The notes under the pieces: generated by a model
The model's database searches: none
Seen by the model: the letters and a program-made list of their open reading frames with translations, nothing else
Told to the model about the DNA's origin: nothing
Shown: in pieces, positions 1 through 64,000 of the stretch
Layout of the letters: the number at the start of each line of letters is the position of its first letter
Numbering within the stretch: position 1 is the stretch's first letter
Assembly (NCBI GenBank): GCA_030691385.1
Contig: JAUYEI010000014.1
Location: 8,908 to 72,907 of the forward strand
DNA from: Azonexus sp.
GTDB taxonomy: Bacteria > Pseudomonadota > Gammaproteobacteria > Burkholderiales > Rhodocyclaceae
Length of the DNA: 64,000 bases
Reading direction: 5' to 3'
Position numbers and translations under genes: made by a program

Positions 1-2
1 CT

Positions 3-1166
3 TGCCAGCAGTGTGGTAACAAATGCCAGCACGAGCGAGTCTGCTATCAACGCAGGGGTGACTAGAACTCCCGCAGTAAAACCAGTGTCCATACCAGGAG
101 GAGGGGGCATGGGGATTCCAATCGCAGAAAGGATTACGCTAAGGATGTATCCAGTGGTGGCGCCCAACAAGCCTCCAATAACTCCGACAGTTACTCCTTC
201 GATAATAAATAGTCGAAGCACGCCATCTGTTCTGGTCCCCATTGCCAGCATTGTTCCGATTTCGGTTGTTCGCTCCAGGACACTCATTGTCTGGGTGTTG
301 GAAATTGTCAGAATGATGATCAACCCAATAATGAGCTTCATGAACTCGGTTTGTTTGCTGAACAGGCTAACTGTTTTGTTATAGAAATCGGCCATGTCGA
401 ACCACGGAACAACTTGGAAATGATCGGCAGATAGGTTGTTTTTGAGATCATCGACGGTATGCTTGGTGTTGCTTGTCTCTTTCAATAACAGTACCCAGGA
501 TGTTGCTCCAGTTACCCGCATCAGTTTCCGTGACGGTGTAAGCGGTAGTCTAAGTGCAGTATCGTCAAATTCCTTTGAGGCAGTGAAGAACGTTCCAACG
601 ACAGTAACTTCTACGGCGCTGGGAGCACCTTCTGCCGTCGTGGCAAATAAAACAACGTTGTCGCCGATGGTGACCCCAAGAGTTTTTGCCAAGCCCTCAC
701 CCAAAATCACGGTTCGTTCGTTGATTCCCGCCAGGTTGGAACCCTCGCGGATATGGATTTGATCGGATATGCGGGCTTCCTTCTCAGGATCCACGCCTTC
801 ACCGATAAAGATCGCCGTGGTGTCGCCATGGCTGATTAGGCCACTAAAAGCCAATCTTTCTGTCATTGAAACTACTATGGGTCTCTCAGAAATTGTCTTT
901 TGCTCGAGGGAGTTCGCGGGAAGAAGGAAACGGTACGGGTCGGCAATTCCCTTTTCGAGATATCCCGGACGAACAATCTGGATGTGTCCCAGTTGCGACC
1001 GTATGGTTGATTCACGCATGTTTTCGAAAATCCATTCGATAAAACCACCGGCAAGAAGGAAAGCAATTAATCCGGCGGCAACTGTGAGCACTGCCACAGC
1101 CGTTCTACCGCGATGGCGCTGCAGGTTTCTCAGGGCGATCTGAAAGTCAGTTTTTAACTGGAGCAT
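3..1166 (-). CDS. FtsX/LolE/MacB-family ABC transporter permease (partial, runs off left edge; not in ORF track)
   Basis: Manual translation from ATG at 1166: MLQLKTDFQIALRNLQRHRGRTAVAVLTVAAGLIAFLLAGGFIEWIFENMRESTIRSQLGHIQI..., typical 'ALRNL.R...RT' start. Frame is still in hydrophobic TM sequence (ALIADSLVLAFVTTLLA) at the window edge. Confidence 0.85.
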   Translation of the reverse strand, partial: MLQLKTDFQIALRNLQRHRGRTAVAVLTVAAGLIAFLLAGGFIEWIFENMRESTIRSQLGHIQIVRPGYLEKGIADPYRFLLPANSLEQKTISERPIVVSMTERLAFSGLISHGDTTAIFIGEGVDPEKEARISDQIHIREGSNLAGINERTVILGEGLAKTLGVTIGDNVVLFATTAEGAPSAVEVTVVGTFFTASKEFDDTALRLPLTPSRKLMRVTGATSWVLLLKETSNTKHTVDDLKNNLSADHFQVVPWFDMADFYNKTVSLFSKQTEFMKLIIGLIIILTISNTQTMSVLERTTEIGTMLAMGTRTDGVLRLFIIEGVTVGVIGGLLGATTGYILSVILSAIGIPMPPPPGMDTGFTAGVLVTPALIADSLVLAFVTTLLA

Positions 1167-1243
1167 TGGTTTGAATGGCAGTGTGATGTAATGTTGTGCA
1201 GACCATTGTAATACTGATTCCTTAGGACGAAAGGAGGCTGGCA

Positions 1244-2122
1244 ATGTTTGATTACGAAGCTGCGTTTTCCAGGAATATAGGGTGGGTGACTGAGAAAGAA
1301 CAGGCACGATTGCGTGAGTCGTGTGTTGCTATTGGCGGCATGGGCGGTGTAGGAGGCATTCACCTGCTGACCTTGGCGCGGCTAGGTATCGGTCGCTTCA
1401 GAATCTCGGAGTTTGATGAGTTCGAGATAGTCAATTTCAACCGCCAAGTCGGGGCTACGGTCAGTACTATTGGGCGTAAGAAGATTGACGTTCTGAAAGA
1501 GATGGCCTTAGACATTAATCCGGAGATTGAAATTGAACTCTTCCCGAATGGGGTTCAACCAGACAACGTTAGCGTATTTCTCAAGGGTGTTGACCTCTAC
1601 GTTGACGGGTTGGATTTTTTTGCGTTCGGTGCTCGACGTTTGACTTTCTCTGCTTGTGAAGCCAATGGAATTCCAGTTGTCACCGTCGCGCCCTTGGGGC
1701 TTGGTGCAGCAACGCTCGTATTTGCACAAGGTGGAATGTCTTTCGAAGATTATTTCGGCTTTGAGGGATGCGATGAAATGGAGATGGCAATCCGATTTCT
1801 TGTTGGTTTATCGCCCGCAATGCTTCAACGTGGTTACGTTGCCGATATGAGTCGGGTCAACCTGGCCGAACGACGGGGCCCGTCGAGTATTGCCGCCTGT
1901 CAACTATGTGCCGGGGTTGCTGCTGTTGAAACAATGAAGCTACTGCTCGGTCGGGGAGGTGTAAGGCTAGCCCCCTGGGGAAGCCAGTTTGATGCATATC
2001 GCATGCGGTATGTCCGCACCTGGCGTCCTGGTGGGTATCGGAATCCGCTACAGCGCCTGATGCGGAGTTTGGTTCGTCGGCAGTTGGCGCTGATGGCAAG
2101 GAAAACTGACAATGACTCGTGA
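1244..2122 (+). CDS. ThiF/MoeB-family adenylyltransferase (TyzB / OxzB N-domain-like)
   Basis: GGMGGVGG nucleotide-binding loop, EFDEFEIVNFNRQ and GRKKID motifs, no CxxC Zn sites. GGAGG RBS upstream. Confidence 0.85.
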   Translation: MFDYEAAFSRNIGWVTEKEQARLRESCVAIGGMGGVGGIHLLTLARLGIGRFRISEFDEFEIVNFNRQVGATVSTIGRKKIDVLKEMALDINPEIEIELFPNGVQPDNVSVFLKGVDLYVDGLDFFAFGARRLTFSACEANGIPVVTVAPLGLGAATLVFAQGGMSFEDYFGFEGCDEMEMAIRFLVGLSPAMLQRGYVADMSRVNLAERRGPSSIAACQLCAGVAAVETMKLLLGRGGVRLAPWGSQFDAYRMRYVRTWRPGGYRNPLQRLMRSLVRRQLALMARKTDNDS

Positions 2123-3185
2123 CGTGCTGATAAAAATTCTCGACCTGGTTCGTTGGGCGCCGAGTGGTGACAACACGCAGCCGTGGCAATTTGAAATCGT
2201 GGCAGACGATCATATTGCAGTACACGGTTTTGATACCAGGGAGCATGTCCTTTACGATTTTGATGGGCATCCGAGCCAGATGGCTCACGGTGCACTCATT
2301 GAAACATTGCGAATTGCGGCGAGTGGATTTCAGCTTGCGAGCGAGTGGCATGTGCGATCAGGATCTCCAGATAACGCTCCTGTTTATGATGTTCTATTGA
2401 GGAGCGCGCCGGATTTGTTGGCTGATCCGTTGCTGCCGTATATTGAAAAGCGTGTAGTCCAACGTCGTCCCATGCGTATGACACCACTCACTTCGGAACA
2501 GCGTAACAGTCTTTCACTGGCCACCGGCGGCAATTATTCCGTCCAGTTTTTCGAGAAGACGAGTGATCGGATCAAGGTGGCAAGATTGCTTTGGGATAAT
2601 GCATATATTCGTCTGACTTGCCCGGAAGCCTTCCTGGTACATAGGGAGATCATTGAATGGGGGGCGCGCTTTAGTCATGATCGCTTGCCTGAAGAGGCAA
2701 TTGGTGTTGATCCAATGACGGCCAAACTCATGAAGTGGGTGATGCAAAGCTGGGGCAGGGTGGAATTCTTCAATCGCTACCTGATGGGAACGGTTGCGCC
2801 ACGCATCCAGCTTGATTTTGTCCCGGCTATTGCTTGCGCGGGGCATCTGTTGCTTAAGCCGCGTAAACCACTAAATTCTTTGCATGATTACGTTGAGGCC
2901 GGAATGGCGATGCAACGTCTTTGGCTGACGGCTACTTCGCTTGGCTTGCATCTGCAACCAGAGATGACACCCGTGATATTTCGCTGGTATGCCAAGGCTG
3001 GTCGAGAAATATCGGCCCACTCGAAGATAAACAAAAAAGTTGAATTGATGGCTTCACGCTTTGAGCGCTTGGTTGAGGCTTCAAGTGATCAGAGCTTTGC
3101 TTTCTTTTGTCGAATTGGCCAATCGGTTCCCCCGAAATCCCGGTCTTTACGCAAGAGCCTGAGCCAACTGCTCGTTAGTAAATAG
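2112..3185 (+). CDS. Nitroreductase-superfamily protein (TyzC / OxzB C-domain-like)
   Basis: WAPSGDNTQPW N-terminal motif and AGMAMQRLWLTATSLGLHLQP second nitroreductase motif. Overlaps the ThiF gene by 11 nt. Confidence 0.8.
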   Translation: MTRDVLIKILDLVRWAPSGDNTQPWQFEIVADDHIAVHGFDTREHVLYDFDGHPSQMAHGALIETLRIAASGFQLASEWHVRSGSPDNAPVYDVLLRSAPDLLADPLLPYIEKRVVQRRPMRMTPLTSEQRNSLSLATGGNYSVQFFEKTSDRIKVARLLWDNAYIRLTCPEAFLVHREIIEWGARFSHDRLPEEAIGVDPMTAKLMKWVMQSWGRVEFFNRYLMGTVAPRIQLDFVPAIACAGHLLLKPRKPLNSLHDYVEAGMAMQRLWLTATSLGLHLQPEMTPVIFRWYAKAGREISAHSKINKKVELMASRFERLVEASSDQSFAFFCRIGQSVPPKSRSLRKSLSQLLVSK

Positions 3186-3209
3186 GTTTTGCATCATCAA
3201 CAATGACAA

Positions 3210-3240
3210 TAAAAAAGCCGCCCGAAGGCGGCTTTACTTT
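3210..3240 (-). terminator. Intrinsic terminator between converging nitroreductase and PEP-CTERM genes
   Basis: AAAGCCGCC-cgaa-GGCGGCTTT hairpin (3214-3235) with an A-run on the left (U-tail on the minus strand) and a T-rich right side. Confidence 0.8.
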
Positions 3241-3251
3241 TAGAGCAAGTA

Positions 3252-4049
3252 TTATTTGGCAGAACGGCGACGGCGGAGAGCACCAACGCCGAGCAAACCC
3301 AAGCCAACCAGAGCCAGAGAAGCGGGTTCAGGAACAACGGTGACTTGGTTGATGGTCAAGTCAAGTGCAACTTTGCTGCCAGTCGGGTCAATAATGGCCT
3401 GCAATGCGCCAAGATTTCCCCAATCAACCGCGCCGCCAGCGCCACAGGTGACGACAACGCCCGGAAGGCTGAACGTGTTGGTACAGTCAAGGAAGCCCAG
3501 CAGCGGAAGAAGACTTGATACGCCATTCGGAAGTACGGCGGGATTTACTTCGTGAGCGATCAAAGATACCTTGGACCATTGGGTGCTTGAGGTAAAGGCA
3601 CCGAGTTCAAAACCAAAATCGCCATCGGAAAAAATGGTCTTCAGCTCAATAAAAGTTCCGAAAGGATTGAACGATGCACCAAGTCCGAATATCGTCGGAT
3701 CCGAGAAAGACATTGCTGCGGTAGAGCCATCCCAACGAACCAAACCACGGCCGCCAGTCAGCGACTCAGTGCTGAACGACAGCGCGCCACCGGCAACTTG
3801 AATGCTGGCGGAACCACCAGGGTTAAACGGATCTTGATTCAGCACTTCGACACCAATGTCGCGATATCCGCCGATGATATCCGTGCCACCAGTCGCCACT
3901 TGAGAGAACAAAGCGTTACCATCAACGACGGTATCGGTGAGTTTGGCTTGTGAGGTGCTAAACAGGTCGATCGTGCTGATCAACGCTGCGTTTGCAGCGG
4001 AACTGAACGACAGTGCGACTACTGCTGCCGCGATAAGAGTTTTTTTCAT
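3252..4049 (-). CDS. PEP-CTERM sorting domain-containing secreted protein
   Basis: Signal peptide MKKTLIAAAVVALSFSSAANA (ATG 4049, GGAG RBS). C-terminus VPEPASLALVGLGLLGVGALRRRRSAK = PEP motif + TM helix + basic tail. Confidence 0.95.
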   Translation of the reverse strand: MKKTLIAAAVVALSFSSAANAALISTIDLFSTSQAKLTDTVVDGNALFSQVATGGTDIIGGYRDIGVEVLNQDPFNPGGSASIQVAGGALSFSTESLTGGRGLVRWDGSTAAMSFSDPTIFGLGASFNPFGTFIELKTIFSDGDFGFELGAFTSSTQWSKVSLIAHEVNPAVLPNGVSSLLPLLGFLDCTNTFSLPGVVVTCGAGGAVDWGNLGALQAIIDPTGSKVALDLTINQVTVVPEPASLALVGLGLLGVGALRRRRSAK

Positions 4050-4109
4050 GAGGATTCTCCGATGTGTCTGGATGGAAATTACAGTGTTTGAACTTACGCA
4101 GTGATCTAA

Positions 4110-4125
4110 AGCGATATGCGTGCCA
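4110..4125 (-). promoter_or_regulatory. sigma54 (-24/-12) promoter of the PEP-CTERM gene
   Basis: Minus strand TGGCACGCATATCGCT = GG-N10-GC, close to consensus TGGCAC-N5-TTGCW. Confidence 0.75.
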
Positions 4126-4200
4126 GCATGATAAAAACCTTTATTAGTCAGTTGGTAACGTTTTTTTTCTTCCTGCATGAGCGCTATCAAAAACAGCCCG

Positions 4201-4217
4201 TGTAAAACATTCCGACA
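4201..4217. promoter_or_regulatory. Upstream activator site (PEP-box-like, TGT-N11-ACA) for a sigma54 activator
   Basis: TGTAAAACATTCCGACA about 110 bp upstream of the inferred TSS. PEP-CTERM genes are known to carry such boxes with sigma54 sites (PrsR-type activator). Confidence 0.6.
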
Positions 4218-4257
4218 GTATTTTCTTCACCGGGCATTTCTGCGTCGCAAACGAAAC

Positions 4258-4962
4258 TCAAACAGATTTTGCGGCATTCTCTGGAAGCTGAGCGCTTGGC
4301 GCCGTTCTTCCAATCAATTTGGCCGGAATGCCACCCCATATTTCACCCGGGCCTATTTGGGTGCCTTTTGTTACTACAGCTCCGGTGGAAACAATAGCGC
4401 CATCGCCGATCGTCACGCCAGAAAGCACCGTTGCGCCAGCACCTATCGTTACATTGTTCCCCAATTGAATGGGGTAATGCGCCAGCTTTTTTCCCTCGAT
4501 CACGTGTGGAACAAGCAAAGCATACTGGCCAACAATACTATTTCTGCCAATTTCGACAAATTGCGCGTCGAGAATAATGCCTGAGCTATAGGTGTTAGCG
4601 CCAAGTTTTGCGCCCAAGCCCAGATACACCAATCGCATGATGGGCACGGGAACGAAGCCACTCCGCAGAATTGGGTAGAAAAGGATCAGATAAAACAAGA
4701 GGTAAACGTGGTAGACAAACTCCTGTTGAGATTCTTCCGGGATATCTCCGATGCGCAGTGGGAAGAACAACAGAAAGGCCCTGAAAAAAAATAAAGCGAA
4801 GGAGTAGATCAGAAGCCCGGAAAAAAAAACCACGGCTATTTCGTGGTATCCACCCAGCGGAATCAGCCTCGCCAACAGCAAGGCTAGGCCTATCCCCATG
4901 CTAACGGCCAGTGTCAGCAGCAGTGAAAACACAACTATCTGCCAACTGTTAATTTTTCTCAT
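4258..4962 (-). CDS. Membrane-anchored left-handed beta-helix (hexapeptide repeat) acyltransferase
   Basis: Three N-terminal hydrophobic segments, then hexapeptide repeats (IQLGNNVTIGAGATVLSGVTIGDGAIVSTGAVVT) ending in WGGIPAKLI. Confidence 0.8.
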   Translation of the reverse strand: MRKINSWQIVVFSLLLTLAVSMGIGLALLLARLIPLGGYHEIAVVFFSGLLIYSFALFFFRAFLLFFPLRIGDIPEESQQEFVYHVYLLFYLILFYPILRSGFVPVPIMRLVYLGLGAKLGANTYSSGIILDAQFVEIGRNSIVGQYALLVPHVIEGKKLAHYPIQLGNNVTIGAGATVLSGVTIGDGAIVSTGAVVTKGTQIGPGEIWGGIPAKLIGRTAPSAQLPENAAKSV

Positions 4963-5000
4963 CAAATAATCCTTGCACTCAAACGATTTTCAAAGACCCG

Positions 5001-6221
5001 TTATGTGTTGCTGAAGCTGTTTTTATCGTATTCGGCAATTATATGATGAGACAATGGGTGCAAGCCGCCAACCTGTCCTGGATTGCCAGCCAATTCCTCG
5101 GCGCGAGCCGCGTATTTCGGGTCGCCCGTGAGTAATTTGATGGCTTGCCGTAACTGGGTTGGGTGGGCACGGTCGGCACGAATCATTAGCCCGGCCCCAA
5201 AGGTTACGATAGCTTCCATATTGAGAAACTGATCCATGTTTTGGGCAATTCCCAAGACAGGTACTCCGCAGCTTAACGCCTGGTTGGTAGTCGGGCTTCC
5301 GCCGTTACAGATGACCAGGTTTGCGTGCTGGCAAACGACCGATCCTGGCAAGTAGTCGAAAATCTGCGTGGTTGGGCGCTTTGGTTTCAGTTGTAGAGGC
5401 TTTCCTGCCGTCGCTATAACTATCCTGCTTCCGGACTGCTCCAGGATAGGCACGATGCTCTCGATAATTTGTGGATTGCCGGAACTGCCCATGGTGATAT
5501 ATGTCAGTGGTCCGTTGCCTGAGAGGTAGTCCAAGTCCGCATCGAAATCGGGCGACCAGGCGATCGGGCCAATGAAGTCGGCACCTTTATGTGCCGATAC
5601 CTCAGGGAATAATGCTGGGAAGTTGGCAAACAATCGCAGGTCGGCGTCGGTGTAGCAGCGACGCAGGTCATAACCCAGCGAGGGTTGACCGAATTTTTTC
5701 CGTAGCCGTTCAAGTGGCAAGGCGTGCAGGTGGAATGCGAAGGGGGCTATTCGGCGAAAAATGAATTCGGCCAAATGGATTGGCGCGTAGCGGGTGAATT
5801 TAAAAACAGGCAGTGGTGGGCGTAGTGGTCTTTCCGGGCTCCAGTATGCATCGCAGATAGCGATGTAGGGGATTGACCGCAGACGAGCGCTTACTGACAG
5901 CGAGAGTCGAAAGTCGCCGATGACGACGTCAGGCTTTATTTGATCGATTAGGGAGAGATCTTCGTCCACATAACGGCAGAGCGTTGAGAAGTCATATAAG
6001 GGGGAGCCATGTGCCAGTTTTTGGGCAAATATCTTTGCGTCCTGACATTCGAGTCCGAGAACCGGGAAGGGCAGTCCTGCCGTGAGTTTTGAGAATGCTT
6101 CGGGGCGGCAAAGGGTGACATCAAACTGAGTTGCATCCAATTCTTTGGCCAGCATCAAGGGCCGTGCAACGTGGGCAAGGGTGGCTCCTTCGGCAAAGAA
6201 AAGCACTTTTAGCTTGTTCAA
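5001..6221 (-). CDS. GT1/MGT-like glycosyltransferase (GT-B fold); start approximate
   Basis: N-terminal FFAEGATLAHVARP, C-terminal YITMGSSG and ICNGGSPTT...GVPVLGIAQNMDQ motifs. TTG 6221 chosen to avoid overlap with the upstream gene. Confidence 0.8.
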   Translation of the reverse strand: MNKLKVLFFAEGATLAHVARPLMLAKELDATQFDVTLCRPEAFSKLTAGLPFPVLGLECQDAKIFAQKLAHGSPLYDFSTLCRYVDEDLSLIDQIKPDVVIGDFRLSLSVSARLRSIPYIAICDAYWSPERPLRPPLPVFKFTRYAPIHLAEFIFRRIAPFAFHLHALPLERLRKKFGQPSLGYDLRRCYTDADLRLFANFPALFPEVSAHKGADFIGPIAWSPDFDADLDYLSGNGPLTYITMGSSGNPQIIESIVPILEQSGSRIVIATAGKPLQLKPKRPTTQIFDYLPGSVVCQHANLVICNGGSPTTNQALSCGVPVLGIAQNMDQFLNMEAIVTFGAGLMIRADRAHPTQLRQAIKLLTGDPKYAARAEELAGNPGQVGGLHPLSHHIIAEYDKNSFSNT

Positions 6222-6270
6222 TGGGATACCCGTGACCTGTTTTGGGGGCGGTGAGCACCCATAAGCCAAG

Positions 6271-7608
6271 TTAAAAACTGTAGCGGACCTCTGAATAGAC
6301 GCGATCCTGCTGGTCATATCTTCCAAACAGGCCAGTTGGAGGCCCCTTGAAGATATCAGTGCCAATCAACAGGCGCCAATTGCGTTCAAAGTTCCAGGTC
6401 AAACGTGGGCGCAGTAGCCAATCATTCCGGTTCAGGCTGGAAATGAAAATGGCTTGGGCTTCCCAGTTGTTGATGAATTTACTGTTGAATAGAAGGCTGT
6501 AGCCGTTTTCTTCCTTGTCCGGAATCTGGGTGGCGTTGTAGTTGGAATAACGACGCTGGAATAGCTGAACATTGAAACGACTTTCAGCTGGAAGGGTGAA
6601 ATCGAGGCCGACGGCCCAGTCGAGTGTATTTTGTCGAACGACACCATCACTGTCGGCAAGGTCCAGTACGCTGAAGCTGCGGCCTGTCGTATATACGCCT
6701 TCGGCCTTCAAGACCACGTCTCCGAAGTCCTTGGACAGCGTGCTCCCGTATTGATGGATACGGTCGTGGCGCGCTTGATAGACGACTGTCGGGCCATCGA
6801 ATTGGCGGTAGAAGGTTGGGCTGATATCTGTGCTGCGGTAGTAGAAGCCTGAAATGTCCCAGCCATTTTTCAGGGTTGAGAGGCGTAGACCGTAGTTCAT
6901 GTTGTCGGCGTTACGCTCCGGTCTTGTTTCCGGGAGGTAGCGCACGTTGGGGGCTGCGGGCATTGGATAAAATCCCGAACCGGGTTTGCCGATGTTGTCG
7001 TAGGTGGCGACTGGAATCCATAGCAATTCGGCGTGGAAGTCGTTGGCAAAGTATTCAGCGCGGGCGGCCCATTGTGGAATGCGCATCTGGTCGAATTCGG
7101 GGAGAACGAATTCTCGGAGATCGCGGGCGGAGACGACATCGGCGAAGAACAGGCCGACCATTTCACCCCAGACGACGTGCTGTTTGCCGAAACGGAAGTC
7201 CCAGTTGCCAGTGCTGTAGTCAAGGTAGTTTTCGCGAAGTTCCACGTTGTAGCGTTGATTGCGTTCGACATCGGCAGGGTAGTAGTCGTTGATGCTGTAG
7301 GCCGCGTCGTAGCCCAAGCGTGCGCCCAACTTCCATTTGAGTCCTTCGCCCAGTTTGCCGGAGCTGCCGAGTTCAGCACGTGTGCGAAGTTTCGACCAGT
7401 GTTCTGGATTGCCAGTCGTCCGAGCGGCTTCAAACTGAAGAAAACCTTTAATTCCGGGGGAGGTGTCCTTGGCAGGCGCGGATACCGTTGGCAGGTCGTC
7501 GCCGAAAAGTGCATCGCGGCTCAATAAATTGTCGGCGGCGTTTGCCCCGAGTGCCAAGTAGCTGGCCGCTATGATGGTCAGGCGGTGGACGGTTTTTTGT
7601 GCAGTCAC
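6271..7608 (-). CDS. Outer-membrane beta-barrel protein (DUF1302-like)
   Basis: Signal peptide after GTG 7608 (AGGA RBS), LRENYLDY...RFGKQHVVWG motif, alternating beta-strand pattern, C-terminal YSF. Confidence 0.7.
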   Translation of the reverse strand: MTAQKTVHRLTIIAASYLALGANAADNLLSRDALFGDDLPTVSAPAKDTSPGIKGFLQFEAARTTGNPEHWSKLRTRAELGSSGKLGEGLKWKLGARLGYDAAYSINDYYPADVERNQRYNVELRENYLDYSTGNWDFRFGKQHVVWGEMVGLFFADVVSARDLREFVLPEFDQMRIPQWAARAEYFANDFHAELLWIPVATYDNIGKPGSGFYPMPAAPNVRYLPETRPERNADNMNYGLRLSTLKNGWDISGFYYRSTDISPTFYRQFDGPTVVYQARHDRIHQYGSTLSKDFGDVVLKAEGVYTTGRSFSVLDLADSDGVVRQNTLDWAVGLDFTLPAESRFNVQLFQRRYSNYNATQIPDKEENGYSLLFNSKFINNWEAQAIFISSLNRNDWLLRPRLTWNFERNWRLLIGTDIFKGPPTGLFGRYDQQDRVYSEVRYSF

Positions 7609-7636
7609 GGGGTATTCCTGTCTTGCGGTAAGGTAT

Positions 7637-8386
7637 TTATTCGTCGTCGGATTCGGGCAGTGCGCGAACACGCGCCAGGTTCCAGGTTTTGTCGGTTTCG
7701 TTGCGCACACCGAAGGCGGTGATGCAGCCATCTTCCATCTGGACCAGACGGTCAGCACGATCAATGACTTTCTGGTCGTGCGTCGAGAATATGAATGTGG
7801 TTTTCAGGTGGCGGTTGATCTTCTTCATCAGGCTGAGGATTTCGCGGCCGGTTGCCTTGTCGAGGTTGGCGGTTGGCTCATCGGCCAGGACGATGCTGGG
7901 CTTGATGGCCAGGGCGCGGGCAATGGCGACACGTTGGCGTTGTCCGCCGCTTAGCTGATTGGGGCGGTGGTTGGCAAATTGGCTGAGACCAACGATATCC
8001 AGGAAGTAGTCGACCCGCATTTTGCGTTCTTCGGCGGAAATATCGGTGCGACGGAGCAGGGGGTATTCGACGTTTTCCGCAGCAGAAAGAACTGGGAGCA
8101 GATTGAAGGTCTGAAAGATGAAGCCGATTGAGCGAGAGCGCAGATCGGCTAGTTCGTTGGCAGATTTTTCCGAGACGTCTTCATCGTTGATAAATATCTT
8201 GCCGCGAGTCGGTTTGTCGATGCAACCGATCAGGTTGAGCAGGGTGGTTTTGCCACTGCCGGATGGGCCGGAGATGGCGAGAAAGACGCCTGCATCAATG
8301 GACCATGTAATATCATTCAAGGCGTGGACGGTCTGTTCGCCGAGCTGGTAATCCTTGAAAACGTGTTCGATTCGGACAACGCTCAT
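7637..8386 (-). CDS. LolD/MacB-family ABC transporter ATP-binding protein
   Basis: GPSGSGKTT Walker A, LSGGQRQRVAIARAL signature, LADEPTANLD Walker B, STHD switch. Confidence 0.92.
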   Translation of the reverse strand: MSVVRIEHVFKDYQLGEQTVHALNDITWSIDAGVFLAISGPSGSGKTTLLNLIGCIDKPTRGKIFINDEDVSEKSANELADLRSRSIGFIFQTFNLLPVLSAAENVEYPLLRRTDISAEERKMRVDYFLDIVGLSQFANHRPNQLSGGQRQRVAIARALAIKPSIVLADEPTANLDKATGREILSLMKKINRHLKTTFIFSTHDQKVIDRADRLVQMEDGCITAFGVRNETDKTWNLARVRALPESDDE

Positions 8387-8440
8387 GACCGGTTTCTGCC
8401 GTCAGTATTTAGACCATCAGGATTGTGCGGGAGAGTATTC

Positions 8441-9235
8441 ATGGCAAGTAATAACTGCATTCGGAATGGCCGGTGGTGCGTTGCGCTGACGTGTGGCATT
8501 TTTCTCTTGCTCCAGTCGCTGACTGTTGCAGCGCAAGGATCAACTGTTGCGCCGACCGATGATGCGATTGCCCGCAGTATAGTTGAAAAGGCAGACAAGG
8601 TTCGCTTTCCGGCCGAAGGCTTTCAGGTTGACATTGTAATAAATTCCCTGCGGCCGGACAAAGAGGCCGATACCCGAAAATACCGTGTTCTTTCAAAGGG
8701 AAATGAAAACACGGTCGTCATGGTTACCGAACCGGCAGCGGAGCGTGGTCAGATCATTCTCATGAAAGGGCGCGATCTGTGGGTCTTCATGCCGGAGGTA
8801 TCTCAGCCGGTCCGGATTTCGCTGGCGCAGCGCCTGACGGGGCAGGTGGCCAACGGCGATCTGGCGCGTGCCAATTTCGCCGGTGACTACAATCCGAAAA
8901 TCATCGGTACCGAAAAAATCGGCAACGATATTTTTCAAATTCTTGAATTAATTGCCGTTGACCGTAGCGTTACCTATCAGCGCGTCGTTTATTGGGTCAA
9001 TGAAAAGTCCGGCTGGCCTTTGAAGGCCGAGTTCTACTCGCTGTCCAACCGCCTCATGAAGAAATGCAGCTACGAGAATTTCCAGACGTTGGCCGGACGG
9101 GTTCGACCAACCCGGCTGGTCATGGAGGATGCACTGCGCAATGGGGAAAAATCCGTTCTGGATTACTCGGATATGAAATTACGCGATTTGCCGGACAAGG
9201 TCTTTACCAAGGAATACCTGAAGAAGCTGGACTGA
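8441..9235 (+). CDS. Outer-membrane lipoprotein-sorting (LolA-like) periplasmic protein
   Basis: Signal peptide, then G..ILMKGRDLWVFMP...PVRISLAQRLTGQVANGDL motif typical of LolA-like sorting proteins. ATG 8441 with GGGAG RBS. Confidence 0.75.
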   Translation: MASNNCIRNGRWCVALTCGIFLLLQSLTVAAQGSTVAPTDDAIARSIVEKADKVRFPAEGFQVDIVINSLRPDKEADTRKYRVLSKGNENTVVMVTEPAAERGQIILMKGRDLWVFMPEVSQPVRISLAQRLTGQVANGDLARANFAGDYNPKIIGTEKIGNDIFQILELIAVDRSVTYQRVVYWVNEKSGWPLKAEFYSLSNRLMKKCSYENFQTLAGRVRPTRLVMEDALRNGEKSVLDYSDMKLRDLPDKVFTKEYLKKLD

Positions 9236-9239
9236 GCGA

Positions 9240-9611
9240 TTAGTCGAAGATCAGTGCTGCAGCCACCTTCCTGCCTTCGGCGGCAAGGATGTTGTAGGTC
9301 CGGCAGGCGGCTTTCAGGTCCATGATTTCCAGCCCGATGCCGGCCGGGGCGAAGGGGCGGAGCAGGGCGCCGGGTGGGAAGCGCAGGCTTTTTCCGGTGC
9401 CGAGCAGGACGATTTCGGTACCTAAACCCAGCAGAATTTGCATGTCTGCTTCGCTCAAAGTGTTGACGGTCGCAGTGGTCCAGGCAGGAATGATCGACTC
9501 GGGTAGCAGAATCAGGTTTTTCTCGTGTTTTTCGTGGTTGACCACAGCATAGTCGTCGCCATAGGCGGTGAATAAATTAAGTCCTGCGGTATTCGAGATG
9601 TGTAGTTTCAC
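9240..9611 (-). CDS. Mth938-like (DUF498) protein
   Basis: VLLGTGKSLRFP and LEIMDLKAACRTYNILAAEGRKVAAAL motifs. Real start GTG 9611; the track ORF is extended through antisense alaA. Confidence 0.88.
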   Translation of the reverse strand: MKLHISNTAGLNLFTAYGDDYAVVNHEKHEKNLILLPESIIPAWTTATVNTLSEADMQILLGLGTEIVLLGTGKSLRFPPGALLRPFAPAGIGLEIMDLKAACRTYNILAAEGRKVAAALIFD

Positions 9612-9719
9612 TGCGCGATCATTCCGAAAAGCCCGCCAAAATTGCGGTGCACCATACGATAAAGTAGGATTATACCTTTGGCCCTCACGGGCCATACGCC
9701 GCCAAGCCGGAAGATTCCA

Positions 9720-10949
9720 ATGAAACACGTCAAGAAATCCACCAAACTCGCCAACGTCTGTTACGACATTCGCGGCCCTGTGCTGCAAAAAGCCAAGCAG
9801 ATGGAGGAGGAGGGCCACAAGATCATCAAGCTGAACATCGGCAATCTGGCCGCGTTCGGTTTTGATTCGCCCGAGGAAATCCAGCAGGACATGATCCGCA
9901 ACCTGCCCAATGCGGCCGGCTATACGGACTCCAAGGGTATCTTCGCGGCGCGCAAGGCGATCATGCACTACACCCAGCAAAAAGGTATCAAGGGTGTGAC
10001 GCTGGAAGATATCTACGTCGGCAACGGTGTGTCCGAGTTGATCGTCATGGCCATGAACGCCTTGCTTGATGCGGGCGATGAGGTGCTCGTCCCGGCGCCG
10101 GATTACCCGCTGTGGACGGCCGCGATCAGCCTGTCCGGCGGGACGCCCAAGCACTACCTGTGCAATGAGGAAAAGGGCTGGTTGCCGGATCTCGACGATA
10201 TCCGCAGCAAGATCAATGCACACACCAAGGCGATCGTGCTGATCAACCCGAACAATCCGACCGGCGCCCTGTATCCGGATGACCTGCTGTGCGAGATCAT
10301 CGACATCGCCCGTCAGCATCACCTGACCATTTATGCCGACGAGGTATACGACAAGGTGTTGTATGACGCCGCCAAGCACACGTCGATTGCCTCGCTGGCC
10401 GAGGATGTGCTGATGATCACCTTCAATGGTCTGTCGAAGAATTACCGCTCCTGTGGTTATCGCGCCGGCTGGATGATCGTTTCCGGCGACAAGCGACATG
10501 CCAAGGACTACATCGAGGGCCTCGACATGCTGGCCTCGATGCGTCTATGCGCCAATGCACCGGGACAGCATGGCATCCAGACAGCCCTGGGCGGTTACCA
10601 GAGTATCGACGACCTGATCAAGGAAGGCGGCCGCCTGCGTCGCCAGCGCGATATCGCACATGAATTGATCACGGCCATTCCTGGCGTTAGCTGCGTGAAA
10701 CCGAAGGCGGCGCTCTACATGTTCCCCAAGCTGGATCCCAAGGTCTATCCCATCAAGAACGACCAGCAGTTCATTTCCGAATTGCTGCAGGAGGAAAAGG
10801 TCCTGCTCGTTCAAGGGACGGGCTTCAACTGGCCGCACCCGGATCACTTCCGCCTGGTATTTCTGCCGCACGAGGATGATCTGCGGGAGGCCATCGGTCG
10901 CATCGCCCGTTTCCTCGAAAATTACCGTAAACGCCACGGTACGAACTAG
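9720..10949 (+). CDS. alaA: PLP-dependent aminotransferase AlaA
   Basis: YDIRGPVL...KLNIGN, INPNNPTG, FNGLSKNYRSCGYRAGW (PLP Lys). Usual position upstream of hom. Confidence 0.9.
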   Translation: MKHVKKSTKLANVCYDIRGPVLQKAKQMEEEGHKIIKLNIGNLAAFGFDSPEEIQQDMIRNLPNAAGYTDSKGIFAARKAIMHYTQQKGIKGVTLEDIYVGNGVSELIVMAMNALLDAGDEVLVPAPDYPLWTAAISLSGGTPKHYLCNEEKGWLPDLDDIRSKINAHTKAIVLINPNNPTGALYPDDLLCEIIDIARQHHLTIYADEVYDKVLYDAAKHTSIASLAEDVLMITFNGLSKNYRSCGYRAGWMIVSGDKRHAKDYIEGLDMLASMRLCANAPGQHGIQTALGGYQSIDDLIKEGGRLRRQRDIAHELITAIPGVSCVKPKAALYMFPKLDPKVYPIKNDQQFISELLQEEKVLLVQGTGFNWPHPDHFRLVFLPHEDDLREAIGRIARFLENYRKRHGTN

Positions 10950-11044
10950 CTGTTAGATGTTAGGGGCTTGAGCTGTTGGTAAAGGCTCAACCCCCTGGCT
11001 TCTTTCTTACTCGATCCTAATAACTAACTCCTCGATCCTCAAAA

Positions 11045-12355
11045 ATGAAACCTATCAATGTTGGCCTTATCGGCATCGGCACCGTCGGCGGTGGCACCTG
11101 GACTGTTCTCAAACGCAACGCAGACGAAATTGCTCGTCGCGCCGGCCGGCCGATTCGCATTACGGCCGTGGCCGACAAGAATGTCGAGCTGGCCAAACAA
11201 GTTACCGGCGGTGAAGCACGGGTGACTGACGATGCTTTTTCGCTGGTCAATGATCCCGAGATCGACATCATTGTCGAACTGATCGGCGGCTACGGCGTGG
11301 CCAAGGATGTCGTTCTCCAATCCATCGCCAATGGCAAGCATGTCGTGACAGCCAACAAGGCCTTGCTCGCCGTGCACGGCACGGAGATTTTCAGTGCTGC
11401 TCAGGCAAACGGCGTCATGGTTGCGTTCGAGGCGGCCGTTGCCGGTGGCATCCCGGTTATCAAGGCGCTGCGCGAGGGCCTCAGTGCCAACCGCATCGAA
11501 TGGGCGGCCGGCATCATCAACGGCACGACCAATTTCATCCTCTCCGAAATGCGTGACAAGGGCCTGTCCTTTGACGACGTGCTCAAGGAAGCCCAGCGTC
11601 TCGGTTATGCCGAAGCCGACCCGACTTTCGATATCGAAGGTGTCGATGCCGCTCACAAGGCCACGCTGATTGCCTCAATCGCCTTCGGCATCCCGGTGCA
11701 GTTCGATAAGGCCTATGTTGAAGGCATAACCAAGCTCGAAGCCTCAGACATCAAATACGCCGAGCAACTCGGCTACCGCATCAAATTGCTCGGCATTGCC
11801 AAGCGTCGCGAAAATGGTATCGAGCTGCGCGTCCATCCGACCTTGATTCCGGCCAAGCGCCTGATTGCCAATGTCGAAGGCGCCATGAATGCCGTGCTCG
11901 TCAAGGGCGATGCCGTGGGCGCGACGATGTACTACGGCAAGGGTGCTGGCGCCGAGCCAACCGCTTCGGCCGTCATCGCTGATCTGGTCGACGTCACACG
12001 CCTGGCGACAGCCGATGCCGCTCACCGCGTGCCGCACCTGGCTTTCCAGCCGGATGCCATGTCCAACCTGCCGATCCTGCCGATGAGCGAGATCGAGACC
12101 GGTTATTACCTGCGTCTGCGCGTTGAAGACAAGCCGGGTGTGCTGGCCGATGTCACGCGCATCCTGGCCGACCAGGCCATCTCCATCGATGCCATGCTGC
12201 AGCGCGAACCGGAAGAGGGTGAAGGCGAAACCGACATCATCATCCTGACCCACGTCTGCAAGGAAAGCGCTGCCGACACCGCGATTGCCAGGATCGAAGC
12301 GCTGTCTGCCCAGAAGGGCAAGGTCAAGCGCATTCGTCTCGAGGAATTGCAGTAA
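11045..12355 (+). CDS. hom: Homoserine dehydrogenase with C-terminal ACT domain
   Basis: GLIGIGTVGGG, VTANKALLA, FEAAVAGGIP, GYAEADPTFD, DKPGVLA (ACT). Confidence 0.95.
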   Translation: MKPINVGLIGIGTVGGGTWTVLKRNADEIARRAGRPIRITAVADKNVELAKQVTGGEARVTDDAFSLVNDPEIDIIVELIGGYGVAKDVVLQSIANGKHVVTANKALLAVHGTEIFSAAQANGVMVAFEAAVAGGIPVIKALREGLSANRIEWAAGIINGTTNFILSEMRDKGLSFDDVLKEAQRLGYAEADPTFDIEGVDAAHKATLIASIAFGIPVQFDKAYVEGITKLEASDIKYAEQLGYRIKLLGIAKRRENGIELRVHPTLIPAKRLIANVEGAMNAVLVKGDAVGATMYYGKGAGAEPTASAVIADLVDVTRLATADAAHRVPHLAFQPDAMSNLPILPMSEIETGYYLRLRVEDKPGVLADVTRILADQAISIDAMLQREPEEGEGETDIIILTHVCKESAADTAIARIEALSAQKGKVKRIRLEELQ

Positions 12356-12372
12356 GCCGGACTAGGCATGCA

Positions 12373-12409
12373 AACCAGAAACGGGAGTTTCAAGCTCCCG
12401 TTTCTGGTT
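12373..12409. terminator. Bidirectional terminator hairpin between hom and the TIGR03790-like gene
   Basis: Perfect 15-bp stem AACCAGAAACGGGAG / CTCCCGTTTCTGGTT, overlapping the stop of the minus-strand gene. Confidence 0.8.
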
Positions 12410-13649
12410 AACGCACCAGGCGAAGATAGGCCTTGGCGCTTGGGGGAACTGTGATGCGCACAGAGTTTCTCCCGGCCACGACAGGTAGACCGCGGGTGGT
12501 CGGCTGAAACGGCCCCATGACCGAATCCGCTTGTTCGACCCGCCAGACGGCTTTTTTTGGCGAGATCAGCTTGAATCGAAAAATTTCATCGCCGGCTTTC
12601 GTCAGTGTCGGTGCAAACGGGCGGGCCAGCGGCTCGCCAATGAAAAGGCCCTCACCGGGCCAGGCCACGCTTTTCCAGTAGGCCTCGATGGCCGTTGCGC
12701 CTGACAGATAGTGAAACATGGCCACGGCAGGCATCGGAAACTTCTGCAGGTGATTGCAGGGTTCGGTGACCGTGCCGTAACTTGCCGTTGCACCAGCCTC
12801 CAGCCAGCGCAGGCTGCTCATTTGCTTCGAGTCGGTCAGTTGGCCGCCGAATGAGGTCAGGTGGTCGGCTAGCGCACCCGGCATGAATTTGAGCGTACCA
12901 AGATTCGGTACCTGAGCCAGCCCGGTGAAATAAAACAACACATCCTGGCGCCCCGTGATCGAGTCTGCCTCGATTTCTTCGATGGGGAACATGGCGCCGA
13001 CTACGCTTTTGGTCATGCCGAATAGCTTGGCTCGGACGCTGCGCGTCTTGTCGGACGTATTGAGCAAATATCCGGTGCCATCGGGGAAGCTCTGATCCGC
13101 CTCGACGCCGCGATCAATCAGCGCCTTGACGTCGGCGAAATTCTGGCCGGCCAGCATCATGGCCGGGCGAATCTGGAAATCGTTGAAGGGGTAGGTGCTG
13201 GCCGTGTCGAAATATCGGCTGACGCTACTTGGGCCGCATTTCGTCGAGCAATATTTTTCGTCGTATCCGAAGGCCAGGGCCGAGGTCATCGACATGCAGC
13301 CAACCTGATAGGGCTGAGTCCAGGCTGCCGCATAGGCTTGAATGTGCCTCGGGGTGAGGCGGTCGATTTCGGCCTTGAGTGGCTCGAATTCCTGTGGGCT
13401 CAGTGTTGTTTTTCCGGCGGGAAAGCGCAGACGAATGAGGTTTTGTTCAGGTAGCTGGCGCATCCGCTGGTAATAGGTACCGGTCTCGCGGGAGAGTGGG
13501 TCATCGTCATTGATCAGCAGCGCCAACTCATCGGCAGAAATGCCGGTTCTCGGCAACTGGATATTGGGGCCTGCGACGGCATGCATCGCCCCGAGCGGGA
13601 TGCTCAAGGACAGAATGCGCAGGAAGACGGGTAGATGCTTGGCGGGCAT
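12408..13649 (-). CDS. TIGR03790-family protein (exosortase-associated, secreted)
   Basis: Signal peptide. Motifs SMTSALAFG, ALIDRGVEAD, GALADHLTSFGG, AGATASYGTVTEP, AEAYWKSV-like and FIGEPLARPF match the family as recalled. Confidence 0.75.
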   Translation of the reverse strand: MPAKHLPVFLRILSLSIPLGAMHAVAGPNIQLPRTGISADELALLINDDDPLSRETGTYYQRMRQLPEQNLIRLRFPAGKTTLSPQEFEPLKAEIDRLTPRHIQAYAAAWTQPYQVGCMSMTSALAFGYDEKYCSTKCGPSSVSRYFDTASTYPFNDFQIRPAMMLAGQNFADVKALIDRGVEADQSFPDGTGYLLNTSDKTRSVRAKLFGMTKSVVGAMFPIEEIEADSITGRQDVLFYFTGLAQVPNLGTLKFMPGALADHLTSFGGQLTDSKQMSSLRWLEAGATASYGTVTEPCNHLQKFPMPAVAMFHYLSGATAIEAYWKSVAWPGEGLFIGEPLARPFAPTLTKAGDEIFRFKLISPKKAVWRVEQADSVMGPFQPTTRGLPVVAGRNSVRITVPPSAKAYLRLVR

Positions 13650-13732
13650 GGCGATTCGCTTGTTCAACAGTAAGCTGATTGTCGCGCATAATCACGGTCT
13701 TGAAATCCATTGATCATCGTTCTTCCCGGATC

Positions 13733-14806
13733 ATGTCGTCTCTCAACGATCAGCTTTGCCTGCGCCTGCCTCAATTGCGGATAACGCCGCTGTTAATAGC
13801 TGCCAACGTCCTGGTCTTCGGCGCGATGCTGCTCAGCGGTGCTGGCTTGTGGCATTCGCAGAACGGTGTCCAGTTGGCCTGGGGCGCCAATTTCGGTCCG
13901 GCGACTCAGGATGGCGAGTGGTGGCGGCTGGGCAGCGCGATGTTCCTGCATTTTGGCCTGCTTCACCTTGCTTTGAATATGTGGGCGCTGTGGGATGGTG
14001 GCCAATGGGTCGAACGCATGTATGGTCACTTCCGGTTTGCGGTGATCTATTTTGTGGCAGGTCTGGCCGGTAATCTGCTGTCGCTGGTGGTCCATCAGGG
14101 GCATGCCGTGTCAGGCGGGGCTTCGGGGGCCATCTTCGGTCTCTATGGGGCCTTGCTGAGCTATCTCTGGCTGGAGCGTTCACAAATCCAGAGCGGCGAA
14201 TTTCGCTGGCTGTTCTGGGCAGCAGTTGGCTTCTCGGTGGTCAGTATTATTTTTGGATTCATGGTTCCGGGAATTGATAACGCGGCGCATATCGGTGGCT
14301 TGATCGGCGGTCTGCTGATGGGCGTTTTGATCAAGCCAGATACCGGGTCCGTGGTCATGCCACAGCGGACGAAATGGACGGCAGGCCTGGTGTTTGTCGC
14401 TATCGTTGGCGTCATGGTCGCCCACATTCCGCAACAGGCTTACCGCTGGAGCGATGAAAAGCAGGTCCAGCAGGAGATCGGTGAGTTCTTGCAGGAGGAT
14501 GCGGCGATTACCCGGGCCTGGGAGAGCATCATGCGGCAGGGGCAAAGAAAAGGCGCCTCTTTTGAAGAGCTGGCTGATGTGATCGAGTCGGTGGTGGCTG
14601 ATCGCTACGAACACAGCTTCGAAGAGCTTTCCGCATTGCCCCATGACCCCAATTTGCCATCGGCCCTGGCTGCCGAGCGTGTGACGCGATATGCCGAACA
14701 GCGACGCGATGCTTCGCGTGCCATGGTGGAAGGCCTGCGGGCCAGGGATAGGGTGCAGATTCAAAAGGCGCTGGAGCAGGCGCGCCAATCGGGGGCTGGC
14801 AAATGA
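13733..14806 (+). CDS. Rhomboid family intramembrane serine protease with C-terminal helical extension
   Basis: WWRL, HFGLLHL..NM, GASG (catalytic Ser), AHIGG (catalytic His). Confidence 0.92.
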   Translation: MSSLNDQLCLRLPQLRITPLLIAANVLVFGAMLLSGAGLWHSQNGVQLAWGANFGPATQDGEWWRLGSAMFLHFGLLHLALNMWALWDGGQWVERMYGHFRFAVIYFVAGLAGNLLSLVVHQGHAVSGGASGAIFGLYGALLSYLWLERSQIQSGEFRWLFWAAVGFSVVSIIFGFMVPGIDNAAHIGGLIGGLLMGVLIKPDTGSVVMPQRTKWTAGLVFVAIVGVMVAHIPQQAYRWSDEKQVQQEIGEFLQEDAAITRAWESIMRQGQRKGASFEELADVIESVVADRYEHSFEELSALPHDPNLPSALAAERVTRYAEQRRDASRAMVEGLRARDRVQIQKALEQARQSGAGK

Positions 14807-14937
14807 TGGTGGCCGTGATGCCGAGCGGAGGGCCTGATCGGGAAAGGGTTATTCAGATCAGGATCAAGGAAATGGCGGAGGCCGACGGGCAGAATTGCCG
14901 CCTGATGCCATCCCGGCACGCCTTTTCTGGAGCTCAC

Positions 14938-15213
14938 ATGCAAACCATTCACGCCGCCCATTCCTGCGACCGTCCTACCGCCGAAGCCCTCTACCCGTTC
15001 GATGCCCGCGGTATCGCCAAGCGTTTCCGTCACGCCGCCATTTTCGGCGCGCTAGATGCACTGCAGGTCGGCGAAACGATGCGTTTCTGCAACGACCACG
15101 ATCCCTTGCCGTTGCTGGCCCAGTTGCAGGCCCGCTATGGCGCTCACCTCTCCATCGAATACAAGCAGCGTGAACCGGGCGCGATTGTTATCGATTTTTC
15201 CGTTGTTGGCTGA
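14938..15213 (+). CDS. DUF2249 domain protein
   Basis: FDARG...RHAAIFGALDAL..GE.....NDHDPLPLLAQL motif. Confidence 0.85.
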   Translation: MQTIHAAHSCDRPTAEALYPFDARGIAKRFRHAAIFGALDALQVGETMRFCNDHDPLPLLAQLQARYGAHLSIEYKQREPGAIVIDFSVVG

Positions 15214-16338
15214 GTGATACAGACTGCGAGCCTGACCCTGCTTTCACTGGTGTGCAGCGTCGTTCTGGCGCTGAGCGGGTTGGGTTCGCCGTTGGCGGTA
15301 GCGCATCTGGCGTTTGCCGTCGGCATCGTGCCCCTGATTTTTGCGGCGATGATGCATTTTGTGCCAGTGCTGACTCGCACTGGCGAGCCGGACAAGCGCC
15401 TGGCAAAGCTGCCTTCCGCTGTCCAGGCGACCGGCTTGGTGGCCGTCGCTGGGATGCAGGGCTGGCTGCCTTACAACGTGGTTTACCTGGCTGCTGCGGT
15501 CGACCTTGTTTTGGCCGCCATTTTGCTCAACTGGATTGCCCTGCGTGCCCGGGCCACCCTCGGAACACCACACCCCGGCTGGCGCTGGTACGGGGCGGCG
15601 CTCGGCTGCCTGATGCTGGCACTCCTGGCCATCGTGCTGATTCCGGTCTGGCCCTCCTATTGGCAGGCGCTGCGGGTTTTTCACCTGCATCTCAACACGC
15701 TCGGCCTGATCGGCCTGGCTGCCCTGGGTACTTTGCCCGTACTGCTGCCGACGGCTCTGGGCATGGTCGATCCCGAGGCTGGTAGCTGGCTGCGCCGGCG
15801 TTTGTGGCTGGTGGCTTCGGGTGCCCTCATGGTGGCGACCGGCGCCGCCATCGCCTGGCCATTCGCCGCCCCCGGTACGGCGCTCATGCTGGTCGCCGCC
15901 CTGGGCCTGCTCGGGCAATGGGGGCGACGTTTCGGTATCTGGCCGCTGCTTCGCGACGGGGTTGCCGCTTCGCTGCTGGTGGCGGTCATCGGGCTGCTGC
16001 TGACGCTGGTAGCGGGTTTGCTGCACGGCGCCGGCATTGTTTCGACCCGGCCGTCCTTGCTGGCCTGGGTGAGCGGTTTCCTGCTGCCCCTGGTGAGCGG
16101 TGCGCTGAGCCAGTTGCTGCCAGTCTGGCGCTGGCCCGGACCGCAGACGCCGGAGCGAGTGCTCATGCGGCGAAAACTGGCGTCGTCCGGCTCGGTGCGG
16201 GCCGGTTTGTTCCTGTCATCGGCGCTGGCCTTGCTGGCCGGACTGGAGGTGCTGGGTGCGGCCTTGGCCGCATCCGCCCTGGCCCTCTTTGTCATCGCCG
16301 TGCTGCAAGCCGTGCGCGTGTCACGGTCGACGCGGTAA
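15214..16338 (+). CDS. Polytopic membrane protein (about 11-12 TM; NnrS / heme-Cu-associated type), function unknown
   Basis: Hydrophobic throughout, His-containing motifs AHLAF, MHFVPVL, FHLHLNTLG. Starts immediately after the DUF2249 stop. Confidence 0.65.
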   Translation: MIQTASLTLLSLVCSVVLALSGLGSPLAVAHLAFAVGIVPLIFAAMMHFVPVLTRTGEPDKRLAKLPSAVQATGLVAVAGMQGWLPYNVVYLAAAVDLVLAAILLNWIALRARATLGTPHPGWRWYGAALGCLMLALLAIVLIPVWPSYWQALRVFHLHLNTLGLIGLAALGTLPVLLPTALGMVDPEAGSWLRRRLWLVASGALMVATGAAIAWPFAAPGTALMLVAALGLLGQWGRRFGIWPLLRDGVAASLLVAVIGLLLTLVAGLLHGAGIVSTRPSLLAWVSGFLLPLVSGALSQLLPVWRWPGPQTPERVLMRRKLASSGSVRAGLFLSSALALLAGLEVLGAALAASALALFVIAVLQAVRVSRSTR

Positions 16339-16370
16339 AATCACGGTTTTTCGCCTTTCAGGTTTTCGCC

Positions 16371-17798
16371 ATGCGCTACATTTCGACCCGCGGCCACGCC
16401 GCGCCCCAGTCCTTCTGCGACATTCTGCTAGGTGGCTTGGCGCCCGATGGCGGCCTCTACCTGCCGGAAAGCTATCCGCAGATCAGCCGGGCCGAACTCG
16501 ACGCCTGGCGCCAGTTGTCGTACGCCGATCTGGCCTACGAAATCCTCGCCAAATTCATCACCGACATCCCGGCTGCCGACCTCAAGGCGCTGGTCGCCAG
16601 GACCTACACCGCCGAGGTTTATTGCCACACCCGCAACGGTGGCGATGCGGCGCAGATCACGCCGCTGACCAAACTCGAAGACGGCCTCTACACGCAGGAA
16701 CTGTCGAATGGCCCGACGCTGGCCTTCAAGGACATGGCCATGCAGTTGCTCGGCAACCTGTTCGAGTACGTGCTCGACAAGCGCAACGAGTCGATCAACA
16801 TTCTTGGCGCCACCTCCGGCGACACCGGTTCGGCGGCCGAATACGCCATGCGCGGCAAGCACAACGTCAAGGTCTTCATGCTCTCGCCGGACGGCAAGAT
16901 GAGCGCCTTCCAGCGTGCCCAGATGTATTCGCTGCAAGACTCGAACATCTTCAACATCGCCGTCACCGGCCTGTTCGACGATGCGCAGGATATCGTCAAG
17001 GCCGTCTCCAACGACGCCGCCTTCAAGGCCAAGTACAAGATCGGCGCCGTCAATTCGATCAACTGGGCCCGCGTTGCAGCGCAAATCGTCTATTACTTCC
17101 AGGGCTATTTCCTGGCCACGAAATCGAACGACGAGCAGGTCGCCTTCGCCGTGCCCTCGGGCAACTTCGGCAACATCTGCGCCGGCCACATCGCCCACCA
17201 GATGGGCCTGCCGATTGCCCGCCTGGTGCTCGCCACCAACGAGAATGATGTGCTCGACGAGTTTTTCCGCACCGGCGTCTATCGTCCGCGCACCGCAGCC
17301 CAGACCAGCATCACCTCCAGCCCGTCGATGGACATCTCCAAGGCCTCCAACTTCGAACGCTTCGTTTTCGATCTGGTCGGTCGCGACCCGGCGGTGGTCA
17401 GGGAACTGTGGGCCAAGGTCGACAAGGGCCAGGCTTTTGACCTGTCTTCCACGGTCAACTGGAAAAATTTGCCAAAATTCAAATTCGTTTCCGGCAAGAG
17501 CACGCACATCGACCGCATCAACACCATCCGTTTCGCCCAGGGTCGCTACAACGTGATGCTCGACACCCACACGGCCGACGGCCTCAAGGTCGCGCTCGAG
17601 CATCGTTTGCCCAACATCCCGATGATCGTTCTCGAAACCGCCCAGCCGGCCAAGTTCGAGGAAACCATCCGCGAGGCGCTGGGCACCGAGCCGGTCCGCC
17701 CGGCCGATCTGGTCGGTATCGAAAACCTGCCGCAGCGCGTCGTGGTCATGGCGCCGGATGTTGCCGCGATCAAGCAGTTCATCGTCGAGCGCGGGTGA
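16371..17798 (+). CDS. thrC: Threonine synthase
   Basis: MRYISTRG start, GLAPDGGLY, GPTLAFKD (PLP Lys), ATSGDTG, NSINWAR, VPSGNFGN. Confidence 0.95.
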   Translation: MRYISTRGHAAPQSFCDILLGGLAPDGGLYLPESYPQISRAELDAWRQLSYADLAYEILAKFITDIPAADLKALVARTYTAEVYCHTRNGGDAAQITPLTKLEDGLYTQELSNGPTLAFKDMAMQLLGNLFEYVLDKRNESINILGATSGDTGSAAEYAMRGKHNVKVFMLSPDGKMSAFQRAQMYSLQDSNIFNIAVTGLFDDAQDIVKAVSNDAAFKAKYKIGAVNSINWARVAAQIVYYFQGYFLATKSNDEQVAFAVPSGNFGNICAGHIAHQMGLPIARLVLATNENDVLDEFFRTGVYRPRTAAQTSITSSPSMDISKASNFERFVFDLVGRDPAVVRELWAKVDKGQAFDLSSTVNWKNLPKFKFVSGKSTHIDRINTIRFAQGRYNVMLDTHTADGLKVALEHRLPNIPMIVLETAQPAKFEETIREALGTEPVRPADLVGIENLPQRVVVMAPDVAAIKQFIVERG

Positions 17799-18415
17799 GC
17801 TTCGACCACGAAGCCTTCTGGTCGGCCCGCTATCGCGATGCGGGTGAGGAGTACCTGTTCGGCACGGCGCCCAACAAGTTTCTCGCTTCGCAGGCGGGTG
17901 GCTTCGGCGCCGGCATGCGCGTGCTTTCGGTCGCTGACGGTGAGGGTCGCAACGCCGTCTGGCTGGCCGAGCAGGGCTGTCAGGTAACAGCCACCGAAAT
18001 TTCGCCGGTGGCGCTCGAGAAGGCGGCGAAACTGGCCCGTGGCCGGAATGTCGCGGTCGACTTCGTTGAAGCTGATATTTTGAACTGGGAGTGGCCGCGG
18101 GAAGAATTCGACGCCGTGGTCGGCATCTTCATCCAGTTCGCCACGCCGGCCGAGCGGCCGCGCCAGTTGGCCGGCATGAAGCAGGCCGTCAAATCGGGCG
18201 GTTTGCTGTTTTTGCAGGGCTATACGCCGAAACAGCTCGACTACAAGACGGGCGGGCCGTCAGCGGTGGAAAATCTGTACACCGCGGAAATGTTGCGTGA
18301 GATCTTCGCCGACTGGGAAATCGTCTTGTTTCATGAACATGAAGACACGATTGAAGAAGGTTCGGCCCACATCGGCCGATCGGCGCTGATCGACCTTGTG
18401 GCGCGTAAACCCTAG
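17795..18415 (+). CDS. Class I SAM-dependent methyltransferase
   Basis: VLSVADGEGRNAVWLA motif I variant. 4-nt overlap with thrC. Confidence 0.85.
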   Translation: MSFDHEAFWSARYRDAGEEYLFGTAPNKFLASQAGGFGAGMRVLSVADGEGRNAVWLAEQGCQVTATEISPVALEKAAKLARGRNVAVDFVEADILNWEWPREEFDAVVGIFIQFATPAERPRQLAGMKQAVKSGGLLFLQGYTPKQLDYKTGGPSAVENLYTAEMLREIFADWEIVLFHEHEDTIEEGSAHIGRSALIDLVARKP

Positions 18416-18553
18416 CTAGAGATAAATGACGGCTGGAAAGACGGCCACCGCCAGAACCAGCACCAGCCATTCGAGGTTGCGCCGGGCCAGAAAGCCCGTG
18501 AAATGCAGTACCAGGATGAAGATGGCGACGACATAGAACAGCGCAAACAGCAT
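18416..18553 (-). CDS. Small 45-aa two-helix membrane protein (not in ORF track)
   Basis: Manual translation MLFALFYVVAIFILVLHFTGFLARRNLEWLVLVLAVAVFPAVIYL*. AGGGG RBS upstream. Fills the gap exactly. Confidence 0.65.
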   Translation of the reverse strand: MLFALFYVVAIFILVLHFTGFLARRNLEWLVLVLAVAVFPAVIYL

Positions 18554-18618
18554 CTGAATTTCCCCTGATTATTTTTGGATCGTCTGATGCCGATTATGAC
18601 GACAATTCGCTCGGAATT

Positions 18619-19482
18619 CTAGCCGACGAAACGCATCGAGAGGTCGAGTGCCTTGACGTCCTTGGTCAGCGCGCCGACCGAAATCCGGTCGACGCCGGTT
18701 TCGGCAATGGCGCGGATGGTCTCCAGCGTGACGTTGCCGGAGGCTTCGAGAACGGCGCGGCCGGCGTTGATGGCGACGGCCTGGCGGAGCAGGTCGTTGG
18801 CGAAATTGTCGAGCAGGATCATCGTCGCGCCGGCGTTCAGGGCCTGATTCAGTTCATCGAGGTTCTCGACTTCGACCTGGATGAATTTGCAGCGATCGGC
18901 GGCGCTGGCCGCCACTTTTTTGGCTGCGTCCATGGCCTGGGCAATGCCACCGGCGGCGTGGATATGGTTTTCCTTGATCAGGATGGCGTCCCACAGGGCG
19001 AGGCGATGGTTGCCGCCGCCGCCGGCGCGAACTGCGTATTTTTGAGCGATGCGCAGGCCGGGCAGGGTCTTGCGCGTATCGACGACCTGCGCCTTGGTGC
19101 CGGCAATGGTGTCGGCGTAGAGGCGCGCCTTGCTGGCGACCGCGGAGAGCAATTGCAGGAAATTGAGGGCGCTGCGCTCGGCGGTGAGCAGGGCACGGCC
19201 GTTGCCGGCGATTGCGCAAAGCAGTTGGTTGGCGACGATGCGCTCGCCATCGGCGGCATGCCAGGTGACGACGGCCGTCGGGTCGCAGCGCCGCACGCAT
19301 TCGTCGAACCACGCCCGGCCGCAGAGCACGCCCGGTTCGCGGCAGATCACCGTGGCTTTGACCTGGCGTTCGCCGGGAACGAGGCTGGCAGTCAGGTCGC
19401 CGGCGCCGACATCCTCGGTCAGGGCGGCATCAACGTTGCGGGAAATTTCGGCGGCGAGCGGGTAATCGAAGGCGATGGTCAT
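18619..19482 (-). CDS. nadC: Nicotinate-nucleotide diphosphorylase (carboxylating)
   Basis: ALTEDVGAGDLT, ERSALNFLQ, DTRKTLPG, HRLALWDAILIKENH, VDRISVGALT. Confidence 0.95.
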   Translation of the reverse strand: MTIAFDYPLAAEISRNVDAALTEDVGAGDLTASLVPGERQVKATVICREPGVLCGRAWFDECVRRCDPTAVVTWHAADGERIVANQLLCAIAGNGRALLTAERSALNFLQLLSAVASKARLYADTIAGTKAQVVDTRKTLPGLRIAQKYAVRAGGGGNHRLALWDAILIKENHIHAAGGIAQAMDAAKKVAASAADRCKFIQVEVENLDELNQALNAGATMILLDNFANDLLRQAVAINAGRAVLEASGNVTLETIRAIAETGVDRISVGALTKDVKALDLSMRFVG

Positions 19483-19515
19483 TGCGGGATTCTGAATGCG
19501 GTGGTGGGCGCGATT

Positions 19516-21012
19516 TTACAGGCTGCCGTTGCCGGCAACCCATTCGTTGAACAGATTGCGCGCGGCATCGATGACTTCGCCGGCGGTCAGGCCGACCGGC
19601 CCGACGCCGTTGGCGACCAGGCGATCAGCCGCTGCGCCGTGCAGATGCACGCCCGCCAGCAGCGCCATTTCGGGCGGCCAGTTCTGGGCGAGCAGGGCGA
19701 CGATCAGGCCGCTCAGGACGTCACCCATGCCGGCCGTGGCCATGCCGGGATTGCCTGTTGAATTTAGCCAAAATTTCCGGTTCACCGTAGCAATCACCGT
19801 TCCGCAGCCCTTGAGGGCGACGTGGCAGCGATAGCGGCTGGCCAGCTCGCCGGCGGCCTTGATCCGGTCGGTCTGCACGTCACGCACCGAGCAGCCGAGC
19901 AGGCGGGCGGCTTCGGTCGGGTGCGGGGTCATGATGGCCGGGCCGACGCGGTTGTAGAGGTTGCCTTCGAGGCGCCCGTCTTCAGCCAGCAGGTTGAGCG
20001 CATCGGCATCGAGGACGAGCTGGACCGGGGCTTTGAGCGATTGTTCGAGCAGACGCAGGGCTTCCGAGGAGCGACCCAGCCCGGGTCCGCAGGCGAGCGC
20101 CTGGAGGTCGGCCTGGAGCAGGGTGTCGGCGCGGCGCATCATGAGCTCTGGCTGGAGCAGGTCGACGGCCGGCGCATCGGCGTCGAGCAGCCCGAGATAG
20201 ACGCGGCCGGCGCCCAGTTTGAGCGCGGCGCGGCCGGCCAGCAGGGCGGCGCCAACCATCGATTTGCCGCCGCCGAGAATGCCGGCGCTGCCGAAGCTGC
20301 CTTTGTGCGTGTTGTTCCGGCGCGGTTTCAGGCGGGAGGCAAAATCGGCCAGGGTGACGATGCGGCTATCCGGCTCGAGTTCGTCGGCCGGATTCAGGGC
20401 GAGGTCGGCGATGCGAATCTCGCCGCAGCAATCGGGGCCGTCGGCGGTGAGCAGCCCGGGCTTGCCGGCAATGAAGGTGATCGTGTGGCTGGCCTGAATG
20501 CACGGGGCAAAGCTGGCGCCGGTGTCGGCATTGAGCCCGGACGGGCAGTCGAGCGCCAGCAGCGGGCAGTTGTCGCGTTCGGCCAGGCGGTTGGCCGTGG
20601 TGATCCACTGGGCGTAGCTGCCCTCCGGCGCTCGGGTCAGGCCGATGCCGAACAGGCCGTCGATGATCAAGGACCAGCGGACATTCTCGGGAATCGCTGT
20701 GCTCGTCTCGCCACCGGCTGTGATGAAGGTTTGTCGGGCGGCCGCCGCATCGGCCGGGAGTTTCCCGGCATCGTCGGCGAAAACGACGCGCACGTCGAAG
20801 AAGCGTTGGCGCAGCAGGCGCGCCACCTCGAAGGCATCGCCGCCGTTGTTGCCCGGTCCGGCGAGAATCAGGATGGCGTGGTTCCGTTCGCCGGCGAGGC
20901 TGACCGCCCAGTCGGCGGCGGCCGCTCCGGCGCGTTGCATCAGGGCGTCATTGGCGTGATGGCTTTCGATCTGGCGCAGGCTCGGCGAGCGGTAAAGCGT
21001 GTTCGGGTTCAT
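19516..21012 (-). CDS. nnr: Bifunctional NAD(P)H-hydrate epimerase/dehydratase (YjeF/Nnr)
   Basis: GPGNNGGD, IDGLFGIGL, ALDCPSGL, GPGLG, LDADALN, TPHPTEAARL, NPGMATAGMGDVLSG. Confidence 0.92.
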   Translation of the reverse strand: MNPNTLYRSPSLRQIESHHANDALMQRAGAAAADWAVSLAGERNHAILILAGPGNNGGDAFEVARLLRQRFFDVRVVFADDAGKLPADAAAARQTFITAGGETSTAIPENVRWSLIIDGLFGIGLTRAPEGSYAQWITTANRLAERDNCPLLALDCPSGLNADTGASFAPCIQASHTITFIAGKPGLLTADGPDCCGEIRIADLALNPADELEPDSRIVTLADFASRLKPRRNNTHKGSFGSAGILGGGKSMVGAALLAGRAALKLGAGRVYLGLLDADAPAVDLLQPELMMRRADTLLQADLQALACGPGLGRSSEALRLLEQSLKAPVQLVLDADALNLLAEDGRLEGNLYNRVGPAIMTPHPTEAARLLGCSVRDVQTDRIKAAGELASRYRCHVALKGCGTVIATVNRKFWLNSTGNPGMATAGMGDVLSGLIVALLAQNWPPEMALLAGVHLHGAAADRLVANGVGPVGLTAGEVIDAARNLFNEWVAGNGSL

Positions 21013-23786
21013 GACGGGATTCTAGCGCCGGATGCTTGTCTCGCATGCTTGAGAATCATCGCGAACAGCGTGTCCGGATCGATGGGCTTCGAGATGTGGT
21101 CGACCATGCCGGCAGCAAAGCAGGCGTCCCGTTCTTCGGCCAGGGCATGAGCTGTCTGGCCGATGATCGGCAGCTCGGGGGCGAACTGGTGGATGGCGCG
21201 GGTGGCTTCGAAACCGTTCATCACCGGCATCTGGATATCCATCAAAACGACATCGTAGGCCGGCGCGCCATGCCTGCGGACGGCATCCACGGCCTGCTGG
21301 CCATCCTCCGCAAAGCTGGCTTCGGCGCCGACCTCGGCAAGAATTTCGCTCATGATCAGGCGGTTGATATCGACGTCTTCGGCGACCAGAATGCGCAGCC
21401 CGTTGAGGATTTTGGGCGTCGCCGCGCTGGCCGCCACGGTTTCGCGTGTTGGCGGGCTTTGGCGGCGGACGGGGGTGTAGGGCAGGTGCACCGTGAAGCA
21501 GCTGCCGACATCGGGCGTGCTGTCGACGCTGATCGTGCCGCCCATGAGGCGAACGAGGTGATCGGTGATGGCCAGCCCGAGGCCGGAGCCGCCGAAGCGC
21601 CGGGTCGTCGAATTGTCGCCCTGCTCGAAGGGGTTGAAGATATTGCCCATCTGCGCCGGCGAGATGCCGATGCCGGTGTCGGTAATGCGGAAACGCAGGT
21701 CGTCGCCGTCGAGGTCGGCGTCGAGGCTGACGCTGCCGTTGCTGGTGAACTTGACGGCGTTGGAGAGCAGATTGAGCAGGATCTGGCGCAGGCGCAGGGC
21801 GTCGCTGCGACACTCGGCGGGCAGGTCGTCGGCACGCCTCAGGCTGAATTCAAGGCCTTTGCCGGTGGCGCGCTCCTGCATCATCTCGACGGTTTCGTCG
21901 AGAACGACACGGAGGTCGACCGGCGTGTCCTCGATCTTGAGCATGCCGGCTTCCATCTTCGAGAAATCGAGGATGTCGTTGATGATGCCGAGCAGCAGCT
22001 TGCCGGAATGCTGGATCTTGACCAGGGCGTCGTGCGCCTTGCTGCCATCTTCCGTCGCGCGCAGGCCGATGTGCGTCATGCCGAGGACACCGTGCAGCGG
22101 CGTGCGGATTTCATGGCTCATCTTGGCCAGGAATTCGCTCTTGGCCATGGCCAGCCGGATGGCATCGGCCCGCGCCAGTTCGAGATCGGCCGTGCGTTCC
22201 TCGACCAGTTGTTCGAGATGGTCGCGGTAACGGGCGATCTCGGCATCCTTGCGCTGGTGCTCGTCGAGCCCATTGCGCAGTTCGGTCTCCATCGCCTTGA
22301 TGTCGCTGATGTCGGCCACGAAGCCGCAGAAAATGATGCTGTTGTCCGTGCTCGGCTCGGGAATGGCACGGATGAGCAGCCATTTGATCTGCCCATCGGG
22401 CATGCACAGGCGATACTCGTGCCGCCAGGGCGTCAGGTTTTTTGCGGCAGCGTTCAGCGTGTGCATGAACAGTGGAAGGTCATCCGGATGGATCATCCGG
22501 CGCAGGCTGTCGGTGCTTTCGCGGACCTCCTCGGGCGTGACGCCATAAAGCTCCTTGATCGCATCGCTGGCAAACGGAAAACTGCCGTGGCCATCGGCGT
22601 TCAGACGGTACTGGAAGACGACGCCCGGCACTTCCGAGACGATCTGGCGCAGGCGCTTGTTGGCGGAGTGTTCGGCCGCCTTGGCCTCTTCGGCGATGAT
22701 GACTTCGTGCAGGCCGTTGAAGGCCGTGGTCAATTGCCCGATTTCGTCATTCCGGTGCACCGGCAGTGCCTGGCGCGGCACTTCGCCGCGGCTCATCCGG
22801 GTCAGCAACTGCGAGGTTTCGGCCAGTGGCTGGAACTGCCGCCGCAGCCACCACCAGCACAGGATGGCGAGGACGAGGGTGAGGCCGGACGAGACCATGA
22901 CCAGGTGTCGCTCGACACTGTCGATCGGTGCGAAGGCTTCGGCGGCGGGCAGGACCGATTGCATGAGCCAGCCGGTCGTCGGTATTTCCTTGCTCGACGA
23001 CAGTTCGAGAACACCGCGGGAGCTGCGGGCCAGCCCGGAGCCTTCGTTGCCGTCGATGTAGCGGTCGTACACCGCATTGACGCCGCGCGGCGGGCCGCTC
23101 TTGAGCAAGCGGCGCTTGTCCGAAGCGGTGACGTAGCTGCGCGTTTTGGGCGCAGTGATCAGGAAATCGCCCGTCACCCCGTATTTCGTCGTGCCGATCT
23201 GATCGAGGAAATTCGGCAGGTTCAGGTTGGTGACCCCGACGACGACGCCAACCACCTGTTTTTGCGCGTCATGGATCGGCGCCATGATGGCAAAGAGCGG
23301 TTGCTGGCTGTGTTCGCTGAATAGCGGATCGGTAATCGTTGCGCCGGCGCCACTGAGCACATGCCTGATCCCCGGGTAGTCGAGAAAGTTGACGCCGGTG
23401 CGCTTGAGTTGGCGCGGAATGCTCGCCACCGCCATCCCCTGGCGATCGATGACGATCACGCCCCAGTTGAAAATGCTCTCGGGGAGTGGGTGGCGCTCGA
23501 GCGAGGCCTGGGCTTCCGGCGAGTCGCCCAGCCGGCTGATGCGATAGCCGTCGGCGATGGTCTGGATGATCTGCTGCCGTTCGCGAATGGAGCGGTCGAG
23601 TTCGTTGGCAATCAGGGCGACTGTCGAGAACTGCTGCCTCGAGATGGTCGTTTCCATGTCGCGGCGCATGGTATGGCCCAAGGCAAAAACGGCACTCCAC
23701 AACACGAACAGGCCAAGCAGCAAAACGCCGATGGTGATGCGCACCTGCAGCGATCGCAAGTCGAACAGCGCGAGCAGTTTTTTCAT
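21009..23786 (-). CDS. Hybrid sensor histidine kinase (Cache-HAMP-PAS-HisKA-HATPase-REC)
   Basis: FLAKMSHEIRTPLHG H-box, NLLSNAVKFT, GSGLGLAI, C-terminal VLMDIQMPVMNG receiver. Confidence 0.92.
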   Translation of the reverse strand: MKKLLALFDLRSLQVRITIGVLLLGLFVLWSAVFALGHTMRRDMETTISRQQFSTVALIANELDRSIRERQQIIQTIADGYRISRLGDSPEAQASLERHPLPESIFNWGVIVIDRQGMAVASIPRQLKRTGVNFLDYPGIRHVLSGAGATITDPLFSEHSQQPLFAIMAPIHDAQKQVVGVVVGVTNLNLPNFLDQIGTTKYGVTGDFLITAPKTRSYVTASDKRRLLKSGPPRGVNAVYDRYIDGNEGSGLARSSRGVLELSSSKEIPTTGWLMQSVLPAAEAFAPIDSVERHLVMVSSGLTLVLAILCWWWLRRQFQPLAETSQLLTRMSRGEVPRQALPVHRNDEIGQLTTAFNGLHEVIIAEEAKAAEHSANKRLRQIVSEVPGVVFQYRLNADGHGSFPFASDAIKELYGVTPEEVRESTDSLRRMIHPDDLPLFMHTLNAAAKNLTPWRHEYRLCMPDGQIKWLLIRAIPEPSTDNSIIFCGFVADISDIKAMETELRNGLDEHQRKDAEIARYRDHLEQLVEERTADLELARADAIRLAMAKSEFLAKMSHEIRTPLHGVLGMTHIGLRATEDGSKAHDALVKIQHSGKLLLGIINDILDFSKMEAGMLKIEDTPVDLRVVLDETVEMMQERATGKGLEFSLRRADDLPAECRSDALRLRQILLNLLSNAVKFTSNGSVSLDADLDGDDLRFRITDTGIGISPAQMGNIFNPFEQGDNSTTRRFGGSGLGLAITDHLVRLMGGTISVDSTPDVGSCFTVHLPYTPVRRQSPPTRETVAASAATPKILNGLRILVAEDVDINRLIMSEILAEVGAEASFAEDGQQAVDAVRRHGAPAYDVVLMDIQMPVMNGFEATRAIHQFAPELPIIGQTAHALAEERDACFAAGMVDHISKPIDPDTLFAMILKHARQASGARIPS

Positions 23787-23820
23787 TGTGTTTTCTTGTT
23801 CTTGGCTATTTTTTGACAGC

Positions 23821-24723
23821 TTACGGCGTCCGGATCGATTTCGCCAGAAGGATGGTTTGGCGGTGAATGCTGACGGTATCGTTTATCTGGCGGGCGTAGC
23901 CGCCGGCCATGGCAATGGCGACCGGCGCCGGGTGAGCGCGGCATTTGGTGAAAACCATGCGGTCCCGTTCGGCCAGTCCATCGATGCTCATGGCCAGTCG
24001 TCCGAGGCGGTCGTCGTGGTAGGGATCGGCGCCGGCCAGGTAGATGACGAGGTCGGGGCGAGCGAGGTCGAAGGCGGTATCGAGGCCGTGGGCCAGTTGC
24101 AGCAGGTAGGCGTCGTCGGAACAGCCGTCGGGCAATTCGATATCGAGGTCGCTCTGTTCCTTGGCGAAGGGAAAGTTGCGGGCGCCGTGGATGGAGAAGG
24201 TGAAGATGCTGTCATCGCCGCGCAGGATGCTGGCCGTGCCATTGCCCTGATGCACATCGCAATCGACGATCAGCACGCGTTCGACGCGGCCTTCGGCCTG
24301 CATGGCGCGGGCGGCGACGGCAGCGTCGTTGAAGACGCAGAAGCCTTCGCCGTGCTCGCGGAAAGCGTGGTGCGTGCCGCCGGCCAGATTGGCCGCGACG
24401 CCGTCTTCGAGCGCCGCTCGGCAGGCGCCGATGGTGGCCCCGGCCGAGCGGCGGGAGCGTTCGACCATGCCCTCGCTCCACGGAAAGCCGATTTGCTTTT
24501 CGGCCGTTTTTTCCAGTTGACCGTGGGAAACGGCGTCGATGTACTTCAGGTCGTGGGCGCGGGCCAGTTCTTCGTCCGTGGCGGCGTGCGGCAGGTGAAA
24601 ATCAGCCGGGCTGAACTCGCCGCTGGCGAGCAGTGCTTCGCGTAGCCGGGAATACTTTTCCATCGGGAAACGGTGCCCGGCTGGCAGCGGCAAAACGAAA
24701 ACATCGGTGTAAAACAGCCGCAC
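23821..24723 (-). CDS. Histone deacetylase superfamily protein
   Basis: HRFPMEKY, GGTHHA, GFCVFND, DCDVHQGNGT, AGADP motifs. Confidence 0.92.
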   Translation of the reverse strand: MRLFYTDVFVLPLPAGHRFPMEKYSRLREALLASGEFSPADFHLPHAATDEELARAHDLKYIDAVSHGQLEKTAEKQIGFPWSEGMVERSRRSAGATIGACRAALEDGVAANLAGGTHHAFREHGEGFCVFNDAAVAARAMQAEGRVERVLIVDCDVHQGNGTASILRGDDSIFTFSIHGARNFPFAKEQSDLDIELPDGCSDDAYLLQLAHGLDTAFDLARPDLVIYLAGADPYHDDRLGRLAMSIDGLAERDRMVFTKCRAHPAPVAIAMAGGYARQINDTVSIHRQTILLAKSIRTP

Positions 24724-24746
24724 AGCCGATGCCTACGCGGAAAAGC

Positions 24747-25604
24747 CTAGTTGAGGGCGGCCGACATCTTGCGACGGAATTCGCGGATCAGGTCGTCGTA
24801 CTGGTCGCTGCCGGCGAGGGCTTCGAACAGGGTGAGCAAGGCCTTGCGGCCGGCACCTTCGTCGAAGGCGCGGTCACGGACGACGACGTCGAGCGCCGCT
24901 TCCATGGCTTCGCGGAAACGGGCCTGGGCGGCGTAGGCGCGCGAGAGGTCGAGGCGGACGGCGTGGTCGGCCGGGTTGGCGGCCAGCTTGGCTTCGAGTT
25001 CGGCTGTGTCGGCAGCGCCGGCCGAGAGCGCCAGGCGGGCGCGCAGGGCGTTGGCGCGGTCGGCTTCCTGGGTGTAGTCGCCGGAGAGCAGTTGGCCGGC
25101 TTCGTCGTTGCGGCCGAGTTGCATCATGACGTCGACGGCGTCGAGCTGGATGGCCTGGTCTTCGGGCTTGGCTTTGCTGGCTTCGACCAGCTTGGCGAGC
25201 GCTTCTTCGAGCTTGCCTTCGATGACCAGCGCGGCGGCTTCGGCGCGCAGGTCGCCGCCCGGGGCGGGGGGCAGGGCGAAACGGTCGAGAAATTCGCGGA
25301 TCTGGCCTTCGGGCAGGGCGCCGTTGAATTCATCGACGAGCTGGCCCTGGAACAGGACCTTGACCGACGGAATGCTGCGCACGCCGAAGTGCTGAGAGAG
25401 CTCGGGGTTTTCGTCGGCATTGACCATGGCGAGCAGGAAGCGGCCCTTGTATTCCTCGGCGAGCTTCTCGAGCAGGGGCTTGAGCACCTTGCACGGCTCG
25501 CACCACGGCGCCCAGAAATCGACGACCACCGGCACGCTTTCGGCTGGCTGGAGAACCTTGGTTTCGAAATCTTCGATGGATACGTCAAAAGCAAATTCGG
25601 ACAT
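24747..25604 (-). CDS. ybbN: Thioredoxin-TPR chaperedoxin YbbN/CnoX
   Basis: VVDFWAPWCEPCK thioredoxin site plus C-terminal TPR region (RKALLTLF). Confidence 0.88.
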   Translation of the reverse strand: MSEFAFDVSIEDFETKVLQPAESVPVVVDFWAPWCEPCKVLKPLLEKLAEEYKGRFLLAMVNADENPELSQHFGVRSIPSVKVLFQGQLVDEFNGALPEGQIREFLDRFALPPAPGGDLRAEAAALVIEGKLEEALAKLVEASKAKPEDQAIQLDAVDVMMQLGRNDEAGQLLSGDYTQEADRANALRARLALSAGAADTAELEAKLAANPADHAVRLDLSRAYAAQARFREAMEAALDVVVRDRAFDEGAGRKALLTLFEALAGSDQYDDLIREFRRKMSAALN

Positions 25605-25621
25605 GGCGGGGCCTGTTTAAA

Positions 25622-26296
25622 TTAGAGTCGGGTGAATTCTACCGTCAGCTTCATGGCGGCGGGAGAATGCAGGGAAAGCGTCGAGCCGTCGTGGCCTGCC
25701 AGCCATTCGGCGAGGCGGGCCGGGAAGTCGGGGGTGTCGGGTAGAGCATCGCTTGTGGTGCCATCTGCCAACTGGAGGCAGGCCGGCGAATTTTCAAGAG
25801 TGCCTCGGCTCAAGGCCAGCCAGTGGCCGCTGGCGACATCGGCCGCGTGGTCGAGCTGGGCACACAGCACCTGGGCGCAACGGCCTTCTTTGAGCCAGAC
25901 GATGGCCAGGTTGAGCAGCAGCGACCAGTTCGCCACCCCCTCGCTGTCGAGCGGCAGGTGCATGGCCGTTTGCAGGCCGGGCAGGAAAGTCTGGATCTGG
26001 GCGGCGGCGATGGCCGGCTGGGTGGCGAGAAAATCGTAGGGCATCGGCTCGGCGCTGCCATTACAGACTTCTTCGAGCAGGGTCAGCGTTTCGAGGCGCG
26101 GGCCGCTGGTCGATTGCCAGAGCAGGGTGGTTGGCAGGGCGCGGCGCTCAACTGGCAGGCAGGCCAGGGCGCCGACCAGGGCCAGCTGGGTGAGCGGCGC
26201 GGCACGGCGCAGCGGCTTGCCGAGCGCGGCACGGACGGCGGCCGGCAGGTCGGCGGGGGCGAAGCTTTGGCTGAGGACGGTGGTCAGGCTGATCAT
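25622..26296 (-). CDS. Truncated, catalytically inactive ketosynthase-like (chain-length-factor-like) protein
   Basis: LRRAAPLTQLAL and PYDFLATQPAIAA resemble the KS N-terminal domain. No active-site Cys motif. 4-nt overlap with the KS gene. Confidence 0.6.
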   Translation of the reverse strand: MISLTTVLSQSFAPADLPAAVRAALGKPLRRAAPLTQLALVGALACLPVERRALPTTLLWQSTSGPRLETLTLLEEVCNGSAEPMPYDFLATQPAIAAAQIQTFLPGLQTAMHLPLDSEGVANWSLLLNLAIVWLKEGRCAQVLCAQLDHAADVASGHWLALSRGTLENSPACLQLADGTTSDALPDTPDFPARLAEWLAGHDGSTLSLHSPAAMKLTVEFTRL

Positions 26297-27375
26297 CCGT
26301 GGCGCTCCACGATCAGGCTGGCCAGCCCGCCGCCAAAGCCGATCAGGTTGAGCAGGGCGCGCTCGATGTGTTCGGTGCTGCGCTCGACCATCGGAAACAG
26401 GGCGATTTCCGGATCGACCTTGGAAAAACCAGCCGTGGCTGGGATCTTGTCGGCATCGAGGCAGGCGAGCAGGGCAGCCAGTTCGGCCAGGCCGCTGGCG
26501 CCCAGCGTGTGGCCGAGGCCGGGTTTCAGCGAGAGGAGCGGCGGCATGTTTTGACCAAAGACGCTGCGCAGGGCGTTGGCTTCAGCCAGATCGGTGCCCG
26601 GCGAGCCGGCGGCCTGCAGCTTGATGAGTTCGATGTCGGCGGATTTCAATTTTGCGTCATTTAGACAGTCGACCGTGACATCGGCGATTCGGCAGCCGTC
26701 CGGATTGGGTCCGGTGGTCGAATAGCCGTCGAGGCCGGTGCGCAGGCCGGCGACGCGCCAGGTGGCGGGTTTGGCGCTGAGGCGCACGGCGGCGACCGCC
26801 TCGCCGAGAACCAGGCCGTCACGTCGGGCGTCAAAGGGGCGTCCTGCCGTGCGCGAGAGCAATTCCATGGCGGCAAAGCCGGCCAGCGTGCTGTCGTTGG
26901 CGAGTTCGACGCCGAGGACGATGGCGTCGTCGATGAGGCCGGCGGCGATCAGGCTGCGCGCCGCGTCGAGGGCGGAAAAGCCGGAGGTGCAGGCGTTGGA
27001 AAAGCTGGTGCGGGCACCGCTCAGGCCCAGCCATTCGCTGATTTTCCGGCTGAATGCAGCGTTGGCAACCGGCAGGTCGAACGGTGCGCCGAGTTGCTCG
27101 AAATGGCCGATCTGGAAGGACGACGAGGCGATGAACAGCGGCGCTTCGGGGGGTAAGGGGCCAAGCTGGCCGGTGACCTGGCGGATGGCTTGCTCGGCGC
27201 GGAGCAGCCAGTCGACCTCGTTCAGTGGAAGCCCAAAATAGGGAAAAGCCCGCTCGCCGAGCTTTCGTTGGCCGGCGCCGCATTCGCCATTCCACAGGGC
27301 GCTGGCGACGGTGGCCGGCGAATTGCCGCGGGCGCAAAGCAGGGCGGTTTTATTGATGAATACCGGGCGCGTCAT
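26293..27375 (-). CDS. Beta-ketoacyl-ACP synthase (type II KS)
   Basis: SNACTSG catalytic Cys, PFDARRDGLVLGEA, KPGLGHTLGASG. ATG at 27375. Confidence 0.88.
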   Translation of the reverse strand: MTRPVFINKTALLCARGNSPATVASALWNGECGAGQRKLGERAFPYFGLPLNEVDWLLRAEQAIRQVTGQLGPLPPEAPLFIASSSFQIGHFEQLGAPFDLPVANAAFSRKISEWLGLSGARTSFSNACTSGFSALDAARSLIAAGLIDDAIVLGVELANDSTLAGFAAMELLSRTAGRPFDARRDGLVLGEAVAAVRLSAKPATWRVAGLRTGLDGYSTTGPNPDGCRIADVTVDCLNDAKLKSADIELIKLQAAGSPGTDLAEANALRSVFGQNMPPLLSLKPGLGHTLGASGLAELAALLACLDADKIPATAGFSKVDPEIALFPMVERSTEHIERALLNLIGFGGGLASLIVERHG

Positions 27376-27641
27376 GCGCGGCTGGCCAGCCAGGCGTCGA
27401 GGTGTTCGGCCATGTTGGCGACGCTGGACAGGACGCGCCGGGTTTCCTTGCTGTCCGGCAGGCGCAGGCCGTAGGTCTTCTTGATCGCCATCGAGACCTG
27501 CAGGGCGTCGAGCGAATCCAGTTGCAGCGGCGCTTCCGGCCCGAAGAGGATTTCGTCGTCGGTGATGCTTTCCGGGGCGCAATCCTTGTCGCAGGCTTCG
27601 ACGATCAGGGCTTTGAGGGCGAGGCGGAGGTCGGTGGTCAT
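27372..27641 (-). CDS. Acyl carrier protein
   Basis: 89 aa, acidic, LQLDSLDALQ phosphopantetheinylation motif. Confidence 0.9.
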   Translation of the reverse strand: MTTDLRLALKALIVEACDKDCAPESITDDEILFGPEAPLQLDSLDALQVSMAIKKTYGLRLPDSKETRRVLSSVANMAEHLDAWLASRA

Positions 27642-28852
27642 GCTGTTTGGCGGCGGTTGAGCCAGGTCGCGGCGGCGAGTGCCAGGGCCGCGCAGGCGAG
27701 AAGTTTGACGAGGTCAGGCAGGATGGCGGCAAAGTCGCCGTGGCGCAGCATGACGGTGTGGAAGCCGTTGAGCGCCCAGGCCATCGGCGACCATTCGGCG
27801 AGGGTCTGCATGGCGCCCGGCATCATGAACTTGGGGACCATGATGCCGCCGATGGCCGCCATCAGGATGTTGCCGACGCCGCCGATGATCGTCGATTGTT
27901 GTGTCGTCTGGGCCAGGCTGGCGACGAGCAGGGCGCAGGCGACGGCGGCCAGGCTGACGGCGGCGGCGACCAGCCACCAGTGGAGCAGCCCGGCGCCGGT
28001 GGGCATGGCGAGCGCCTCGCCGCCGAACAGCGGGACGCCCCAGATGCCGACGGCAACCATCAGCACGGCCTGGATCTGGTTGACGACGAAAAAGGGCAGC
28101 AGCTTGCCGAGCAGGAGGAAGCGGAAAGGCAGGCCCATGGCGGCGAGGCGCTGGAGCGTGCCTTGCTGGCGTTCGGTGATCAGGATGGCGGAAATCGGGA
28201 TGACCACGAAGAACATGGCGAAAACCAGCCAGGCCGGCACGTTTTGCTGCACCGACGAGGGCGGGCGGATGCTGCGGTCGTTCTGCACGGCGGTGCTGAC
28301 GATTTCGTCCGGCCAGTCGCGTTCGGCCGGCCGGGCGCTCGTCGGCAGGCCGAACAGCTTGCCGGCGCTGTGCGTCAGTTCGTCGGCCCGCAGCATGCCG
28401 AGCGCGGCACTGGTCTGGTTGCGGAAGGCGAGTTGCAGGGCGGGGTTAAGGGTCGGATCGACCATCAGGGTCAGCGCCTCGGTGGCCTGGCCGTCGGCCC
28501 CGGCCGGGGTCAGCAGGCGTTCGCCGAAGCCCTTGGGCAGGACCAGCGCCAGCGCGTAGCGACCGGCGCGGATGTCGGCTCGGGCGGCGTCGGTTGTCGC
28601 CGGGTCGGCGACGCGACGGAAGCTGCCGGTCTTGCCCAGGCGGCGGGCCAGCGATTGCGAATGGGGGCTGCCGTCGAGGTCGACGATGGCGTAGGCCACG
28701 TCGATGGCGGCGCCGGGCATGAAGGCATCGTGCAGCGCCATGGTCATGACCAGGATGAAGATGACGGGCATGACGAAAAGGGCAGCCAGACCGTGCCGGT
28801 CGCGCAGCAAGGCCAGGGTTTCCTTGGTCCACAGGGCGGTGAGGCGGGTCAT
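27638..28852 (-). CDS. ABC-2 type exporter permease
   Basis: KETLALLRDR start, QQNVPAWLVFAMFF, ERQQGTLQRL, GGIMVP, SPMAWAL. Confidence 0.88.
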   Translation of the reverse strand: MTRLTALWTKETLALLRDRHGLAALFVMPVIFILVMTMALHDAFMPGAAIDVAYAIVDLDGSPHSQSLARRLGKTGSFRRVADPATTDAARADIRAGRYALALVLPKGFGERLLTPAGADGQATEALTLMVDPTLNPALQLAFRNQTSAALGMLRADELTHSAGKLFGLPTSARPAERDWPDEIVSTAVQNDRSIRPPSSVQQNVPAWLVFAMFFVVIPISAILITERQQGTLQRLAAMGLPFRFLLLGKLLPFFVVNQIQAVLMVAVGIWGVPLFGGEALAMPTGAGLLHWWLVAAAVSLAAVACALLVASLAQTTQQSTIIGGVGNILMAAIGGIMVPKFMMPGAMQTLAEWSPMAWALNGFHTVMLRHGDFAAILPDLVKLLACAALALAAATWLNRRQTA

Positions 28853-28862
28853 GGCGTTTTCG

Positions 28863-29774
28863 CTAGTCCCGCAATGAGCGCCGGGTCAGGCGCATGAAAA
28901 GCTGTTCGAGATTTTGCCGTCCGACGTGCAGTTGGCGCACGGTGCAGCCGGCTACGGCCAGTTCATCGAGCAAACGCGCCACTTCCACGGTCGACCGGAA
29001 AAATAGGCCAAATTTGAAATGGCCGAGATCGGTCGCTGCGTAGCGTTCGGCCAGGGCTGCAGGCAGCGCCTGGTCGAGCTCGATTTCGGCGCTGCTGTCG
29101 GCGGTGGCCAGCAGGTCGTCGAGTGTGCCTTCGCTCAGGACGCGACCCTGGTCGAGGATGGCGACACGCTGGCAGATGGCCTCGACTTCTTCCATGTAGT
29201 GGCTGGTGTAGAGCACCGTGGTGCCGCTGGCGGGCAGGGCGGCAATGGATTCGAGCAGGAAGCTGCGCGACTGCGGGTCGACGCCGACGGTGGGTTCGTC
29301 GAGCAGGAGCAGCTGTGGCTGGCCGAGCAGGCCGATGGCCAGGTTGAGGCGCCGGCGCAGGCCGCCGGAGAGTTGTTCGGCGCGTTTGCCGGTGACCTGT
29401 TCGAGCCGGGCGAAGGCGATGGCGGCGTCGATCTGCTGCCGGCGTTCGTCGCGCGCCAGGCCAAGCGCGCCGGCGAAGAAGGCCAGATTCTCGGCCACCG
29501 TGAGCATCGGGTAGAAGGCGTAGTCCTGCGGCACCAGCGAAATGGCGCGCGGGTTGGCGGCGCGGGCTTCGGTCAGCGGCTGGTCATTCAGCGAAATTTT
29601 GCCATCGGCTGCGGTCAACAGGCCGGCGAGCAGGGAGATCAGCGTCGTCTTGCCGGCGCCGTTCGGGCCGAGCAGGCCGTAAACGCCGCCGGCTGGAATG
29701 TTGAGCGATACATCCTGCAACGCCGGGGCGGCGGCATCGCGATAGCGGTAGGAAACGCCATCGACCTTGAGCAT
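28863..29774 (-). CDS. ABC exporter ATP-binding protein
   Basis: GPNGAGKTT, LSGGLRRRLNLA, LDEPTVGVD. ATG 29774 coupled to the upstream stop (TGATG). Confidence 0.92.
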   Translation of the reverse strand: MLKVDGVSYRYRDAAAPALQDVSLNIPAGGVYGLLGPNGAGKTTLISLLAGLLTAADGKISLNDQPLTEARAANPRAISLVPQDYAFYPMLTVAENLAFFAGALGLARDERRQQIDAAIAFARLEQVTGKRAEQLSGGLRRRLNLAIGLLGQPQLLLLDEPTVGVDPQSRSFLLESIAALPASGTTVLYTSHYMEEVEAICQRVAILDQGRVLSEGTLDDLLATADSSAEIELDQALPAALAERYAATDLGHFKFGLFFRSTVEVARLLDELAVAGCTVRQLHVGRQNLEQLFMRLTRRSLRD

Positions 29775-30769
29775 CAGGCAGCGCGGCGCAGGTCGCGGAA
29801 GAAGACCTGCTCGCGGTCGGCGATGGCGCACAGCTTGTCGGCCAGCTTGGCGGGATTGAGCGGCTCGCGGTCGCGGATCATGCGGGCGGTGGACAGCGCG
29901 AATTCGCGCCACTCGTCGCCGATGTCGATGAGGGTTTCGGACAGTTCGTTGAGCCCCGGGCGGGCGAGGCGTTCGGCCGCTTCCTGCAGGAAGGCGGCGT
30001 AGATGAAGCGGAAGCCGCCACCGCCGGTGCCGATTTCTTCCTGCATGCGGACGACCTGGCCGATGAACATCTTGGCCGCAGCCGGCTTGCCGGCTGCATC
30101 GAGGCGCCCGATGGCCTTGGCCAGGCGCCGGATGCCGCGCACGCCGATGATCGGGATCGGCGAGTCGAGCAGGATGCGCGTCGTCTTCTTGATGGCCTTG
30201 GGCAGAACCTTGGCCCAGTCCGGCTCGGACGGCTTGCCTTCCGGGTAGTAAAGCAGCCCCTTCGGCGCCAGCACGCCCTTGGCGAACCGGGCCCGGCGCA
30301 GATCGGCCGGGGCGCAGGTCACGGTCGTTTCGACCACCGGATCGGATAGCTGGTAGTCGCCGCTCGCCGCATCGCGGCCATAGGCCAGCACATTGTGGGC
30401 GTTGAAATGAAAGCGCAGGTCTTCCGGCATGTAGGGCAGCCAGAACACCGAGGTCTGCATGCCGACCAGCTGGCCAGCGGCGAGCAGTTCGTTGAGGCGC
30501 TTTTCGCCGGCTTCCGGGCTGCGGAAGGTTTCGAAACGCATCTTGAGGCCGAGCGGTTTCTGCAGACCCTTGATGATGAACTTCGGCGGCATGCGGTAGG
30601 CGACCAGCGGCAGGCCGTTGATCTTGATGATCGGCAGATAGGCGAAGGAGAGTGCCGACGACAGGCCGAAAGCCATCGCTTCCGAGATCGGCAGGCCGAG
30701 ATGGCGCAGCATGGCCGACATGACGCCGCTTTCGCAGTGGGAAGCGTGGCTGTGCTGGAATTCCATCAT
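29774..30769 (-). CDS. BtrH N-terminal / DUF4872 protein (papain-like Cys-His fold)
   Basis: MMEFQHSHASHCESG (Cys), FHFNAHNVLAYG (His), EEIGTGGGGFRFIYAAFL C-terminal motif. Confidence 0.75.
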   Translation of the reverse strand: MMEFQHSHASHCESGVMSAMLRHLGLPISEAMAFGLSSALSFAYLPIIKINGLPLVAYRMPPKFIIKGLQKPLGLKMRFETFRSPEAGEKRLNELLAAGQLVGMQTSVFWLPYMPEDLRFHFNAHNVLAYGRDAASGDYQLSDPVVETTVTCAPADLRRARFAKGVLAPKGLLYYPEGKPSEPDWAKVLPKAIKKTTRILLDSPIPIIGVRGIRRLAKAIGRLDAAGKPAAAKMFIGQVVRMQEEIGTGGGGFRFIYAAFLQEAAERLARPGLNELSETLIDIGDEWREFALSTARMIRDREPLNPAKLADKLCAIADREQVFFRDLRRAA

Positions 30770-31004
30770 CCTTGAAACCTCAGTTGGGCGTGGCTGAGGG
30801 TGCGCCGGGGCGGGAGGGCCGGCGCCACGCGACGACGCGGCTGGCTCATGCCTGCACGGAGGAGCGACAAAGCCGGACGCCCGACCAGGCGTGCCAGCGG
30901 CCACGTAGCGCTGTCACCCAAGGGGTCAATCGCCTCGAAGGCGCAAAGGCCCGTATGCAGGCGGCTGGCCAAGGCTGGATAAGCGGTCAACTGAGGTTTC
31001 AAGG
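30770..31004. mobile_element. MITE-like element with perfect terminal inverted repeats
   Basis: CCTTGAAACCTCAGTTG (30770-30786) and CAACTGAGGTTTCAAGG (30988-31004), flanked on both sides by AT. Non-coding interior; occupies the whole gap between two operon genes. Confidence 0.7.
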
Positions 31005-31005
31005 A

Positions 31006-31401
31006 TTACGGGGCCTTTTTGAGTTGCTCGACCGTCAGGCCCATGGCATCGCCATAGCGCTTGAGCAGCCCGGTCGACAGGCCCTGGAAAATATCGGGTC
31101 GGAAGTGACGGCGGATGCGCCATTGCCACAGGCCGGTGACCTGCGACAACAGTGGCACGTCCATGCGCGCCCGGTGCATGTGGTATTCGAGCGGCGAAGT
31201 CTGGCCGGCGATGACGCGCTGGCGGGCATCCTCGGCCAGGCGGTTGAGGTCTTCGACGGCCTGCCGGGTGACGATTTCCTCGACTTCCCAGCCGGCCGAT
31301 TGCACGATGTGCAGCTTGCCATCGGCGCCGCGTGCGTACATCGCCTTGCGCTGGCCGCCCAGCGTGCTGTTGCCCTCCTGCGGAACTTCGCTATCCAGCA
31401 T
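31006..31401 (-). CDS. Conserved hypothetical protein of dar-type clusters (C-terminal HTH-like region)
   Basis: 131 aa, overlaps the darB stop. SPLEYHM...MD...L....[10 protein letters not shown] motif recalled from darAB neighbourhoods. Confidence 0.65.
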
Positions 31402-32557
31402 GGTCGACCGCCGTCAGGTGCATGAGCGAGCCGGTGAAGCGGCCGCTCTCGGGGATGAAGCAGAGCAGGCGGTCGCCGTGTTTGAGGCGGCCGCTTTTGA
31501 GCAACTCGTCGATCATGATGTAGATCGAAGCCGAGCCGGTATTGCCCTTGCTCTGCAGGTTGGAAAACCATTTGTCCTGGGCGATCGGGAAGCCGACGGC
31601 GGCCATGCAGTCGGCCATCGGCCGGCGGAAATACTCGGAAGACATGTGCGGCAGGAACCAGTCGATGTCGGCCGGTTTGACATCGCGGGTGCGCTGCATT
31701 TTTTCCAGCGACTTGCCGATAGTCTGGTAGGTCACTTCGGCATTGAGCAAACGGACATCCTGTTTGACCGAGAAGATCGACAGAGTCGCCCGCTGTTCCG
31801 GCGAATAGTGCTGCCAGCCCTGCAGCGACCCATCACCGAGCTTTTCACCGCCGGCATACATGCAGACTTCCATCGTATTGGCCTGCGACAGGATGTCGAT
31901 CCAGTCGATGCGCAGCGACAGGCCGTCGGGGCGTGGCTGATCCTGGAGCAGAAAGGCGCCGGCGCCATCAGACAGCATCCAGCGCAGGAAATCCTTCTCG
32001 AAAGCGATTTCCGGATTGGTTTCCAGTTCGGCTACCCGGTGTTCCGATTCGGCGGCGAAATTGCGGGCATGCAGGATGCTGGAGGATAGTTCGGAGGCGG
32101 TCGCCACCGCGTTGCGGGCCAGACCGGAAAGAACGCTCATGTAGGCATACTTGAGCGCCGTGATGCCGGCGACGCAAATGGCTGCGGTCGACACCACTTC
32201 GCAGGCCGGAATGCCCAGTTCGCCATGCACCATGACGCCATGGTTGGGCATGATCTGGTCCGGAATGGTCGTGCCGCTGACCAGGCAATCGATGTCATCG
32301 GGAGAAAAGCGTTCGCAGGCCAGGCCGCGCACGGCTTCGGCCGTTAGCTGGGCATTGGTATGGGTAGGGGCGCCGGTCACCGGGTCGATGGCGTAGTGGC
32401 GCTGGCGGATACCGTTGTTGCGCAGCACGATGCGCCGGGCGCGCGATGGCTTGCCGGCGATCATGCCGAGCACTTTTTCGATATTGTCGTTGCCGACCGG
32501 CGCATTGGGCAGGAAGGCCGAGGTGCCGTTGATATAAACCTTGCCGCTAGGGTGCAT
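31391..32557 (-). CDS. darB: DarB/StlD-family ketosynthase III (dialkylresorcinol/cyclohexanedione synthase)
   Basis: [28 protein letters not shown] (Cys), [37 protein letters not shown]. Confidence 0.85.
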
Positions 32558-33491
32558 ATTTTTGTAAGTTGAATTCCTGCGAGCCGGAAGGTTGTTCCAG
32601 TTCGGCCTTGAGCCGCTCAAGTCGCGGTTTGAGCAGCGGGGAAAATAGCCATTGTAACAACAGGCTTATTGGAACGACGGTCACGATGAGCGTAATCAGG
32701 TAGACAACGAAAAGTAAAAGCACGGGCCGCCGCCGCCACTGGCCACGCTGGCCAAATAGCCGGACCAGTTTCGACCAGACGCCAAAAGCCCGCCGGCCGG
32801 CGCGTTCGCTGATGGCCAGGCGCGGATTGACGGTGACTGCACGCAGTCCGCCGAGCATCGGCTGTTCCAGTTTTTCCTGGTCGTGGTTGAGTCCATCGGC
32901 CAGGGCCAGCCCGAATCGGCCGGCCTGATGTATTTCTTGAGGCGATACGCCGGCCGGTGGCAAGCCAAGAAAGCTGTCCTTCTTGCCCGTCCACACCCAG
33001 CGCGGCGTGGTGATGAAGGTGGCTAGCGGATGGCCCTGGTCGGTAAAGGCCATGTGGTCGATCAGGCGGCCGCCAGCATCGGCAATTAGCTGTTTCATCG
33101 TTTCCTGTGCCGACAGCCACATGTTGCGGCAGGCGACCAGGGTGATGACCGGTTTGCCGCAGATCAACTGCCGGCCTTCAGCGCTTTGCAGGAAGGCCGT
33201 CATTGGCAAGGCGGGGGAGAGATACCAGACCTGATAGGTCAGGATCACCAGATCGAAGGGGGTATCAGCGGCGATGCCCAGCGGGCGCAACGGCGGCGCA
33301 TCGAGCTGCACGCATTCGGGGAAGGCATCGAAAAAATCGACAATCGGCCACGGAAACGGAAACGGCGTTGCCGGCACCAGTGTTTCGAGATGCACGTCGT
33401 GACCGGCTGCCCGCAAGGGGGCGACGACCCGCTCGGTAATGTCCGAAAGCTGTCCGGTTTGGGAGTAATTGACGACGAGAACGCGTTTCAA
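32547..33491 (-). CDS. darA: DarA dialkylresorcinol condensing/aromatase enzyme
   Basis: [19 protein letters not shown]...[35 protein letters not shown]. Probable TTG start 33491. Confidence 0.85.
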
Positions 33492-33623
33492 GAGGCATCC
33501 GCTGAGCTGGCTAACCTGTAATTCTAGCAAATCGGCTTGGGCTGACGGCGATCGGGCATTATCCCATCCGCAAGTGTGATTTTGGTCGGGACGCTTGGGG
33601 TTTTTCGCCCTTATCGGCTATGA

Positions 33624-36124
<2,501 letters not shown>

Positions 36125-36176
36125 TTCACCTGTTAATTATTTAGTTTAAGTTTTTAATTTAACCTTCTGATAATAA

Positions 36177-37469
<1,293 letters not shown>

Positions 37470-37475
37470 TCACGC

Positions 37476-37760
37476 ATGCGCTGGCTGACGGTCGGCCTTC
37501 TCGCAGCCATCGGCCTGCTCCAGTTCCCTCTGTGGATGGGCAAGGGCGGCTGGCTGAAGGTATGGGAGTACGACCGTCAATTGCAGCAGCAGAAGGAAGT
37601 GACCAAAAAACTGGAAATCAGGAACGCGGGCCTCGACGCCGAGGTTCGCGACCTGAAACAAGGTTACGACGCCATCGAGGAACGTGCCCGCTTCGAGCTG
37701 GGCATGGTCCGCCAGGACGAAACCTTCGTGCAGATTCCGGAAAAGGTTCCGGGAAAATAA
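37476..37760 (+). CDS. ftsB: Cell division protein FtsB
   Basis: TM helix, LWMGKGG, coiled coil, [12 protein letters not shown]. Canonical eno-ftsB order. Confidence 0.93.
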
Positions 37761-37856
37761 GCGAAATAAAGGCGTCGACCGCAGTAGTCATCAGCATTTG
37801 CCTCCGTTAGAATCGTTCTCGGCAGTGCCCCACGCAGAGCGCTCAAGGAGAACAAC

Positions 37857-38330
37857 ATGCTGCTCAAGGTTGGCGAAATGGCTCCCTCATTCTCGTTGCC
37901 GGATGCCGATATGGAGACTATCGATCTGGCGAAGTTTCAGGGGCAGAAACACATCGTTATTTTCTTCTATCCAAAAGATGGAACCCCCTGTTGTACCAAG
38001 GAGGTCACCGATTTTTCGGATCACGAGGACGAGTTTCTCCGCCAGGATTGCGTGCTGTTCGGCGTTAGTCGTGACGACTGCCTGAAGCATGCGGAGTTTC
38101 GCGACAAGGAAGGTATCGGCATCGATCTGCTGTCCGATGCAGAAGGCACCGTCTGCAAGCAATACGGTGTCTGGCAGGCCAGGGAGGTGGATGGCCACAG
38201 GAAATTCGGCGTTTGCCGCTCGACCTTTATCATCGATCGTCGCGGTATCATTCGCCACGCGCTTTACAACGTCAATTACAAGGGCCACGCACTGGAAGTG
38301 CTGCGCCTCGTCAAGGAACTAAATTCATGA
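37857..38330 (+). CDS. bcp: Peroxiredoxin, Bcp/PrxQ family
   Basis: FFYPKDGTPCCTKE, GVSRD, RSTFIID. Confidence 0.85.
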   Translation: MLLKVGEMAPSFSLPDADMETIDLAKFQGQKHIVIFFYPKDGTPCCTKEVTDFSDHEDEFLRQDCVLFGVSRDDCLKHAEFRDKEGIGIDLLSDAEGTVCKQYGVWQAREVDGHRKFGVCRSTFIIDRRGIIRHALYNVNYKGHALEVLRLVKELNS

Positions 38331-38827
38331 ACACGCAGGTTGCCAAGAATTCCGTCATCACCCTCGATTACCACGTCACCGATCCCGATGGCGAAGTGGT
38401 CGATGAAGGCCGCGAGCCGCTGATTTACCTGCATGGTGGTTACGACGATATTTTCCCGCTGATCGAGGAAGCCTTGCAGGGCAAGAAGATCGGCGAGTCG
38501 GTCAAGGTCAAGCTGCAGCCGGACGAGGCGTTTGGTGAATACGATGCCGAGATGGTTCAGATCGAGCCACGCAAGGACTTTCCGAAGGAACTTGAGGTTG
38601 GCATGCAGTTCGAAGGCGGCCCGGAAGAGGGCGGCGAAGATGACTTCGTGATCTATCGCGTCACCGAAATTGCCGACGAGAAGGTCGTTCTCGACGGCAA
38701 TCACCCGCTGGCCGGCATGGCTTTGGTCTTCACCTGCACGGTCACGGCAATTCGCCCGGCCAGTGCGGAAGAAGTCGAGCACGGCCACGTGCATGGCGGT
38801 GATGACGAAGAGGAAGGCTGCCACTAA
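38327..38827 (+). CDS. slyD: FKBP-type peptidyl-prolyl isomerase SlyD
   Basis: YLHGG, AFGEYD, DGNHPLAG, His/acidic tail EHGHVHGGDDEEEGCH. ATGA overlap with bcp. Confidence 0.9.
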   Translation: MNTQVAKNSVITLDYHVTDPDGEVVDEGREPLIYLHGGYDDIFPLIEEALQGKKIGESVKVKLQPDEAFGEYDAEMVQIEPRKDFPKELEVGMQFEGGPEEGGEDDFVIYRVTEIADEKVVLDGNHPLAGMALVFTCTVTAIRPASAEEVEHGHVHGGDDEEEGCH

Positions 38828-38941
38828 GGGTTCGTAAGGAAATAAGCTGGATATTTGGCCGCTGGGTCGGGATGCGATGCAAGGCGCGGAGCGCGCCCGA
38901 GCCCAGCGAGCCAAATGTTCAAGTTATTGACGAACGAGCCC
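38828..38941. mobile_element. 114-bp palindromic MITE with TAA target duplication
   Basis: Begins GGGTTCG, ends CGAGCCC. About 45-bp imperfect inverted arms. TAA on both flanks (38825-27 is the slyD stop; 38942-44). Confidence 0.6.
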
Positions 38942-38944
38942 TAA

Positions 38945-39554
38945 GGAAGGCCTACGAAATAACTTCCCATTTTTTGACGGCGTAACGAAGGGACGTCGCT
39001 TGCGTGGTAGCTGACTCCAAAACGTCAGAGGTGTGCAGGGTGAGCTATTACCGAGAAGATGTAGAGAAACAGATGAAAGAGTTCTATCGGCGCCTATCGG
39101 AAAAGGATCGTCGCCGATACGCTGCCGTGGAGGCAGCCAAGTTGGATCATGGCGGGCAACAGTACATCGCGGGGTTGTTTGGAATTGACGGCAAGACAAT
39201 TCGGCAAGGATGGGCGGATTTGGAACTGAAGATGCCGCCGGGGAGAAACTCCGAAAAAAGGCGGCGGGCGGCGGGCGGAAGCGCAAGCTCGACCTGACGC
39301 CCAGTCTATCGGCAGCCGGGAGCTCCCTGCTTTCCTGTCTCCATGAGTCACCCCAAAAAGACAGAAAACTACACAAATCAAGGGGCTGTGAACAGCCTCC
39401 TTCGCAACCCGTTGAGCGTGAACGATTATTTCAGAGGGGCAAGGACAATGGCATTCGAATTTTGATGCGATTGCCCTGGCGCGGAGGCTCAGAATACTGC
39501 CGGTAGTGAGTGTCTGTGTTATCCGGATAAGCACGCTTATTTTCTTGCGAGCCT
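38945..39554 (+). pseudogene. Degenerate ISAzo13-like transposase remnant with IR-like ends
   Basis: 39040-39297 encodes LSEKDRRRYAAVEAAKLDHGG....A.LFGIDGKTIRQG (ISAzo13 N-terminus). Continuation GGGRKRK is in another frame, with no DDE core. 39535-39554 (rc AAGGCTCGCAAGAAAATAAGC) matches the MITE left arm at 16/19 nt. Confidence 0.6.
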
Positions 39555-39738
39555 TGAGCTGAACGGCAAGGGTGTCGCGGGCGACTGCGAATCTGGAGGA
39601 AGCCGAAGGCAAAGCGCTAGCCTAGCGAACAAAGAAGCGGATAAGAGGCGGCACAGTGGGGAAAGACGACCGATATCGTCAAAGCCTGAAGCGGCAGGAC
39701 GGGCAGGGAATGGGTTTCATGCGGGCTCCACGCCCGCA

Positions 39739-41628
39739 TCATGCCGGACGAATCGTTCCCAGGTTAAGCTTGACGCCCTTCTTCATCTTGCCGACGACGT
39801 GCATTTCGCAGGCTTTGCAGTCGAACTTGAGGATCAGTTTTTCGTTGCCGTTGATCAGCGTCATCGGGTCCGGTTTGAGGTGTTTCACCTCTTTCGGGCA
39901 CAGGTTGAAGCTGTAGCGCAGGCAGTGGCGCGTGATCATCAGCGAGACCATGCCCTTTTCATTGCCGGCCTCGTAGGCTTCCTCGATCAGCTTGACGCCG
40001 TGTTTCTCGTAGAACTGGCGGGCCTTGGTGTTGAAGACGTTGCCGAGGTAGCTCAGTTCTTCCTGCGGGTAGGGCACCGGGTTGGCGGCCGGGGTGGCGC
40101 GCGGCGGGCGCGGGTGGCTGGCCAGGCGGGCGGCTTCGAGCTGTTCGGTGGCTTCGCGACGCAGGGCGTTGATGGCGCTGACGGGCAGGAACCATGGCTG
40201 GCTGAGCTTGAGTTCAACCGGCTCGGCGACGAACATCGTGTTGCCGAATTTGCCGAGGTTTTCCTTGAGCTTGGCCATCGCTGGTTCAGGGTTCTGGGCC
40301 AGTTGCCATTCTGATTTTGGCCCATTTTTCCGGTTGACCGTGGCAGTCACGCCATCTTCGTCGGTCAGGGTCAGCGCGAAGCCGTCTTCGGTTTCGACCA
40401 GCACCGGTTTCACCGAAATGCGGCGGTCGGCCGATTCCTTTTCCAGAGAACGCTCGAATTCCTGGTCGCGGTTGCGGAAGAGGGTGGCGCCGGCGGTCAG
40501 TTCTTCCGGCATTTCGGCCGGGAACAGGGTCTTGCCATCGGCGCGGTTGATGCGCATGCCGACGACTTCACCGTGGCCGTCGTAGAAACAGACACCGTCG
40601 CCGTTGTTGAAGGGTTTTTCAGCATTGACCGTGAAAGAACCGTCGCCGATGTCGACGACTTCACCGATCAGCTCGCCGACGAAACTGGGCGAATCGAAGG
40701 CGCCGATGTCGTCCTGACGGTCGTTGGCGAAATAATCGGTGTAGCCGCGGTTGAACGTCTTGTCCGGCTGCGGCGTGAAGGTCCAGGTGCTGCGACCGCT
40801 TGAGGCGCGGGTGAATTCGGGATTGTTGGCGATGATCTCGTCGAGCAGGCCGCGGTAGTGCGCGGTGATGTTCTTGACGTAGCTGAGGTCCTTGAGCCGT
40901 CCCTCGATCTTGAAGGAGCAGACGCCGGCGCGGGCCAGGTCGAGCATGTTGGCGGTCTGGTTGTTGTCCTTCATCGAGAGCAGATGCTGGTTCTCGGTGA
41001 TCGTCTTGCCCTTGTCGTCGACCAGCGTGTAAGGCAGGCGGCAGGCCTGCGAACACTCGCCGCGATTGGCGCTGCGGCCGGTGTGGGCCTGGCTGATGTA
41101 ACACTGGCCGCTGAACGCGACGCACAGCGCACCGTGAACAAAATATTCCAATGAAACATTGGCTTGCGAAGCAATATTGATAATTTCGTTTAAGCTGCAT
41201 TCGCGCGCCAGAACGACTTGTGAGAAGCCGACGTCTTCGAGAAACTTGACCTTGTCGGCGTTGCGATTGTCGGTCTGCGTGCTGGCGTGGAGCTGGATCG
41301 GCGGCAGGTCGAGTTCGAGCAGGCCCATGTCCTGGATGATCAGCGCATCGGCCCCGGCTTCGTAAAGTTGCCAGGCGAGCTGGCGGCTGTCTTCAAGCTC
41401 GTCGTCGCGCAGGATGGTGTTGAGCGCGACGAAGACCTTGGCCCGGTAGCGGTGGGCAAAATCGCAGAGCCGTTTGATTTCGGCGACATCGTTGCCGGCG
41501 CCGTAACGGGCACCGAAAGCCGGGCCGCCGATGTAGACGGCGTCGGCCCCGTGCTTGATGGCTTCGATGCCGAAATCGGCGTTCTTGGCCGGGGCGAGGA
41601 GTTCGAGCGGGTGTTGAATTCGAGTCAT
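39739..41628 (-). CDS. rlhA: U32 family protein with DUF3656 (23S rRNA 5-hydroxycytidine synthase RlhA-like)
   Basis: ELLAPA, GADAVYIGG, HASTQ, EYFVHGALC...SGQC, SANRGECSQACR, KIEGRLK, ITRHCLR. Confidence 0.82.
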   Translation of the reverse strand: MTRIQHPLELLAPAKNADFGIEAIKHGADAVYIGGPAFGARYGAGNDVAEIKRLCDFAHRYRAKVFVALNTILRDDELEDSRQLAWQLYEAGADALIIQDMGLLELDLPPIQLHASTQTDNRNADKVKFLEDVGFSQVVLARECSLNEIINIASQANVSLEYFVHGALCVAFSGQCYISQAHTGRSANRGECSQACRLPYTLVDDKGKTITENQHLLSMKDNNQTANMLDLARAGVCSFKIEGRLKDLSYVKNITAHYRGLLDEIIANNPEFTRASSGRSTWTFTPQPDKTFNRGYTDYFANDRQDDIGAFDSPSFVGELIGEVVDIGDGSFTVNAEKPFNNGDGVCFYDGHGEVVGMRINRADGKTLFPAEMPEELTAGATLFRNRDQEFERSLEKESADRRISVKPVLVETEDGFALTLTDEDGVTATVNRKNGPKSEWQLAQNPEPAMAKLKENLGKFGNTMFVAEPVELKLSQPWFLPVSAINALRREATEQLEAARLASHPRPPRATPAANPVPYPQEELSYLGNVFNTKARQFYEKHGVKLIEEAYEAGNEKGMVSLMITRHCLRYSFNLCPKEVKHLKPDPMTLINGNEKLILKFDCKACEMHVVGKMKKGVKLNLGTIRPA

Positions 41629-41634
41629 GGCGCC

Positions 41635-42456
41635 TTAGTACGTAAAACGCGGGGCAAGTTCGTCGAGATTGAACTCGCGCAGGATGGCTTCGGCCCGTTC
41701 GCGGGCATTTTTGCGCGGAGCGCCGCGCTTGCTGGCGATGATCAGCTCGTTCTTCATTGAATGTTCCCAGCCGACCAGCTCAGTCACGGTGACGTCATAG
41801 CCATGCGACTCCAACAGCAGGCAGCGCAGGACGTTGGTCAGGTGGCTGCCGAGTTCGCGGGTGTGGATCGGGTGTCGCCAAAGTTCGGACAGCGGTTTTT
41901 GCGACAGCGATTCGTTCTTCCGGGCCCGCATGGTGGCGGCTACTTCGGCCTGACAGCAAGGGACAAGGACGATATGGCGGGCGTTCTTGGTCAGGGCAAA
42001 ACGGATGGCGTCGTCGGTCGCCGTGTTGCAGGCGTGTAGCGCTGTCACGACATCGACGCTGGCCGGCAGCTCGGGTGCAGTCAGCGAGTCCTCGACCGTG
42101 CAGGCAAGGAAGCGCATACGCTCAAAGCCAAGCCGGGTGGCCAGTTCGCGGGATTTTTCGACAAGCTCCGGGCGTGTTTCGATGCCGATGATCGCGCCGG
42201 TGGCGCGATTCTTGATGCAGAGATCGTAGAGGATGAAACCGAGATAGGACTTGCCGGCCCCATGGTCGACCAGGGTCTCGGCGCCATCCAGCAGCGGTTC
42301 GATGAACTGGTAGAGGTGATAGACCTGTTTGAGCTTGCGCCGCGTGTCCTGATTGAGCTTGCCGTCTCGGGTCAGGATGTGGAGTTCCTTGAGCAGTTCG
42401 ATGGACTGCCCGGGACGGATTTCAGGGATATCGGCGGTGGTATTGAGCTTCTTCAT
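41635..42456 (-). CDS. Class I SAM-dependent methyltransferase (Methyltransf_32-like)
   Basis: VDHGAGKSYLGF, ALHACNTATDD, VPCCQ. Confidence 0.85.
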   Translation of the reverse strand: MKKLNTTADIPEIRPGQSIELLKELHILTRDGKLNQDTRRKLKQVYHLYQFIEPLLDGAETLVDHGAGKSYLGFILYDLCIKNRATGAIIGIETRPELVEKSRELATRLGFERMRFLACTVEDSLTAPELPASVDVVTALHACNTATDDAIRFALTKNARHIVLVPCCQAEVAATMRARKNESLSQKPLSELWRHPIHTRELGSHLTNVLRCLLLESHGYDVTVTELVGWEHSMKNELIIASKRGAPRKNARERAEAILREFNLDELAPRFTY

Positions 42457-42566
42457 GGGGCGACATTATCGCATTCAAACTTCTGTCACTTTCGTGTCAA
42501 CCGAATCAAAGTCGAGTCGTTATACGACACATGGTGATCAAACACCGCATACCTACGGAGATATAA

Positions 42567-42845
42567 ATGGGCAGTCTGAGCAACGAATCCTTCGATCAAT
42601 TCCTGGATTCCCTGAAGAAAGCCGGTATTACCATTTCCAACGAAGCCGAACTGCGCGAGCGGCTGGCTGAAGCCCAACGCTGGCGTTTCGCCTTCCAGAC
42701 TCTGGCAGCCAACGGCAAGGTTATCGGCATCAATTTTGAAGATCATTCCGAAGGTCGCAATGAAGCTGAAATCAGCCGCGCTTTCAACGAATTCCAGTTT
42801 TCCGAAAAGACCAAGGCGGTTTTCTCCGCCAGCCTCAAGCACTAA
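42567..42845 (+). CDS. Hypothetical 92-aa protein
   Basis: Clean ATG ORF with GGAG RBS filling an intergenic gap and followed by a hairpin. No recognised motif. Confidence 0.65.
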   Translation: MGSLSNESFDQFLDSLKKAGITISNEAELRERLAEAQRWRFAFQTLAANGKVIGINFEDHSEGRNEAEISRAFNEFQFSEKTKAVFSASLKH

Positions 42846-42883
42846 GACTTCAAGTTTCATCCTTCCGCATTGGCGGGGGGAAG

Positions 42884-42916
42884 AAGAAAAAACGGGCGCC
42901 GAGTGGCGCCCGTTTT
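42884..42916. terminator. Terminator hairpin downstream of the 92-aa ORF
   Basis: AAAACGGGCGCC-gagt-GGCGCCCGTTTT. Confidence 0.7.
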
Positions 42917-42943
42917 GCGTTGACTGCGACGGTCAACCGGAAA

Positions 42944-42973
42944 AAATGGCCGAAATCGAAATTTCGGCCATTT
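42944..42973 (-). terminator. Terminator hairpin downstream of ettA
   Basis: AAATGGCCGAAAT-cgaa-ATTTCGGCCATTT with an A-run on the left. Confidence 0.75.
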
Positions 42974-42979
42974 GCTTTT

Positions 42980-44644
42980 TTAGCGCGTAATCGGCTTGTA
43001 GCGAATCCGCTTGGGCTTGGCACCTTCTTCGCCCAGACGCTTGCGCTTGTCTTCCTCGTATTCCTGGAAATTGCCTTCGAAGAAATTCCACTGCGAATCG
43101 CCTTCGGCCGCGAGGATGTGCGTACAAATGCGGTCGAGGAACCAGCGATCATGCGAGATGACCATCGCGCAGCCGGGGAATTCGAGCAGGGCGTCTTCCA
43201 GCGCGCGCAGCGTTTCGACGTCGAGGTCGTTCGACGGTTCGTCGAGCAGCAGCACGTTGCCGCCCGTCATCAGCGTCTTGGCCAGGTGCAGGCGACCGCG
43301 TTCGCCGCCGGACAGATTGCCGACCTGCTTGCCCTGGTCGGCGCCCTTGAAGTTGAAGCGGCCGATGTAGGCGCGTGACGGCATTTCAAACTTGCCGATC
43401 TGCAGGATGTCGCTGCCTTGGGCGAGTTCCTCGAATACTGTCTTCGAGCCATCCAGGCAGTCACGCGATTGGTCCACATAGGCCATCTTGACCGTCGGGC
43501 CGATGTCGACCGTGCCGGAGTCGGGCTGTTGCTGGCCGGTGATCATCTTGAACAGGGTCGATTTACCGGCACCGTTCGGGCCGATGATGCCGACGATGGC
43601 GCCGGCCGGGATGGTGAAGCTGACGTTGTCCATGAGCAGCTTGTCGCCGAAGGACTTGGTGACGCCGTTGAATTCGATGACCTTGCCGCCCAGACGGTCG
43701 CCGACCGGGATGAAGATTTCCTGGGTCTCGTTGCGTTTCTGGTATTCCTGGCTCGACAACTCTTCAAAACGGGCGATGCGGGACTTCGATTTGGCCTGGC
43801 GCGCCTTGGGGTTTGAACGCACCCATTCCAGTTCCTGCTTCATCGCCTTCATGTGGGCGTCGATCTGCTTGTTTTCCGTTTCCAGGCGGGCTTCCTTCTG
43901 CTCCAGCCAGCTAGAGTAGTTGCCCTTGTACGGAATGCCGTGGCCGCGGTCGAGTTCGAGAATCCATTCGGCAGCGTTGTCGAGGAAATAGCGGTCGTGG
44001 GTGACGGCGACGACGGTGCCGGGGAAGCGGACGAGGAATTGTTCGAGCCATTCGACCGATTCGGCGTCGAGGTGATTGGTCGGTTCGTCGAGCAAAAGCA
44101 TGTCCGGCTTGGCGAGCAGCAGCTTGCACAGCGCGACGCGACGCTTCTCGCCGCCGGACAGGTTGCCGATCACGGCCTCCCAGGGCGGCAGGCGCAGGGC
44201 GTCAGCGGCCAGTTCCATCTGTGCTTCGGTGTCGGAGCCGGCGGTGGAAATGATCGCTTCGAGGCGGGCCTGTTCTTCGGCCAGCTTGTCGAAATCAGCT
44301 TCCGGGTCGGCGTAGGCGGCATAGACCTCATCGAGCTTGGCCTGGGCCTGCATCACTTCGCCGAGCGCCGATTCGACTTCCTCGCGCACCGTCTTGGCGG
44401 CATCGAGCTGCGGCTCCTGCGGCAGGTAGCCGATGGAAACGCCGGCCAGGTGTTGCACTTCGCCGTCGTATTCCTTGTCCACGCCGGCCATGATCTTGAG
44501 CACGGTCGATTTGCCCGAGCCGTTCAGGCCGAGCAGGCCGATCTTGGCGCCGGGGAAGAAAGAGAGGGAAATATCCTTGATGATCTGCCGCTTGGGCGGA
44601 ACGATCTTGCTCACGCGGAGCATGGACATGACGTATTGAGCCAT
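42980..44644 (-). CDS. ettA: Energy-dependent translational throttle protein EttA (ABC-F)
   Basis: MAQYVMSM, ISLSFFPGAKIG.LGLNGSGKST, two ABC domains, WVRSNPKARQAKSK linker. Confidence 0.95.
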   Translation of the reverse strand: MAQYVMSMLRVSKIVPPKRQIIKDISLSFFPGAKIGLLGLNGSGKSTVLKIMAGVDKEYDGEVQHLAGVSIGYLPQEPQLDAAKTVREEVESALGEVMQAQAKLDEVYAAYADPEADFDKLAEEQARLEAIISTAGSDTEAQMELAADALRLPPWEAVIGNLSGGEKRRVALCKLLLAKPDMLLLDEPTNHLDAESVEWLEQFLVRFPGTVVAVTHDRYFLDNAAEWILELDRGHGIPYKGNYSSWLEQKEARLETENKQIDAHMKAMKQELEWVRSNPKARQAKSKSRIARFEELSSQEYQKRNETQEIFIPVGDRLGGKVIEFNGVTKSFGDKLLMDNVSFTIPAGAIVGIIGPNGAGKSTLFKMITGQQQPDSGTVDIGPTVKMAYVDQSRDCLDGSKTVFEELAQGSDILQIGKFEMPSRAYIGRFNFKGADQGKQVGNLSGGERGRLHLAKTLMTGGNVLLLDEPSNDLDVETLRALEDALLEFPGCAMVISHDRWFLDRICTHILAAEGDSQWNFFEGNFQEYEEDKRKRLGEEGAKPKRIRYKPITR

Positions 44645-44762
44645 TGAACAACCTACCTGTCGTCGTAAAGATTAATGATGCGCGAGTCTACGAGGCTTCA
44701 ATGCAAATGACCAGCCTCCCGAAGCTCGGGTGCTGGTCATTTACGTTGAAGCGAAGGGAAAA

Positions 44763-45392
44763 CTAGAAGCTCAGACTGCCGAGCGGACGGTGCAGCAGCA
44801 CCGCCGGCGCATCCACCCGGGGGCAGGTGCGAACGGTACCAATCTGCGAAAACCCGAATTCCCGGCGGTAGTAGGCCGCATGACGCGGATTGACTTCGAT
44901 GACCGCATCGGTCACGCCAAAAACTGCCCGGGCGTATTGATAACTTGAGCGGAAAAGTGATTTCAGCAATTCGGGATCATGGGCATCGACATCCACCGCC
45001 AGCCTTGTTACTTCGCAGAGAACGCGGGACGGCTGGCGCAGCCCGGCCAGTTCCTCGGCGTAGAGATTGTCGGCGAGCAGGCCGGCGCTGGAATCGCGCG
45101 AAGCGGTCAGCGTCGCCACCAGTTCGCCCTCCAGCCAGGCGCCCAGCGTCGCGTGATTCGGATCTTCGATCAGTTGTCGCGGTGGCGAAATCCGGTAGCC
45201 GCGCCAGGCGTACATGCGGCGAACCAGGGCGCTGCAGGCACGGTGCTGGTGGTAGCTCACGGCTGGGGCAACCACCAGTTCCGGTTGCTCAAAACCCCTG
45301 CTGGAGCCGAGCGAACCCGGCCGCAAGGCAGCTAGCATTAAGCCGGGCCGGAGCGTCGAACTTGAGGGTATGACGTTTTGCATAGTCTGCAT
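44763..45392 (-). CDS. FeeM-type N-acyl amino acid synthase (GNAT-like)
   Basis: RRMYAWRGY, GLLADNLY, LCEVTRLAV, VIEVNPRHAAYY...GF, CPRVDAPAVLL match the FeeM/NAS catalytic domain as recalled. ATG at 45392 or 45383. Confidence 0.75.
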   Translation of the reverse strand: MQTMQNVIPSSSTLRPGLMLAALRPGSLGSSRGFEQPELVVAPAVSYHQHRACSALVRRMYAWRGYRISPPRQLIEDPNHATLGAWLEGELVATLTASRDSSAGLLADNLYAEELAGLRQPSRVLCEVTRLAVDVDAHDPELLKSLFRSSYQYARAVFGVTDAVIEVNPRHAAYYRREFGFSQIGTVRTCPRVDAPAVLLHRPLGSLSF

Positions 45393-45415
45393 TCTATGGC
45401 TTATGCAATTTGCAA

Positions 45416-45976
45416 TCAACCGGCTACGGCAACGGCGCTGAGTGTTTTTGCCGTTTCGTCGCGGAGGTGAAAGGGCGTCGATTTCTCGGCCGACAGGGCG
45501 TTGATGTCGCCGCACAATTCGCCGCCTTCATCGATGACCAGCTTGCCGTAGCGGATCTTGCCGTGCACCTTGCCGGTCGCGTGGATGATCAGTTGCGAGC
45601 GGGCAGTCAGTTCGCCTTCGAAGCAGCCGTGAATTTCGGCGATGTCGATGCTGACCTTGCCCGAGAACGAGCCATTGTCGGCGATGCGGATAACCCGGCT
45701 GTCCATGGTCGCTTCGACGCGCCCTTCGACGACCAGCGTGTCGCAATCGAGAATTTCGGCGCCCTTGAGTTTGACATCGGGGCCGACGATCAGGCGGGCG
45801 CCCATGACGTTTTCAGCCGGCGACTCGGTCTTTTCCGGCTGCGGGGCTGGTGTAGCTGCTGTGTTGCTTGGTGCAGCAGAGACGTTAAGGTTGCTGGCGG
45901 CACTGCCCAGAATATTATTGACCTCCTTGTGGGTGATGGCGTCATTGCGATTGGGGATGCTGGGTTTGTTGAACAC
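45416..45976 (-). CDS. Bactofilin (polymer-forming cytoskeletal protein)
   Basis: Disordered N-terminus, then LIVGPDVKLKG...LVVEGRVE...IHGCFEGEL...TGKVHGKIRYGKLVIDEGG beta-helix repeats. GTG start with GGGAG RBS. Confidence 0.88.
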   Translation of the reverse strand: MFNKPSIPNRNDAITHKEVNNILGSAASNLNVSAAPSNTAATPAPQPEKTESPAENVMGARLIVGPDVKLKGAEILDCDTLVVEGRVEATMDSRVIRIADNGSFSGKVSIDIAEIHGCFEGELTARSQLIIHATGKVHGKIRYGKLVIDEGGELCGDINALSAEKSTPFHLRDETAKTLSAVAVAG

Positions 45977-46024
45977 GTTGACTCCCGTCTTGAGGTTTCG
46001 ATGAATGGCGGACCGGAACTCCAG

Positions 46025-46040
46025 TGCGATAAGCGTGCCA
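46025..46040 (-). promoter_or_regulatory. sigma54 promoter of the bactofilin-FeeM operon
   Basis: Minus strand TGGCACGCTTATCGCA (GG-N10-GC). Confidence 0.78.
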
Positions 46041-46059
46041 TGTAATCAAGGTATCAGTT

Positions 46060-46072
46060 AATCAATGACTTA
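46060..46072 (+). promoter_or_regulatory. IHF binding site
   Basis: AATCAATGACTTA = WATCAANNNNTTR exactly, between the activator sites and the sigma54 core. A second exact match lies on the minus strand at 46205-46217. Confidence 0.7.
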
Positions 46073-46114
46073 CGATTTATTTTAAAAGTTGCTTCGTAAT
46101 TCACAGCCTCGATC

Positions 46115-46198
46115 CGTCGTGAAATTGCGACAGATATTTTTGGTTTTCCCGGCAAAGGCAGCTAATCTAGACCAGAAGCCTGTCGTGAAATTGCGACA
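46115..46198. promoter_or_regulatory. Two GlrR-type activator sites (TGTC-N10-GACA)
   Basis: CGTCGTGAAATTGCGACA (46115-46132) and TGTCGTGAAATTGCGACA (46181-46198): 17-bp direct repeat 66 bp apart. Confidence 0.72.
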
Positions 46199-46330
46199 TG
46201 TTTCTAATCAATTGATTTATAAGTTATAAATTGCTCACCATGGCGGCTGATAGCCTGGTTTCCCGGTGGCCTCCCAGCCGTACCCGCCCGCATGGCGGTT
46301 TAAACTTCAGTTTTAAGACACAGAGCGCCG

Positions 46331-47734
46331 ATGAATCGAATTTCCTTCCGCCAGGGGATGTTGCTTGGCTTTGCCCTGATTGTCCTGCTCCTTGGCGGCG
46401 CGGCGGTGCAAAGCTGGCTGGTTGTAGAGCGGCTGGTCGATCAGAGCCGGCGCAGCAGCGAGCTGGCCATTCAGTTGACGGCGTCGATCCAGGAACTTGG
46501 CGAACGCACCGTCGATATCGAACGCAGCGCGCGGCAGTATCTGGTGCTCGACAATCCGGTCTTCCGCCAGCGCTTCGACGAACACCTGAGCCAGTCGCTG
46601 GCCGTCGTCGATCGGCTCGACACGCTGGCCGCCGAGCCGCTCCAGCCCTTGCTTGGCGGTTGGCGCATGGTCGCCGAGGCGCTGCGCAGCGGCCTCGAAC
46701 AGAACATTCCCCAAGCCGAGATCATTCCCCTGCTGGCCCGCATGGCCGAGCTCGATGGCCTGTTGAAGCAGGCCGGGCAACGCTGGATTGAAGGGCAGAA
46801 TCGCAAGTCGCTGGAAGACCTCGAGACCAACCGCTTGCGCCTGGGCGGGCGCATTGCCCTGGCCCTCTGTGGCGCGCTGCTCGTCGCGCTGGCCATGGGC
46901 TGGTGGCTGGTTCGGCCGGTGCGCCACCTTGAGCAGGCGATCATCCGGCTCGGCGCCAGCCGTTTCGACGAAGCCATCACGGTCAGCGGCCCGGCCGACT
47001 TGCGCCAGCTCGGCAAGCGGCTGGACTGGTTGCGCCAGCGTCTGGCCGAGTTGGAGGCGGACCGTGAGCGGGCCTTGCGCCATGTCTCGCACGAATTGAA
47101 AACGCCGCTGACGGCACTCAAGGAAGGCGTCTCCTTGCTCCGCGAGGAAGTCCCCGGACCGCTGGCAGCAGGGCAGCGCGAGGTGGTTGATATCCTGCAG
47201 CACAACGTGATCAGCCTGCAGCAGCAAATCGAGAGCCTGCTGACGCTCAATGCCGCCGCCTTCGAGGCGCGTCGCCTGCAAATTGCCCCGACCCGGCTGC
47301 GCCGGCTGCTCAGCACGGTCGCCCAGCGCCGCGAACTGCACAGCCAGTCGCGGCAGTTGAAGATCGTCATCGAGTCCTCGCAGGAAACGGCCATGCTCGA
47401 CGCCGAGAAAATGACGGTCGTGCTCGACAATCTGTTGTCCAACGCCATCGATTTCAGCCCCGAGAACGGCGAAATCCGCCTCTCGGTCAGCCACATTGAA
47501 GGCCTCTGGCGCTTCGAGTGTGTCGATCAGGGGCCGGGCGTCGCCGAGGAAGACCGGCAACGCATCTTCGAGCCCTTTGTCCAGGGCCAGCGCTCGGCGC
47601 CGGCGCCGCGCCAGGGTAGCGGCGTCGGGCTTTCCATCGTGCGCGAGCTGGTGCGGGCGATGGGCGGCACGGTGTACCTCGTCCCGCAAGAAACGGGCGC
47701 CCATTTTTGTGTGGAAATACCTGATGAGCAGTAA
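46331..47734 (+). CDS. glrK: Sensor histidine kinase GlrK/QseE-like
   Basis: 2 TM + HAMP, LRHVSHELKTPL, NLLSNAIDFSP, DQGPG, GSGVGLSIV. Synteny with lipoprotein and sigma54 response regulator. Confidence 0.8.
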   Translation: MNRISFRQGMLLGFALIVLLLGGAAVQSWLVVERLVDQSRRSSELAIQLTASIQELGERTVDIERSARQYLVLDNPVFRQRFDEHLSQSLAVVDRLDTLAAEPLQPLLGGWRMVAEALRSGLEQNIPQAEIIPLLARMAELDGLLKQAGQRWIEGQNRKSLEDLETNRLRLGGRIALALCGALLVALAMGWWLVRPVRHLEQAIIRLGASRFDEAITVSGPADLRQLGKRLDWLRQRLAELEADRERALRHVSHELKTPLTALKEGVSLLREEVPGPLAAGQREVVDILQHNVISLQQQIESLLTLNAAAFEARRLQIAPTRLRRLLSTVAQRRELHSQSRQLKIVIESSQETAMLDAEKMTVVLDNLLSNAIDFSPENGEIRLSVSHIEGLWRFECVDQGPGVAEEDRQRIFEPFVQGQRSAPAPRQGSGVGLSIVRELVRAMGGTVYLVPQETGAHFCVEIPDEQ

Positions 47735-48284
47735 ATATCCGACGTTTTTCCGCCGCGTGGCGGTTTTCATTTTTGGCCTTTTTTTCGGGTTGACCGTAGC
47801 AGGCTGCGCTTCCGGCCCATTGGCCAGGAAACTGCACCTCGAAGACACCAGTCCGGAGGCTGCACTGGTCTATAACCAGAGCCTGTCGCGCCTGACGCCG
47901 GCCGAACTGGGCCGCGAACGCACGGTGCTCGTTGCCGTGCCGCAGACGCCCTTCACGCAGGTCAGGATGGCCTTGCTGCTCGGGCATCCGCGCGTCCAGC
48001 AGGATCTCGGCAAGGGGCTGGCGCTGCTCGAAGGCGTACTCAAATCGAGCGAACCGGCAGCGGCGCCTTTTCACCCGCTGGCCCGGCAACTCGCCGACAA
48101 CTACCAGGAACGCATGAAACTCGAAAACCAACTGGAAAAGCAGGGCCTGCTCTTGAGCCAGCAACTGAAGGACAGCCAGCGCAAGACGGCCGAACTGCAG
48201 GAAAAACTCGACAGTCTGGCCAACATCGAACAAACACTGATCCCGCGCCCGCGCGTTGTCAGCCCGGATGGAGGCAAGCGGTAA
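47724..48284 (+). CDS. QseG/YfhG-like outer-membrane lipoprotein
   Basis: Lipobox VAGC after a hydrophobic signal, helical/coiled-coil C-terminus (LQEKLDSLANIEQTL). Located between kinase and regulator. Confidence 0.72.
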   Translation: MSSKYPTFFRRVAVFIFGLFFGLTVAGCASGPLARKLHLEDTSPEAALVYNQSLSRLTPAELGRERTVLVAVPQTPFTQVRMALLLGHPRVQQDLGKGLALLEGVLKSSEPAAAPFHPLARQLADNYQERMKLENQLEKQGLLLSQQLKDSQRKTAELQEKLDSLANIEQTLIPRPRVVSPDGGKR

Positions 48285-49693
48285 TGGCCGGCGCCCACGT
48301 ACTGGTCGTCGACGACGACGACGATATTCTCAAGCTGCTGACCATGCGCCTGCGCGCCAAGGGTTTCCGCATCACCGCTGTCGGTTCGGCCGAGCAGGCG
48401 CTGGCCCAGATCGCCGTCGATCCGCCGCGCGTCGTCGTCAGCGACGTTCGCCTGCCCGGGCTGGACGGCCTGGCGCTGTTCGAGGAAATCCGCCGGACCC
48501 GGCCAACGCTGCCGGTCATCCTGCTCACCGCCCACGGCAATATCCCCGATGCCGTCGCTGCCACCTCGCGCGGCGTTTTCGGCTACCTGACCAAACCCTT
48601 CGACAGCCAGATCCTGCTCGAAAAGATCGACCGTGCCCTGCAACTCTCGGCGCCGACCTCGCACCCAGGTGACGAGCCACGCGCGGCCGGGAAGGGCGAC
48701 GACGCCTGGATGGAAGGTGTCATCTTCCGCAGTAGCCGGATGGCCGAACTGATGGCCGAGGCGCGCATGGTCGCCGCCTCCGATGCCAGCGTGCTGATCC
48801 GCGGCGAAAGCGGCAGCGGCAAGGAAGTCCTGGCCCGCGCCATCCACCGCGCCAGTCCGCGCGCCAAGGGGCCATTCGTCGCCATCAACTGCGGTGCCAT
48901 TCCCGAACAACTGCTTGAATCCGAACTCTTCGGCCACGCCAAAGGCGCCTTCACCGGTGCCGGTGCCAGTCGTGTCGGCCTGTTCCAGACGGCCAATGGC
49001 GGCACGCTCTTCCTCGACGAAATCGGCGACATGCCGCTCGCCCTGCAGGTCAAGCTGCTGCGCGTGCTGCAGGAACGCGTCGTGCGCCCGGTCGGCACGA
49101 CCAAGGCCGAGCCGGTCGATGTCCGTCTGCTCTCGGCGACCCACCGCGACCTTGATCTTGCGATGGCCCAGGGCCAATTCCGCGAAGACCTCTATTACCG
49201 TCTCGACGTCGTGTCGCTGACCCTGCCCCGCCTCGACGAGCGGCGCGAAGACATCCCGCTGCTCGCCCTGCATTTCGTCCAGCTCCTCGCCGGAAAATAC
49301 GGCAAACCGGTCAACGGCTTCGCCCCCGAAGCGCTGGAGGCGCTGGCCACGGCCGCCTGGCCGGGCAACGTCCGGCAACTGTTCAACGTCGTCGAGCAAA
49401 GCTGCGCGCTGACCTCCACGCCGCTCATCCCGCTGACCCTCGTCCAGCGCGCCCTGCGCGTGCCGGTCATGGACGCCCTCAATTACGCCGAAGCCAAGCA
49501 ACGCTTCGAGCGCAACTACCTCGTCCAGCTTCTCAAACTGACCGACGGCAATGTCGCTGATGCCGCGCGCCTGGCCGAACGCAACCGGACCGAGTTCTAC
49601 CGCCTGTTGCAGAAACACGACCTGACGCCAGCCATGTTCCGCAGCGAAGGCGATAGCCCGCCGTCAGGCGGAGACAAGCCGGGGCCTGCCTAG
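48284..49693 (+). CDS. glrR: sigma54-dependent response regulator GlrR/QseF-like
   Basis: Receiver, GESGSGKE, ESELFGHAKGAFTGA, DEIGDMP, WPGNVRQL, and C-terminal AARLAERNRTEFYRLL, characteristic of GlrR. Confidence 0.85.
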   Translation: MAGAHVLVVDDDDDILKLLTMRLRAKGFRITAVGSAEQALAQIAVDPPRVVVSDVRLPGLDGLALFEEIRRTRPTLPVILLTAHGNIPDAVAATSRGVFGYLTKPFDSQILLEKIDRALQLSAPTSHPGDEPRAAGKGDDAWMEGVIFRSSRMAELMAEARMVAASDASVLIRGESGSGKEVLARAIHRASPRAKGPFVAINCGAIPEQLLESELFGHAKGAFTGAGASRVGLFQTANGGTLFLDEIGDMPLALQVKLLRVLQERVVRPVGTTKAEPVDVRLLSATHRDLDLAMAQGQFREDLYYRLDVVSLTLPRLDERREDIPLLALHFVQLLAGKYGKPVNGFAPEALEALATAAWPGNVRQLFNVVEQSCALTSTPLIPLTLVQRALRVPVMDALNYAEAKQRFERNYLVQLLKLTDGNVADAARLAERNRTEFYRLLQKHDLTPAMFRSEGDSPPSGGDKPGPA

Positions 49694-49702
49694 CGAAACA
49701 GC

Positions 49703-49731
49703 GCCGTCATTCCCGACTGCGCGGGATGACG
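49703..49731 (+). terminator. Hairpin downstream of glrR (terminator or REP-like)
   Basis: CCGTCATTCCCG-actgcg-CGGGATGACGG. Confidence 0.45.
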
Positions 49732-49766
49732 GTTTCCCGGGGATTTCTCCCCGCGGCAAAAACAGC

Positions 49767-49864
49767 TGTCGTTACCGCACGACGGAATACCCGTCGTTGA
49801 AAACGCAAGACTGATTTAATTCGTTGATTTAAAACAAAAATAAATAGCTGGCACGGACTTCGCA
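49767..49864 (+). promoter_or_regulatory. GlrR-type site + IHF site + sigma54 promoter of the BON gene
   Basis: TGTCGTTACCGCACGACG (49767-49784); IHF on the minus strand AATCAACGAATTA (49817-49829); TGGCACGGACTTCGCA (49849-49864). Confidence 0.72.
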
Positions 49865-49901
49865 ATAGGCTGATGGCAATCAACAATAAAAGGGAATAGC
49901 C

Positions 49902-50243
49902 ATGTTCAAACGTCACCTCATGGTCGCCAGCATCACCGCTGCAGCCACCTTTGCCGGCCTCGGCCTTGCCGCCTTCGCCACCGACGATCCGCAACTGCTC
50001 GCCGCGATGGTGGCCAACAACGAAGCTCAGGACGCGGCCCTCATCGACAAGGTCGAAACCCTGCTGCGCACCGACATCGGTCTGGCCGGTTCGCAGTTCC
50101 GTGTCCTTGCCAAATCAGCCGTCGTTACCGTTGGCGGCTCGGTGCCCGACGAACATGCGCTGCGCCGGGCGATCGACCTCGCCAGTGGTGTTCGCGGCGT
50201 GCGTGAAGTGCGCAACGCCATGGAGGTCGATGTCCCAAAGTAA
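49902..50243 (+). CDS. Secreted single BON-domain protein
   Basis: Signal peptide, DAALIDKVETLL..., VVTVGGSVP, ASGVRGVREVRNAM. AGGG RBS. Confidence 0.85.
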   Translation: MFKRHLMVASITAAATFAGLGLAAFATDDPQLLAAMVANNEAQDAALIDKVETLLRTDIGLAGSQFRVLAKSAVVTVGGSVPDEHALRRAIDLASGVRGVREVRNAMEVDVPK

Positions 50244-50279
50244 GGGGAGGGGGCGATTCCGGCTTCCCGAAAGCGCTTT

Positions 50280-50546
50280 TCAGTCTGATTCCAGAGTCAC
50301 CAGTAGCGCGCCTTCGGCGACTGTATCGCCCTCTGTAACGTGGATTTGAACCACCCGGCCCGCGTGCGGGCTGGGAATATCCAGCGCCACCTTGCCGGTT
50401 TCCAGCGTCAGAATGTTGTCGTCGCGCTCCACCCTGTCGCCAACCGCCACCAGCAATTCGAGAATGAATACATCGCCGCTCGCGCACGAACCGCAACTCG
50501 ACCAGCACTCGGGGTACATCGGCATGCGAACGAAGGAGAAAGACAT
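50280..50546 (-). CDS. Stand-alone lipoyl/biotinyl carrier domain with Cys-rich insert
   Basis: VAVGDRV...LTLETGKVALDIPSPHAGRV..IHV.EGDTV.EG aligns to E2 lipoyl domains. N-terminal ECWSSCGSC. Confidence 0.75.
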   Translation of the reverse strand: MSFSFVRMPMYPECWSSCGSCASGDVFILELLVAVGDRVERDDNILTLETGKVALDIPSPHAGRVVQIHVTEGDTVAEGALLVTLESD

Positions 50547-50567
50547 CAGCTTTTTTCGGCGGAAACC

Positions 50568-50602
50568 TTGCATTCTACGCCAGCGCCCGTATAATGCGCC
50601 GC
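50568..50602 (+). promoter_or_regulatory. sigma70 stable-RNA promoter for the tRNA pair
   Basis: TTGCAT-16 nt-TATAAT followed by GC-rich discriminator GCGCCGC. Confidence 0.75.
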
Positions 50603-50611
50603 TCTGACAGT

Positions 50612-50688
50612 GCGCCCGTAGCTCAGCTGGATAGAGTACTTGGCTACGAACCAAGGGGTCGGGCGTTCGAATCGCTCCGGGCGCACCA
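50612..50688 (+). tRNA. tRNA-Arg(ACG)
   Basis: 77 nt, acceptor GCGCCCG/CGGGCGC, anticodon loop CT-ACG-AA, T-loop TTCGAAT, encoded CCA. Confidence 0.97.
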
Positions 50689-50750
50689 GCAGAACAACCC
50701 GCCGAAGCTTGAAAAACCGGCAGCAGTAGAAGATAAAGCAGTTTAGGTGT

Positions 50751-50827
50751 GCGCCCGTAGCTCAGCTGGATAGAGTACTTGGCTACGAACCAAGGGGTCG
50801 GGCGTTCGAATCGCTCCGGGCGCACCA
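50751..50827 (+). tRNA. tRNA-Arg(ACG), identical second copy
   Basis: Identical 77-nt sequence. Confidence 0.97.
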
Positions 50828-50837
50828 AAAATTCATG

Positions 50838-50864
50838 AAAAAGCCACCTTCGGGTGGCTTTTTT
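50838..50864 (+). terminator. Intrinsic terminator of the tRNA operon
   Basis: AAAAAGCCACC-ttcg-GGTGGCTTTTTT. Confidence 0.88.
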
Positions 50865-50973
50865 GTTTTGGTGCGCAGTTTCAAGGTTAAATGCGGAAAA
50901 GTTAGAGTTTTCTTGTCTTTCGATGGTACGGATGCTAACTTTTACGTGTCTGAAACACGCGAAAGTTATAAAA

Positions 50974-52818
50974 GTGCCCCTTCACCTCGTCGGCGAGACC
51001 ATCGACAAGACCCGCAGCCACTACCTGGCAGAGACGGGCAAGCTCGTCCAGTTGATGCGGGGCATCTATGTCGATGCCACTGATGACATCGACCAGACCG
51101 TCCTTGCTCATGCCGTGCGCATCGCACGCTACCTCTATCCGAATGCTTACCTGTCGGCCGCGAGCGCAGTTCTGCTGGGGCCGACCCGCGATGGCTGCCT
51201 CTACCTGACGGGCCAACGCGGCCAGCGCACCCGGATCAGAGCACTAGAGATCGTTCAGAACAAGGCACCCGGGAAAGCCTCTCTCGCGCCCGCCGTTGTT
51301 GCCGACAGCATGGGCGAGTTTTCCGTCAATGTGTCCTCGATCCGCCAACGCTTTCTCGAAGCCTTTCGCCTGCGCAGCGAACATGCTGCGTCCATCGATT
51401 CATCGACACGCGAGGCCATCGCTGCCCGCCTTGTCGAGGAGTACGGAAGCCCCAAGGCCGCCAGCGATGCCGTATGGGCGCTCGCCCGGGAGAACGACTG
51501 GTACCGCGAGGGCGAGGGGGCCGAGAAGTTCTTGCTGCGCCATCCTTCGACAGCGCCAGCCCGTAATGAGGCCGCGTTCGACCTGACGGTCGCGTGGCAT
51601 GGGGTGCCGATTGGCAACCTCGTTCATGACGGCTTCGAATGGCGGTGGTCCCAGACAGACACCGGTACGCCCATGCCGCCCGTTATTCGCCAGACGGTAC
51701 CGGGAAAGCTGCCGCCCTTCATCGTCTCGTTGCTGCCCGAGGGGTGGCTCGAAGCAGTCCTCAAGGGTCGCGATGAGCGGGCCGTGTTGCGCTCGGGCAC
51801 GCGCTACATGTCCAACATCACCATTGCCGAGAACAGGAGCGAGCTTGCTGCTCTGCCGCTCGATGTGCTCACGACACGCCTTGCCGAGCATGCGGCGGCA
51901 GGCGTGTTCACCGGCACCTATGCCGGGCCAGGCCGCAGCGCGATGGAGCAGGACTTCGAGCGCAACCTCGCTCTGATTTACGCGCACGCCGACACGCCGC
52001 GTCTGTCCGGCGTACAGATCAAGGCTCCTATGACGCTGGGGCCGGATGGCAAGTTGTCGGCCAGCATCGGCACACCATTCACGCAAATCCTGAAACCCGC
52101 AGGGACTGGCGGCTTCGAGGCTTTGCCGCTGGTCGAGTGGCTCGGCCTCGCGCTGGCAAGGGAGGCCGGGTTCACGGTTCCCGCAGCGGCCCTGATCGCG
52201 ATGCCTGATGGCATGCCTCCGGCGCTCCTGGTCGAGCGGTTCGATATTCGCACGGGAGCCGATGACCACCGCCTGCTGGCGATGGAAGACTTTTGCTCAG
52301 TGCTCGACTTGGCCCCGGATGCTAAGTACGACGGCACCATTGAACGCGTGGCGCGTGCCTTGAAAGCGCTGTCCTCATCACCCGATGAAGACCTTCTGAT
52401 TCTCGTGAAGCGCGCCTTGTTTGGCTGGCTTATCGCCGATGGCGACATGCATCTCAAGAACATGGCGGTTCTGAAAATCGCCGGATCCGGCGATCCGGCC
52501 TTCCGCAGCGTTCGGCTTGCCCCGGTCTACGACACCTTAACGACACGGGTCTTTCCCCGCTTTGAACATGACCGCATGGCGCTCAAGCTCAACGGCAAGG
52601 ACGAACGGCTCAAGCGTGCCGACTTCCTAGGGGTTTCCGCGATAGCCGGACTTCGGGCTTCGGACACGAATGCCGCGATCGATGACGTTCTGCAACGGAT
52701 GCAGGCTGCCGTTGCCGCGATTACCTTGCCCAAGCTCCCCGACTACGGGCCATCTGGTGAGGCTACTGTGAATCGAACGCTTGAGATATGTGAGGAGCGG
52801 ATTGTCTCGTTCGCGTGA
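50974..52818 (+). CDS. HipA-family kinase fused to an N-terminal AbiEi-like domain; start approximate
   Basis: N-terminus GKLVQLMRGIYV and YLSAASA (AbiEi-like). Middle LTVAWHGVPIGNL, PPFIVSLLPEGW (HipA N-domain). C-terminus LSGVQIK, ILKP, LLVERFD, MEDF, DGDMHLKN, LAPVYD. Confidence 0.82.
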   Translation: MPLHLVGETIDKTRSHYLAETGKLVQLMRGIYVDATDDIDQTVLAHAVRIARYLYPNAYLSAASAVLLGPTRDGCLYLTGQRGQRTRIRALEIVQNKAPGKASLAPAVVADSMGEFSVNVSSIRQRFLEAFRLRSEHAASIDSSTREAIAARLVEEYGSPKAASDAVWALARENDWYREGEGAEKFLLRHPSTAPARNEAAFDLTVAWHGVPIGNLVHDGFEWRWSQTDTGTPMPPVIRQTVPGKLPPFIVSLLPEGWLEAVLKGRDERAVLRSGTRYMSNITIAENRSELAALPLDVLTTRLAEHAAAGVFTGTYAGPGRSAMEQDFERNLALIYAHADTPRLSGVQIKAPMTLGPDGKLSASIGTPFTQILKPAGTGGFEALPLVEWLGLALAREAGFTVPAAALIAMPDGMPPALLVERFDIRTGADDHRLLAMEDFCSVLDLAPDAKYDGTIERVARALKALSSSPDEDLLILVKRALFGWLIADGDMHLKNMAVLKIAGSGDPAFRSVRLAPVYDTLTTRVFPRFEHDRMALKLNGKDERLKRADFLGVSAIAGLRASDTNAAIDDVLQRMQAAVAAITLPKLPDYGPSGEATVNRTLEICEERIVSFA

Positions 52819-52828
52819 GCAGGAGGGA

Positions 52829-53170
52829 CTAGAAATCGTTGTCCAAGCTGCGATCAGGCCGCGCGCGGGCGCGTTCGCGGGACAAGGCGAGGGCTTGGCC
52901 TTCCTCGTCTTTTTCCGGTGCGGCAACGTTGTCCATGTGGCCCAGGAGATCGAGCGCCCACAGCATCGCCGCATAGACAGCCATCCCCGTCGAGGCCTTG
53001 CCGTGTTCGGCATCGGCAACCGCACGAACCCCCGTGCCGATCTTCTCCGCTATATCTTCGATGGTGAGGTTTCGGCGCAGGCGTGCCGTGCGGAGGTTCG
53101 CGCCCAGGCGCTTGAGCGTCTGTTCGACGGGATAAGGCGGCGCAGCCAGCAGCTTGTTCCGGGCAGTCAT
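52829..53170 (-). CDS. XRE-family HTH protein (HipB-like), convergent with the HipA fusion
   Basis: LGANLRTARLRRNLTIEDIAEKIG.....VADAEHGK HTH_3 pattern. Confidence 0.85.
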   Translation of the reverse strand: MTARNKLLAAPPYPVEQTLKRLGANLRTARLRRNLTIEDIAEKIGTGVRAVADAEHGKASTGMAVYAAMLWALDLLGHMDNVAAPEKDEEGQALALSRERARARPDRSLDNDF

Positions 53171-53417
53171 GGTTCACCGATGAAAAATTGGCACGTCTCC
53201 AACAGATACCATGCTTGGCGGGCAATGACCCGACATAAACGCTCTCACGAGCATTCTAATGGAGATAAGACGCTCTTAAGAGCCCTTGCGTGCTAAAATT
53301 CAGTCGCAGGCAGCACTGGCCGGTTGCCAAGGGCGACAAAGAGACTGATGTGGAACGAGCTATGAGCACATTGGGGAATGCGTACATAGCTGTGTACATA
53401 ACGGGGAAAGAGTTCTG

Positions 53418-54998
<1,581 letters not shown>

Positions 54999-55057
54999 GG
55001 GAGTTGTTAGTCGTAGGTTTTGGTTGTTAGCAGACAGGCAAGCAGGTGGAGGGCAGG

Positions 55058-55510
55058 ATGACGGTACGGGTGCAGGAAGCGGATTTTGACGTTGGGGCCG
55101 AACTGGCCGCCTTGCGCGCCGGCGACGCCCGGGTTGGCGCGCTGGCCAGCTTTCTCGGTCTGGTTCGTGACATGAACCACGGCACCAGCATCTCGGAAAT
55201 GACACTGGAACACTATCCCGGCATGACCGAAAAGGCGCTCGAAGAAATCGTCGCCGAAGCCAAAGGCCGCTGGGATATCTACGATGCGCTGGTCATCCAT
55301 CGCGTCGGCCCGCTCAAGCCCTGCGACCAGATCGTGCTCGTCGCCGTGACCAGCGCCCACCGCGGCGAAGCCTTTGCCGCCTGCGAATTCATCATGGATT
55401 ACCTGAAGACCCGCGCCCCGTTCTGGAAGCGCGAAGCGACGCCGGAGGGCGCCCGCTGGGTCGATGCCCGCGATGCCGACGACAGCGCGGCGGCGCGCTG
55501 GCAGAAATAA
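55058..55510 (+). CDS. moaE: Molybdopterin synthase catalytic subunit
   Basis: LEHYPGMTEK, IHRVG, SAHRGEAF.ACEFIMDYLKTRAPFWKRE. Confidence 0.93.
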   Translation: MTVRVQEADFDVGAELAALRAGDARVGALASFLGLVRDMNHGTSISEMTLEHYPGMTEKALEEIVAEAKGRWDIYDALVIHRVGPLKPCDQIVLVAVTSAHRGEAFAACEFIMDYLKTRAPFWKREATPEGARWVDARDADDSAAARWQK

Positions 55511-55552
55511 AAAAGGGGAGCGAAGGCTCCCCGGAGAAATCCAGACCACCAA

Positions 55553-57187
55553 TCAGGTTTTGAACTTCGCTACTGTCTGATGCAACGCGTTCGACAACGC
55601 CTGTAACTGGCGAGCGGCATCGGCCGTATGGTGAACGGCGACAGCGCTTTCTTCAGACATCTGGGCAATCGTTTCCAGTTTTTGGGCGATTTCGTTGCTG
55701 GCCATGCTCTGTTCCGAAATCGAATCGGAAATGCCGTTGACCACAACAGTGACGCGCATGGCGCCATCGCGAATCCGGTTGATCGAGTCACCGGCCTGAT
55801 TGGCCAGTTCGACGCCATTGCCAACCTGGCGGACGCCATCCTGCATGCTGCTCACCGCACTGCGTGTGCCATTCTGGATCTTGGCCACCATTTCGCCGAT
55901 TTCCTTGGTCGAGTTCGCGGTGCGCTCGGCCAGCTTGCGCACTTCGTCGGCGACCACGGCAAAGCCGCGACCCTGTTCGCCGGCGCGGGCGGCCTCGATG
56001 GCGGCATTGAGCGCCAGCAGGTTGGTCTGATCGGCAATTTCCTTGATGGTATTGACGATGGAAGTGATCTGGTCAGACTGGTGTCCGAGGTCTTCGATGA
56101 TCTCCGACGATGCCTGAACCGCCTGGGAAATCTTGCGCATTTCGCTTGCAGCATTGTGGATGACGGCTGCCCCATCTTCGGAGATTTCACCGGCTGTTTG
56201 CGAAATGCTGTGCGCTTCACTGGCATTTTCCTTGACCTGATCGATGCTGACCGCCATCTCCTCGACCGAGGCGGCCATTGATGAGGCTGCATCGCTCTGC
56301 TGGCTGGCCCGTACGGCGACTTGTTCGGAGGCGCTGAGCAACTGGTCGGCTGCACAGGCGACTTGTTCGGCGTTGGCGACGATGCTGGCGATCATGGTGC
56401 GCAGGGTTTCCTGCATGATGCGGATGTTGGCGAGCAGGCTGTCCTTGTCGTCCGGGCGGCAGTCGACCGGCGTTGCCAGATCACCGGCCGCGATGCGCTT
56501 GGTGATGGCCGAGGCGATTGCCGGGTCGCCGCCCAGGGTTTTGATGATGTTGTTCGACAGCAGCAGCAGCGAGATGGCGATGAAACCGGCGATGCCCAGA
56601 CCCCAGAGCAGAAGCTTGACGGCATCGCTATGAAACTTGGCGTTGACGTCGTCTACGTAGATCCCGGAACCGAGTACCCAGCCCCATGGCTCGAAACCCA
56701 TGACGAAGGAAATTTTTGGCACGCCTTCCTCTGAACCCGGTTTCGGCCAGAGGTAATCGACAAAGCCAGCGCCTTTGGTCTTGACCGTGTTGTTGAATTC
56801 GACGAACAGCAGCTTGCCGTTCTTGTCCTTGATCTGGTCGAGTTTCTTTCCCTCAAGTTCAGGCTTGATCGGGTGCATGACCATGATGTCCTGCAGGTCG
56901 TTGATCCAGAAATACTCGATCTTGTCGTAGCGCAGGGTACGAATTGCCGCAGCAGAGGATTTTTTGGCGTCTTCAACGGACATTTGCCCGTCGCGGGCCA
57001 GTTTTTCGTAGAAGGTCAGAATGCCATGCGTTGATTCAACCAGATTGCGCACCTTGGCTTGGCGATCTTCGAGCATCTGGCTCTTGCCATTGATCAGCAG
57101 CGCCGAGAAGAGGGCGGCCAGCGCGATGACCGTTATGGCCGTCATGGCGAGCAGTTTGCCCCGTAGTGTCATTCCCTGATTGGACAT
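55553..57187 (-). CDS. Methyl-accepting chemotaxis protein (Cache-HAMP-MCP)
   Basis: YFWINDL..MVMHP and YLWPKPG Cache_2 motifs; [34 protein letters not shown]. Confidence 0.95.
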
Positions 57188-57313
57188 CTCTCTATCCCTT
57201 CGCGCTTCTTGATTTGACTAAAGTTTCAAATTTGATACTCGAAATTTAGCACAATACCATTATGTAATGGGGTTTTTAGAAGTCGGTCAGGTGGTAAACC
57301 CTGATGGCTGCGG

Positions 57314-57341
57314 GTTGAAATTTCCTGATCAGTCCTCATCT
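57314..57341 (+). promoter_or_regulatory. sigma32 (RpoH) promoter of clpB
   Basis: GTTGAAA-13 nt-CCTCATCT versus consensus CTTGAAA-N13/17-CCCCATNT. Confidence 0.65.
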
Positions 57342-57377
57342 GTCCGGTAACAGAAAATCCTCACCGGGAGAATTGAA

Positions 57378-59955
<2,578 letters not shown>

Positions 59956-59966
<11 letters not shown>

Positions 59967-60738
59967 GGCTTACGCCGACTGGCGGCAGGCTCGCCACAAC
60001 GAGCTTGCCGCCGCCGACAGTTGGCTCGGGATGGTCGGGCTGTTCTGGCTGGAGCCGGGGCGTAACAGCGTCGGTAGCGCTGCCGGATCGGTCGTCCGCC
60101 TGCCCGGCGGGCCGGCGCATCTTGGCGATCTGCTGCGGCAGGACGGGCGGGTGATCTGGCAGCCGGTGGCAGGCGAAGCGCGCGAATTGCAGACCGATAT
60201 CGCCGGCCAGCCGAGCGTGGTCGAATTTCAAAATTGGGCGTTTTTTCCGGTTGACCGTGAGAGTCGGATTGCGGCCCGGGTGCGCGACCGCGACTGGGCG
60301 GCAAGCCAGCCATTTGCCGGGCTGGACTATTTCGACTTCGATCCGGCCTGGCAGATCGAGGCCGAGTGGCAGGCGCTGTCGCCGCCGGTCCGGATGGAAG
60401 TGCCGAATGTCAGTGGCGATCTCAAAATTGTCGAGGTCAGCCATCAGGCCGTGTTTGAAGTGGCCGGCGAGACGGTGACGCTGCTGCCGATGGCGGTCAG
60501 TGACAAGGAAGTGTTCTTCGTCTTCCGGGATCGGACGAGTGGCAAGGAAAGCTACGGCGCCGGCCGCTTCCTGAAAGCCATTCCGACGGTCAACGGGAAA
60601 ATTTGCCTGAATTTCAATTGTGCCTACAACCCGCCCTGCGCCTTCACATCCTTCGCCACCTGCCCGCTGCCGCCGCCGGAAAACTGGCTGCCGTTTCCGG
60701 TGGCGGCCGGTGAAAAGAGGTGGGTCAAGCTGGCCTGA
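59956..60738 (+). CDS. DUF1684 domain protein
   Basis: [55 protein letters not shown] start overlapping the clpB stop. Confidence 0.85.
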
Positions 60739-60758
60739 CCGGCGATTGCCTGGGCCGA

Positions 60759-61418
60759 TTACAGTTCGGCCAGCCCGTTGCGGATGGCGTAGCGAACCAG
60801 GCTGGGAATGTCCTGCAGCCCCAGCTTGTGCATCATCTGAGTCCGATAGGTTTCCACCGTTTTGATGCTGATATCCAGGGCAAAGGCAATTTCCTTGGTG
60901 CGCATCCCATCCACCGTCATTTTCAGCACGGTGGACTGGCGAGCGGTCAGTTCGTGCGATTTGCGCACTTGATCGAGATAGAGATTCAGCATCTGCTGGG
61001 AGATCGATGGGGGAAGCCAGATCCCGCCGAGCAGAACCTTCCGGATGGCGAGCAGAAGCTCTTCGGGGGCGGATGTCTTGATGACATAGCCGTCGGCGCC
61101 AAGGCTCATGGCTGAATTGACGTGTTCCTGATCGGCATGCATTGACAGCATGATTACCTTGGTGGGGCTGCCTTGCTCGCGGATTCGGGCAAGGATCTGA
61201 TATCCCGTCACGCCCGGCATGGCGATATCGAGCAGGGCGATATCGGGTTTCGTGTCGGCAATGAGCTCAATGGCTTCTTCGCCCGATCCCGTGCTGCCGA
61301 CAATCTCGAATTCCGGATGGCCATTCAAGAGGGAAGCAAGCCCGGCGCGGACCAGATGATGATCGTCGGCCAGGAGAGTTCGGATGGGCGTCACGTTCGC
61401 GCTATTCGTGGCAGGCAT
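60759..61418 (-). CDS. NarL/LuxR-family response regulator
   Basis: LLADDHHLVRAG, LLDIAMPG, LSMH, TKEIA..L.IS.KTVETYR. Confidence 0.93.
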   Translation of the reverse strand: MPATNSANVTPIRTLLADDHHLVRAGLASLLNGHPEFEIVGSTGSGEEAIELIADTKPDIALLDIAMPGVTGYQILARIREQGSPTKVIMLSMHADQEHVNSAMSLGADGYVIKTSAPEELLLAIRKVLLGGIWLPPSISQQMLNLYLDQVRKSHELTARQSTVLKMTVDGMRTKEIAFALDISIKTVETYRTQMMHKLGLQDIPSLVRYAIRNGLAEL

Positions 61419-63460
61419 GCGGCTACCCTTGTTCCAGTATTCGGTTGGGAATCAATCACGAACGTGCCACCGAGACTGGTGACGCGTTCGCGTATCCCGA
61501 TCAGGCCGAGCGAGATTCGCTCGTCGTCCTTGTCGAGAGGGTTGTCGAGATCAAATCCCTTGCCGTCGTCGGCCACGGAAAGGCATATCTGATCCGGCGT
61601 ACAGGTAATCTGCACAATGATGCCGCTGGCCTCGGCGTGGCGCAGCGCATTGGTGATCGCCTCCTGAACAATGCGGAAGCAGGCCAGTTCGACCGCTTCG
61701 GAGAAACGCAGGGCATCGATATTCTGGGCGAAGCGCACCTCGACGCCGGGCGGCAGTGACAGATTCCTGATGTGCCAGGCCAGGGCGGAGCCGATCCCCA
61801 GTTCGTCGAGCAGCGGCGGCCGCAAGCGGCGGGCAATATCGCCGGTGGTCTGCGCGATGCCCGCGACGATTTCTTGTGCGGTATCGAGCGCCGCGCTGGT
61901 CGTCAGCGGGTCGCCGACATGCAGTTTGGCGCCGGCCAGCGAAATCTTGAGGGCAGCCAGTGACTGACCAATCTGATCGTGCAATTCCATCGACAGGTGA
62001 TGGCGCTCCCTTTCCTGGATATCCTGGTGCATTCTGGCCAGGGCCTGGAGTTGCCGGGTGTATTGCGCTTGCAGCTTCTGGGCATCCTTGACGCTGGTGA
62101 TGTCCACGTAGGTAATGACGGCGCCGCCGGAGCCCACTTTGAAAGGCGTCACGTTCATCATGAACCACAACTCCTGGCCGGGGGTGATGCAGGCGCTCTC
62201 CATCGAAAAGCGCGCTGTCTTTCCATCGAGCACCGCCTGCACGCCGGCCAGCGCGGCCTTGGCCCGTTCGGGGTCAGAGCCTTCACGATGGCGGCAGCCC
62301 GCAAAAAAGCTGCTGCCGACTCCTGCCTTTTTCTCATCGGCCTGCACGCAAGTATGGTCGCAGGCACATCGGGACCAGGCGTTATTGACGCTGACAATCA
62401 TGCCGGATTTGTCCACCACCGCCATTTGGGTGGCTGAAGCATCGAGCACGGCACAATTGAATTCGAGGCTGGCCTGGAGGGATTCCTCGGATAGTTGTTG
62501 CGCCGAGATGTCGCGGGCAATGCCGACGATGCCGATCAGTTCGTCATGGATGTCGAATACCGGGCTTTTGGTGATTTCAAAATGCGAGAGCTTGCCATCC
62601 GGGTCGCGATACGACTGGTTGGTGACCAAGGCTGCGGTCGCCCCTGCTTTCAGGCCGGATTCGACAAACGCCCCGGTGTCAGCCGTCGGCCGGATGTCCT
62701 TGTCCGTGCGATTGAGGATTTGCTCCGCCGGCAGCTTGAACAGTTTCTCGAAAGCCGGATTGCAGGCGATATAACTTCCCGTCGTGTCTTTCATCCAGAC
62801 CGGGTCCGGGATCGAACGAATCAGGGCCTGCAGGCGCTGGCGTTCCATATCGGCGCTCTTTTGTGCCCGGCGCGTTTCGGTCAGGTCCGATCCGACGGCC
62901 AGGTAGCTGCCATCGGGCAGGCGCTGGGTGGTGACTTCGATATGCACACGCCAGCCATCCTTGTGCCGGATGTCCCAATCCTGCCGAATGAAGGGGTGCA
63001 GTTCAAGTGCGGCAACATGGGCGCCGAGCAGGGCGGCGTAGCGCTCGGACAGGATCTCGGCAATCGGATGGCCGACCAGCTCCGCGGCGCGGTAGCCGGA
63101 TATTTTCTGCGCTGCCGGGTTGGCGTAAATAATGCGCAAGGCCTGATCGCACAGGACGATCCCGTCCTTGGCCTGCTCGCTGATGATGCTGAACGTCTGG
63201 TTGTGCACGGCCTGTGCCTGGGCACGGCGAGTCAGGATCACGTAGAGCAGGGCCGCCGTCACGCCGACGAAAAGCAGGTCTTCGGCCAGATTCCAGGCGG
63301 TAAGGTGAAATGCGCTTCCGGTGATGCGTGCCAGAAACCAGTCGGCCAGAACAAGCCAGGTGCCAGCGCCGAGCGCATAGACAAGGACCGGACAAAACAC
63401 ATCCCTTCTGGCCGCATGAGGGCGATTGAATGGTGTTTCGTCTCTGGTCTTGCAAACCAT
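61391..63460 (-). CDS. Membrane-anchored multi-PAS HisKA_3 sensor kinase
   Basis: Two N-terminal TM helices, three PAS-like domains, ERERHHLSMELHDQIGQ, FRIVQEAITNALRHA, DDGKGF, GLIGIRER. Confidence 0.9.
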   Translation of the reverse strand: MVCKTRDETPFNRPHAARRDVFCPVLVYALGAGTWLVLADWFLARITGSAFHLTAWNLAEDLLFVGVTAALLYVILTRRAQAQAVHNQTFSIISEQAKDGIVLCDQALRIIYANPAAQKISGYRAAELVGHPIAEILSERYAALLGAHVAALELHPFIRQDWDIRHKDGWRVHIEVTTQRLPDGSYLAVGSDLTETRRAQKSADMERQRLQALIRSIPDPVWMKDTTGSYIACNPAFEKLFKLPAEQILNRTDKDIRPTADTGAFVESGLKAGATAALVTNQSYRDPDGKLSHFEITKSPVFDIHDELIGIVGIARDISAQQLSEESLQASLEFNCAVLDASATQMAVVDKSGMIVSVNNAWSRCACDHTCVQADEKKAGVGSSFFAGCRHREGSDPERAKAALAGVQAVLDGKTARFSMESACITPGQELWFMMNVTPFKVGSGGAVITYVDITSVKDAQKLQAQYTRQLQALARMHQDIQERERHHLSMELHDQIGQSLAALKISLAGAKLHVGDPLTTSAALDTAQEIVAGIAQTTGDIARRLRPPLLDELGIGSALAWHIRNLSLPPGVEVRFAQNIDALRFSEAVELACFRIVQEAITNALRHAEASGIIVQITCTPDQICLSVADDGKGFDLDNPLDKDDERISLGLIGIRERVTSLGGTFVIDSQPNTGTRVAACLPRIART

Positions 63461-63779
63461 TGACCGGTCTCCGCTGTTATAGATTTGTGGTGTTCTGGCA
63501 AAGCCCCCGATTGTCTAGCTTTGGTCAGGGCAATCAATCAGACAATGCGTTACTGACGACAGCGATTTACCTGACAAGGCGGCTTTTTGTCGAACCAAGT
63601 GGTCGCCGGCATTGTCAGTTTCAGGTGGACCACCGTTTTGCTCAGGAATTTCGTAGATGTTTGGTTTTATCTTCCCGATGGTTGCCATGGTGCGCGCAGC
63701 GCAGAATTAATCATGCTCACATGCTGCAAGCCGCTCCCCGTGCGACCAGGTCAAAAAATACCAAGGGCATTGGAGGAAG

Positions 63780-64000
63780 ATGAAGTCGCTTGATGATCCG
63801 TGCCGGGTTCGACCCCTGCAGTTGCTCTTGGTCGTCGACAAGCCGAATGCTTCGGGCGTGATTGAAGAAGTGCTTTTTTCATCCGGTATTGTTGGCAAAC
63901 TCGGGCGGATTTCCTGTGCCGAAGCGCTTGAGCCGGTTGTCGACGATCCTCTGGATGCCATCGTCGCCAGCTTCCCCCATCCGGACGCGGAATTCAAGGC
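63780..64000 (+). CDS. Partial ORF, probable degenerate receiver-domain signalling protein (runs off right edge)
   Basis: GGAGG RBS + ATG 63780. MKSLDDPCRVRPLQLLLVVDK...CAEALE...LDAIVAS resembles a receiver N-terminus. Confidence 0.5.
   Translation, partial: MKSLDDPCRVRPLQLLLVVDKPNASGVIEEVLFSSGIVGKLGRISCAEALEPVVDDPLDAIVASFPHPDAEFK

What the first reader, a model, noticed from the sequence alone, without database searches (positions are those of the whole stretch)
1..9235. PEP-CTERM locus packaged with lipid-modifying enzymes and a Lol-like export route
Seen: one block, visibly AT-richer than the backbone by eye (not computed), holds a PEP-CTERM protein, ThiF + nitroreductase, a GT1 glycosyltransferase, a membrane LbH acyltransferase, an OM beta-barrel, a LolD-like ATPase, a LolA-like carrier and an FtsX-like permease. 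Established: PEP-CTERM proteins are exosortase substrates whose final anchor is not well defined, and N-acyl amino acid synthases co-occur with PEP-CTERM systems. Inference: the block makes, glycosylates and acylates a small lipid and ships it across the periplasm, possibly as the anchor or partner of PEP-CTERM proteins in floc/EPS formation.
Basis: partly seen in the sequence, partly recalled or inferred. Interest (0 to 1): 0.68.

Follow-up and report, generated by a model that had tools for sequence, protein, structure and literature searches.

The report
Oxazolone-type lipid genes with Lol-like exporter
Beside the slime-and-floc (XrtA/PEP-CTERM) genes of a Dechloromonas-like bacterium lies a conserved module that most likely makes a small fatty-acyl amino-acid (oxazolone-type) lipid, decorates it with a sugar, and carries it to the outer membrane through its own Lol-like transporter. 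This gives a testable idea of what such lipids do in floc formation.

Summary
All nine genes lie where stated, and the block has 51.8% GC against 61.1% for the genome. It runs 6.4 kb past the window's left edge into a second FtsX permease and the canonical XrtA/PEP-CTERM polysaccharide genes.

ThiF and the nitroreductase are the two halves of a known enzyme type (OxzB; TyzB/TyzC; TrzS). That type turns N-acyl amino acids into dehydro or oxazolone lipids.

In 96 related loci ThiF travels with these partners:
- a nitroreductase;
- a divergent pair of LolC/E-like permeases (66 loci);
- a PEP-CTERM gene (within 5 kb in 50 of 80 loci, usually behind a sigma-54 promoter);
- often the ATPase, DUF1302 barrel and LolA-like trio.

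In 150 genomes of the order, this ThiF occurs in 32 of 50 XrtA-positive genomes and 3 of 100 XrtA-negative ones.

Particular to this window: there is no synthase in the block (a FeeM-type one lies 36 kb away), and a GT1 plus membrane acetyltransferase tailoring pair is present.

The "anchor of PEP-CTERM proteins" idea is untested.

The chemistry is published. The link to an exporter and to XrtA was not found in the papers I could search. This scan has reported the same module on other DNA several times.

The parts
3..1307 (-). LolC/E-like permease 'FtsX_B'. Its 3' end runs off the window; the whole gene is L002:8841-10214(-). The real start is probably near 1169 (MLQLKTDF...). A second permease, 'FtsX_A', follows just left of the window at L002:7615-8844(-).
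   Evidence: PF12704 MacB_PCD plus PF02687 FtsX. TIGR02212 lolCE scores 112 and 95 bits, below the cut-off of 362. Topology is 1+3 hydrophobic segments with a large loop. The housekeeping lolCE is on contig C34 at 527 bits. A permease pair lies within 10 kb of ThiF in 66 of 96 related loci, in most of them directly upstream and divergent.
1244..2122 (+). ThiF-like ATP-dependent adenylating enzyme/cyclase of the OxzB-N/TyzB type.
   Evidence: NF006077 scores 470 bits (cut-off 266). It aligns to the N-terminal half of the ThiF-nitroreductase fusion family NF011424 (306 bits, positions 23-300 of 679), while ThiF/MoeB models score 79 bits or less. The nearest solved homologues are the cyclodehydratase TcdA and PaaA.
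2112..3185 (+). Nitroreductase-superfamily flavin-dependent oxidase (TyzC / OxzB-C type). It overlaps the ThiF stop by 11 nt.
   Evidence: PF00881. It aligns to the C-terminal halves of NF005901 Rv1355c family (113 bits, positions 375-718 of 722) and NF011424 (83 bits, positions 327-678 of 679), and to the Acg family at 102 bits. A gene of this family lies next to ThiF in 59 of 80 loci. A second, divergent subfamily fills the place in several others.
3214..3235 (-). Intrinsic terminator after the PEP-CTERM gene.
   Evidence: A 9-bp stem with 6 GC pairs followed by a T-run. It is the strongest terminator-like site in 1-9600.
3252..4049 (-). PEP-CTERM protein: signal peptide, a passenger domain with no family match, then the tail VPEPASLALVGLGLLGVGALRRRRSAK.
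   Evidence: PF07589 and TIGR02595 above cut-off. The ATG at 4049 follows GGAGAA. The tail belongs to the minority 'PEPxSLAL' class of this genome.
4111..4125 (-). Sigma-54-type -24/-12 element TGGCACGCATATCGC, about 60 nt upstream of the PEP-CTERM start codon.
   Evidence: A motif of this type lies upstream of 41 of 76 PEP-CTERM ORFs in the related loci, where about 1 is expected.
4258..4965 (-). Membrane-anchored left-handed beta-helix (hexapeptide) acyl/acetyltransferase. Accessory tailoring enzyme.
   Evidence: PF00132. The best NCBIfam match is the TM-flanked terminal domain of Pls/PosA synthetases, below cut-off. The nearest solved structures are maltose and galactoside O-acetyltransferases. 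Hydrophobic segments lie within residues 5-107. It is present in 13 of 80 loci, 12 of them together with GT1.
5001..6365 (-). GT1 glycosyltransferase of the natural-product (MGT/EryCIII/CalG/OleD/YjiC) type. Accessory tailoring enzyme. The real start is probably downstream of 6365.
   Evidence: PF06722, PF04101, TIGR01426. PDB matches are CalG1, YjiC and OleD. It is present in 20 of 80 loci, scattered over the ThiF tree with 14 changes of state.
6271..7764 (-). Outer-membrane DUF1302-family beta-barrel. The signal peptide ends ...ALGANA/ADN. The real start is probably near 7608.
   Evidence: PF06980 55.6 bits (cut-off 23.2), with weak porin O/P and Wzi matches. N-terminal sequence. It gains and loses together with the LolA-like gene: 12 independent pairs, about 9 go the same way and none the other.
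7637..8386 (-). ABC ATPase, LolD/DevA-like.
   Evidence: PF00005. TIGR02211 LolD 224 bits (cut-off 308) and TIGR02982 DevA 220 bits (cut-off 296), both below cut-off.
8441..9235 (+). Periplasmic LolA-superfamily carrier (the ORF opens at 8324; the likely start is the ATG at 8441). It has a signal peptide and no lipobox.
   Evidence: PF17131 LolA_like, 164 bits. E = 2.8e-98 to PDB 3BUU, 'uncharacterized LolA superfamily protein NE2245' of Nitrosomonas europaea. It is the only PF17131 gene in the genome.
44763..45515 (-). Candidate supplier of the substrate: a FeeM-type N-acyl amino acid synthase. It lies outside the finding, in a sigma-54 operon with a bactofilin gene.
   Evidence: PF21926, 163 bits. 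It is 46% identical to synthases that sit inside ThiF loci of other genera. In all four other-family genomes of the first sample that have ThiF, its best homologue lies within about 8 kb of ThiF, directly adjacent in two.

Best explanation
The block is an accessory module of the XrtA/PEP-CTERM floc and exopolysaccharide system, with three functional parts.

(1) Biosynthesis, in the cytoplasm. An N-acyl aromatic amino acid is desaturated by the nitroreductase-type flavin oxidase. The ThiF-like enzyme then adenylates and cyclises it to a dehydro or oxazolone lipid, as shown for OxzB, TyzB/TyzC and TrzS. In this genome the N-acyl amino acid is probably made by the FeeM-type synthase 36 kb away. 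In about half of the related loci a synthase is encoded in the locus.

(2) Tailoring, at the inner membrane. In this lineage a natural-product-type GT1 adds a sugar and the membrane-anchored hexapeptide transferase O-acetylates or acylates it. A few other loci carry an O-methyltransferase at this place.

(3) Export. A LolCDE-like pump (two paralogous MacB-type permeases plus one ATPase, with no membrane-fusion protein) hands the lipid to a soluble LolA-like carrier. A DUF1302 barrel receives it at the outer membrane.

A sigma-54-driven, separately terminated gene for an XrtA-type PEP-CTERM protein sits in the middle.

Shown here: gene identities, split-enzyme homology, conserved linkage and phyletic association with XrtA. 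Inferred: the substrate, the product, the cargo of the exporter, and any role in PEP-CTERM protein or polysaccharide attachment.
For: Enzyme identity:
- ThiF exceeds the NF006077 cut-off. ThiF and the nitroreductase align in order to the two halves of the fused families NF011424 and NF005901.
- The genes overlap by 11 nt.
- The published function of such pairs is given in 10.1101/2020.06.11.147165, PMC10404671, PMC12856293 and PMC12479983.
- The nearest solved ThiF homologue is the cyclodehydratase TcdA.

Linkage in 96 related loci spanning Rhodocyclaceae, Zoogloea, Thauera, Azoarcus, Accumulibacter, Nitrosospira, Thiobacillus, Sulfuricella, Janthinobacterium, Ferrovum and Thioalkalivibrio:
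- permease pair in 66 loci;
- N-acyl amino acid synthase in about 50 (TIGR03694 at 269 bits, or FeeM at 198 bits);
- LolA-like gene in 36;
- XrtA locus head in 44.
- A PEP-CTERM ORF lies within 3 kb of ThiF in 43 of 80 loci. The genome background of 5.5 per Mb predicts about 4%.
- These adjacencies change 10-27 times on the ThiF tree yet persist.

Phyletic pattern:
- In the genus, all 12 ThiF-positive genomes have an XrtA locus, and none of 19 without XrtA has ThiF. The LolA-like gene is in 11 of 12 ThiF-positive genomes against 4-5 of 24 ThiF-negative ones.
- In 150 genomes of the order at 90% completeness or more, ThiF is in 32 of 50 XrtA-positive and 3 of 100 XrtA-negative genomes.

Exporter:
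- It is not the housekeeping Lol system.
- One genome has synthase plus exporter without ThiF (L124).
- DUF1302 barrels paired with LolA-superfamily proteins are implicated in handling hydrophobic small molecules elsewhere (PMC6394551 and 10.1101/2020.07.04.188060).
Against: - No N-acyltransferase lies in this block, and no TIGR03694 member is in the genome. The proposed supplier sits in another operon with another predicted activator, and it also occurs in 9 of 24 ThiF-negative genomes of the genus.
- No product has been measured for any PEP-CTERM-linked ThiF/nitroreductase pair.
- MacB/Lol-type pumps take substrates from the periplasmic face, so a flipping step is unaccounted for.
- The barrel, ATPase and LolA-like trio can lie elsewhere in the genome (G005) or occur without ThiF (G027, G033).
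- The PEP-CTERM gene is its own transcription unit, so its presence may reflect co-regulation or cassette history rather than shared biochemistry.
- Genomes compared are related, so the counts overstate independence.
Confidence: 0.6

Rival explanations
1. Same chemistry, different purpose. The exported N-acyl amino-acid derivative is a diffusible or vesicle-borne signal, in the way LuxI-type products are. It controls sigma-54/Prs-dependent PEP-CTERM and polysaccharide genes and is not a structural surface lipid or anchor.
For: The synthases in these loci belong to the FeeM/autoinducer-synthase fold; PF00765 gives a weak match. The adjacent PEP-CTERM gene is typically sigma-54 dependent. PrsT and the Prs regulators lie nearby in several loci (PMC3684757). 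Oxazolone production is inducible in proteobacteria (PMC12856293).
Against: A three-part route ending in an outer-membrane barrel with a LolA-like carrier is more elaborate than a small amphiphilic signal would need. No receptor gene is conserved in the module. Glycosylation and acetylation would make an unusual signal.
Confidence: 0.15
2. The Lol-like transporter set has its own cargo, such as a lipoprotein, a lipid-linked polysaccharide primer or a PEP-CTERM protein. It merely shares the XrtA neighbourhood with an unrelated ThiF/nitroreductase pathway.
For: The trio of barrel, ATPase and LolA-like gene is found away from ThiF in G005 and without ThiF in G027 and G033. The permeases and ATPase resemble LolCDE most closely. 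The published Rubrivivax table lists these genes simply as part of the polysaccharide cluster.
Against: The permease pair abuts ThiF in most of the 66 of 96 loci that have it, including at least 25 with no XrtA polysaccharide gene within 10 kb. [quoted passage not shown] The LolA-like gene is in 11 of 12 ThiF-positive genomes of the genus against 4-5 of 24 ThiF-negative ones.
Confidence: 0.13
3. ThiF and the nitroreductase act on a protein or peptide, not on a free lipid. The C-terminal residue of a protein is formally an N-acyl amino acid. ThiF could therefore adenylate or cyclise the cytoplasmic C-terminus of the PEP-CTERM tail, or that of a small peptide, as E1-like enzymes do for ThiS, MoaD or MccA.
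For: A PEP-CTERM gene is the most constant non-enzymatic neighbour of ThiF and the nitroreductase, even where no synthase or exporter is nearby (L035). The C-terminus of the PEP-CTERM tail is predicted to face the cytoplasm. ThiF-family enzymes classically activate protein C-termini (PMC10404671).
Against: C-terminal residues of the neighbouring PEP-CTERM proteins are not conserved; they end in K, A, V, Q, S, R, G and others. Their passenger domains fall into at least five unrelated families. A free-lipid synthase is present in about half of the loci. The enzymes are close homologues of ones shown to act on free N-acyl amino acids.
Confidence: 0.07
4. The block is a horizontally acquired low-GC island whose genes have no functional coupling.
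For: GC is 9 points below the genome mean. Gene content around ThiF is fluid.
Against: The same gene families recur together across many genera and several orders despite rearrangement. The flanking canonical XrtA genes share the low GC. There is a strong phyletic association with XrtA.
Confidence: 0.05

Closest known systems
OxzA/OxzB oxazolone synthetase (Pseudoalteromonas rubra and other proteobacteria; bioRxiv 10.1101/2020.06.11.147165)
   Same: A ThiF-like domain plus a nitroreductase-type domain acting on N-acyl aromatic amino acids. The window's two proteins align in order to the two halves of the fused family. About half of the related loci carry an OxzA/FeeM-like N-acyltransferase.
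   Different: Here the enzyme is split into two overlapping genes and no N-acyltransferase lies in the block. The pair is embedded with a Lol-like exporter, a GT1 and acetyltransferase pair and a PEP-CTERM gene at an XrtA locus. That paper mentions none of these.
TyzA/TyzB/TyzC and TrzA/TrzS of Mycobacterium tuberculosis (PMC10404671, PMC12856293)
   Same: TyzB (ThiF homologue, ATP-dependent cyclisation) and TyzC (flavin-dependent oxidase, desaturation) are separate proteins, as here. The window's oxidase scores best against the Rv1355c (TrzS) family's C-terminal half.
   Different: Those are actinobacterial, with an adjacent acyltransferase and MmpL9 as the neighbouring transporter. They have no exosortase context and no glycosylation.
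N-acyl dehydrotyrosine clusters (stieleriacines, thalassotalic and kyonggic acids): NasY + ThiF + nitroreductase + methyltransferase (PMC12479983)
   Same: The same trio with a tailoring enzyme. Loci L033, L034 and L035 carry an O-methyltransferase with the pair and have no GT1 match. In those clusters the final product is the open dehydro-amino acid, not the oxazolone, which may also hold here.
   Different: They come from Planctomycetota or marine gammaproteobacteria. No dedicated Lol-like export set or PEP-CTERM linkage is reported.
LolCDE-LolA-LolB lipoprotein sorting pathway
   Same: Two paralogous MacB-type permeases, one ATPase, no membrane-fusion protein, and a soluble LolA-superfamily periplasmic carrier.
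   Different: All components score below the Lol equivalog cut-offs, and the real lolCE is elsewhere. The carrier belongs to PF17131, not to LolA proper. The outer-membrane receiver is a DUF1302 barrel, not the lipoprotein LolB. The presumed cargo is a small lipid.
DUF1302 barrel + DUF1329 (LolA-superfamily) pairs: AmeA/AmeB of Castellaniella defragrans, PP_0765/PP_0766 of Pseudomonas putida (PMC6394551; 10.1101/2020.07.04.188060)
   Same: An outer-membrane DUF1302 barrel paired with a periplasmic LolA-superfamily protein, genetically tied to handling of hydrophobic small molecules.
   Different: Those pairs work with RND pumps and BNR proteins, not with an ABC pump. Their biochemical role is itself unsettled.
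TIGR03694 'PEP-CTERM/exosortase system-associated acyltransferase' and the NAS-exosortase link (Craig, Cherry and Brady 2011, J Bacteriol 193:5707; the paper is not held, only cited by papers that are)
   Same: [quoted passage not shown] TIGR03694 members sit next to the permease pair and ThiF in 31 of the 96 loci.
   Different: This genome has no TIGR03694 member. I could not check whether that paper noticed the ThiF/nitroreductase pair or the exporter.
Rubrivivax gelatinosus psc1 biofilm cluster and Thauera sp. MZ1T homologues (PMC3684757)
   Same: The published gene table lists two ThiF-type genes, an ABC permease, an ATPase and exported proteins directly before the XrtA-locus polysaccharide export gene. 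This is the same arrangement as here.
   Different: The genes were listed only. No function was proposed, and the starred transposon-hit genes in the stretch of the table that I read are other genes.

Membership tests
Acyl-oxazolone / N-acyl-dehydroamino-acid synthetase (OxzB; TyzB+TyzC; TrzS) | ThiF-like adenylating/cyclising component of the OxzB/TyzB clade, as opposed to the sulfur-carrier E1s ThiF and MoeB | tested here: met
   NF006077 470 bits (cut-off 266). N-terminal half of fusion family NF011424 306 bits. ThiF/MoeB models 79 bits or less. The same model also hits 660-740-aa fused ORFs in the order.
Acyl-oxazolone / N-acyl-dehydroamino-acid synthetase (OxzB; TyzB+TyzC; TrzS) | Nitroreductase-superfamily flavin-dependent oxidase fused to, or adjacent to, the ThiF component | tested here: met
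   The adjacent gene overlaps ThiF by 11 nt. It aligns to the C-terminal halves of NF005901 (113 bits) and NF011424 (83 bits).
Acyl-oxazolone / N-acyl-dehydroamino-acid synthetase (OxzB; TyzB+TyzC; TrzS) | Dedicated N-acyltransferase (OxzA/TyzA/NasY) in the same cluster | tested here: not met
   None lies in window 1-9235 or in the 9 kb to its left. The genome has a FeeM-type synthase at 44763-45515. About 50 of 96 related loci do carry one.
Acyl-oxazolone / N-acyl-dehydroamino-acid synthetase (OxzB; TyzB+TyzC; TrzS) | Product is an acyl-oxazolone or N-acyl-dehydroamino acid | not testable with these tools
   Needs LC-MS of mutants or heterologous expression.
LolCDE-LolA-LolB lipoprotein pathway | Permeases and ATPase are LolC/LolE/LolD equivalogs | tested here: not met
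   TIGR02212 scores 112 and 95 bits (cut-off 362). TIGR02211 scores 224 bits (cut-off 308). A true lolCE at 527 bits is on C34.
LolCDE-LolA-LolB lipoprotein pathway | Architecture: heterodimeric MacB-type permeases, one ATPase, a soluble periplasmic LolA-fold carrier, and no membrane-fusion protein | tested here: met
   Two adjacent paralogous permeases, one ATPase, and a PF17131 protein with a signal peptide. No HlyD-type match among the 18 ORFs scanned.
LolCDE-LolA-LolB lipoprotein pathway | Outer-membrane lipoprotein receptor LolB | tested here: not met
   No LolB-like gene is in the block. A DUF1302 barrel takes the corresponding place.
XrtA/PEP-CTERM system | Substrate with a C-terminal PEP motif, a hydrophobic helix and a basic cluster | tested here: met
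   PF07589 28.7 bits (cut-off 20.7) and TIGR02595 25.2 bits (cut-off 16). The tail reads VPEPASLALVGLGLLGVGALRRRRSAK.
XrtA/PEP-CTERM system | Exosortase A and the type-1 polysaccharide locus are present in the genome | tested here: met
   XrtA-EpsI on C50, 352 bits (cut-off 208), flanked by the stp1 and stp2 glycosyltransferases. TIGR03027, 03007, 03018, 03016 and 03015 are all above cut-off directly left of the window, and the contig-cut TIGR03006 deacetylase gene matches as a fragment below its cut-off.
XrtA/PEP-CTERM system | Processing of this protein by XrtA, and the nature of its final attachment | not testable with these tools
   Only the tail class is suggestive. This genome has two classes (5 'PEPxSLAL', 14 'PEPE[ST]YAM') and two exosortases, XrtA and XrtB.
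DUF1302 outer-membrane barrel (PF06980) | Pfam model above the gathering score, plus a signal peptide | tested here: met
   55.6 bits (cut-off 23.2). The N-terminus reads ...TIIAASYLALGANA/ADN. There is no sequence match in the PDB.
MacAB-TolC / DevBCA-type tripartite ABC exporters | A membrane-fusion (HlyD/DevB) adaptor encoded with the pump | tested here: not met
   No such gene is in the block or its left flank. The ATPase does score 220 bits to the DevA subfamily, below the cut-off of 296.

The most novel reading that the evidence does not exclude
The exported product is a reactive azlactone (oxazolone) lipid that acts as an acyl donor at the cell surface. It would lipidate free amines, for example the glucosamine residues made by the XrtA-locus polysaccharide deacetylase, or serve as the partner onto which XrtA-processed PEP-CTERM proteins are fixed. 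That would supply the missing attachment chemistry of the exosortase system. It would also explain why N-acyl amino acid synthases track PEP-CTERM genomes.
Probability: 0.1. Interest if true: 0.85.

Novelty: new variant of a known kind. Interest (0 to 1): 0.58.

Why it matters
Two open questions meet here. The first is what acyl-oxazolone and N-acyl-dehydroamino-acid lipids are for; their enzymology was solved between 2020 and 2025, but their role is unknown. The second is why N-acyl amino acid synthases follow the PEP-CTERM/exosortase system, and what exosortase substrates end up attached to.

A conserved module joins the lipid enzymes, a dedicated inner-to-outer-membrane route and a sigma-54-driven PEP-CTERM gene at the head of the XrtA locus. 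That makes both questions testable by ordinary knock-outs and lipidomics in floc-forming wastewater bacteria such as Zoogloea, Thauera, Dechloromonas and Accumulibacter, where flocculation has practical importance. It also suggests a cargo for the uncharacterised LolA-like protein NE2245 (PDB 3BUU) and for DUF1302 barrels.

Tried and rejected
I therefore have no expression or operon evidence from reads.
- Craig et al. 2011 (PMC3187218) is not held. I could not check whether it had already noted ThiF, the nitroreductase or the ABC genes.
- Full-text searches found no paper that joins oxazolone or ThiF/nitroreductase chemistry with exosortase/PEP-CTERM. One gene table (Rubrivivax) lists the genes without interpretation.
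- PDB sequence searches with the barrel and the nitroreductase gave nothing.
- TIGR03694 is not in this genome.
- I tested whether the PEP-CTERM neighbours form one family. They do not: only three of ten clusters are remotely related, and the window's cluster matches another over 32 columns only.
- I considered that the block is the genuine Lol system. Rejected: the true lolCE is elsewhere and all scores are below cut-off.
- I considered a MacAB/DevBCA-type pump. Rejected: no adaptor gene.
- I considered sulfur-carrier ThiF/MoeB chemistry. Rejected on model scores.
- I considered a RiPP-like action on the PEP-CTERM tail. Kept as a low-probability rival.
- I ran no structure predictions, because sequence models already placed every protein.

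Full report
**What is there**

| Window position | Gene | Key evidence |
|---|---|---|
| 3-1307(-) | MacB/FtsX-type permease, cut by the window edge | |
| 1244-2122(+) | ThiF-family protein | NF006077, 470 bits, cut-off 266 |
| 2112-3185(+) | nitroreductase-superfamily protein | overlaps ThiF by 11 nt |
| 3252-4049(-) | PEP-CTERM protein | PF07589, TIGR02595 above cut-off |
| 4258-4965(-) | hexapeptide transferase | about three hydrophobic segments before the beta-helix part |
| 5001-6365(-) | GT1 of the macrolide/EryCIII type | |
| 6271-7764(-) | DUF1302 barrel | PF06980 above cut-off |
| 7637-8386(-) | LolD/DevA-like ATPase | |
| 8324-9235(+) | PF17131 LolA-like protein | 164 bits |

GC is 51.8% against 61.1% for the genome. 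That places the block in the lowest 0.9% of windows of its size.

**The block is larger than the finding**

The window is G000:C108:8908-72907. The 8.9 kb to its left hold the rest of the first permease, a second paralogous permease, and then the canonical XrtA/PEP-CTERM polysaccharide genes. These are the exporter TIGR03027, chain-length determinant TIGR03007, tyrosine kinase TIGR03018, outer-membrane protein TIGR03016 and ATPase TIGR03015, all above their curated cut-offs. They are followed by wecB and the contig-cut start of the deacetylase TIGR03006 gene. The low GC covers this part too. XrtA itself, fused to EpsI and flanked by stp1 and stp2, is on contig C50. An XrtB is on C14.

**What ThiF and the nitroreductase are**

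ThiF aligns to positions 23-300 of the 679-residue ThiF-nitroreductase fusion family NF011424, at 306 bits. The nitroreductase aligns to positions 327-678 of the same model, and to positions 375-718 of the Rv1355c family. ThiF and MoeB models reach at most 79 bits. The pair is therefore a split version of the di-domain enzyme.

Published work shows what this enzyme type does:
- OxzB, together with the N-acyltransferase OxzA, makes acyl-oxazolones (10.1101/2020.06.11.147165).
- In M. tuberculosis the separate TyzC (flavin oxidase) desaturates N-acyl-tyrosine and TyzB (ThiF homologue) cyclises it with ATP (PMC10404671).
- The trzAS locus lies beside rv1354c and rv1357c, so its fused synthetase TrzS is evidently Rv1355c; the locus makes tryptazolones (PMC12856293).
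- The same trio, with a methyltransferase, is tied to N-acyl-dehydrotyrosines such as stieleriacines (PMC12479983).

The nearest solved homologue of the window's ThiF is the ATP-dependent cyclodehydratase TcdA. An earlier first-reader note on this stretch (e1-5274052) gave me the oxazolone lead. I checked it against the models and the papers.

**Neighbourhood conservation**

I fetched 16 loci from relatives and 80 from the species-representative genome collection, all anchored on ThiF. I scored them with the window's proteins.

Of the 96 loci:
- 66 have the permease pair, in most of them directly upstream of ThiF and divergent;
- 44 have the head of the XrtA polysaccharide locus within 10 kb;
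- 36 have the LolA-like gene, which gains and loses together with the barrel (12 independent pairs, about 9 the same way, none opposite);
- 21 have the GT1.

In the 80-locus set, 59 have a nitroreductase of the window's subfamily. A second, divergent subfamily fills the place in several others. Thirteen have the LbH gene, 12 of them together with GT1.

The organisms span Dechloromonas, Azonexus, Propionivibrio, Thauera, Azoarcus, Aromatoleum, Accumulibacter, Zoogloea, Nitrosospira, Thiobacillus, Sulfuricella, Ferrovum, Janthinobacterium, Duganella, Rubrivivax and Thioalkalivibrio. On a ThiF tree these adjacencies change 10-27 times. The linkage is therefore not one frozen ancestral arrangement.

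**The missing acyltransferase**

De novo clustering of the neighbours found two families of N-acyl amino acid synthases:
- One is TIGR03694, the 'PEP-CTERM/exosortase system-associated acyltransferase' (269 bits, cut-off 112). It usually lies beside the permease pair or directly upstream of ThiF.
- The other is FeeM-type (PF21926, 198 bits). It resembles the N-terminal part of the 989-residue family NF011425.

About 50 of the 96 loci carry one of them. This window's lineage does not, and the genome has no TIGR03694 member. It does have a FeeM-type synthase at window 44763-45515, in a bactofilin operon. That protein is 46% identical to in-locus synthases of other genera. In all four other-family genomes of the first sample that carry ThiF, the best homologue of this synthase lies within about 8 kb of ThiF, directly adjacent in two. 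In the genus it is present in 10 of 12 ThiF-positive and 9 of 24 ThiF-negative genomes. It is a plausible supplier but not an exclusive one.

**The PEP-CTERM gene**

A PEP-CTERM-tailed ORF lies within 3 kb of ThiF in 43 of 80 loci and within 5 kb in 50, mostly right after the nitroreductase. This genome has 19 such ORFs, or 5.5 per Mb, so about 4% would be expected by chance.

The passenger domains fall into at least five unrelated families, and the C-terminal residues vary. The association is therefore with the sorting class, not with one protein.

All but one of the 76 tails in the fetched stretches, and every tail within 5 kb of ThiF, are of the 'PEPxxLALxGLGL' kind. This genome has 5 tails of that kind and 14 of a 'PEPE[ST]YAM' kind, alongside one XrtA and one XrtB. 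Assigning the two classes to the two exosortases is an inference.

In the window the gene has its own sigma-54-type element, TGGCACGCATATCGC, at 4125-4111, about 60 nt before the ATG. It also has the strongest terminator of the region at 3235-3214. A motif of this type lies upstream of 41 of 76 PEP-CTERM ORFs in the loci, where about one is expected.

**Phyletic pattern**

In 36 genomes of the genus:
- All 12 with ThiF have an XrtA locus. For one of them this was seen only as adjacent polysaccharide genes, in a genome 75% complete.
- None of 19 without XrtA has ThiF.
- The LolA-like gene is in 11 of 12 ThiF-positive genomes and 4-5 of 24 ThiF-negative ones.

In 150 genomes drawn evenly from the order, all at least 90% complete, ThiF above the NF006077 cut-off occurs in 32 of 50 XrtA-positive and 3 of 100 XrtA-negative genomes. 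In at least 11 it sits on the same contig as XrtA, 10-72 kb away. Related genomes are not independent, so these numbers describe the pattern and do not test it.

**The transport set**

It has the Lol architecture: two paralogous MacB-type permeases, one ATPase, no membrane-fusion protein and a soluble LolA-fold carrier. It is not the Lol system. All scores are below the equivalog cut-offs, the real lolCE lies on C34 at 527 bits, and the receiver is a DUF1302 barrel rather than LolB.

The carrier is a close homologue (E = 2.8e-98) of the structural-genomics protein NE2245, PDB 3BUU. DUF1302 barrels paired with LolA-superfamily proteins are tied to hydrophobic small molecules in Castellaniella (AmeA/AmeB) and Pseudomonas putida.

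The trio can lie apart from ThiF (G005) or occur without it (G027, G033). In G042 the exporter sits with a TIGR03694 synthase and no ThiF. This fits an N-acyl amino-acid-derived cargo with optional further processing.

**Tailoring**

The GT1's nearest solved relatives are the small-molecule glycosyltransferases CalG1, YjiC and OleD. The LbH protein's nearest are maltose and galactoside O-acetyltransferases. They travel together (7 independent pairs, about 4 go the same way and almost never the other, which is underpowered).

Loci L033, L034 and L035 carry an O-methyltransferase with the pair and have no GT1 match. I infer alternative decorations of the same scaffold: here a sugar that is then acetylated at the membrane.

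**Verdict**

Its mechanism is right in outline: a small lipid is made and shipped across the periplasm in the PEP-CTERM context. It missed the known identity of the core enzymes, and it placed the acylation step on the wrong enzyme.

The enzyme chemistry is published, and the link between N-acyl amino acid synthases and exosortase is known. I found no text that describes the joining of the split oxazolone-type pair, a Lol-like exporter and a sigma-54 PEP-CTERM gene at the XrtA locus. The only trace is an uninterpreted gene table for Rubrivivax and Thauera.

This scan has reached the same reading on other genomes several times. The present window adds the variant without an in-cluster synthase, the GT1/LbH pair, the promoter and terminator anatomy, the tail-class observation and the order-wide cross-tabulation.

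Whether the lipid anchors, lipidates, signals for or merely accompanies PEP-CTERM proteins remains open.

Noticed in passing
whole genome G000 (for example C24:48671-50228, C84, C102; the block's own gene at window 3252-4049): The 19 PEP-CTERM ORFs fall into two tail classes. Fourteen read VPEPE[ST]YAM[LF]LAGLG and five read VPEPxSLALxGLGLLG. The genome has exactly two exosortases, XrtA (C50) and XrtB (C14). The ThiF-adjacent proteins here and in the related loci are all of the second class. This suggests the tail class tells which exosortase handles a substrate.
   Followed up: partly
window 46026-46040(-) compared with 4111-4125(-): The sigma-54-type element before the bactofilin/FeeM-synthase operon (TGGCACGCTTATCGC) differs in one base from the one before the PEP-CTERM gene (TGGCACGCATATCGC). 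Both units are thus probably RpoN-dependent. Whether they share an activator is unknown.
   Followed up: no
L121 (G033:C34:1-16500): A same-genus genome, 99% complete, has PEP-CTERM, GT1, barrel, ATPase and LolA-like genes (92% identical carrier) starting at a contig edge. No ThiF and no XrtA were found anywhere in that genome. This is either a remnant after loss of the XrtA side or an assembly or binning gap.
   Followed up: no
L025:10537-13077 (G017:C1): The FtsX_B permease gene appears split into two pieces (229 and 196 aa) by a 364-aa ORF. This may be an insertion element inside the exporter gene of a complete genome.
   Followed up: no
L033:7496-10471, L034:7401-10416, L035:10493-12577: In three loci an O-methyltransferase (FlxJ/BchU-like, below cut-off) lies with the nitroreductase and ThiF, and no GT1 match is found. 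This parallels the methylated stieleriacines.
   Followed up: partly
order sample, (G096, G170, G090, G143, G125, G118, G073): In seven XrtA-positive genomes of the order, the ThiF match lies in a 660-740-aa open frame. So the fused OxzB-type form and the split form both occur in exosortase genomes.
   Followed up: no
window 9240-10949: The low-GC block ends right after the LolA-like gene. The next gene (9678-10949, +) looks like a class I/II aminotransferase, and GC rises to 58% or more. A long antisense ORF (9240-10499, -) over it is probably spurious.
   Followed up: no

What the first reader, a model, noticed from the sequence alone, without database searches (positions are those of the whole stretch)
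1244..3185. Split ThiF + nitroreductase pair: candidate oxazolone (tyrazolone-type) synthetase
Seen: 11-nt overlap (translational coupling), ThiF lacking the Zn-binding CxxC motifs of MoeB/ThiF, and no sulfur-carrier (ThiS/MoaD) gene nearby. Established: the OxzB ThiF-nitroreductase fusion (Pseudoalteromonas) and the split TyzB/TyzC pair (M. tuberculosis) cyclise and desaturate N-acyl amino acids into oxazolones. Inference: this is a split OxzB/TyzBC system in a betaproteobacterial PEP-CTERM context. Oxazolones are activated acyl donors, which could link to protein or lipid acylation. No adjacent N-acyltransferase is visible in the window.
Basis: partly seen in the sequence, partly recalled or inferred. 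Interest (0 to 1): 0.75.

Follow-up and report, generated by a model that had tools for sequence, protein, structure and literature searches.

The report
Split acyl-oxazolone synthetase in exosortase island
These two overlapping genes are the separated halves of an already known enzyme type that turns fatty-acylated amino acids into oxazolone or dehydro-amino-acid lipids. Here they sit inside a floc/biofilm (PEP-CTERM) polysaccharide island beside a lipid-export system, so this is a new example of a known pathway.

Summary
ORF 1244-2122 (292 aa, ThiF-like) and ORF 2112-3185 (357 aa, two-lobed nitroreductase-like flavin oxidase, FDO) overlap by 11 nt. The ThiF lacks both Zn-binding CxxC motifs that this genome's own MoeB paralogues keep, and no ThiS/MoaD-like gene lies nearby.

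The ThiF scores 470 bits on NCBIfam NF006077, then matches the ThiF-FDO and NAS-ThiF-FDO fusion families; MoeB, ThiF and TcdA models score 79 bits or less. Of its 150 nearest cluster representatives, 82 are ThiF/FDO fusions, and several are fused to FeeM-type N-acyl amino acid synthases (NAS). The FDO matches the Rv1355c (TrzS) family model and folds like Acg (2YMV, TM 0.71/0.77).

In 201 genomes of the order, 44 carry this ThiF:
- 42 of them also carry a FeeM NAS, against 17 of the other 157.
- In 23 the NAS lies within 500 bp of the ThiF.
- 41 carry an exosortase.

I could not obtain TyzB, TyzC or OxzB sequences, so no direct phylogeny was made. Split betaproteobacterial forms are already in the literature, and this scan has noted the same module in at least 25 other genomes. 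Verdict: new member of a known kind, moderate interest.

The parts
1..1166 (-). FtsX/MacB-type permease (first of two; continues left of the window), divergent from the ThiF gene; probable first gene of the leftward EPS operon
   Evidence: MacB_PCD + FtsX domains and a weak LolC/E-family match. A second permease and Poly_export/Wzz genes follow with 4-nt overlaps in L002. The likely start is the ATG on the minus strand at 1166, read from the sequence. A permease pair occurs next to the ThiF in 63 of 80 related loci.
1167..1243 (.). 77-bp divergent intergenic region (shared promoter region, inferred) with the ThiF Shine-Dalgarno AAGGAGG at 1229-1235
   Evidence: Sequence reading. No sigma-70 consensus match was found here, so the promoter type is unknown.
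1244..2122 (+). ThiF-like ATP-dependent cyclase (TyzB / OxzB N-domain type), 292 aa
   Evidence: NF006077 470 bits. GxGGxGG, Asp58, Asn66-Arg67-Gln68 and Asp121/Asp124 are at least 97% conserved in 80 orthologues. No Zn-site CxxC. Nearest relatives are ThiF-FDO fusions.
2112..3185 (+). Acg-like two-lobed flavin-dependent oxidase (FDO; TyzC / OxzB C-domain type), 357 aa
   Evidence: NF005901 (Rv1355c family) 113 bits over the FDO half; Acg family 102 bits. AlphaFold model pLDDT 93.9; best PDB match 2YMV, TM 0.71/0.77. The N-terminal motif RWAPSGDNTQPW is the same as in the fused proteins.
3214..3235 (.). GC-rich hairpin flanked by A/T runs: bidirectional terminator between the FDO gene and the convergent PEP-CTERM gene
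   Evidence: Terminator scan, 9-bp stem with 6 GC pairs; sequence.
3252..4190 (-). PEP-CTERM (exosortase-sorted) protein
   Evidence: PF07589 / TIGR02595 at residues 286-309.
4258..4965 (-). Hexapeptide-repeat acetyl/acyltransferase
   Evidence: Hexapep domains; present in 9 of 80 related loci.
5001..6365 (-). GT1 (macrolide/MGT-type) glycosyltransferase; start codon uncertain
   Evidence: EryCIII-like_C, UDPGT, TIGR01426; present in 20 of 80 related loci.
6271..7764 (-). DUF1302 outer-membrane protein; start codon uncertain
   Evidence: PF06980; 26 of 80 loci.
7637..8386 (-). LolD/DevA-like ABC ATPase
   Evidence: TIGR02211 224 bits, below its cut-off; 35 of 80 loci.
8324..9235 (+). LolA-like carrier protein
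   Evidence: PF17131 164 bits; 25 of 80 loci.
44763..45386 (-). FeeM-type N-acyl amino acid synthase, the probable supplier of the substrate (OxzA/TyzA role), unlinked from the pair
   Evidence: PF21926 164 bits. Matches the N-terminal domain of the triple-fusion family NF011425. The same type lies directly upstream of the ThiF in L075 and L090 and inside EPS loci in L012, L060, L065, L081, L082 and L088.

Best explanation
The two genes encode a split oxazolone synthetase of the OxzB / TyzB+TyzC / TrzS type.

Inferred mechanism, taken from the characterised relatives. A FeeM-type N-acyl amino acid synthase makes an N-acyl amino acid; in this genome the candidates are at window 44763-45386 or on contig C38. 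The ThiF-like protein adenylates the carboxylate with ATP, and the amide oxygen attacks to close a 5(4H)-oxazolone ring. The Acg-like flavin oxidase removes 2H across C-alpha/C-beta using O2. The result is an unsaturated acyl-oxazolone, which may stay as such or open to an N-acyl dehydro-amino acid.

Shown here: family membership of both halves, intact ATP-binding motifs, the Acg-like fold, operon structure, and strong fusion, neighbourhood and co-occurrence links to FeeM synthases and to exosortase genomes.

Inferred only: the amino acid and acyl chain used, the end product, and that the neighbouring MacB/LolCDE-like permeases, LolD-like ATPase, LolA-like protein and DUF1302 barrel export the lipid to the outer membrane. 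A further role in tailoring for the adjacent GT1 and hexapeptide acyltransferase, as part of the PEP-CTERM/EPS floc system, is also inferred.
For: - HMM families. ThiF: NF006077 470 bits (cut-off 266), NF011424 306, NF011425 269, against 79 or less for ThiF/MoeB/TcdA. FDO: NF005901 'Rv1355c family' 113 bits over the FDO half; Acg family 102 bits.
- Whole-library search with domain mapping. Of the 150 nearest representatives (41-61% identity), 76 are ThiF-FDO and 6 are FDO-ThiF fusions. Others are Acetyltransf_5+ThiF (named 'N-acyl amino acid synthase of PEP-CTERM/exosortase system' by its source), FeeM+ThiF+nitroreductase, PilZ+FeeM+ThiF and methyltransferase+ThiF+FeeM.
- Tree. The window ThiF nests among fused forms; its sister is a 724-aa fusion (support 0.82). 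The genome's own MoeB paralogues are 2.6 times further away than the median ingroup member.
- ATP-site residues, including the Asp aligned with MoeB's TDN Asp (cf. the cyclase-dead TrzS D217A, PMC12856293), are conserved.
- FDO model has pLDDT 93.9; best match is 2YMV.
- In 80 related loci, a co-directional FDO follows the ThiF in 55, and most of the rest carry a divergent FDO paralogue there.
- In 201 genomes of the order, 44 have the ThiF (333 bits or more; the next best match is 135 or less). Of these, 42 have a FeeM NAS against 17 of 157 without the ThiF. The NAS is within 500 bp in 23 and within about 10 kb in 12 more. 41 of 44 have an exosortase against 45 of 157.
- Literature: OxzAB (bioRxiv 10.1101/2020.06.11.147165), TyzACB (PMC10404671), TrzAS (PMC12856293), split clusters in Massilia and Thalassotalea (PMC12479983).
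Against: - No direct sequence comparison or phylogeny with OxzB, TyzB or TyzC was possible, because their sequences could not be obtained with these tools.
- The ThiF matches the TrzS family model only weakly (59 bits), consistent with TrzS sitting in a different subcluster (PMC12856293).
- No NAS is adjacent. The nearest is 43 kb away among housekeeping genes (EttA), so the substrate source is inferred from co-occurrence. Related genomes are not independent samples.
- About 10 of 80 related loci have the ThiF without any FDO neighbour.
- PMC12479983 notes that no oxazolone has been seen in producers of kyonggic or thalassotalic acids or stieleriacines, so the ring may not be the end product.
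- The export and tailoring roles of the neighbours rest on gene order alone.
Confidence: 0.8

Rival explanations
1. Same enzymes and substrate, but the oxazolone is only a transient intermediate. The physiological product is a ring-opened N-acyl 2,3-dehydro-amino acid (kyonggic-acid, thalassotalic-acid or stieleriacine type), possibly glycosylated and acetylated by the neighbouring GT1 and hexapeptide transferase.
For: PMC12479983: homologous split ThiF + nitroreductase genes accompany NAS genes in producers of N-acyl dehydrotyrosines, including the betaproteobacterium Massilia kyonggiensis, and no oxazolones were seen there. A GT1 of the small-molecule (MGT) type and an acetyltransferase lie next to the pair. 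The GT1 recurs in 20 of 80 loci.
Against: In the three biochemically studied systems (OxzAB, TyzACB, TrzAS) the oxazolone is the isolated product. An ATP-spending cyclase would be wasteful if the ring were merely hydrolysed. The GT1 is present in only a quarter of related loci.
Confidence: 0.3
2. The ThiF-like protein is an E1-like activator of a peptide or protein C-terminus (a RiPP of MccB/PaaA type, or the PEP-CTERM protein itself). The nitroreductase-like protein is then an azoline/peptide dehydrogenase like McbC.
For: ThiF-like enzymes do act on peptide C-termini: PaaA and MccB are among the solved-structure hits. A PEP-CTERM protein gene is convergent with the pair.
Against: No YcaO gene and no precursor-like or Gly-Gly-ending small ORF lies nearby. 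PaaA and MccB match only the Rossmann core at 30-51 bits. The clade is fused to and co-occurs with FeeM N-acyl amino acid synthases, not peptide precursors. The FDO is Acg/TrzS-like, not McbC-like.
Confidence: 0.05
3. An ordinary cofactor or tRNA ThiF: a sulfur-carrier adenylyltransferase (MoeB/ThiF) or the ct6A dehydratase TcdA, lying next to an unrelated nitroreductase by chance.
For: The best solved-structure sequence match is TcdA (59 bits, residues 22-151). Public sources often name relatives 'molybdopterin/thiamine biosynthesis adenylyltransferase'.
Against: MoeB, ThiF and TcdA models score 52-79 bits against cut-offs of 266-450. The Zn-site cysteines are absent while two real MoeB-type paralogues exist elsewhere in the genome. 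No ThiS/MoaD lies nearby. ThiF-FDO pairing or fusion is conserved in most relatives. The location is a low-GC EPS island.
Confidence: 0.02

Closest known systems
TyzB (Rv2338c, 'MoeW') + TyzC (Rv2337c) with TyzA (Rv2336) of Mycobacterium tuberculosis: C12:0-tyrazolone biosynthesis (PMC10404671)
   Same: Split architecture: a stand-alone ThiF-like cyclase of about 300 aa and a stand-alone Acg-like FDO of about 360 aa in one operon. The paper places TyzC's subcluster (FDO-A23) partly in Betaproteobacteria, with an adjacent ThiF in over 50% of members.
   Different: In M. tuberculosis the N-acyltransferase TyzA is adjacent and divergent, and the context is cysK/cysE/mmpL9. Here the NAS is FeeM-type, 43 kb away, and the context is a PEP-CTERM/EPS island with a Lol-like exporter. 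Direct identity to TyzB/TyzC was not measured.
OxzA/OxzB oxazolone synthetase of Pseudoalteromonas rubra (bioRxiv 10.1101/2020.06.11.147165; review PMC12596934)
   Same: Same two catalytic modules. The window ThiF's nearest relatives are mostly ThiF-FDO fusions of about 650-690 aa with the OxzB architecture, at 45-61% identity. The junction motif RWAPSGDN is shared.
   Different: OxzB is one polypeptide and oxzA is adjacent. Here there are two genes overlapping by 11 nt and the NAS is unlinked.
TrzS (Rv1355c) + TrzA: N-acyl tryptazolone synthesis (PMC12856293)
   Same: The FDO matches the Rv1355c-family model across the whole FDO half (113 bits). An Asp aligned with the MoeB active-site Asp, the position of TrzS Asp217, is conserved. 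The same structural relative, Acg 2YMV, is found.
   Different: The ThiF half matches the TrzS model only weakly (59 bits). TrzS lies in a different similarity subcluster from TyzB/OxzB. It is fused and actinobacterial.
NAS-ThiF-nitroreductase clusters of Massilia kyonggiensis (kyonggic acids), Thalassotalea sp. PP2-459 (thalassotalic acids) and Stieleria spp. (stieleriacines) (PMC12479983, PMC7293339)
   Same: Split ThiF + nitroreductase genes with short or overlapping junctions. One producer is a betaproteobacterium. In Stieleria a PEP-CTERM gene and EPS genes lie in or beside the cluster. A planctomycete-type ThiF (P0241) is 48% identical to the window protein.
   Different: Those clusters include the NAS, and assignment of their ThiF/NTR genes is by comparative genomics only. 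Their known products are dehydro-acids, not oxazolones.
PEP-CTERM/exosortase-associated N-acyl amino acid synthases (Craig, Cherry and Brady 2011, J Bacteriol 193:5707, cited in PMC7293339; NCBIfam TIGR03694)
   Same: The same ecological and genomic link between N-acyl amino acid synthesis and exosortase loci: 41 of 44 ThiF-positive genomes have an exosortase.
   Different: As far as I could check, that work concerned the synthase alone; the paper itself is not held. The window's NAS does not reach TIGR03694.

Membership tests
OxzB / TyzB+TyzC / TrzS-type oxazolone synthetase (ThiF-like cyclase + FDO) | ThiF-fold domain with an intact nucleotide-binding and adenylation site (glycine-rich loop, Arg finger, active-site Asp) | tested here: met
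   G32xG34G35xG37G38, D58, N66-R67-Q68, K80 and D121/D124 are at least 97% conserved in 80 orthologues and align with the MoeB motifs.
OxzB / TyzB+TyzC / TrzS-type oxazolone synthetase (ThiF-like cyclase + FDO) | The ThiF domain belongs to the sequence cluster that holds OxzB and TyzB, separate from MoeB/ThiF/TcdA | tested here: inconclusive
   Indirect evidence is strong. NF006077 470 bits, then fusion families NF011424/NF011425, against 79 or less for MoeB/ThiF/TcdA. 82 of 150 nearest representatives are ThiF/FDO fusions. The protein nests among fusions in the tree. However, the named sequences of OxzB and TyzB were not available, so their presence in this cluster rests on PMC12856293 and PMC10404671.
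OxzB / TyzB+TyzC / TrzS-type oxazolone synthetase (ThiF-like cyclase + FDO) | An FDO partner of the Acg-like monomeric two-lobed nitroreductase fold, fused or adjacent | tested here: met
   Adjacent with an 11-nt overlap. NF005901 FDO half 113 bits, Acg family 102 bits. Model pLDDT 93.9, 2YMV TM 0.71/0.77, E 7e-14.
OxzB / TyzB+TyzC / TrzS-type oxazolone synthetase (ThiF-like cyclase + FDO) | An amino-acid N-acyltransferase (OxzA/TyzA/TrzA role) encoded next to the pair | tested here: not met
   No NAS lies within 40 kb. Two FeeM-type NAS genes exist in the genome (window 44763-45386 and contig C38). In the order sample, 42 of 44 ThiF-positive genomes have a FeeM NAS, and in 23 it is within 500 bp. 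The partner therefore exists but is unlinked here; the same-genus genome G123 has it 39 kb away.
OxzB / TyzB+TyzC / TrzS-type oxazolone synthetase (ThiF-like cyclase + FDO) | ATP- and O2-dependent conversion of an N-acyl amino acid to an unsaturated oxazolone | not testable with these tools
   Needs expression and LC-MS.
MoeB/ThiF sulfur-carrier adenylyltransferases | Tetracysteine Zn site (two CxxC), a ThiS/MoaD partner, and a family HMM score over cut-off | tested here: not met
   Both CxxC motifs are absent, while the genome's paralogues C91 and C59 have them. No Gly-Gly-ending small ORF lies nearby. Scores are 52-79 bits against cut-offs of 266-450.
TcdA (tRNA ct6A dehydratase) | Family HMM score over cut-off; full-length similarity | tested here: not met
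   NF011696 61.7 bits against a cut-off of 304. The PDB TcdA match covers only residues 22-151.

The most novel reading that the evidence does not exclude
The unsaturated oxazolone (azlactone) is not an end product but a reactive acyl donor. It would be made in the cytoplasm and carried outward by the neighbouring MacB/LolCDE-like permeases, LolD-like ATPase, LolA-like carrier and DUF1302 barrel. At the surface it would covalently lipidate amines on exosortase-processed PEP-CTERM proteins or on deacetylated exopolysaccharide. That would supply the long-missing chemical reason why N-acyl amino acid synthases travel with exosortase systems.
Probability: 0.12. Interest if true: 0.85.

Novelty: new member of a known kind. 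Interest (0 to 1): 0.35.

Why it matters
The chemistry (N-acyl amino acid to acyl-oxazolone or dehydro-amino-acid lipid) was established between 2021 and 2025, so the enzyme assignment itself is routine. Public annotation is misleading, though: sources call these proteins 'molybdopterin/thiamine biosynthesis adenylyltransferase' or 'hypothetical'.

What is useful is the setting. In Rhodocyclaceae, Zoogloeaceae and other Burkholderiales, many of them activated-sludge floc formers such as Accumulibacter, Zoogloea, Dechloromonas and Thauera, the pair sits at the head of the PEP-CTERM exopolysaccharide island. It is divergent from a MacB/Lol-like permease pair and beside a PEP-CTERM protein gene.

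Its presence also tracks FeeM synthases (42 of 44 against 17 of 157) and exosortases (41 of 44 against 45 of 157). [quoted passage not shown] The tests would be deletion, lipidomics and floc phenotypes.

Tried and rejected
1. Obtaining named TyzB/TyzC/OxzB sequences for a direct phylogeny.
- The supplement of PMC10404671 holds no sequences.
- No solved structure of these enzymes exists.
- The listing of cluster members on 10 representatives gave no organism names.
- A search seeded with the 317-aa, high-GC representative P0241, guessed to be TyzB-like, returned Planctomycetota proteins instead.

2. Craig et al. 2011 (PMC3187218) is not held, so I could not check whether ThiF/nitroreductase neighbours were noted there.

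3. TIGR03694 (exosortase-associated acyltransferase) in the own genome found only an OlsB-like Acetyltransf_5 gene on C106, below cut-off. That was rejected as the partner; the FeeM model found the real candidates.

4. A strict sigma-54 pattern search in window 1-10500 found nothing, and the sigma-70 scan found nothing in the divergent intergenic region. The promoter is unassigned.

5. I considered whether the split is a frameshift artefact. Rejected, because the same overlap recurs in 7 independent assemblies.

6. I considered the RiPP/E1, MoeB and TcdA readings. Rejected as set out under the rival explanations.
Full report
**Observation**

The window holds two co-directional ORFs at exactly the stated coordinates: 1244-2122 (292 aa) and 2112-3185 (357 aa). 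They overlap by 11 nt (ATGACTCGTGA), and each start codon is preceded by a purine-rich Shine-Dalgarno-like stretch 8 nt upstream. Pfam assigns the first to ThiF (PF00899, 138 bits) and the second to the nitroreductase family (PF00881, 42 bits).

The split is real. The same -11 nt overlap is found in seven independent related assemblies. Across 54 related loci the estimated ThiF-stop to FDO-start distance ranges from -11 to +53 nt, with a median of 3.

The statement about zinc-site cysteines also holds. The two genuine MoeB-type paralogues of the same genome (contigs C91 and C59, found) each carry two CxxC motifs, and the window protein has no cysteine at either aligned position. It does carry a different CxxC, Cys219-x-x-Cys222. 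This one is invariant in 80 orthologues and sits at the end of a family-specific insert of about 28 residues.

No ORF of 50-130 aa ending in Gly-Gly exists within 22 kb around the pair, so there is no ThiS/MoaD candidate.

**Where it lies**

The window is G000:C108:8908-72907 of a 3.45-Mb, 61% G+C genome. Its closest public relatives are Rhodocyclaceae such as Accumulibacter, Propionivibrio and Dechloromonas.

The pair sits in an island of about 50% G+C that ends near window position 10 kb, where homoserine dehydrogenase and thrC begin.

To the left, on the minus strand and starting 77 bp from the ThiF start codon, run the following genes, several with 4-nt overlaps:
- two MacB/FtsX-type permeases;
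- a Poly_export protein;
- a Wzz/GNVR chain-length protein;
- a ParA-like tyrosine-kinase-type ATPase;
- an AAA ATPase;
- UDP-GlcNAc 2-epimerase;
- a polysaccharide deacetylase.

To the right, after a bidirectional hairpin terminator at 3214-3235, lie these genes:
- a convergent PEP-CTERM protein gene (3252-4190);
- a hexapeptide acyltransferase;
- a GT1 glycosyltransferase of the small-molecule (MGT) type;
- a DUF1302 outer-membrane protein;
- a LolD-like ABC ATPase;
- a LolA-like protein.

The genome has two exosortases on other contigs.

**What the two proteins are**

Against NCBIfam, the ThiF-like protein is a full-length member of NF006077 (PRK08223; 470 bits, cut-off 266). Its next best families are NF011424 (a 679-position ThiF-FDO fusion family, 306 bits) and NF011425 (a 989-position family, 269 bits). 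The N-terminal part of NF011425 matches the window's FeeM-type synthase. All MoeB, ThiF, MoeZ and TcdA models score 79 bits or less, far below their cut-offs.

The second protein matches the FDO half of NF005901, the 'Rv1355c family' (113 bits, model positions 375-718 of 722), and the Acg family (102 bits). Rv1355c is TrzS, shown biochemically to cyclise and desaturate N-acyl tryptophan (PMC12856293).

An exhaustive phmmer search of 1.84 billion cluster representatives gave 421 clusters below E = 1e-30. Of the best 150 (41-61% identity over the whole ThiF domain), 76 are ThiF-FDO fusions and 6 are FDO-ThiF fusions. Pfam scans of the others revealed these architectures:
- Acetyltransf_5+ThiF;
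- FeeM+ThiF+nitroreductase;
- PilZ+FeeM+ThiF;
- methyltransferase+ThiF+FeeM;
- methyltransferase+ThiF.

One NAS-ThiF fusion is named by its source 'N-acyl amino acid synthase of PEP-CTERM/exosortase system'.

In a FastTree phylogeny of 135 ThiF domains rooted on the genome's own MoeB paralogues, split and fused forms are interleaved. The window protein's sister is a 724-aa fusion (support 0.82). The MoeB outgroups lie at 5.3-5.6 substitutions per site, against a median of 2.0 to the ingroup.

The fused proteins continue after the ThiF domain with ILDLARWAPSGDN. This is the same motif that opens the window's second ORF.

The nucleotide-binding loop, the Arg finger and the active-site aspartates are conserved. 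In TrzS, the aspartate aligned to the E. coli ThiF/MoeB active site (D217A) was needed for cyclisation (PMC12856293).

An AlphaFold2 model of the FDO, built from 37 orthologues, has mean pLDDT 93.9 and pTM 0.92. Its best solved-structure match is 2YMV, the M. smegmatis Acg homologue (E 7e-14, TM 0.71/0.77). All other nitroreductases match only one lobe. 2YMV is the same structural reference reported for the TrzS FDO domain, and TyzC is described as Acg-like (PMC12856293, PMC10404671).

**The missing acyltransferase**

Searching the whole genome with the FeeM model (PF21926) found two.

One is inside the window at 44763-45386 (-), 43 kb from the pair. It lies next to ettA and other genes unrelated to the island.

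The other is on contig C38 and carries a long C-terminal extension.

A third GNAT-type hit, on C106, is a below-cut-off match to TIGR03694 with an Acetyltransf_5 domain of the OlsB type. I did not count it as a candidate.

The window's type is the one found directly upstream of the ThiF in L075 and L090. It is also found inside the EPS loci of L012, L060, L065, L081, L082 and L088.

**Conservation of context**

In 80 related loci, a co-directional FDO follows the ThiF in 55. Most of the remaining 25 carry a divergent FDO paralogue immediately downstream; it is only 23-25% identical, has the motif APSADNSQPW, and is often convergent. About ten loci have none.

The two permease genes flank the ThiF in 63 of 80 loci. 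Poly_export and Wzz genes are present in 34-35, and the LolD-like, LolA-like and DUF1302 genes in 25-35.

In an evenly drawn sample of 201 genomes of the same order, all at least 90% complete, NF006077 splits cleanly. Forty-four genomes score 333 bits or more, and the next best match is 135 or less. About ten of the 44 are fused forms.

Of the 44:
- 42 also have a FeeM synthase, against 17 of the other 157.
- The synthase lies within 500 bp of the ThiF in 23 and within about 10 kb in 12 more.
- 41 have an exosortase, against 45 of 157.
- The same-genus genome G123 has its nearest NAS 39 kb from the ThiF on the same contig, so the unlinked layout is a trait of this genus.

These genomes are related to one another, so the counts describe an association and are not a statistical test.

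**Mechanism**

By analogy with OxzAB, TyzACB and TrzAS, the steps would be as follows:
1. The FeeM synthase N-acylates an amino acid.
2. The ThiF-like enzyme adenylates the carboxylate, and the amide oxygen closes the oxazolone ring.
3. The FDO desaturates C-alpha/C-beta with O2.

The order may be free, as in Tyz, or obligate, as in TrzS (PMC12856293).

Shown here are family membership, intact catalytic motifs, fold, operon structure and the association with synthases. Not shown are the substrate, the product, and whether the ring survives. In producers of kyonggic acids, thalassotalic acids and stieleriacines, only ring-opened dehydro-acids have been seen (PMC12479983).

I infer from gene order alone that the MacB/Lol-like permeases, ATPase, LolA-like carrier and DUF1302 barrel export the lipid. 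I infer in the same way that the GT1 and hexapeptide transferase tailor it.

**Comparison with what is known, and novelty**

The enzyme kind is known. Split forms in Betaproteobacteria are already mentioned: the TyzC subcluster FDO-A23 (PMC10404671) and the Massilia kyonggiensis cluster (PMC12479983). The NAS-exosortase link dates from 2011 (cited in PMC7293339). A PEP-CTERM gene inside the stieleriacine cluster has been noted (PMC7293339). A 2013 table of the Rubrivivax gelatinosus biofilm cluster lists two 'UBA/THIF-type' genes between ABC-transporter and polysaccharide-export genes, without comment (PMC3684757).

In the library searched, I found no paper that interprets the ThiF/FDO pair as part of the PEP-CTERM island.

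Earlier notes of this scan describe the same module in at least 25 other genomes, with the same reading. This is therefore a repeat find on other DNA.

I rate it a new member of a known kind, with moderate interest. That interest comes from the conserved placement next to a Lol-like export set and from the testable link to floc formation.

**Limits**

No direct comparison with TyzB, TyzC or OxzB sequences was possible. My attempts are listed under Tried and rejected. Substrate and product are unknown. Start codons of the GT1, DUF1302 and permease genes are approximate.

Noticed in passing
window 1244-2122 (residues 219-222 of the ThiF-like protein): An invariant Cys-x-x-Cys (ACQLCAG) at the end of a family-specific insert of about 28 aa. 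It is conserved in 80 orthologues and in fused relatives, and is not the MoeB/ThiF zinc site. It could be a catalytic or redox cysteine pair; its role is unknown.
   Followed up: partly
G000:C38:13823-15133 (-) (locus L006): A second FeeM-type N-acyl amino acid synthase with a C-terminal extension of about 190 aa, next to an indolepyruvate-oxidoreductase-like gene. Orthologues (57-58% identity) lie inside the EPS loci of L060 and L065. A PilZ+FeeM+ThiF fusion (P0242) exists among relatives, which hints at c-di-GMP control.
   Followed up: partly
L019, L021, L026, L030, L031, L033, L034, L037, L044, L046 (about 10.85-12.0 kb in each locus): In these relatives the co-directional FDO is replaced by a convergent FDO paralogue of about 340-370 aa that is only 23-25% identical (motif APSADNSQPW), directly after the ThiF gene.
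   Followed up: partly
L071, L077, L084, L086 (Zoogloea): Here the ThiF orthologue has no FDO neighbour and is followed by a His-rich cation-diffusion-facilitator-like gene. This may be a second, relocated ThiF copy.
   Followed up: no
window 1-10000: G+C is about 50% here against 61% for the genome. The EPS/PEP-CTERM island, including the ThiF-FDO pair, has a distinct composition, which suggests horizontal acquisition.
   Followed up: partly
window 12408-14806: A TIGR03790-family protein (264 bits) lies divergent from a rhomboid-family intramembrane protease that has a weak rhombosortase match.
   Followed up: no
window 50854-52818 (+): A 654-aa ORF with a HipA-like C-terminal kinase domain, a toxin-antitoxin-type kinase.
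   Followed up: no
window 9240-10499 (-): A 419-aa ORF with only a C-terminal DUF498 domain, at the right edge of the low-GC island.
   Followed up: no

Follow-up and report, generated by a model that had tools for sequence, protein, structure and literature searches.

Genes at the ThiF/nitroreductase locus

The window, which is the whole stretch of 64,000 nucleotides of Azonexus sp. DNA that was analysed, carries near its left end a gene for a ThiF-like ATP-dependent cyclase followed by one for a nitroreductase-superfamily flavin oxidase (NTR). A gene for a FeeM-type N-acyl amino acid synthase (NAS), designated FeeM-A, lies 41.6 kb from this pair (Table 1), in agreement with an earlier sequence-only reading of the window, which had placed the two loci 42 kb apart.

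Table 1. Features of the ThiF/NTR and FeeM-A loci, with positions in the window
Feature	Position	Strand	Basis
FtsX1, 5' part of a MacB/FtsX-type permease gene, first of two; continues left of the window	1-1166	-	PF02687, PF12704
ThiF-like ATP-dependent cyclase (TyzB / OxzB N-domain type)	1244-2122	+	NF006077, PF00899
NTR, nitroreductase-superfamily flavin oxidase (TyzC / OxzB C-domain type)	2112-3185	+	NF005901, NF047509, PF00881
Hairpin terminator, between convergent NTR and PEP-CTERM genes	3214-3235	.	sequence
PEP-CTERM protein gene, signal peptide	3252-4049	-	PF07589, TIGR02595
Sigma-54 -24/-12 core TGGCACGCATATCGCT, before PEP-CTERM gene	4110-4125	-	motif search
Hexapeptide acetyltransferase	4258-4965	-	family match
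MGT/EryCIII-like glycosyltransferase	5001-6365	-	family match
DUF1302 outer-membrane barrel (Lol-like export set)	6271-7764	-	family match
LolD-like ABC ATPase (Lol-like export set)	7637-8386	-	family match
LolA-like protein (Lol-like export set)	8324-9235	+	family match
FeeM-A, FeeM-type NAS, candidate feeder	44763-45392	-	PF21926
Bactofilin gene, same operon as FeeM-A	45416-45976	-	PF04519
Sigma-54 core TGGCACGCTTATCGCA, before bactofilin-FeeM operon	46025-46040	-	motif search
Two GlrR-type sites TGTCGCAATTTCACGAC(A/G), 66 nt apart	46115-46198	.	motif search, 0.02 expected by chance
Histidine kinase, small protein without family match, GlrR-like sigma-54 activator	46331-49693	+	family match

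The window ThiF scored 470 bits against the NF006077/PRK08223 equivalog (cut-off 266), aligning over profile positions 5-291 of 296, and 138 bits against PF00899. The motifs GGMGGVGG, NFNRQ and VDGLD are all present, as in ThiF/MoeB enzymes with an intact nucleotide-binding site, and the sulfur-relay motif CxxC is absent. In both respects the protein resembles the cyclase member of OxzB/TyzBC systems. Its closest relative among solved structures is TcdA, a cyclodehydratase for which oxazolone ring formation has been reported (PMC12596934).

The start of the NTR ORF overlaps the end of ThiF by 11 nt, and the pair is translationally coupled. NTR scored 113 bits against the C-terminal half (positions 375-718) of NF005901, the Rv1355c family, and 102 bits against NF047509, the Acg family of FMN oxidoreductases; both scores are below the whole-protein cut-offs, and the NF005901 model was built on a fusion. 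The RWAPSGDNTQPW motif is present, and no sequence relative of NTR was found among solved structures. By these matches NTR is a partner oxidase of the Rv1355c/Acg branch, coupled to its cyclase as expected of an OxzB/TyzBC-type set. Both ORFs are intact, cofactor motifs included. Together, the family matches support the assignment of the pair as a split form of OxzB/TyzBC, the kind that acts on NAS products. Synthetases of this kind use ATP and O2 to convert N-acyl Tyr/Phe/Trp to 4-arylidene-oxazolones.

FtsX1 starts at 1166-1164 (ATG) and is divergent from ThiF, with a 77-nt gap between the two. All genes in the 8.9 kb that precede the window on its left are exopolysaccharide genes on the minus strand; their products are a polysaccharide export protein, Wzz, an epimerase, an AAA ATPase, a tyrosine kinase and a pair of MacB/FtsX permeases. 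No NAS gene was found by family searches of the ThiF/NTR locus and this flank, confirming the earlier description of a cyclase/oxidase-like pair that lacks an adjoining synthase. A dedicated acyltransferase just left of the window, which the same reading had named as one observation that would count against a split pathway, was rejected, the flank consisting of exopolysaccharide export genes alone. Two plus-strand ORFs (436-762 and 769-1143) considered as partner genes were judged spurious, being contained within the FtsX gene and lacking family matches. The hexapeptide-repeat acetyltransferase, 1.1 kb off, was rejected as a NAS since it is of the sugar O-acetyltransferase type; it recurs, together with the glycosyltransferase, in the module of other families. 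A Lol-like export set was found near ThiF in 18-22 of 55 ThiF loci of the order.

The bactofilin-FeeM-A operon and its predicted regulation

FeeM-A scored 163 bits against PF21926 (FeeM NAS, cut-off 27) and aligned with FeeM structure 2g0b (E 3e-13). In this alignment CEVTRLA of FeeM-A stands opposite AEVVQFA of FeeM, placing an acidic residue at the active-site position; we take this Glu to be the catalytic base described with the FeeM structure. The FeeM-A ATG, at 45392, lies 23 nt past the bactofilin stop codon. The neighbours of FeeM-A are the bactofilin gene and EttA, with no adjoining tailoring genes, as had been claimed from the sequence. All 18 aligned family loci keep the bactofilin-FeeM pair, as do most of the roughly 55 Rhodocyclaceae loci.

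The kinase/GlrR-like gene set is divergent from the bactofilin-FeeM operon and syntenic in all genus loci. The best match of its activator is NF011695 (GlrR), at 604 bits with an equivalog cut-off of 763. PrsR, the PEP-CTERM-box regulator, was rejected as the activator of this operon because the activator next to it matches GlrR best and a different contig carries the true PrsR (754 bits). One or two TGTC-N10-GACA sites occur at the same place in every genus locus fetched, and a matching sigma-54 core precedes bactofilin in 17/18 loci checked. As judged from sequence, the arrangement resembles GlrK-QseG-GlrR of Enterobacteriaceae in its GlrR-like activator, paired TGTC-N10-GACA sites and putative sigma-54 promoter. 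It differs in that its targets would be bactofilin and NAS, whereas those of the enterobacterial system are glmY/glmZ, and in that the activator score is below the equivalog cut-off.

The sequence-only reading had noted near-identical sigma-54 cores at both loci. A genome-wide search for TGGCAC-N5-T[TC]GC[AT] returned 17 sites, and GC[AT]TATCGC is common to only the two cores of Table 1, so that their likeness is real. Neither promoter drives ThiF/NTR. The left core precedes the convergent PEP-CTERM gene, to which it had correctly been assigned, and is kept ahead of that gene in two other genomes. Upstream of the ThiF operon no sigma-54 core and no GlrR-type site was found. Common regulation of the ThiF and FeeM-A loci was therefore rejected, there being no shared site and the similar cores serving the PEP-CTERM and bactofilin genes. 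Since the ThiF operon lacks a sigma-54 promoter, the earlier suggestion of two signalling inputs holds for the FeeM side only, where both a GlrR-type site and a sigma-54 promoter are found.

Comparison with known pathways

The combination of a NAS with a ThiF-like ATP-dependent cyclase and an oxidase of the nitroreductase superfamily is known from two characterized systems, TyzA/TyzB/TyzC in Mycobacterium tuberculosis (PMC10404671) and OxzA/OxzB in Pseudoalteromonas rubra (bioRxiv 10.1101/2020.06.11.147165). TrzAS offers further precedent for the chemistry of the pathway (PMC12856293). As in Tyz, ThiF and the oxidase of the window are separate proteins; they are related to the fused form of Rv1355c and OxzB, but unfused. 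The synthase gene of Tyz and Oxz is in the same cluster, whereas here it is approximately 42 kb off, in another operon and predicted regulon, and the window pair lies, unlike Tyz and Oxz, inside a PEP-CTERM exopolysaccharide locus with a Lol-like exporter. No mention of exosortase was found in the oxazolone texts searched for this PEP-CTERM/exporter context. NAS-ThiF-nitroreductase clusters have also been described in Massilia (kyonggic acids), Thalassotalea and Stieleria (PMC12479983). Those clusters are contiguous, but the same gene families are unlinked in this genome.

TIGR03694 describes the PEP-CTERM/exosortase-associated acyltransferases. In the order sample, whether or not ThiF is present, FeeMs occur next to the genes for polysaccharide export and chain length in PEP-CTERM loci, whereas FeeM-A lies outside the PEP-CTERM locus and has no match to TIGR03694.

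Distribution across the order and the genus

In a sample of 301 genomes from the same order of betaproteobacteria, 61 carry ThiF and 80 carry FeeM, with 56 carrying both. A FeeM gene lies within 2.5 kb of 34 of the 62 ThiF genes, and within 12 kb of 48 (77%). Reading of 55 ThiF loci revealed a recurrent module, attached to PEP-CTERM exopolysaccharide loci, in which ThiF is accompanied by between one and three FeeM genes, a pair of MacB-like permeases, and genes for LolD-like ATPase, LolA-like and DUF1302 barrel proteins. A nitroreductase is optional and missing from about half of these loci; glycosyltransferase and acetyltransferase genes are present in some. Outside this family, ThiF orthologues nearly always adjoin a FeeM gene; within it, every ThiF locus among the 55 is without one.

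In a tree of the synthases, the bactofilin-linked FeeMs, FeeM-A included, form one clade (support 99), nested among short FeeMs that adjoin ThiF or exopolysaccharide genes. The nearest relatives of FeeM-A outside the family (45-49% identity) include NAS genes of the betaproteobacteria Massilia and Rugamonas. About half of the fetched NAS genes of this type are directly 5' of a ThiF that is 59-66% identical to the window ThiF. The tree places FeeM-A in the same subfamily as the ThiF-adjacent FeeMs.

In the genus Azonexus/Dechloromonas, the exporter/ThiF module never carries FeeM. Every genus ThiF is embedded in an exopolysaccharide export operon and has permease and PEP-CTERM genes as its neighbours, and the FtsX1-type permease is co-distributed with ThiF. 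The nitroreductase ortholog was found beside ThiF in only 3 of the 13 ThiF-bearing genus genomes sampled; a fourth genome, very incomplete, has a partial nitroreductase at a contig end and no ThiF was found in it. The sequence-only reading had proposed co-occurrence as a check. FeeM-A is present in 12/14 exporter-module genomes and 8/23 others, which favours a link, but two ThiF-bearing genomes have no FeeM-A, and because the genus genomes are not independent these counts overstate the association. The gaps beside ThiF in the relatives that lack FeeM-A are occupied by a chemoreceptor gene, by PEP-CTERM genes or by a nitroreductase with an O-methyltransferase, and hidden acyltransferases were thereby rejected. 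In 8-9 genus genomes that have no ThiF, FeeM-A occupies its usual locus; among them are the two nearest relatives (identity 91% and 82-84%, each 99% complete), where the exporter is missing as well. FeeM-A clearly has a job of its own besides any supply to ThiF/NTR. Its divergence tracks that of the adjacent GlrR gene (rho 0.80, Mantel p 0.0006), whereas ThiF divergence tracks neither GlrR (0.18) nor FeeM-A (-0.05), and follows the adjacent permease (0.51, p 0.027). Cultured carriers of both loci include Dechloromonas agitata DSM 13637, in which ThiF occurs without the oxidase, as well as D. denitrificans ATCC BAA-841 and Dechloromonas sp. ARDL1.

Source of the substrate

Since the genus module is without a FeeM, its substrate would have to come from a synthase encoded elsewhere, which makes supply in trans reasonable to assume. 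The best explanation as a whole, to which we give about an even chance, is that FeeM-A supplies an optional ThiF/NTR tailoring and export branch. We infer that substrate flows between the two loci and that the pair carries out oxazolone chemistry: the ThiF-like enzyme would adenylate an N-acyl amino acid, probably an aromatic one, at its carboxylate and close the oxazolone, and the flavin oxidase would desaturate the C-alpha-C-beta bond. No other resident FeeM belongs to the ThiF-associated subfamily, and FeeM-A would be the likeliest source; with the usual synthase neighbour missing from the pair, it is a plausible but unproven supplier. FeeM-A belongs primarily to a separate, vertically inherited bactofilin-FeeM operon, probably turned on by the GlrR-like activator via sigma-54, and the ThiF/NTR pair would be a horizontally mobile branch drawing on its product. 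The split pathway put forward in the sequence-only reading is favoured by an OxzB/TyzBC-type pair without FeeM, by the fusion of the three domains in NCBIfam PRK14852 and by the subfamily of FeeM-A, but FeeM-A is kept without ThiF or exporter and there is no correlated divergence.

FeeM-A is not the sole possible feeder, because a listing of other NAS/TIGR03694 genes, also proposed in that reading, returned two on other contigs, with the TIGR03694 cut-off (111.95 bits) reached by none. Contig C106 carries the best match to TIGR03694 in the genome (36 bits), considered as a third feeder and rejected as an OlsB-like ornithine N-acyltransferase; it was assigned to ornithine-lipid synthesis as a PlsC-type acyltransferase follows. 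The second FeeM paralogue, FeeM-B, is a 436-aa ORF on contig C38 beside a Cache-HAMP histidine kinase, and scored 16.5 bits against TIGR03694; membership of that family was rejected for FeeM-A and FeeM-B alike.

It is possible, though unlikely, that FeeM-B feeds the pair and that FeeM-A serves only the bactofilin/GlrR envelope programme. The FeeM-B type is present in all 13 ThiF-bearing genus genomes, including the two without FeeM-A, and none of 10 high-quality genus genomes without any FeeM has ThiF. FeeM-B also gave the highest score on the N-terminal part of NCBIfam PRK14852, along whose single 989-position profile FeeM, ThiF and nitroreductase domains are fused (89.5 bits, positions 28-277; FeeM-A 41.8, ThiF-adjacent FeeMs 41-65). 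This score was rejected as a means of choosing between the two paralogues, as ThiF-adjacent FeeMs score in the range of FeeM-A. Against FeeM-B as feeder, it is only 28% identical to FeeM-A, falls in a separate, distant long-branch clade and was beside ThiF in 0/8 cases in the order sample. It occurs in approximately 26/37 genus genomes with or without ThiF, so that its co-occurrence carries little information.

We consider it similarly doubtful that ThiF, with or without the oxidase, works independently of any resident FeeM, on another carboxylate linked to PEP-CTERM, exopolysaccharide or Lol functions or on N-acyl amino acids from neighbours. Such independence would suit the constant position of the genus ThiF within an exopolysaccharide export operon, its travelling with the permease and not FeeM, the rarity of the nitroreductase beside it, and the 5/61 ThiF-bearing order genomes that have no FeeM match. 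However, the genus ThiF proteins score fully in the same equivalog as FeeM-adjacent ThiFs (404-480 bits on NF006077, with one divergent copy at 325), most order orthologues have a FeeM within 12 kb, and all 13 ThiF-bearing genus genomes carry some FeeM-family gene.

A further reading, which we regard as quite improbable, is that in PEP-CTERM loci FeeM and ThiF make, instead of a free secondary metabolite, an activated N-acyl amino acid (adenylate or azlactone) for a glycan or other envelope acceptor, moved outward via the Lol-like ABC/LolA/DUF1302 route. In Azonexus/Dechloromonas the FeeM scaffolded by bactofilin and controlled by GlrR would provide the acyl amino acid. The oxidase would be optional on this reading, in keeping with the loci, about half of which lack it.

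It is very improbable that the pair is no longer functional, a decaying leftover of a module whose synthase was lost. In favour of this, FeeM is absent from the module family-wide, the nitroreductase is lost in most genus genomes and one relative has its permease gene split by an insertion, but both ORFs are intact with cofactor motifs, family scores equal those at FeeM-linked loci, the 11-nt coupling overlap is kept and ThiF is retained in 13 genus species.

Significance

The ThiF cyclase genes of one betaproteobacterial order lie within PEP-CTERM exopolysaccharide loci alongside a Lol-like exporter. In one family, to which the wastewater genera Dechloromonas, Accumulibacter and Propionivibrio belong, the synthase is encoded separately, with bactofilin, under what appears to be an envelope-sensing GlrR/sigma-54 switch. 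The Mycobacterium and proteobacterial studies cited here offer only hints of a link between stress and oxazolone or N-acyl dehydro-amino acid lipids. An activated acyl amino acid destined for an envelope acceptor, if real, would tie envelope-stress signalling to floc and exopolysaccharide surface chemistry. If trans supply by FeeM-A is true, these loci would be a testable case of a mobile tailoring/export module tapping a resident, separately regulated lipid pathway, and floc and biofilm matrix biology would be the place to seek the function of these lipids.

The ThiF/nitroreductase pair and its surroundings

The subject genome (3.45 Mb, 129 contigs) carries, 41.6 kb apart in the window (C108:8908-72907), a ThiF-like cyclase gene paired with a nitroreductase-like oxidase gene and a gene for a FeeM-type N-acyl amino acid synthase (NAS), here called FeeM-A. 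Family scores and structure alignment at both loci confirmed the coordinates, gene identities and spacing of the sequence-only reading; its interpretation, a split pathway in which the distant FeeM-A supplies the pair in trans under two signalling inputs, is partly supported.

The window ThiF protein also aligned to the ThiF part of two fusion profiles, PRK14851 (ThiF and nitroreductase) and PRK14852 (FeeM-like region, ThiF and nitroreductase). It contains the motifs GGMGGVGG and NFNRQ and lacks a CxxC motif, and its closest solved structure is TcdA, the tRNA t6A cyclodehydratase. The pair is very probably an OxzB/TyzBC-type enzyme set.

As had been noted, no acyltransferase adjoins the pair: a dedicated one was sought in the 8.9 kb left of the window and none was found, this stretch holding only minus-strand exopolysaccharide genes. 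The plus-strand ORFs 436-762 and 769-1143 were rejected as genes, being shadows of the permease gene. G+C content at the pair's end of the window (1-10000) is about 50-53%, versus approximately 60% in the remaining window, the genes to the right of the pair being at about 50%; this end resembles a variable portion of the exopolysaccharide locus that is exchanged horizontally. The two closest relatives lack the entire permease/ThiF segment. On other contigs of the subject genome, a true PrsR and two exosortases are encoded.

Features of the two window loci and of related loci (window coordinates unless a contig or locus is named)
Feature	Coordinates	Strand	Remarks
Two MacB/FtsX permeases, polysaccharide export protein, Wzz, tyrosine kinase, AAA ATPase, UDP-GlcNAc 2-epimerase	left of window	-	
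ThiF-family gene	1244-2122	+	NCBIfam NF006077/PRK08223, 470 bits (cut-off 266)
Nitroreductase-superfamily protein	2112-3185	+	11-nt overlap with ThiF; C-terminal half of Rv1355c family and Acg family of FMN oxidoreductases
Hairpin terminator			first element right of pair
PEP-CTERM gene	3252-4049		convergent with pair; sigma-54 core 4125-4110
Hexapeptide acetyltransferase, MGT-like glycosyltransferase, DUF1302 barrel, LolD-like ATPase, LolA-like protein			in this order beyond PEP-CTERM gene
FeeM-A	44763-45392	-	PF21926, 163 bits; aligns with FeeM structure 2g0b
Bactofilin gene	45416-45976	-	PF04519; FeeM-A starts 23 nt past its end
Sigma-54 core	46040-46025		upstream of bactofilin gene
Histidine kinase, small protein without family match, sigma-54 activator			divergent from bactofilin-FeeM operon
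Third sigma-54 core	49849-49864	+	region 49767-50243
FeeM-B	C38:13823-15133 (L007:8824-10134)	-	PF21926
OlsB-like then PlsC-type acyltransferases	contig C106 (L167:3244-4877)		
G035 tailoring set	L069:5453-11895		
ARDL1 split FtsX1 gene	L062:10334-12874		
G229 tandem FeeM genes	L144:5051-7908		
G047 FeeM duplicate	L085:6167-7942		

The FeeM-A locus and its regulation

EttA is encoded downstream of FeeM-A, and the bactofilin-FeeM-EttA and kinase-activator order is syntenic in every genome of the genus (the Azonexus/Dechloromonas lineage) with FeeM-A; it was also seen in Dechloromonas, Accumulibacter and Propionivibrio, at most of approximately 55 loci. Two copies of TGTCGCAATTTCACGAC(A/G), sites of the GlrR type, lie upstream of the bactofilin gene and are conserved in relatives; the best family of the sigma-54 activator is GlrR (604 bits, under the cut-off of 763). 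On the other flank of this GlrR-like unit, the third sigma-54 core has a TGTCG-N8-CGACG site approximately 80 nt upstream and precedes a 113-aa ORF for which no NCBIfam match was obtained.

The pattern TGGCAC-N5-T[TC]GC[AT] occurs at only 17 sites genome-wide, of which only the cores of the PEP-CTERM and bactofilin genes share GC[AT]TATCGC, so the two are the most alike in the genome and near-identical, as had been claimed. A matching core was present upstream of bactofilin in 17 of 18 loci checked, and upstream of the PEP-CTERM gene in two other genomes. Activator specificity is not set by similarity of the sigma-54 core. GlrR-type sites occur at FeeM-side promoters only, and the 77-nt region upstream of ThiF contains neither such a site nor a sigma-54 core; the proposal of two signalling inputs thus holds for FeeM only.

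FeeM-type synthases in the genome

A PF21926 search of the whole genome, one of the checks that had been suggested, recovered FeeM-A and a second gene, FeeM-B, a 436-aa ORF. FeeM-B has as neighbours genes for a Cache-HAMP histidine kinase, whose start it overlaps, Liv-type amino acid uptake (ABC) and indolepyruvate:ferredoxin oxidoreductase; its C-terminal extension (approximately 215 aa) matched no Pfam family. Nothing in the genome exceeded the TIGR03694 cut-off. The best match (36 bits) was rejected as a third candidate supplier: it is an OlsB-like ornithine N-acyltransferase, and its gene and the PlsC-type gene behind it probably make up an olsBA pair for ornithine lipids.

In a tree of 112 FeeM proteins, FeeM-B belongs to a separate long-branch clade (support 100), and the 18 FeeMs linked to bactofilin group in a single clade (support 99) that is nested, on a weak backbone (approximately 80), among short FeeMs found beside ThiF or exopolysaccharide genes. 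By subfamily, FeeM-A is the right kind of synthase. Its nearest relatives outside the Rhodocyclaceae (45-49% identity) include Massilia and Rugamonas genes, and about half of those fetched directly precede a ThiF that is 59-66% identical to that of the window; this NAS-ThiF-nitroreductase order has been reported from kyonggic acid producers (PMC12479983). None of the eight FeeM-B-type genes in the order sample lies beside ThiF. Against the N-terminal region of the fusion profile, FeeM-B scored 89.5 bits, FeeM-A 42 and ThiF-adjacent FeeMs 41-65.

In relative G047 the FeeM of the exopolysaccharide locus has a recent duplicate elsewhere (sister pair, support 99), preceded by two TGTC-N10-GACA sites; nothing homologous to GlrR, the kinase or bactofilin turned up within 6 kb of it.

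Association of ThiF with FeeM

The order of the subject genome was sampled with 301 genomes, each 90% complete or better. ThiF (NF006077) was found in 61 of them and FeeM in 80; the two occurred together in 56, five had ThiF only and 24 had FeeM only. FeeM lies within 2.5 kb of 34 of the 62 ThiF genes and within 12 kb of 14 more; a more distant FeeM on the same contig was seen for only three, including the subject genome and one congener. In general, ThiF and FeeM belong together.

Fifty-five ThiF loci were fetched, their ORFs labelled by similarity to window genes, and neighbours counted within 10 kb of ThiF. FeeM was present at 40, frequently as a tandem array of two or three genes, and nitroreductase at 30, sometimes fused with ThiF (658-816 aa). 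MacB-like permeases were found at 25 loci, the DUF1302 barrel and the LolD-like ATPase at 22 each, polysaccharide export protein at 21, Wzz at 20, the LolA-like protein at 18 and the MGT-like glycosyltransferase at 12. All Rhodocyclaceae ThiF loci in this set (the genus and one sister genus) have this module and lack FeeM, so the left locus of the window is missing just the gene proposed to be supplied from afar. In relative G229 three tandem FeeM genes stand immediately 5' of ThiF, and tandem pairs occur in several other genomes; the synthase is thus often multiplied inside the module.

Within 37 genus genomes, ThiF was found in 13, the permease pair in 14 (nearly the same set) and FeeM-A in 20. 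The suggested co-occurrence check favoured the split pathway in that FeeM-A is present in 12 of 14 module-bearing versus 8 of 23 module-free genomes. Every ThiF-bearing genome has at least one FeeM-family gene, and the ten high-quality genomes that have no FeeM at all also lack ThiF. These counts, which ignore kinship among related genomes, speak for dependence on an NAS. On the other side, FeeM-B accompanies ThiF in all 13 genomes that have it, and FeeM-A is retained in eight or nine ThiF-less genomes, including the two closest relatives, which are also permease-less. Across nine genomes carrying both loci, FeeM-A divergence tracks GlrR (Spearman 0.80, Mantel p 0.0006), whereas ThiF divergence tracks neither GlrR (0.18) nor FeeM-A (-0.05) but does track the adjacent permease (0.51, p 0.027), indicating that the module moves among species irrespective of FeeM-A. 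Of the 13 ThiF-bearing genomes sampled, only three have the nitroreductase ortholog together with ThiF, and in three more a distant nitroreductase-like gene adjoins ThiF (Pfam-confirmed in one); a further genome, 57% complete, has a partial ortholog at a contig end, and ThiF was not found there. The conserved unit is therefore ThiF and not the pair. Together, the synteny and retention of FeeM-A without ThiF, the unlinked divergence, the universal FeeM-B and the patchy nitroreductase speak against a dedicated partnership.

Relative G035, which has no short FeeM, holds another FeeM-less tailoring set: between two PEP-CTERM genes, and all on the same strand, stand a nitroreductase-like gene, an O-methyltransferase gene and a divergent ThiF gene, recalling the methyltransferase-ThiF-nitroreductase order of Stieleria. 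The FtsX1 permease gene of Dechloromonas sp. ARDL1 lies in two pieces approximately 1.2 kb apart, one with a stop codon inside the matched piece, which suggests an insertion.

Proposed pathway

The proposed pathway is modelled on OxzAB, TyzACB and TrzAS: an aromatic amino acid would first be acylated by a FeeM-type enzyme, the resulting N-acyl amino acid would be adenylated and cyclised to an oxazolone by the ThiF-like enzyme, and the flavin oxidase would add an exocyclic double bond (precedents for this chemistry: bioRxiv 10.1101/2020.06.11.147165; PMC10404671; PMC12856293; PMC12596934). Gene context suggests that the product, or a glycosylated derivative, may be exported by the Lol-like ABC, LolA-like and DUF1302 set. 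The comparative data point to a synthase encoded elsewhere as the source of the acyl amino acid in this lineage, FeeM-A being the most likely one. The pair is probably fed by a resident FeeM-family synthase; that this is specifically FeeM-A is put forward tentatively, at somewhat below even chances.

A link of NAS genes with PEP-CTERM systems is already known (Craig et al. 2011, cited by PMC4897644 and PMC11072679), and the oxazolone texts searched make no mention of an exosortase context. Unlike in known oxazolone pathways, the synthase here is unlinked and the module is embedded in a PEP-CTERM/Lol-like export locus, a combination that would be a new variant of the known pathway.

What the first reader, a model, noticed from the sequence alone, without database searches (positions are those of the whole stretch)
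44763..46040. Bactofilin and N-acyl amino acid synthase in one sigma54 operon
Seen: bactofilin stop is 23 bp from the FeeM-type start, a single sigma54 promoter lies upstream, and a hairpin follows (44705-44742). Established: bactofilins are polymerising scaffolds that localise envelope enzymes, and FeeM-type enzymes make long-chain N-acyl amino acids from acyl-ACP. I do not recall this pairing being described. Inference: a cytoskeletal scaffold localises or is co-induced with synthesis of an amphiphilic lipid during envelope stress.
Basis: partly seen in the sequence, partly recalled or inferred. Interest (0 to 1): 0.7.

Follow-up and report, generated by a model that had tools for sequence, protein, structure and literature searches.

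The report
Stress-switched bactofilin gene with lipid-amide synthase
A membrane-type cytoskeletal protein (bactofilin) and a FeeM-type N-acyl amino acid synthase lie side by side behind a sigma-54 promoter driven by a neighbouring GlrK/GlrR-type envelope sensor; the pairing is real and kept in about fifty related species, but it arose in one lineage, the synthase seems to have its own promoter, and no evidence shows that the bactofilin scaffolds the enzyme.

Summary
On the minus strand, a bactofilin gene (45976-45416) is followed by a FeeM-family gene. A near-consensus sigma-54 promoter, an IHF-like site and two GlrR-type TGTC-N10-GACA sites lie upstream, and a very stable hairpin lies downstream. 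The unit is divergent from a glrK/lipoprotein/glrR operon.

In related genomes, 54 of 57 members of one FeeM clade (Dechloromonas, Azonexus, Ferribacterium, Accumulibacter, Propionivibrio) keep the pair. The promoter and enhancer sites sit at fixed spacing.

Three results weaken the scaffold reading:
1. The same tightly conserved bactofilin orthologue stands alone in many other Burkholderiales families. It often still has sigma-54 and GlrR-type sites, so FeeM is a late, lineage-specific addition.
2. In 36 of 53 linked loci, including this window, the junction holds a conserved sigma-70-type promoter (TTGAnn-17-TAGAAT-7-ATG). This would give a leaderless FeeM mRNA, so "a single sigma-54 promoter" is probably wrong.
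3. Two MAGs have lost the bactofilin core but kept FeeM behind the sigma-54 promoter.

Most likely this is co-regulated envelope-stress output, not a demonstrated scaffold-client pair. I found no paper describing it. This scan had already noted the same pairing on other genomes (e1-4216421, e1-4216418).

The parts
46181..46198 (-). Distal GlrR-type enhancer site, TGTCGCAATTTCACGACA (TGTC-N10-GACA), about 158 nt upstream of the -24 element
   Evidence: The site is conserved at the same offset in about 45 related loci. The consensus TGTCN10GACA is taken from PMC3045617.
46115..46132 (-). Proximal GlrR-type enhancer site, TGTCGCAATTTCACGACG, about 92 nt upstream of the -24 element
46060..46072 (+). 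IHF-like site AATCAATGACTTA (WATCARNNNNTTR), between the enhancer sites and the promoter
   Evidence: 7 matches in the window against 1.57 expected. Three of them lie in the two GlrR-type control regions.
46025..46040 (-). Sigma-54 -24/-12 promoter, TGGCACGCTTATCGCA
   Evidence: The element is present at a fixed distance from the start codon in 46 of 51 related loci.
45416..45976 (-). Bactofilin gene, 186 aa. It has an N-terminal MFNK membrane-targeting-like peptide, a roughly 55-aa low-complexity linker, the bactofilin domain at residues 63-158, and a short tail.
   Evidence: The membrane-targeting consensus MFSKKKK is from PMC12448750.
45391..45419 (-). Sigma-70-type promoter candidate for FeeM: -35 TTGATT (45419-45414, overlapping the GGT-TGA end of the bactofilin gene), a 17-nt spacer, and -10 TAGAAT (45396-45391)
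   Evidence: One search found the match. Searches show the geometry is conserved in 36 of 53 linked loci, with a forced synonymous T and the L016 case.
44763..45383 (-). FeeM-family N-acyl amino acid synthase gene, 206 aa from the conserved ATG at 45383 (209 aa if translation starts at 45392). The N-terminus is disordered, followed by a FeeM fold with the invariant catalytic-type Glu.
44695..44752 (-). Very stable hairpin after the FeeM stop codon, with no U-tract; ettA starts at 44644
   Evidence: -40.1 kcal/mol, z = -7.8.
46331..47734 (+). GlrK-like sensor histidine kinase (HAMP, HisKA, HATPase_c), transcribed divergently from the bactofilin gene
47724..48284 (+). QseG-position lipoprotein, 186 aa, with lipobox LTVAGC; no family match
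48284..49693 (+). GlrR-like sigma-54 activator (receiver, AAA+ and HTH domains)
   Evidence: NF011695 GlrR at 603.9 bits is the best hit but lies below the equivalog cut-off of 763.
49767..50243 (+). Second output of the same regulator: site TGTCGTTACCGCACGACG (49767-49784), IHF-like site (49817-49829), sigma-54 promoter (49849-49864), and a BON-domain gene (49902-50243)

Best explanation
The locus is one of only two outputs of a GlrK / lipoprotein / GlrR-type envelope sensor. When phosphorylated, the GlrR-like activator binds two TGTC-N10-GACA sites. With IHF bending the DNA, it opens the sigma-54 promoter at 46040-46025 and transcribes a membrane-type bactofilin. No terminator follows the bactofilin gene, so the transcript runs on into a FeeM-type N-acyl amino acid synthase gene, which is therefore co-induced. 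In this branch, FeeM also has its own sigma-70-type promoter overlapping the bactofilin stop codon. Its transcript would begin at or one base before the conserved ATG at 45383, giving a leaderless mRNA and expression independent of GlrR. The bactofilin is the older member of the regulon: it is a stand-alone, often GlrR/sigma-54-marked gene across Burkholderiales. FeeM was recruited once, from PEP-CTERM-linked relatives, in the ancestor of Dechloromonas, Azonexus, Accumulibacter and Propionivibrio. The functional link is most likely joint delivery of a membrane-bound polymer and an amphiphilic N-acyl amino acid to the inner membrane during envelope stress. It is probably not an obligatory scaffold-client pair. 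What is shown: the anatomy, the family memberships, the conservation of the pair and of the control elements, and the single origin. What is inferred: activation by GlrR, read-through, activity of the internal promoter, the enzyme's product, and the stress signal.
For: Family assignment. Both proteins match their Pfam families. The AlphaFold model (pLDDT 82) is closest to FeeM 2G0B, with E 4e-16 and TM 0.74/0.85. Glu127 aligns with the FeeM active-site Glu and is invariant in 27 homologues. The role of that Glu is from PMC4897644.

Regulation. The sigma-54 promoter pattern is enriched in the window. GlrR-type sites match the published TGTCN10GACA consensus. An IHF-like site lies between them and the promoter. 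In the whole 3.45-Mb genome, only two places combine a sigma-54-like element with such a site 50-260 nt upstream, and both flank glrKLR.

Conservation. The arrangement glrR-lipoprotein-glrK <> bactofilin-FeeM is present in about 50 related loci. The promoter is found in 46 of 51 and at least one enhancer site in 51 of 51, at fixed spacing.

Origin. The bactofilin-linked FeeM proteins form one clade (57 rows, SH-aLRT 99). Its sister is a Massilia clade that lies in PEP-CTERM/PrsT context.

The bactofilin is older than the pairing. A tight orthologue group (47-72% identity) occurs in about 60 of 301 Burkholderiales genomes, but it is adjacent to FeeM only in the window's own family. It has no conserved neighbour elsewhere. 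Of 40 unlinked loci, 16 have sigma-54-like and GlrR-type sites in register, against 0.03 expected. GlrR orthologues are present in 5 of 5 such genomes tested.

Internal promoter. TTGAnn-17-TAGAAT-(6 to 8)-ATG occurs in 36 of 53 linked loci. The spacer is always 17 nt and the ATG is always in the FeeM frame. The codon before the stop ends in T in 35 of 36, although GGC is the preferred Gly codon (251 GGC vs 41 GGT). In L016 the stop codon is displaced, yet TTGATT is kept at the correct spacing. No Shine-Dalgarno sequence precedes FeeM here, whereas the Accumulibacter/Propionivibrio branch has GGGAG or AGGAG instead.
Against: Read-through and internal-promoter activity are therefore both inferred from sequence alone. 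Genome-wide, 444 loose sigma-54-like and 110 loose GlrR-type matches would give about 1.5 chance coincidences, so the count of two is not significant on its own; the case rests on location and conservation. The GlrR-like protein scores below NCBIfam's equivalog cut-off. The conserved CATAGAAT could be something other than a -10 element, for example a translation or regulator site. The bactofilin's N-terminal peptide has M1, F2 and K4 but lacks the second lysine of the published motif. The enzyme's substrates and product are unknown. Long retention of the pair is also what a true scaffold-client relation would produce.
Confidence: 0.6

Rival explanations
1. Scaffold-client: the bactofilin polymer on the inner membrane recruits or positions FeeM, so that N-acyl amino acid synthesis is localised.
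For: The pair has been retained since a single origin, while FeeM identity fell to about 45%. Bactofilins do recruit client enzymes, for example PbpC by BacA (PMC12448750). FeeM here has a roughly 35-residue disordered N-terminal extension that could serve as a docking peptide (pLDDT below 50).
Against: The same bactofilin orthologue works alone in most other families. The FeeM N-terminal extension is poorly conserved. L028 and L054 keep FeeM without the bactofilin core. FeeM probably has its own promoter, so the two proteins need not be made together. No interaction test was possible with these tools.
Confidence: 0.15
2. Neighbours with little functional coupling: FeeM was inserted downstream of the bactofilin gene and is expressed mainly from its own sigma-70 promoter as a leaderless mRNA. 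Adjacency persists through vertical inheritance within one family.
For: The internal promoter geometry is conserved. There is no Shine-Dalgarno sequence for FeeM on the long transcript. The pairing arose once, so about 54 genomes count as one evolutionary event.
Against: In the Accumulibacter/Propionivibrio branch FeeM has an SD and no internal promoter, which implies dependence on the upstream promoter. Where the bactofilin core was lost, FeeM still lies behind the sigma-54 promoter. In L028 a second copy of the promoter-like sequence stands between the bactofilin remnant and FeeM, and in L054 the genes are fused in frame. Flanking genes differ (ettA versus clpB) while the pair stays together.
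Confidence: 0.15
3. Direct chemical coupling: the FeeM product (an anionic amphiphile), or acylation by FeeM, alters the membrane binding or polymerisation of the bactofilin.
For: Membrane binding of bactofilins depends on lipid head-group charge and is cooperative with polymerisation (PMC12448750). This bactofilin's targeting peptide lacks the second lysine. In L054 the targeting peptide is fused directly to FeeM, which fits FeeM acting at the membrane.
Against: This is speculation with no test here. Orthologous bactofilins with the same N-terminus exist without FeeM. FeeM-type enzymes are known to acylate free amino acids, not proteins (PMC4897644).
Confidence: 0.07

Closest known systems
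GlrK (QseE) / QseG / GlrR (QseF) of Enterobacteriaceae with the sigma-54 promoters of glmY and glmZ (and rpoE P2)
   Same: The gene order is kinase, lipoprotein, sigma-54 activator. Enhancer sites match TGTC-N10-GACA. An IHF-like site lies between the enhancer and the -24/-12 promoter. The target gene lies next to the sensor operon.
   Different: The targets are protein genes (bactofilin plus FeeM, and a BON protein), not an sRNA; no Rfam family matches. There are two enhancer sites rather than three. The activator scores below the GlrR equivalog cut-off.
[quoted passage not shown] 2011, as cited in PMC4897644)
   Same: Pfam family, predicted fold and the active-site Glu are all shared. The sister clade is PEP-CTERM-linked.
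   Different: This copy is not in a PEP-CTERM or biosynthetic cluster. It follows a bactofilin gene inside a GlrR/sigma-54 regulon. It has a disordered N-terminal extension and, in this branch, an apparently leaderless start.
Canonical bactofilins with client enzymes (Caulobacter BacA-PbpC; bactofilin with M23 peptidase pairs)
   Same: It has a bactofilin domain, an N-terminal MF-x-K membrane-targeting-like peptide, and an adjacent enzyme gene.
   Different: The partner is a cytoplasmic acyltransferase rather than a cell-wall enzyme. Expression depends on sigma-54 and an enhancer. The core is unusually conserved, at roughly 50-70% overall identity and higher in the core across the families of an order. 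The genome also has a second, housekeeping-type bactofilin elsewhere.

Membership tests
Bactofilin (PF04519) | Bactofilin beta-helical domain detected above the curated threshold | tested here: met
   63.8 bits against a cut-off of 27.9, covering residues 63-158. There is also a weak match to BacA 2N3D, E 0.005.
Bactofilin (PF04519) | N-terminal membrane-targeting peptide (global consensus MFSKKKK, with M1, F2, K4 and K7 important) | tested here: inconclusive
   The sequence MFNKPSIPNR has M1, F2 and K4 but no K7. The MF/L-x-K/R start is conserved in orthologues across the order.
Bactofilin (PF04519) | Nucleotide-independent polymerisation | not testable with these tools
   This needs purified protein with electron microscopy or sedimentation.
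FeeM-type N-acyl amino acid synthase (PF21926, type I NAS) | Family profile match above the curated threshold | tested here: met
   163.9 bits against a cut-off of 27. phmmer against 2G0B gives E 3e-13.
FeeM-type N-acyl amino acid synthase (PF21926, type I NAS) | FeeM fold (a GNAT / AHL-synthase-like fold) | tested here: met
   The AF2 model (pLDDT 82.2) has 2G0B as its best PDB match: E 3.8e-16, TM 0.74/0.85, rmsd 2.1 A. The next GNAT matches are at about E 1e-8.
FeeM-type N-acyl amino acid synthase (PF21926, type I NAS) | Active-site glutamate (Glu95 in FeeM; Glu103 in Nas354, shown to be essential) | tested here: met
   E127 (numbered from the ATG at 45392) aligns with the FeeM Glu in the ...LAEVVQFAMD motif and is invariant in 27 homologues. 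Its role is described in PMC4897644.
FeeM-type N-acyl amino acid synthase (PF21926, type I NAS) | Makes long-chain N-acyl amino acids from acyl-ACP | not testable with these tools
   This needs heterologous expression with LC-MS.
PEP-CTERM/exosortase-linked NAS subset | Gene lies in a PEP-CTERM / exosortase / PrsT neighbourhood | tested here: not met
   The neighbours are the bactofilin gene, glrKLR and ettA. The sister Massilia clade does have PrsT-like TPR and PEP-CTERM genes nearby.
GlrK/QseG/GlrR (QseEGF) two-component system | Response regulator is an equivalog of GlrR | tested here: inconclusive
   NF011695 is the best hit at 603.9 bits, but the curated cut-off is 763.
GlrK/QseG/GlrR (QseEGF) two-component system | Kinase-lipoprotein-activator operon, with TGTCN10GACA sites, an IHF site and a sigma-54 promoter at the target | tested here: met
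   conserved in relatives.
GlrK/QseG/GlrR (QseEGF) two-component system | Target is the GlmY/GlmZ sRNA | tested here: not met
   No Rfam match at E<=1 in 44400-50400. The promoters precede protein-coding genes.
Single sigma-54 operon (bactofilin-FeeM) | One transcript spans both genes, and there is no other promoter | tested here: inconclusive
   The gap is 23-32 nt with no terminator, which favours read-through. A conserved sigma-70-type promoter lies at the junction.

The most novel reading that the evidence does not exclude
A sigma-54/GlrR-induced bactofilin and a FeeM-made N-acyl amino acid act together as an inducible inner-membrane repair or remodelling device. Either the lipid changes the local membrane so that the polymer binds, or the polymer positions the synthase. 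This would be the first bactofilin tied to lipid synthesis rather than cell-wall synthesis, and the first physiological role for a free-standing NAS.
Probability: 0.15. Interest if true: 0.8.

Novelty: new variant of a known kind. Interest (0 to 1): 0.5.

Why it matters
The physiological role of bacterial N-acyl amino acid synthases is still open. Known bactofilin clients are cell-wall enzymes, and the only well-studied outputs of GlrK/GlrR are the sRNAs GlmY/GlmZ and rpoE. Here a GlrR-type sensor appears to have just two local outputs: bactofilin with FeeM, and a BON protein.

This gives a compact, testable regulon in culturable Dechloromonas strains. It links an envelope sensor to a cytoskeletal polymer and a lipid-amide synthase. 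It also shows that a highly conserved bactofilin clade across Burkholderiales is likely sigma-54/GlrR-controlled.

The bacteria concerned (Accumulibacter, Dechloromonas, Propionivibrio) are key organisms of phosphorus-removing wastewater plants.

Tried and rejected
- Hidden sRNA of the GlmY type: no Rfam match at E<=1 in 44400-50400.
- NCBIfam gave no name for the bactofilin, and only a weak PRK14852 hit for FeeM.
- A conserved partner gene of the bactofilin outside the window's family: none found among 20 loci.
- Bactofilin next to the FeeM relatives L059-L080: none. These loci lie in PEP-CTERM/PrsT context.
- The idea that the pairing is widespread in Burkholderiales is rejected. Among 301 sampled genomes, adjacency occurs only in the window's own family.
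- Literature: no paper in the searchable library holds 'bactofilin' together with 'N-acyl amino acid'. Searches with RpoN, GlrR, QseF or sigma-54 turned up only two papers that mention bactofilin alongside RpoN; the one I read names bactofilin only in passing, the other (one mention) was not read. DUF583 is absent from the sigma-54 comparative paper. Craig et al. 2011 (PMC3187218) is not held.
- The genome-wide count of sigma-54 plus GlrR-site coincidences (2 found, about 1.5 expected with my loose patterns) is not used as statistical support on its own.
- The simple terminator scan did not pick up the hairpin, because it lacks a T-run.
Full report
**Anatomy.** All genes of the finding are on the minus strand.

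- The bactofilin gene runs 45976..45416. It has a GTG start five bases after GGGAG and encodes 186 aa. It matches Pfam PF04519 over residues 63-158 (63.8 bits; cut-off 27.9).
- Its N-terminus, MFNKPSIPNR, has three of the four residues that a 2025 eLife study found important in the bactofilin membrane-targeting peptide (consensus MFSKKKK; M1, F2 and K4 are present, K7 is absent).
- The next gene ends at 44763 and matches Pfam PF21926, FeeM (163.9 bits; cut-off 27).
- Upstream lies TGGCACGCTTATCGCA at 46040-46025. The pattern has 3 matches in the window against 0.35 expected.
- Downstream lies a hairpin at 44695-44752 (-40.1 kcal/mol, z = -7.8) with no U-run.

**Control region.** Upstream of the promoter are two sites, TGTCGCAATTTCACGAC(A/G), at 46115-46132 and 46181-46198. 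They fit the published GlrR (QseF) consensus TGTCN10GACA. An IHF-like site at 46060-46072 lies between them and the promoter.

The divergent operon encodes three proteins:
- a HAMP/HisKA kinase (46331-47734);
- a 186-aa lipoprotein (47724-48284);
- a receiver/AAA+/HTH sigma-54 activator (48284-49693). Its best NCBIfam hit is GlrR (603.9 bits), though this is below the equivalog cut-off of 763.

Downstream of glrR, a second site, IHF-like box and sigma-54 promoter precede a BON-domain gene. In the whole 3.45-Mb genome, these are the only two places where my loose sigma-54 and GlrR-site patterns coincide. About 1.5 coincidences are expected by chance, so the argument rests on their position and conservation, not on the count. 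No Rfam family, GlmY included, matches the region.

**Is the enzyme a FeeM-type synthase?**
- phmmer finds FeeM (PDB 2G0B) at E 3e-13 over 162 residues.
- An AlphaFold model built on 27 homologues (pLDDT 82.2; residues 1-34 disordered) has 2G0B as its best PDB match: E 3.8e-16, TM 0.74/0.85. This is eight orders of magnitude ahead of other GNATs.
- Glu127 aligns with the FeeM active-site Glu and is invariant in the alignment. The equivalent Glu103 of Nas354 was shown to be essential (PMC4897644).

Membership is as good as sequence can make it. The product remains unknown.

**Conservation of the pair.** A scan of one genome per species returned 80 loci. The organism is close to Ferribacterium limneticum (91% identity).

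- tblastn and a jackhmmer profile show a bactofilin gene immediately upstream of FeeM in 53 of the fetched loci, all within L001-L058. Nearly all have glrR-lipoprotein-glrK divergent from it.
- The sigma-54 element is found in 46 of 51 intergenic regions and at least one GlrR-type site in all 51, at nearly constant offsets. The promoter lies about 55-69 nt before the start in most loci (up to about 158 nt in a few Propionivibrio-type loci), with the sites about 92 and 158 nt further upstream.
- A maximum-likelihood tree puts all bactofilin-linked FeeM proteins in one clade (57 rows including the window; SH-aLRT 99). Its sister is a Massilia clade whose genes lie beside PrsT-like TPR and PEP-CTERM genes. 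That is the known PEP-CTERM-linked NAS class.

The pairing therefore arose once. It has been kept while FeeM diverged to about 45% identity and while flanking genes changed (ettA in some loci, clpB in others).

**The bactofilin is older than the pairing.** In an even sample of 301 Burkholderiales genomes:
- FeeM-family genes occur in 141.
- A sharply bounded orthologue group of this bactofilin occurs in about 60 genomes from many families. Members share 47-72% identity (E 1e-30 to 1e-76), and the next-best hits are only about 30% identical.
- The two genes are adjacent only in the window's own family (G000, G130, G216).

I fetched 40 of the unlinked loci. The bactofilin there has no conserved neighbour and is often followed by a terminator. 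Only one locus (L081) has glrKR beside it, also with a BON gene.

Even so, 16 of the 40 carry a sigma-54-like element and a GlrR-type site in register, against 0.03 expected from shuffles, and 28 carry a GlrR-type site. Each of 5 genomes tested has exactly one GlrR orthologue elsewhere (60-73% identity). The core of the protein is very highly conserved across the order. The bactofilin therefore works without FeeM in most lineages, and its sigma-54/GlrR control appears to be ancestral.

**A second promoter at the junction.** FeeM has no Shine-Dalgarno sequence here. Alignment of the junctions shows that the spacer is free to vary except for CATAGAAT and a downstream ATGCA.

In 36 of 53 linked loci the arrangement is TTGAnn, 17 nt, TAGAAT, then 6-8 nt, then ATG:
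- the spacer is always 17 nt;
- the -10-like hexamer is TAGAAT in 32 of 36;
- the distance to the ATG is 7 nt in 31 of 36;
- the ATG is always in the FeeM frame.

TTGA is formed by the last base of the final bactofilin codon plus the TGA stop. That codon ends in T in 35 of 36 loci (GGT in 32), although GGC outnumbers GGT 251 to 41 in long genes of the window. In L016 the stop codon lies 28 nt further upstream, yet TTGATT is retained at the right spacing inside the intergenic DNA.

This is the geometry of a sigma-70 promoter whose transcript starts at, or one base before, the start codon, giving a leaderless mRNA. In window coordinates the -35 is 45419-45414, the -10 is 45396-45391, and the conserved ATG is 45383. 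The CDS is then 45383..44763 (206 aa). M4 of the longer reading is nearly invariant in homologues.

The Accumulibacter/Propionivibrio branch lacks this motif and has GGGAG or AGGAG before the start, which is ordinary operon coupling. The claim of a single sigma-54 promoter is therefore probably wrong for this window. Read-through from the sigma-54 promoter remains likely, because no terminator intervenes.

**Natural variants.** In L028 (an Accumulibacter MAG), only the first roughly 90 codons of the bactofilin gene remain, and a second copy of the promoter-like sequence TGGCACGAATATCG (the -12 part reads TCGTT rather than TCGCT) stands between that remnant and FeeM. In L054 (an Azonexus MAG), the bactofilin's first roughly 20 codons (MFNQPNFTSPPAPITGKDVK...) are fused in frame to FeeM directly behind the sigma-54 promoter. 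Both are MAG contigs, so assembly errors cannot be excluded. If real, they show that FeeM is kept under the sigma-54 promoter without the polymer domain. The fusion also places the membrane-targeting peptide on the enzyme.

**Reading.** The best-supported account is co-regulation. A GlrK/lipoprotein/GlrR-type sensor switches on a membrane-type bactofilin, with FeeM induced by read-through and a BON protein induced from the second promoter. In this branch, FeeM also has basal, independent expression.

The scaffold-client idea is not excluded, given the long retention of the pair and the disordered N-terminal extension of FeeM. But it has no direct support and several points against it. Envelope stress as the signal is inferred from the E. 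coli system only.

**Novelty.** I found no paper linking bactofilin with N-acyl amino acid synthases, GlrR/QseF or sigma-54. The only publicly documented genomic link for NAS genes that I found is the PEP-CTERM association.

Within this scan, the same pairing and the GlrR-bactofilin wiring were already noted and followed up on other genomes (e1-4216421, e1-4216418, e1-5263735, e1-5266798). Those conclusions agree with mine.

What I add:
- the order-wide distribution of the stand-alone bactofilin;
- the single origin of the linked FeeM clade and its sister group;
- the internal promoter and leaderless start;
- the deletion and fusion variants.

I rate the finding a new variant of known kinds, of moderate interest.

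Noticed in passing
window 4048-4125 (-): The third sigma-54 promoter match of the window (TGGCACGCATATCGCT, 4125-4110) lies about 60 nt before a gene starting at 4048. Its product ends in a PEP-CTERM motif (PF07589). The genome therefore also has the classical sigma-54 / PEP-CTERM system, separate from the GlrR module.
   Followed up: partly
own genome, G000:C38:13823-15133 (-): A second FeeM-family gene (436 aa; PF21926 at 155.5 bits) has a long C-terminal extension carrying PilZ-like motifs (RRFSVK ... EVSRYG). This resembles the published NAS-PilZ proteins Nas343/Nas354. Pfam itself did not report PilZ.
   Followed up: partly
own genome, G000:C56:20179-20580 (+): A second, shorter bactofilin (133 aa, MFGKK start; PF04519 at 86.4 bits) lies after rplM-rpsI and a 244-aa membrane-protein gene. 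It is probably the housekeeping paralogue, so the GlrR-controlled copy is an extra, conditional one.
   Followed up: partly
L054:2060-2820 (+): In an Azonexus MAG, the bactofilin's N-terminal membrane-targeting peptide is fused in frame to FeeM directly behind the sigma-54 promoter. The bactofilin domain is gone.
   Followed up: partly
L028:3340-3700 (+): In Accumulibacter UW18, the bactofilin gene is truncated to about 90 codons. A second copy of the promoter-like sequence TGGCACGAATATCG (the -12 part reads TCGTT rather than TCGCT) stands between the remnant and FeeM. This could be a recombination product or a MAG assembly artefact.
   Followed up: no
window 49767-50243 (+): The BON-domain gene downstream of glrR has its own GlrR-type site, IHF-like site and sigma-54 promoter. 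L081, from another family, shows the same glrKR + bactofilin + BON module without FeeM.
   Followed up: partly
L081-L120 (bactofilin loci from other Burkholderiales families): The bactofilin core (LIVGPDVKLKGAEILDCDTLVVEGRVEATMDSRV...GKIRYGKL) is far more conserved across families than is usual for bactofilins, while the N-terminal linker and C-terminal tail are free to vary. Several loci with two GlrR-type sites gave no match to my sigma-54 pattern (L083, L084, L087) and may use a variant -24/-12.
   Followed up: partly
window 46205-46217 (-): A second exact IHF-consensus match (AATCAATTGATTA) lies just beyond the distal GlrR site, towards glrK. Its role, if any, is unknown.
   Followed up: no
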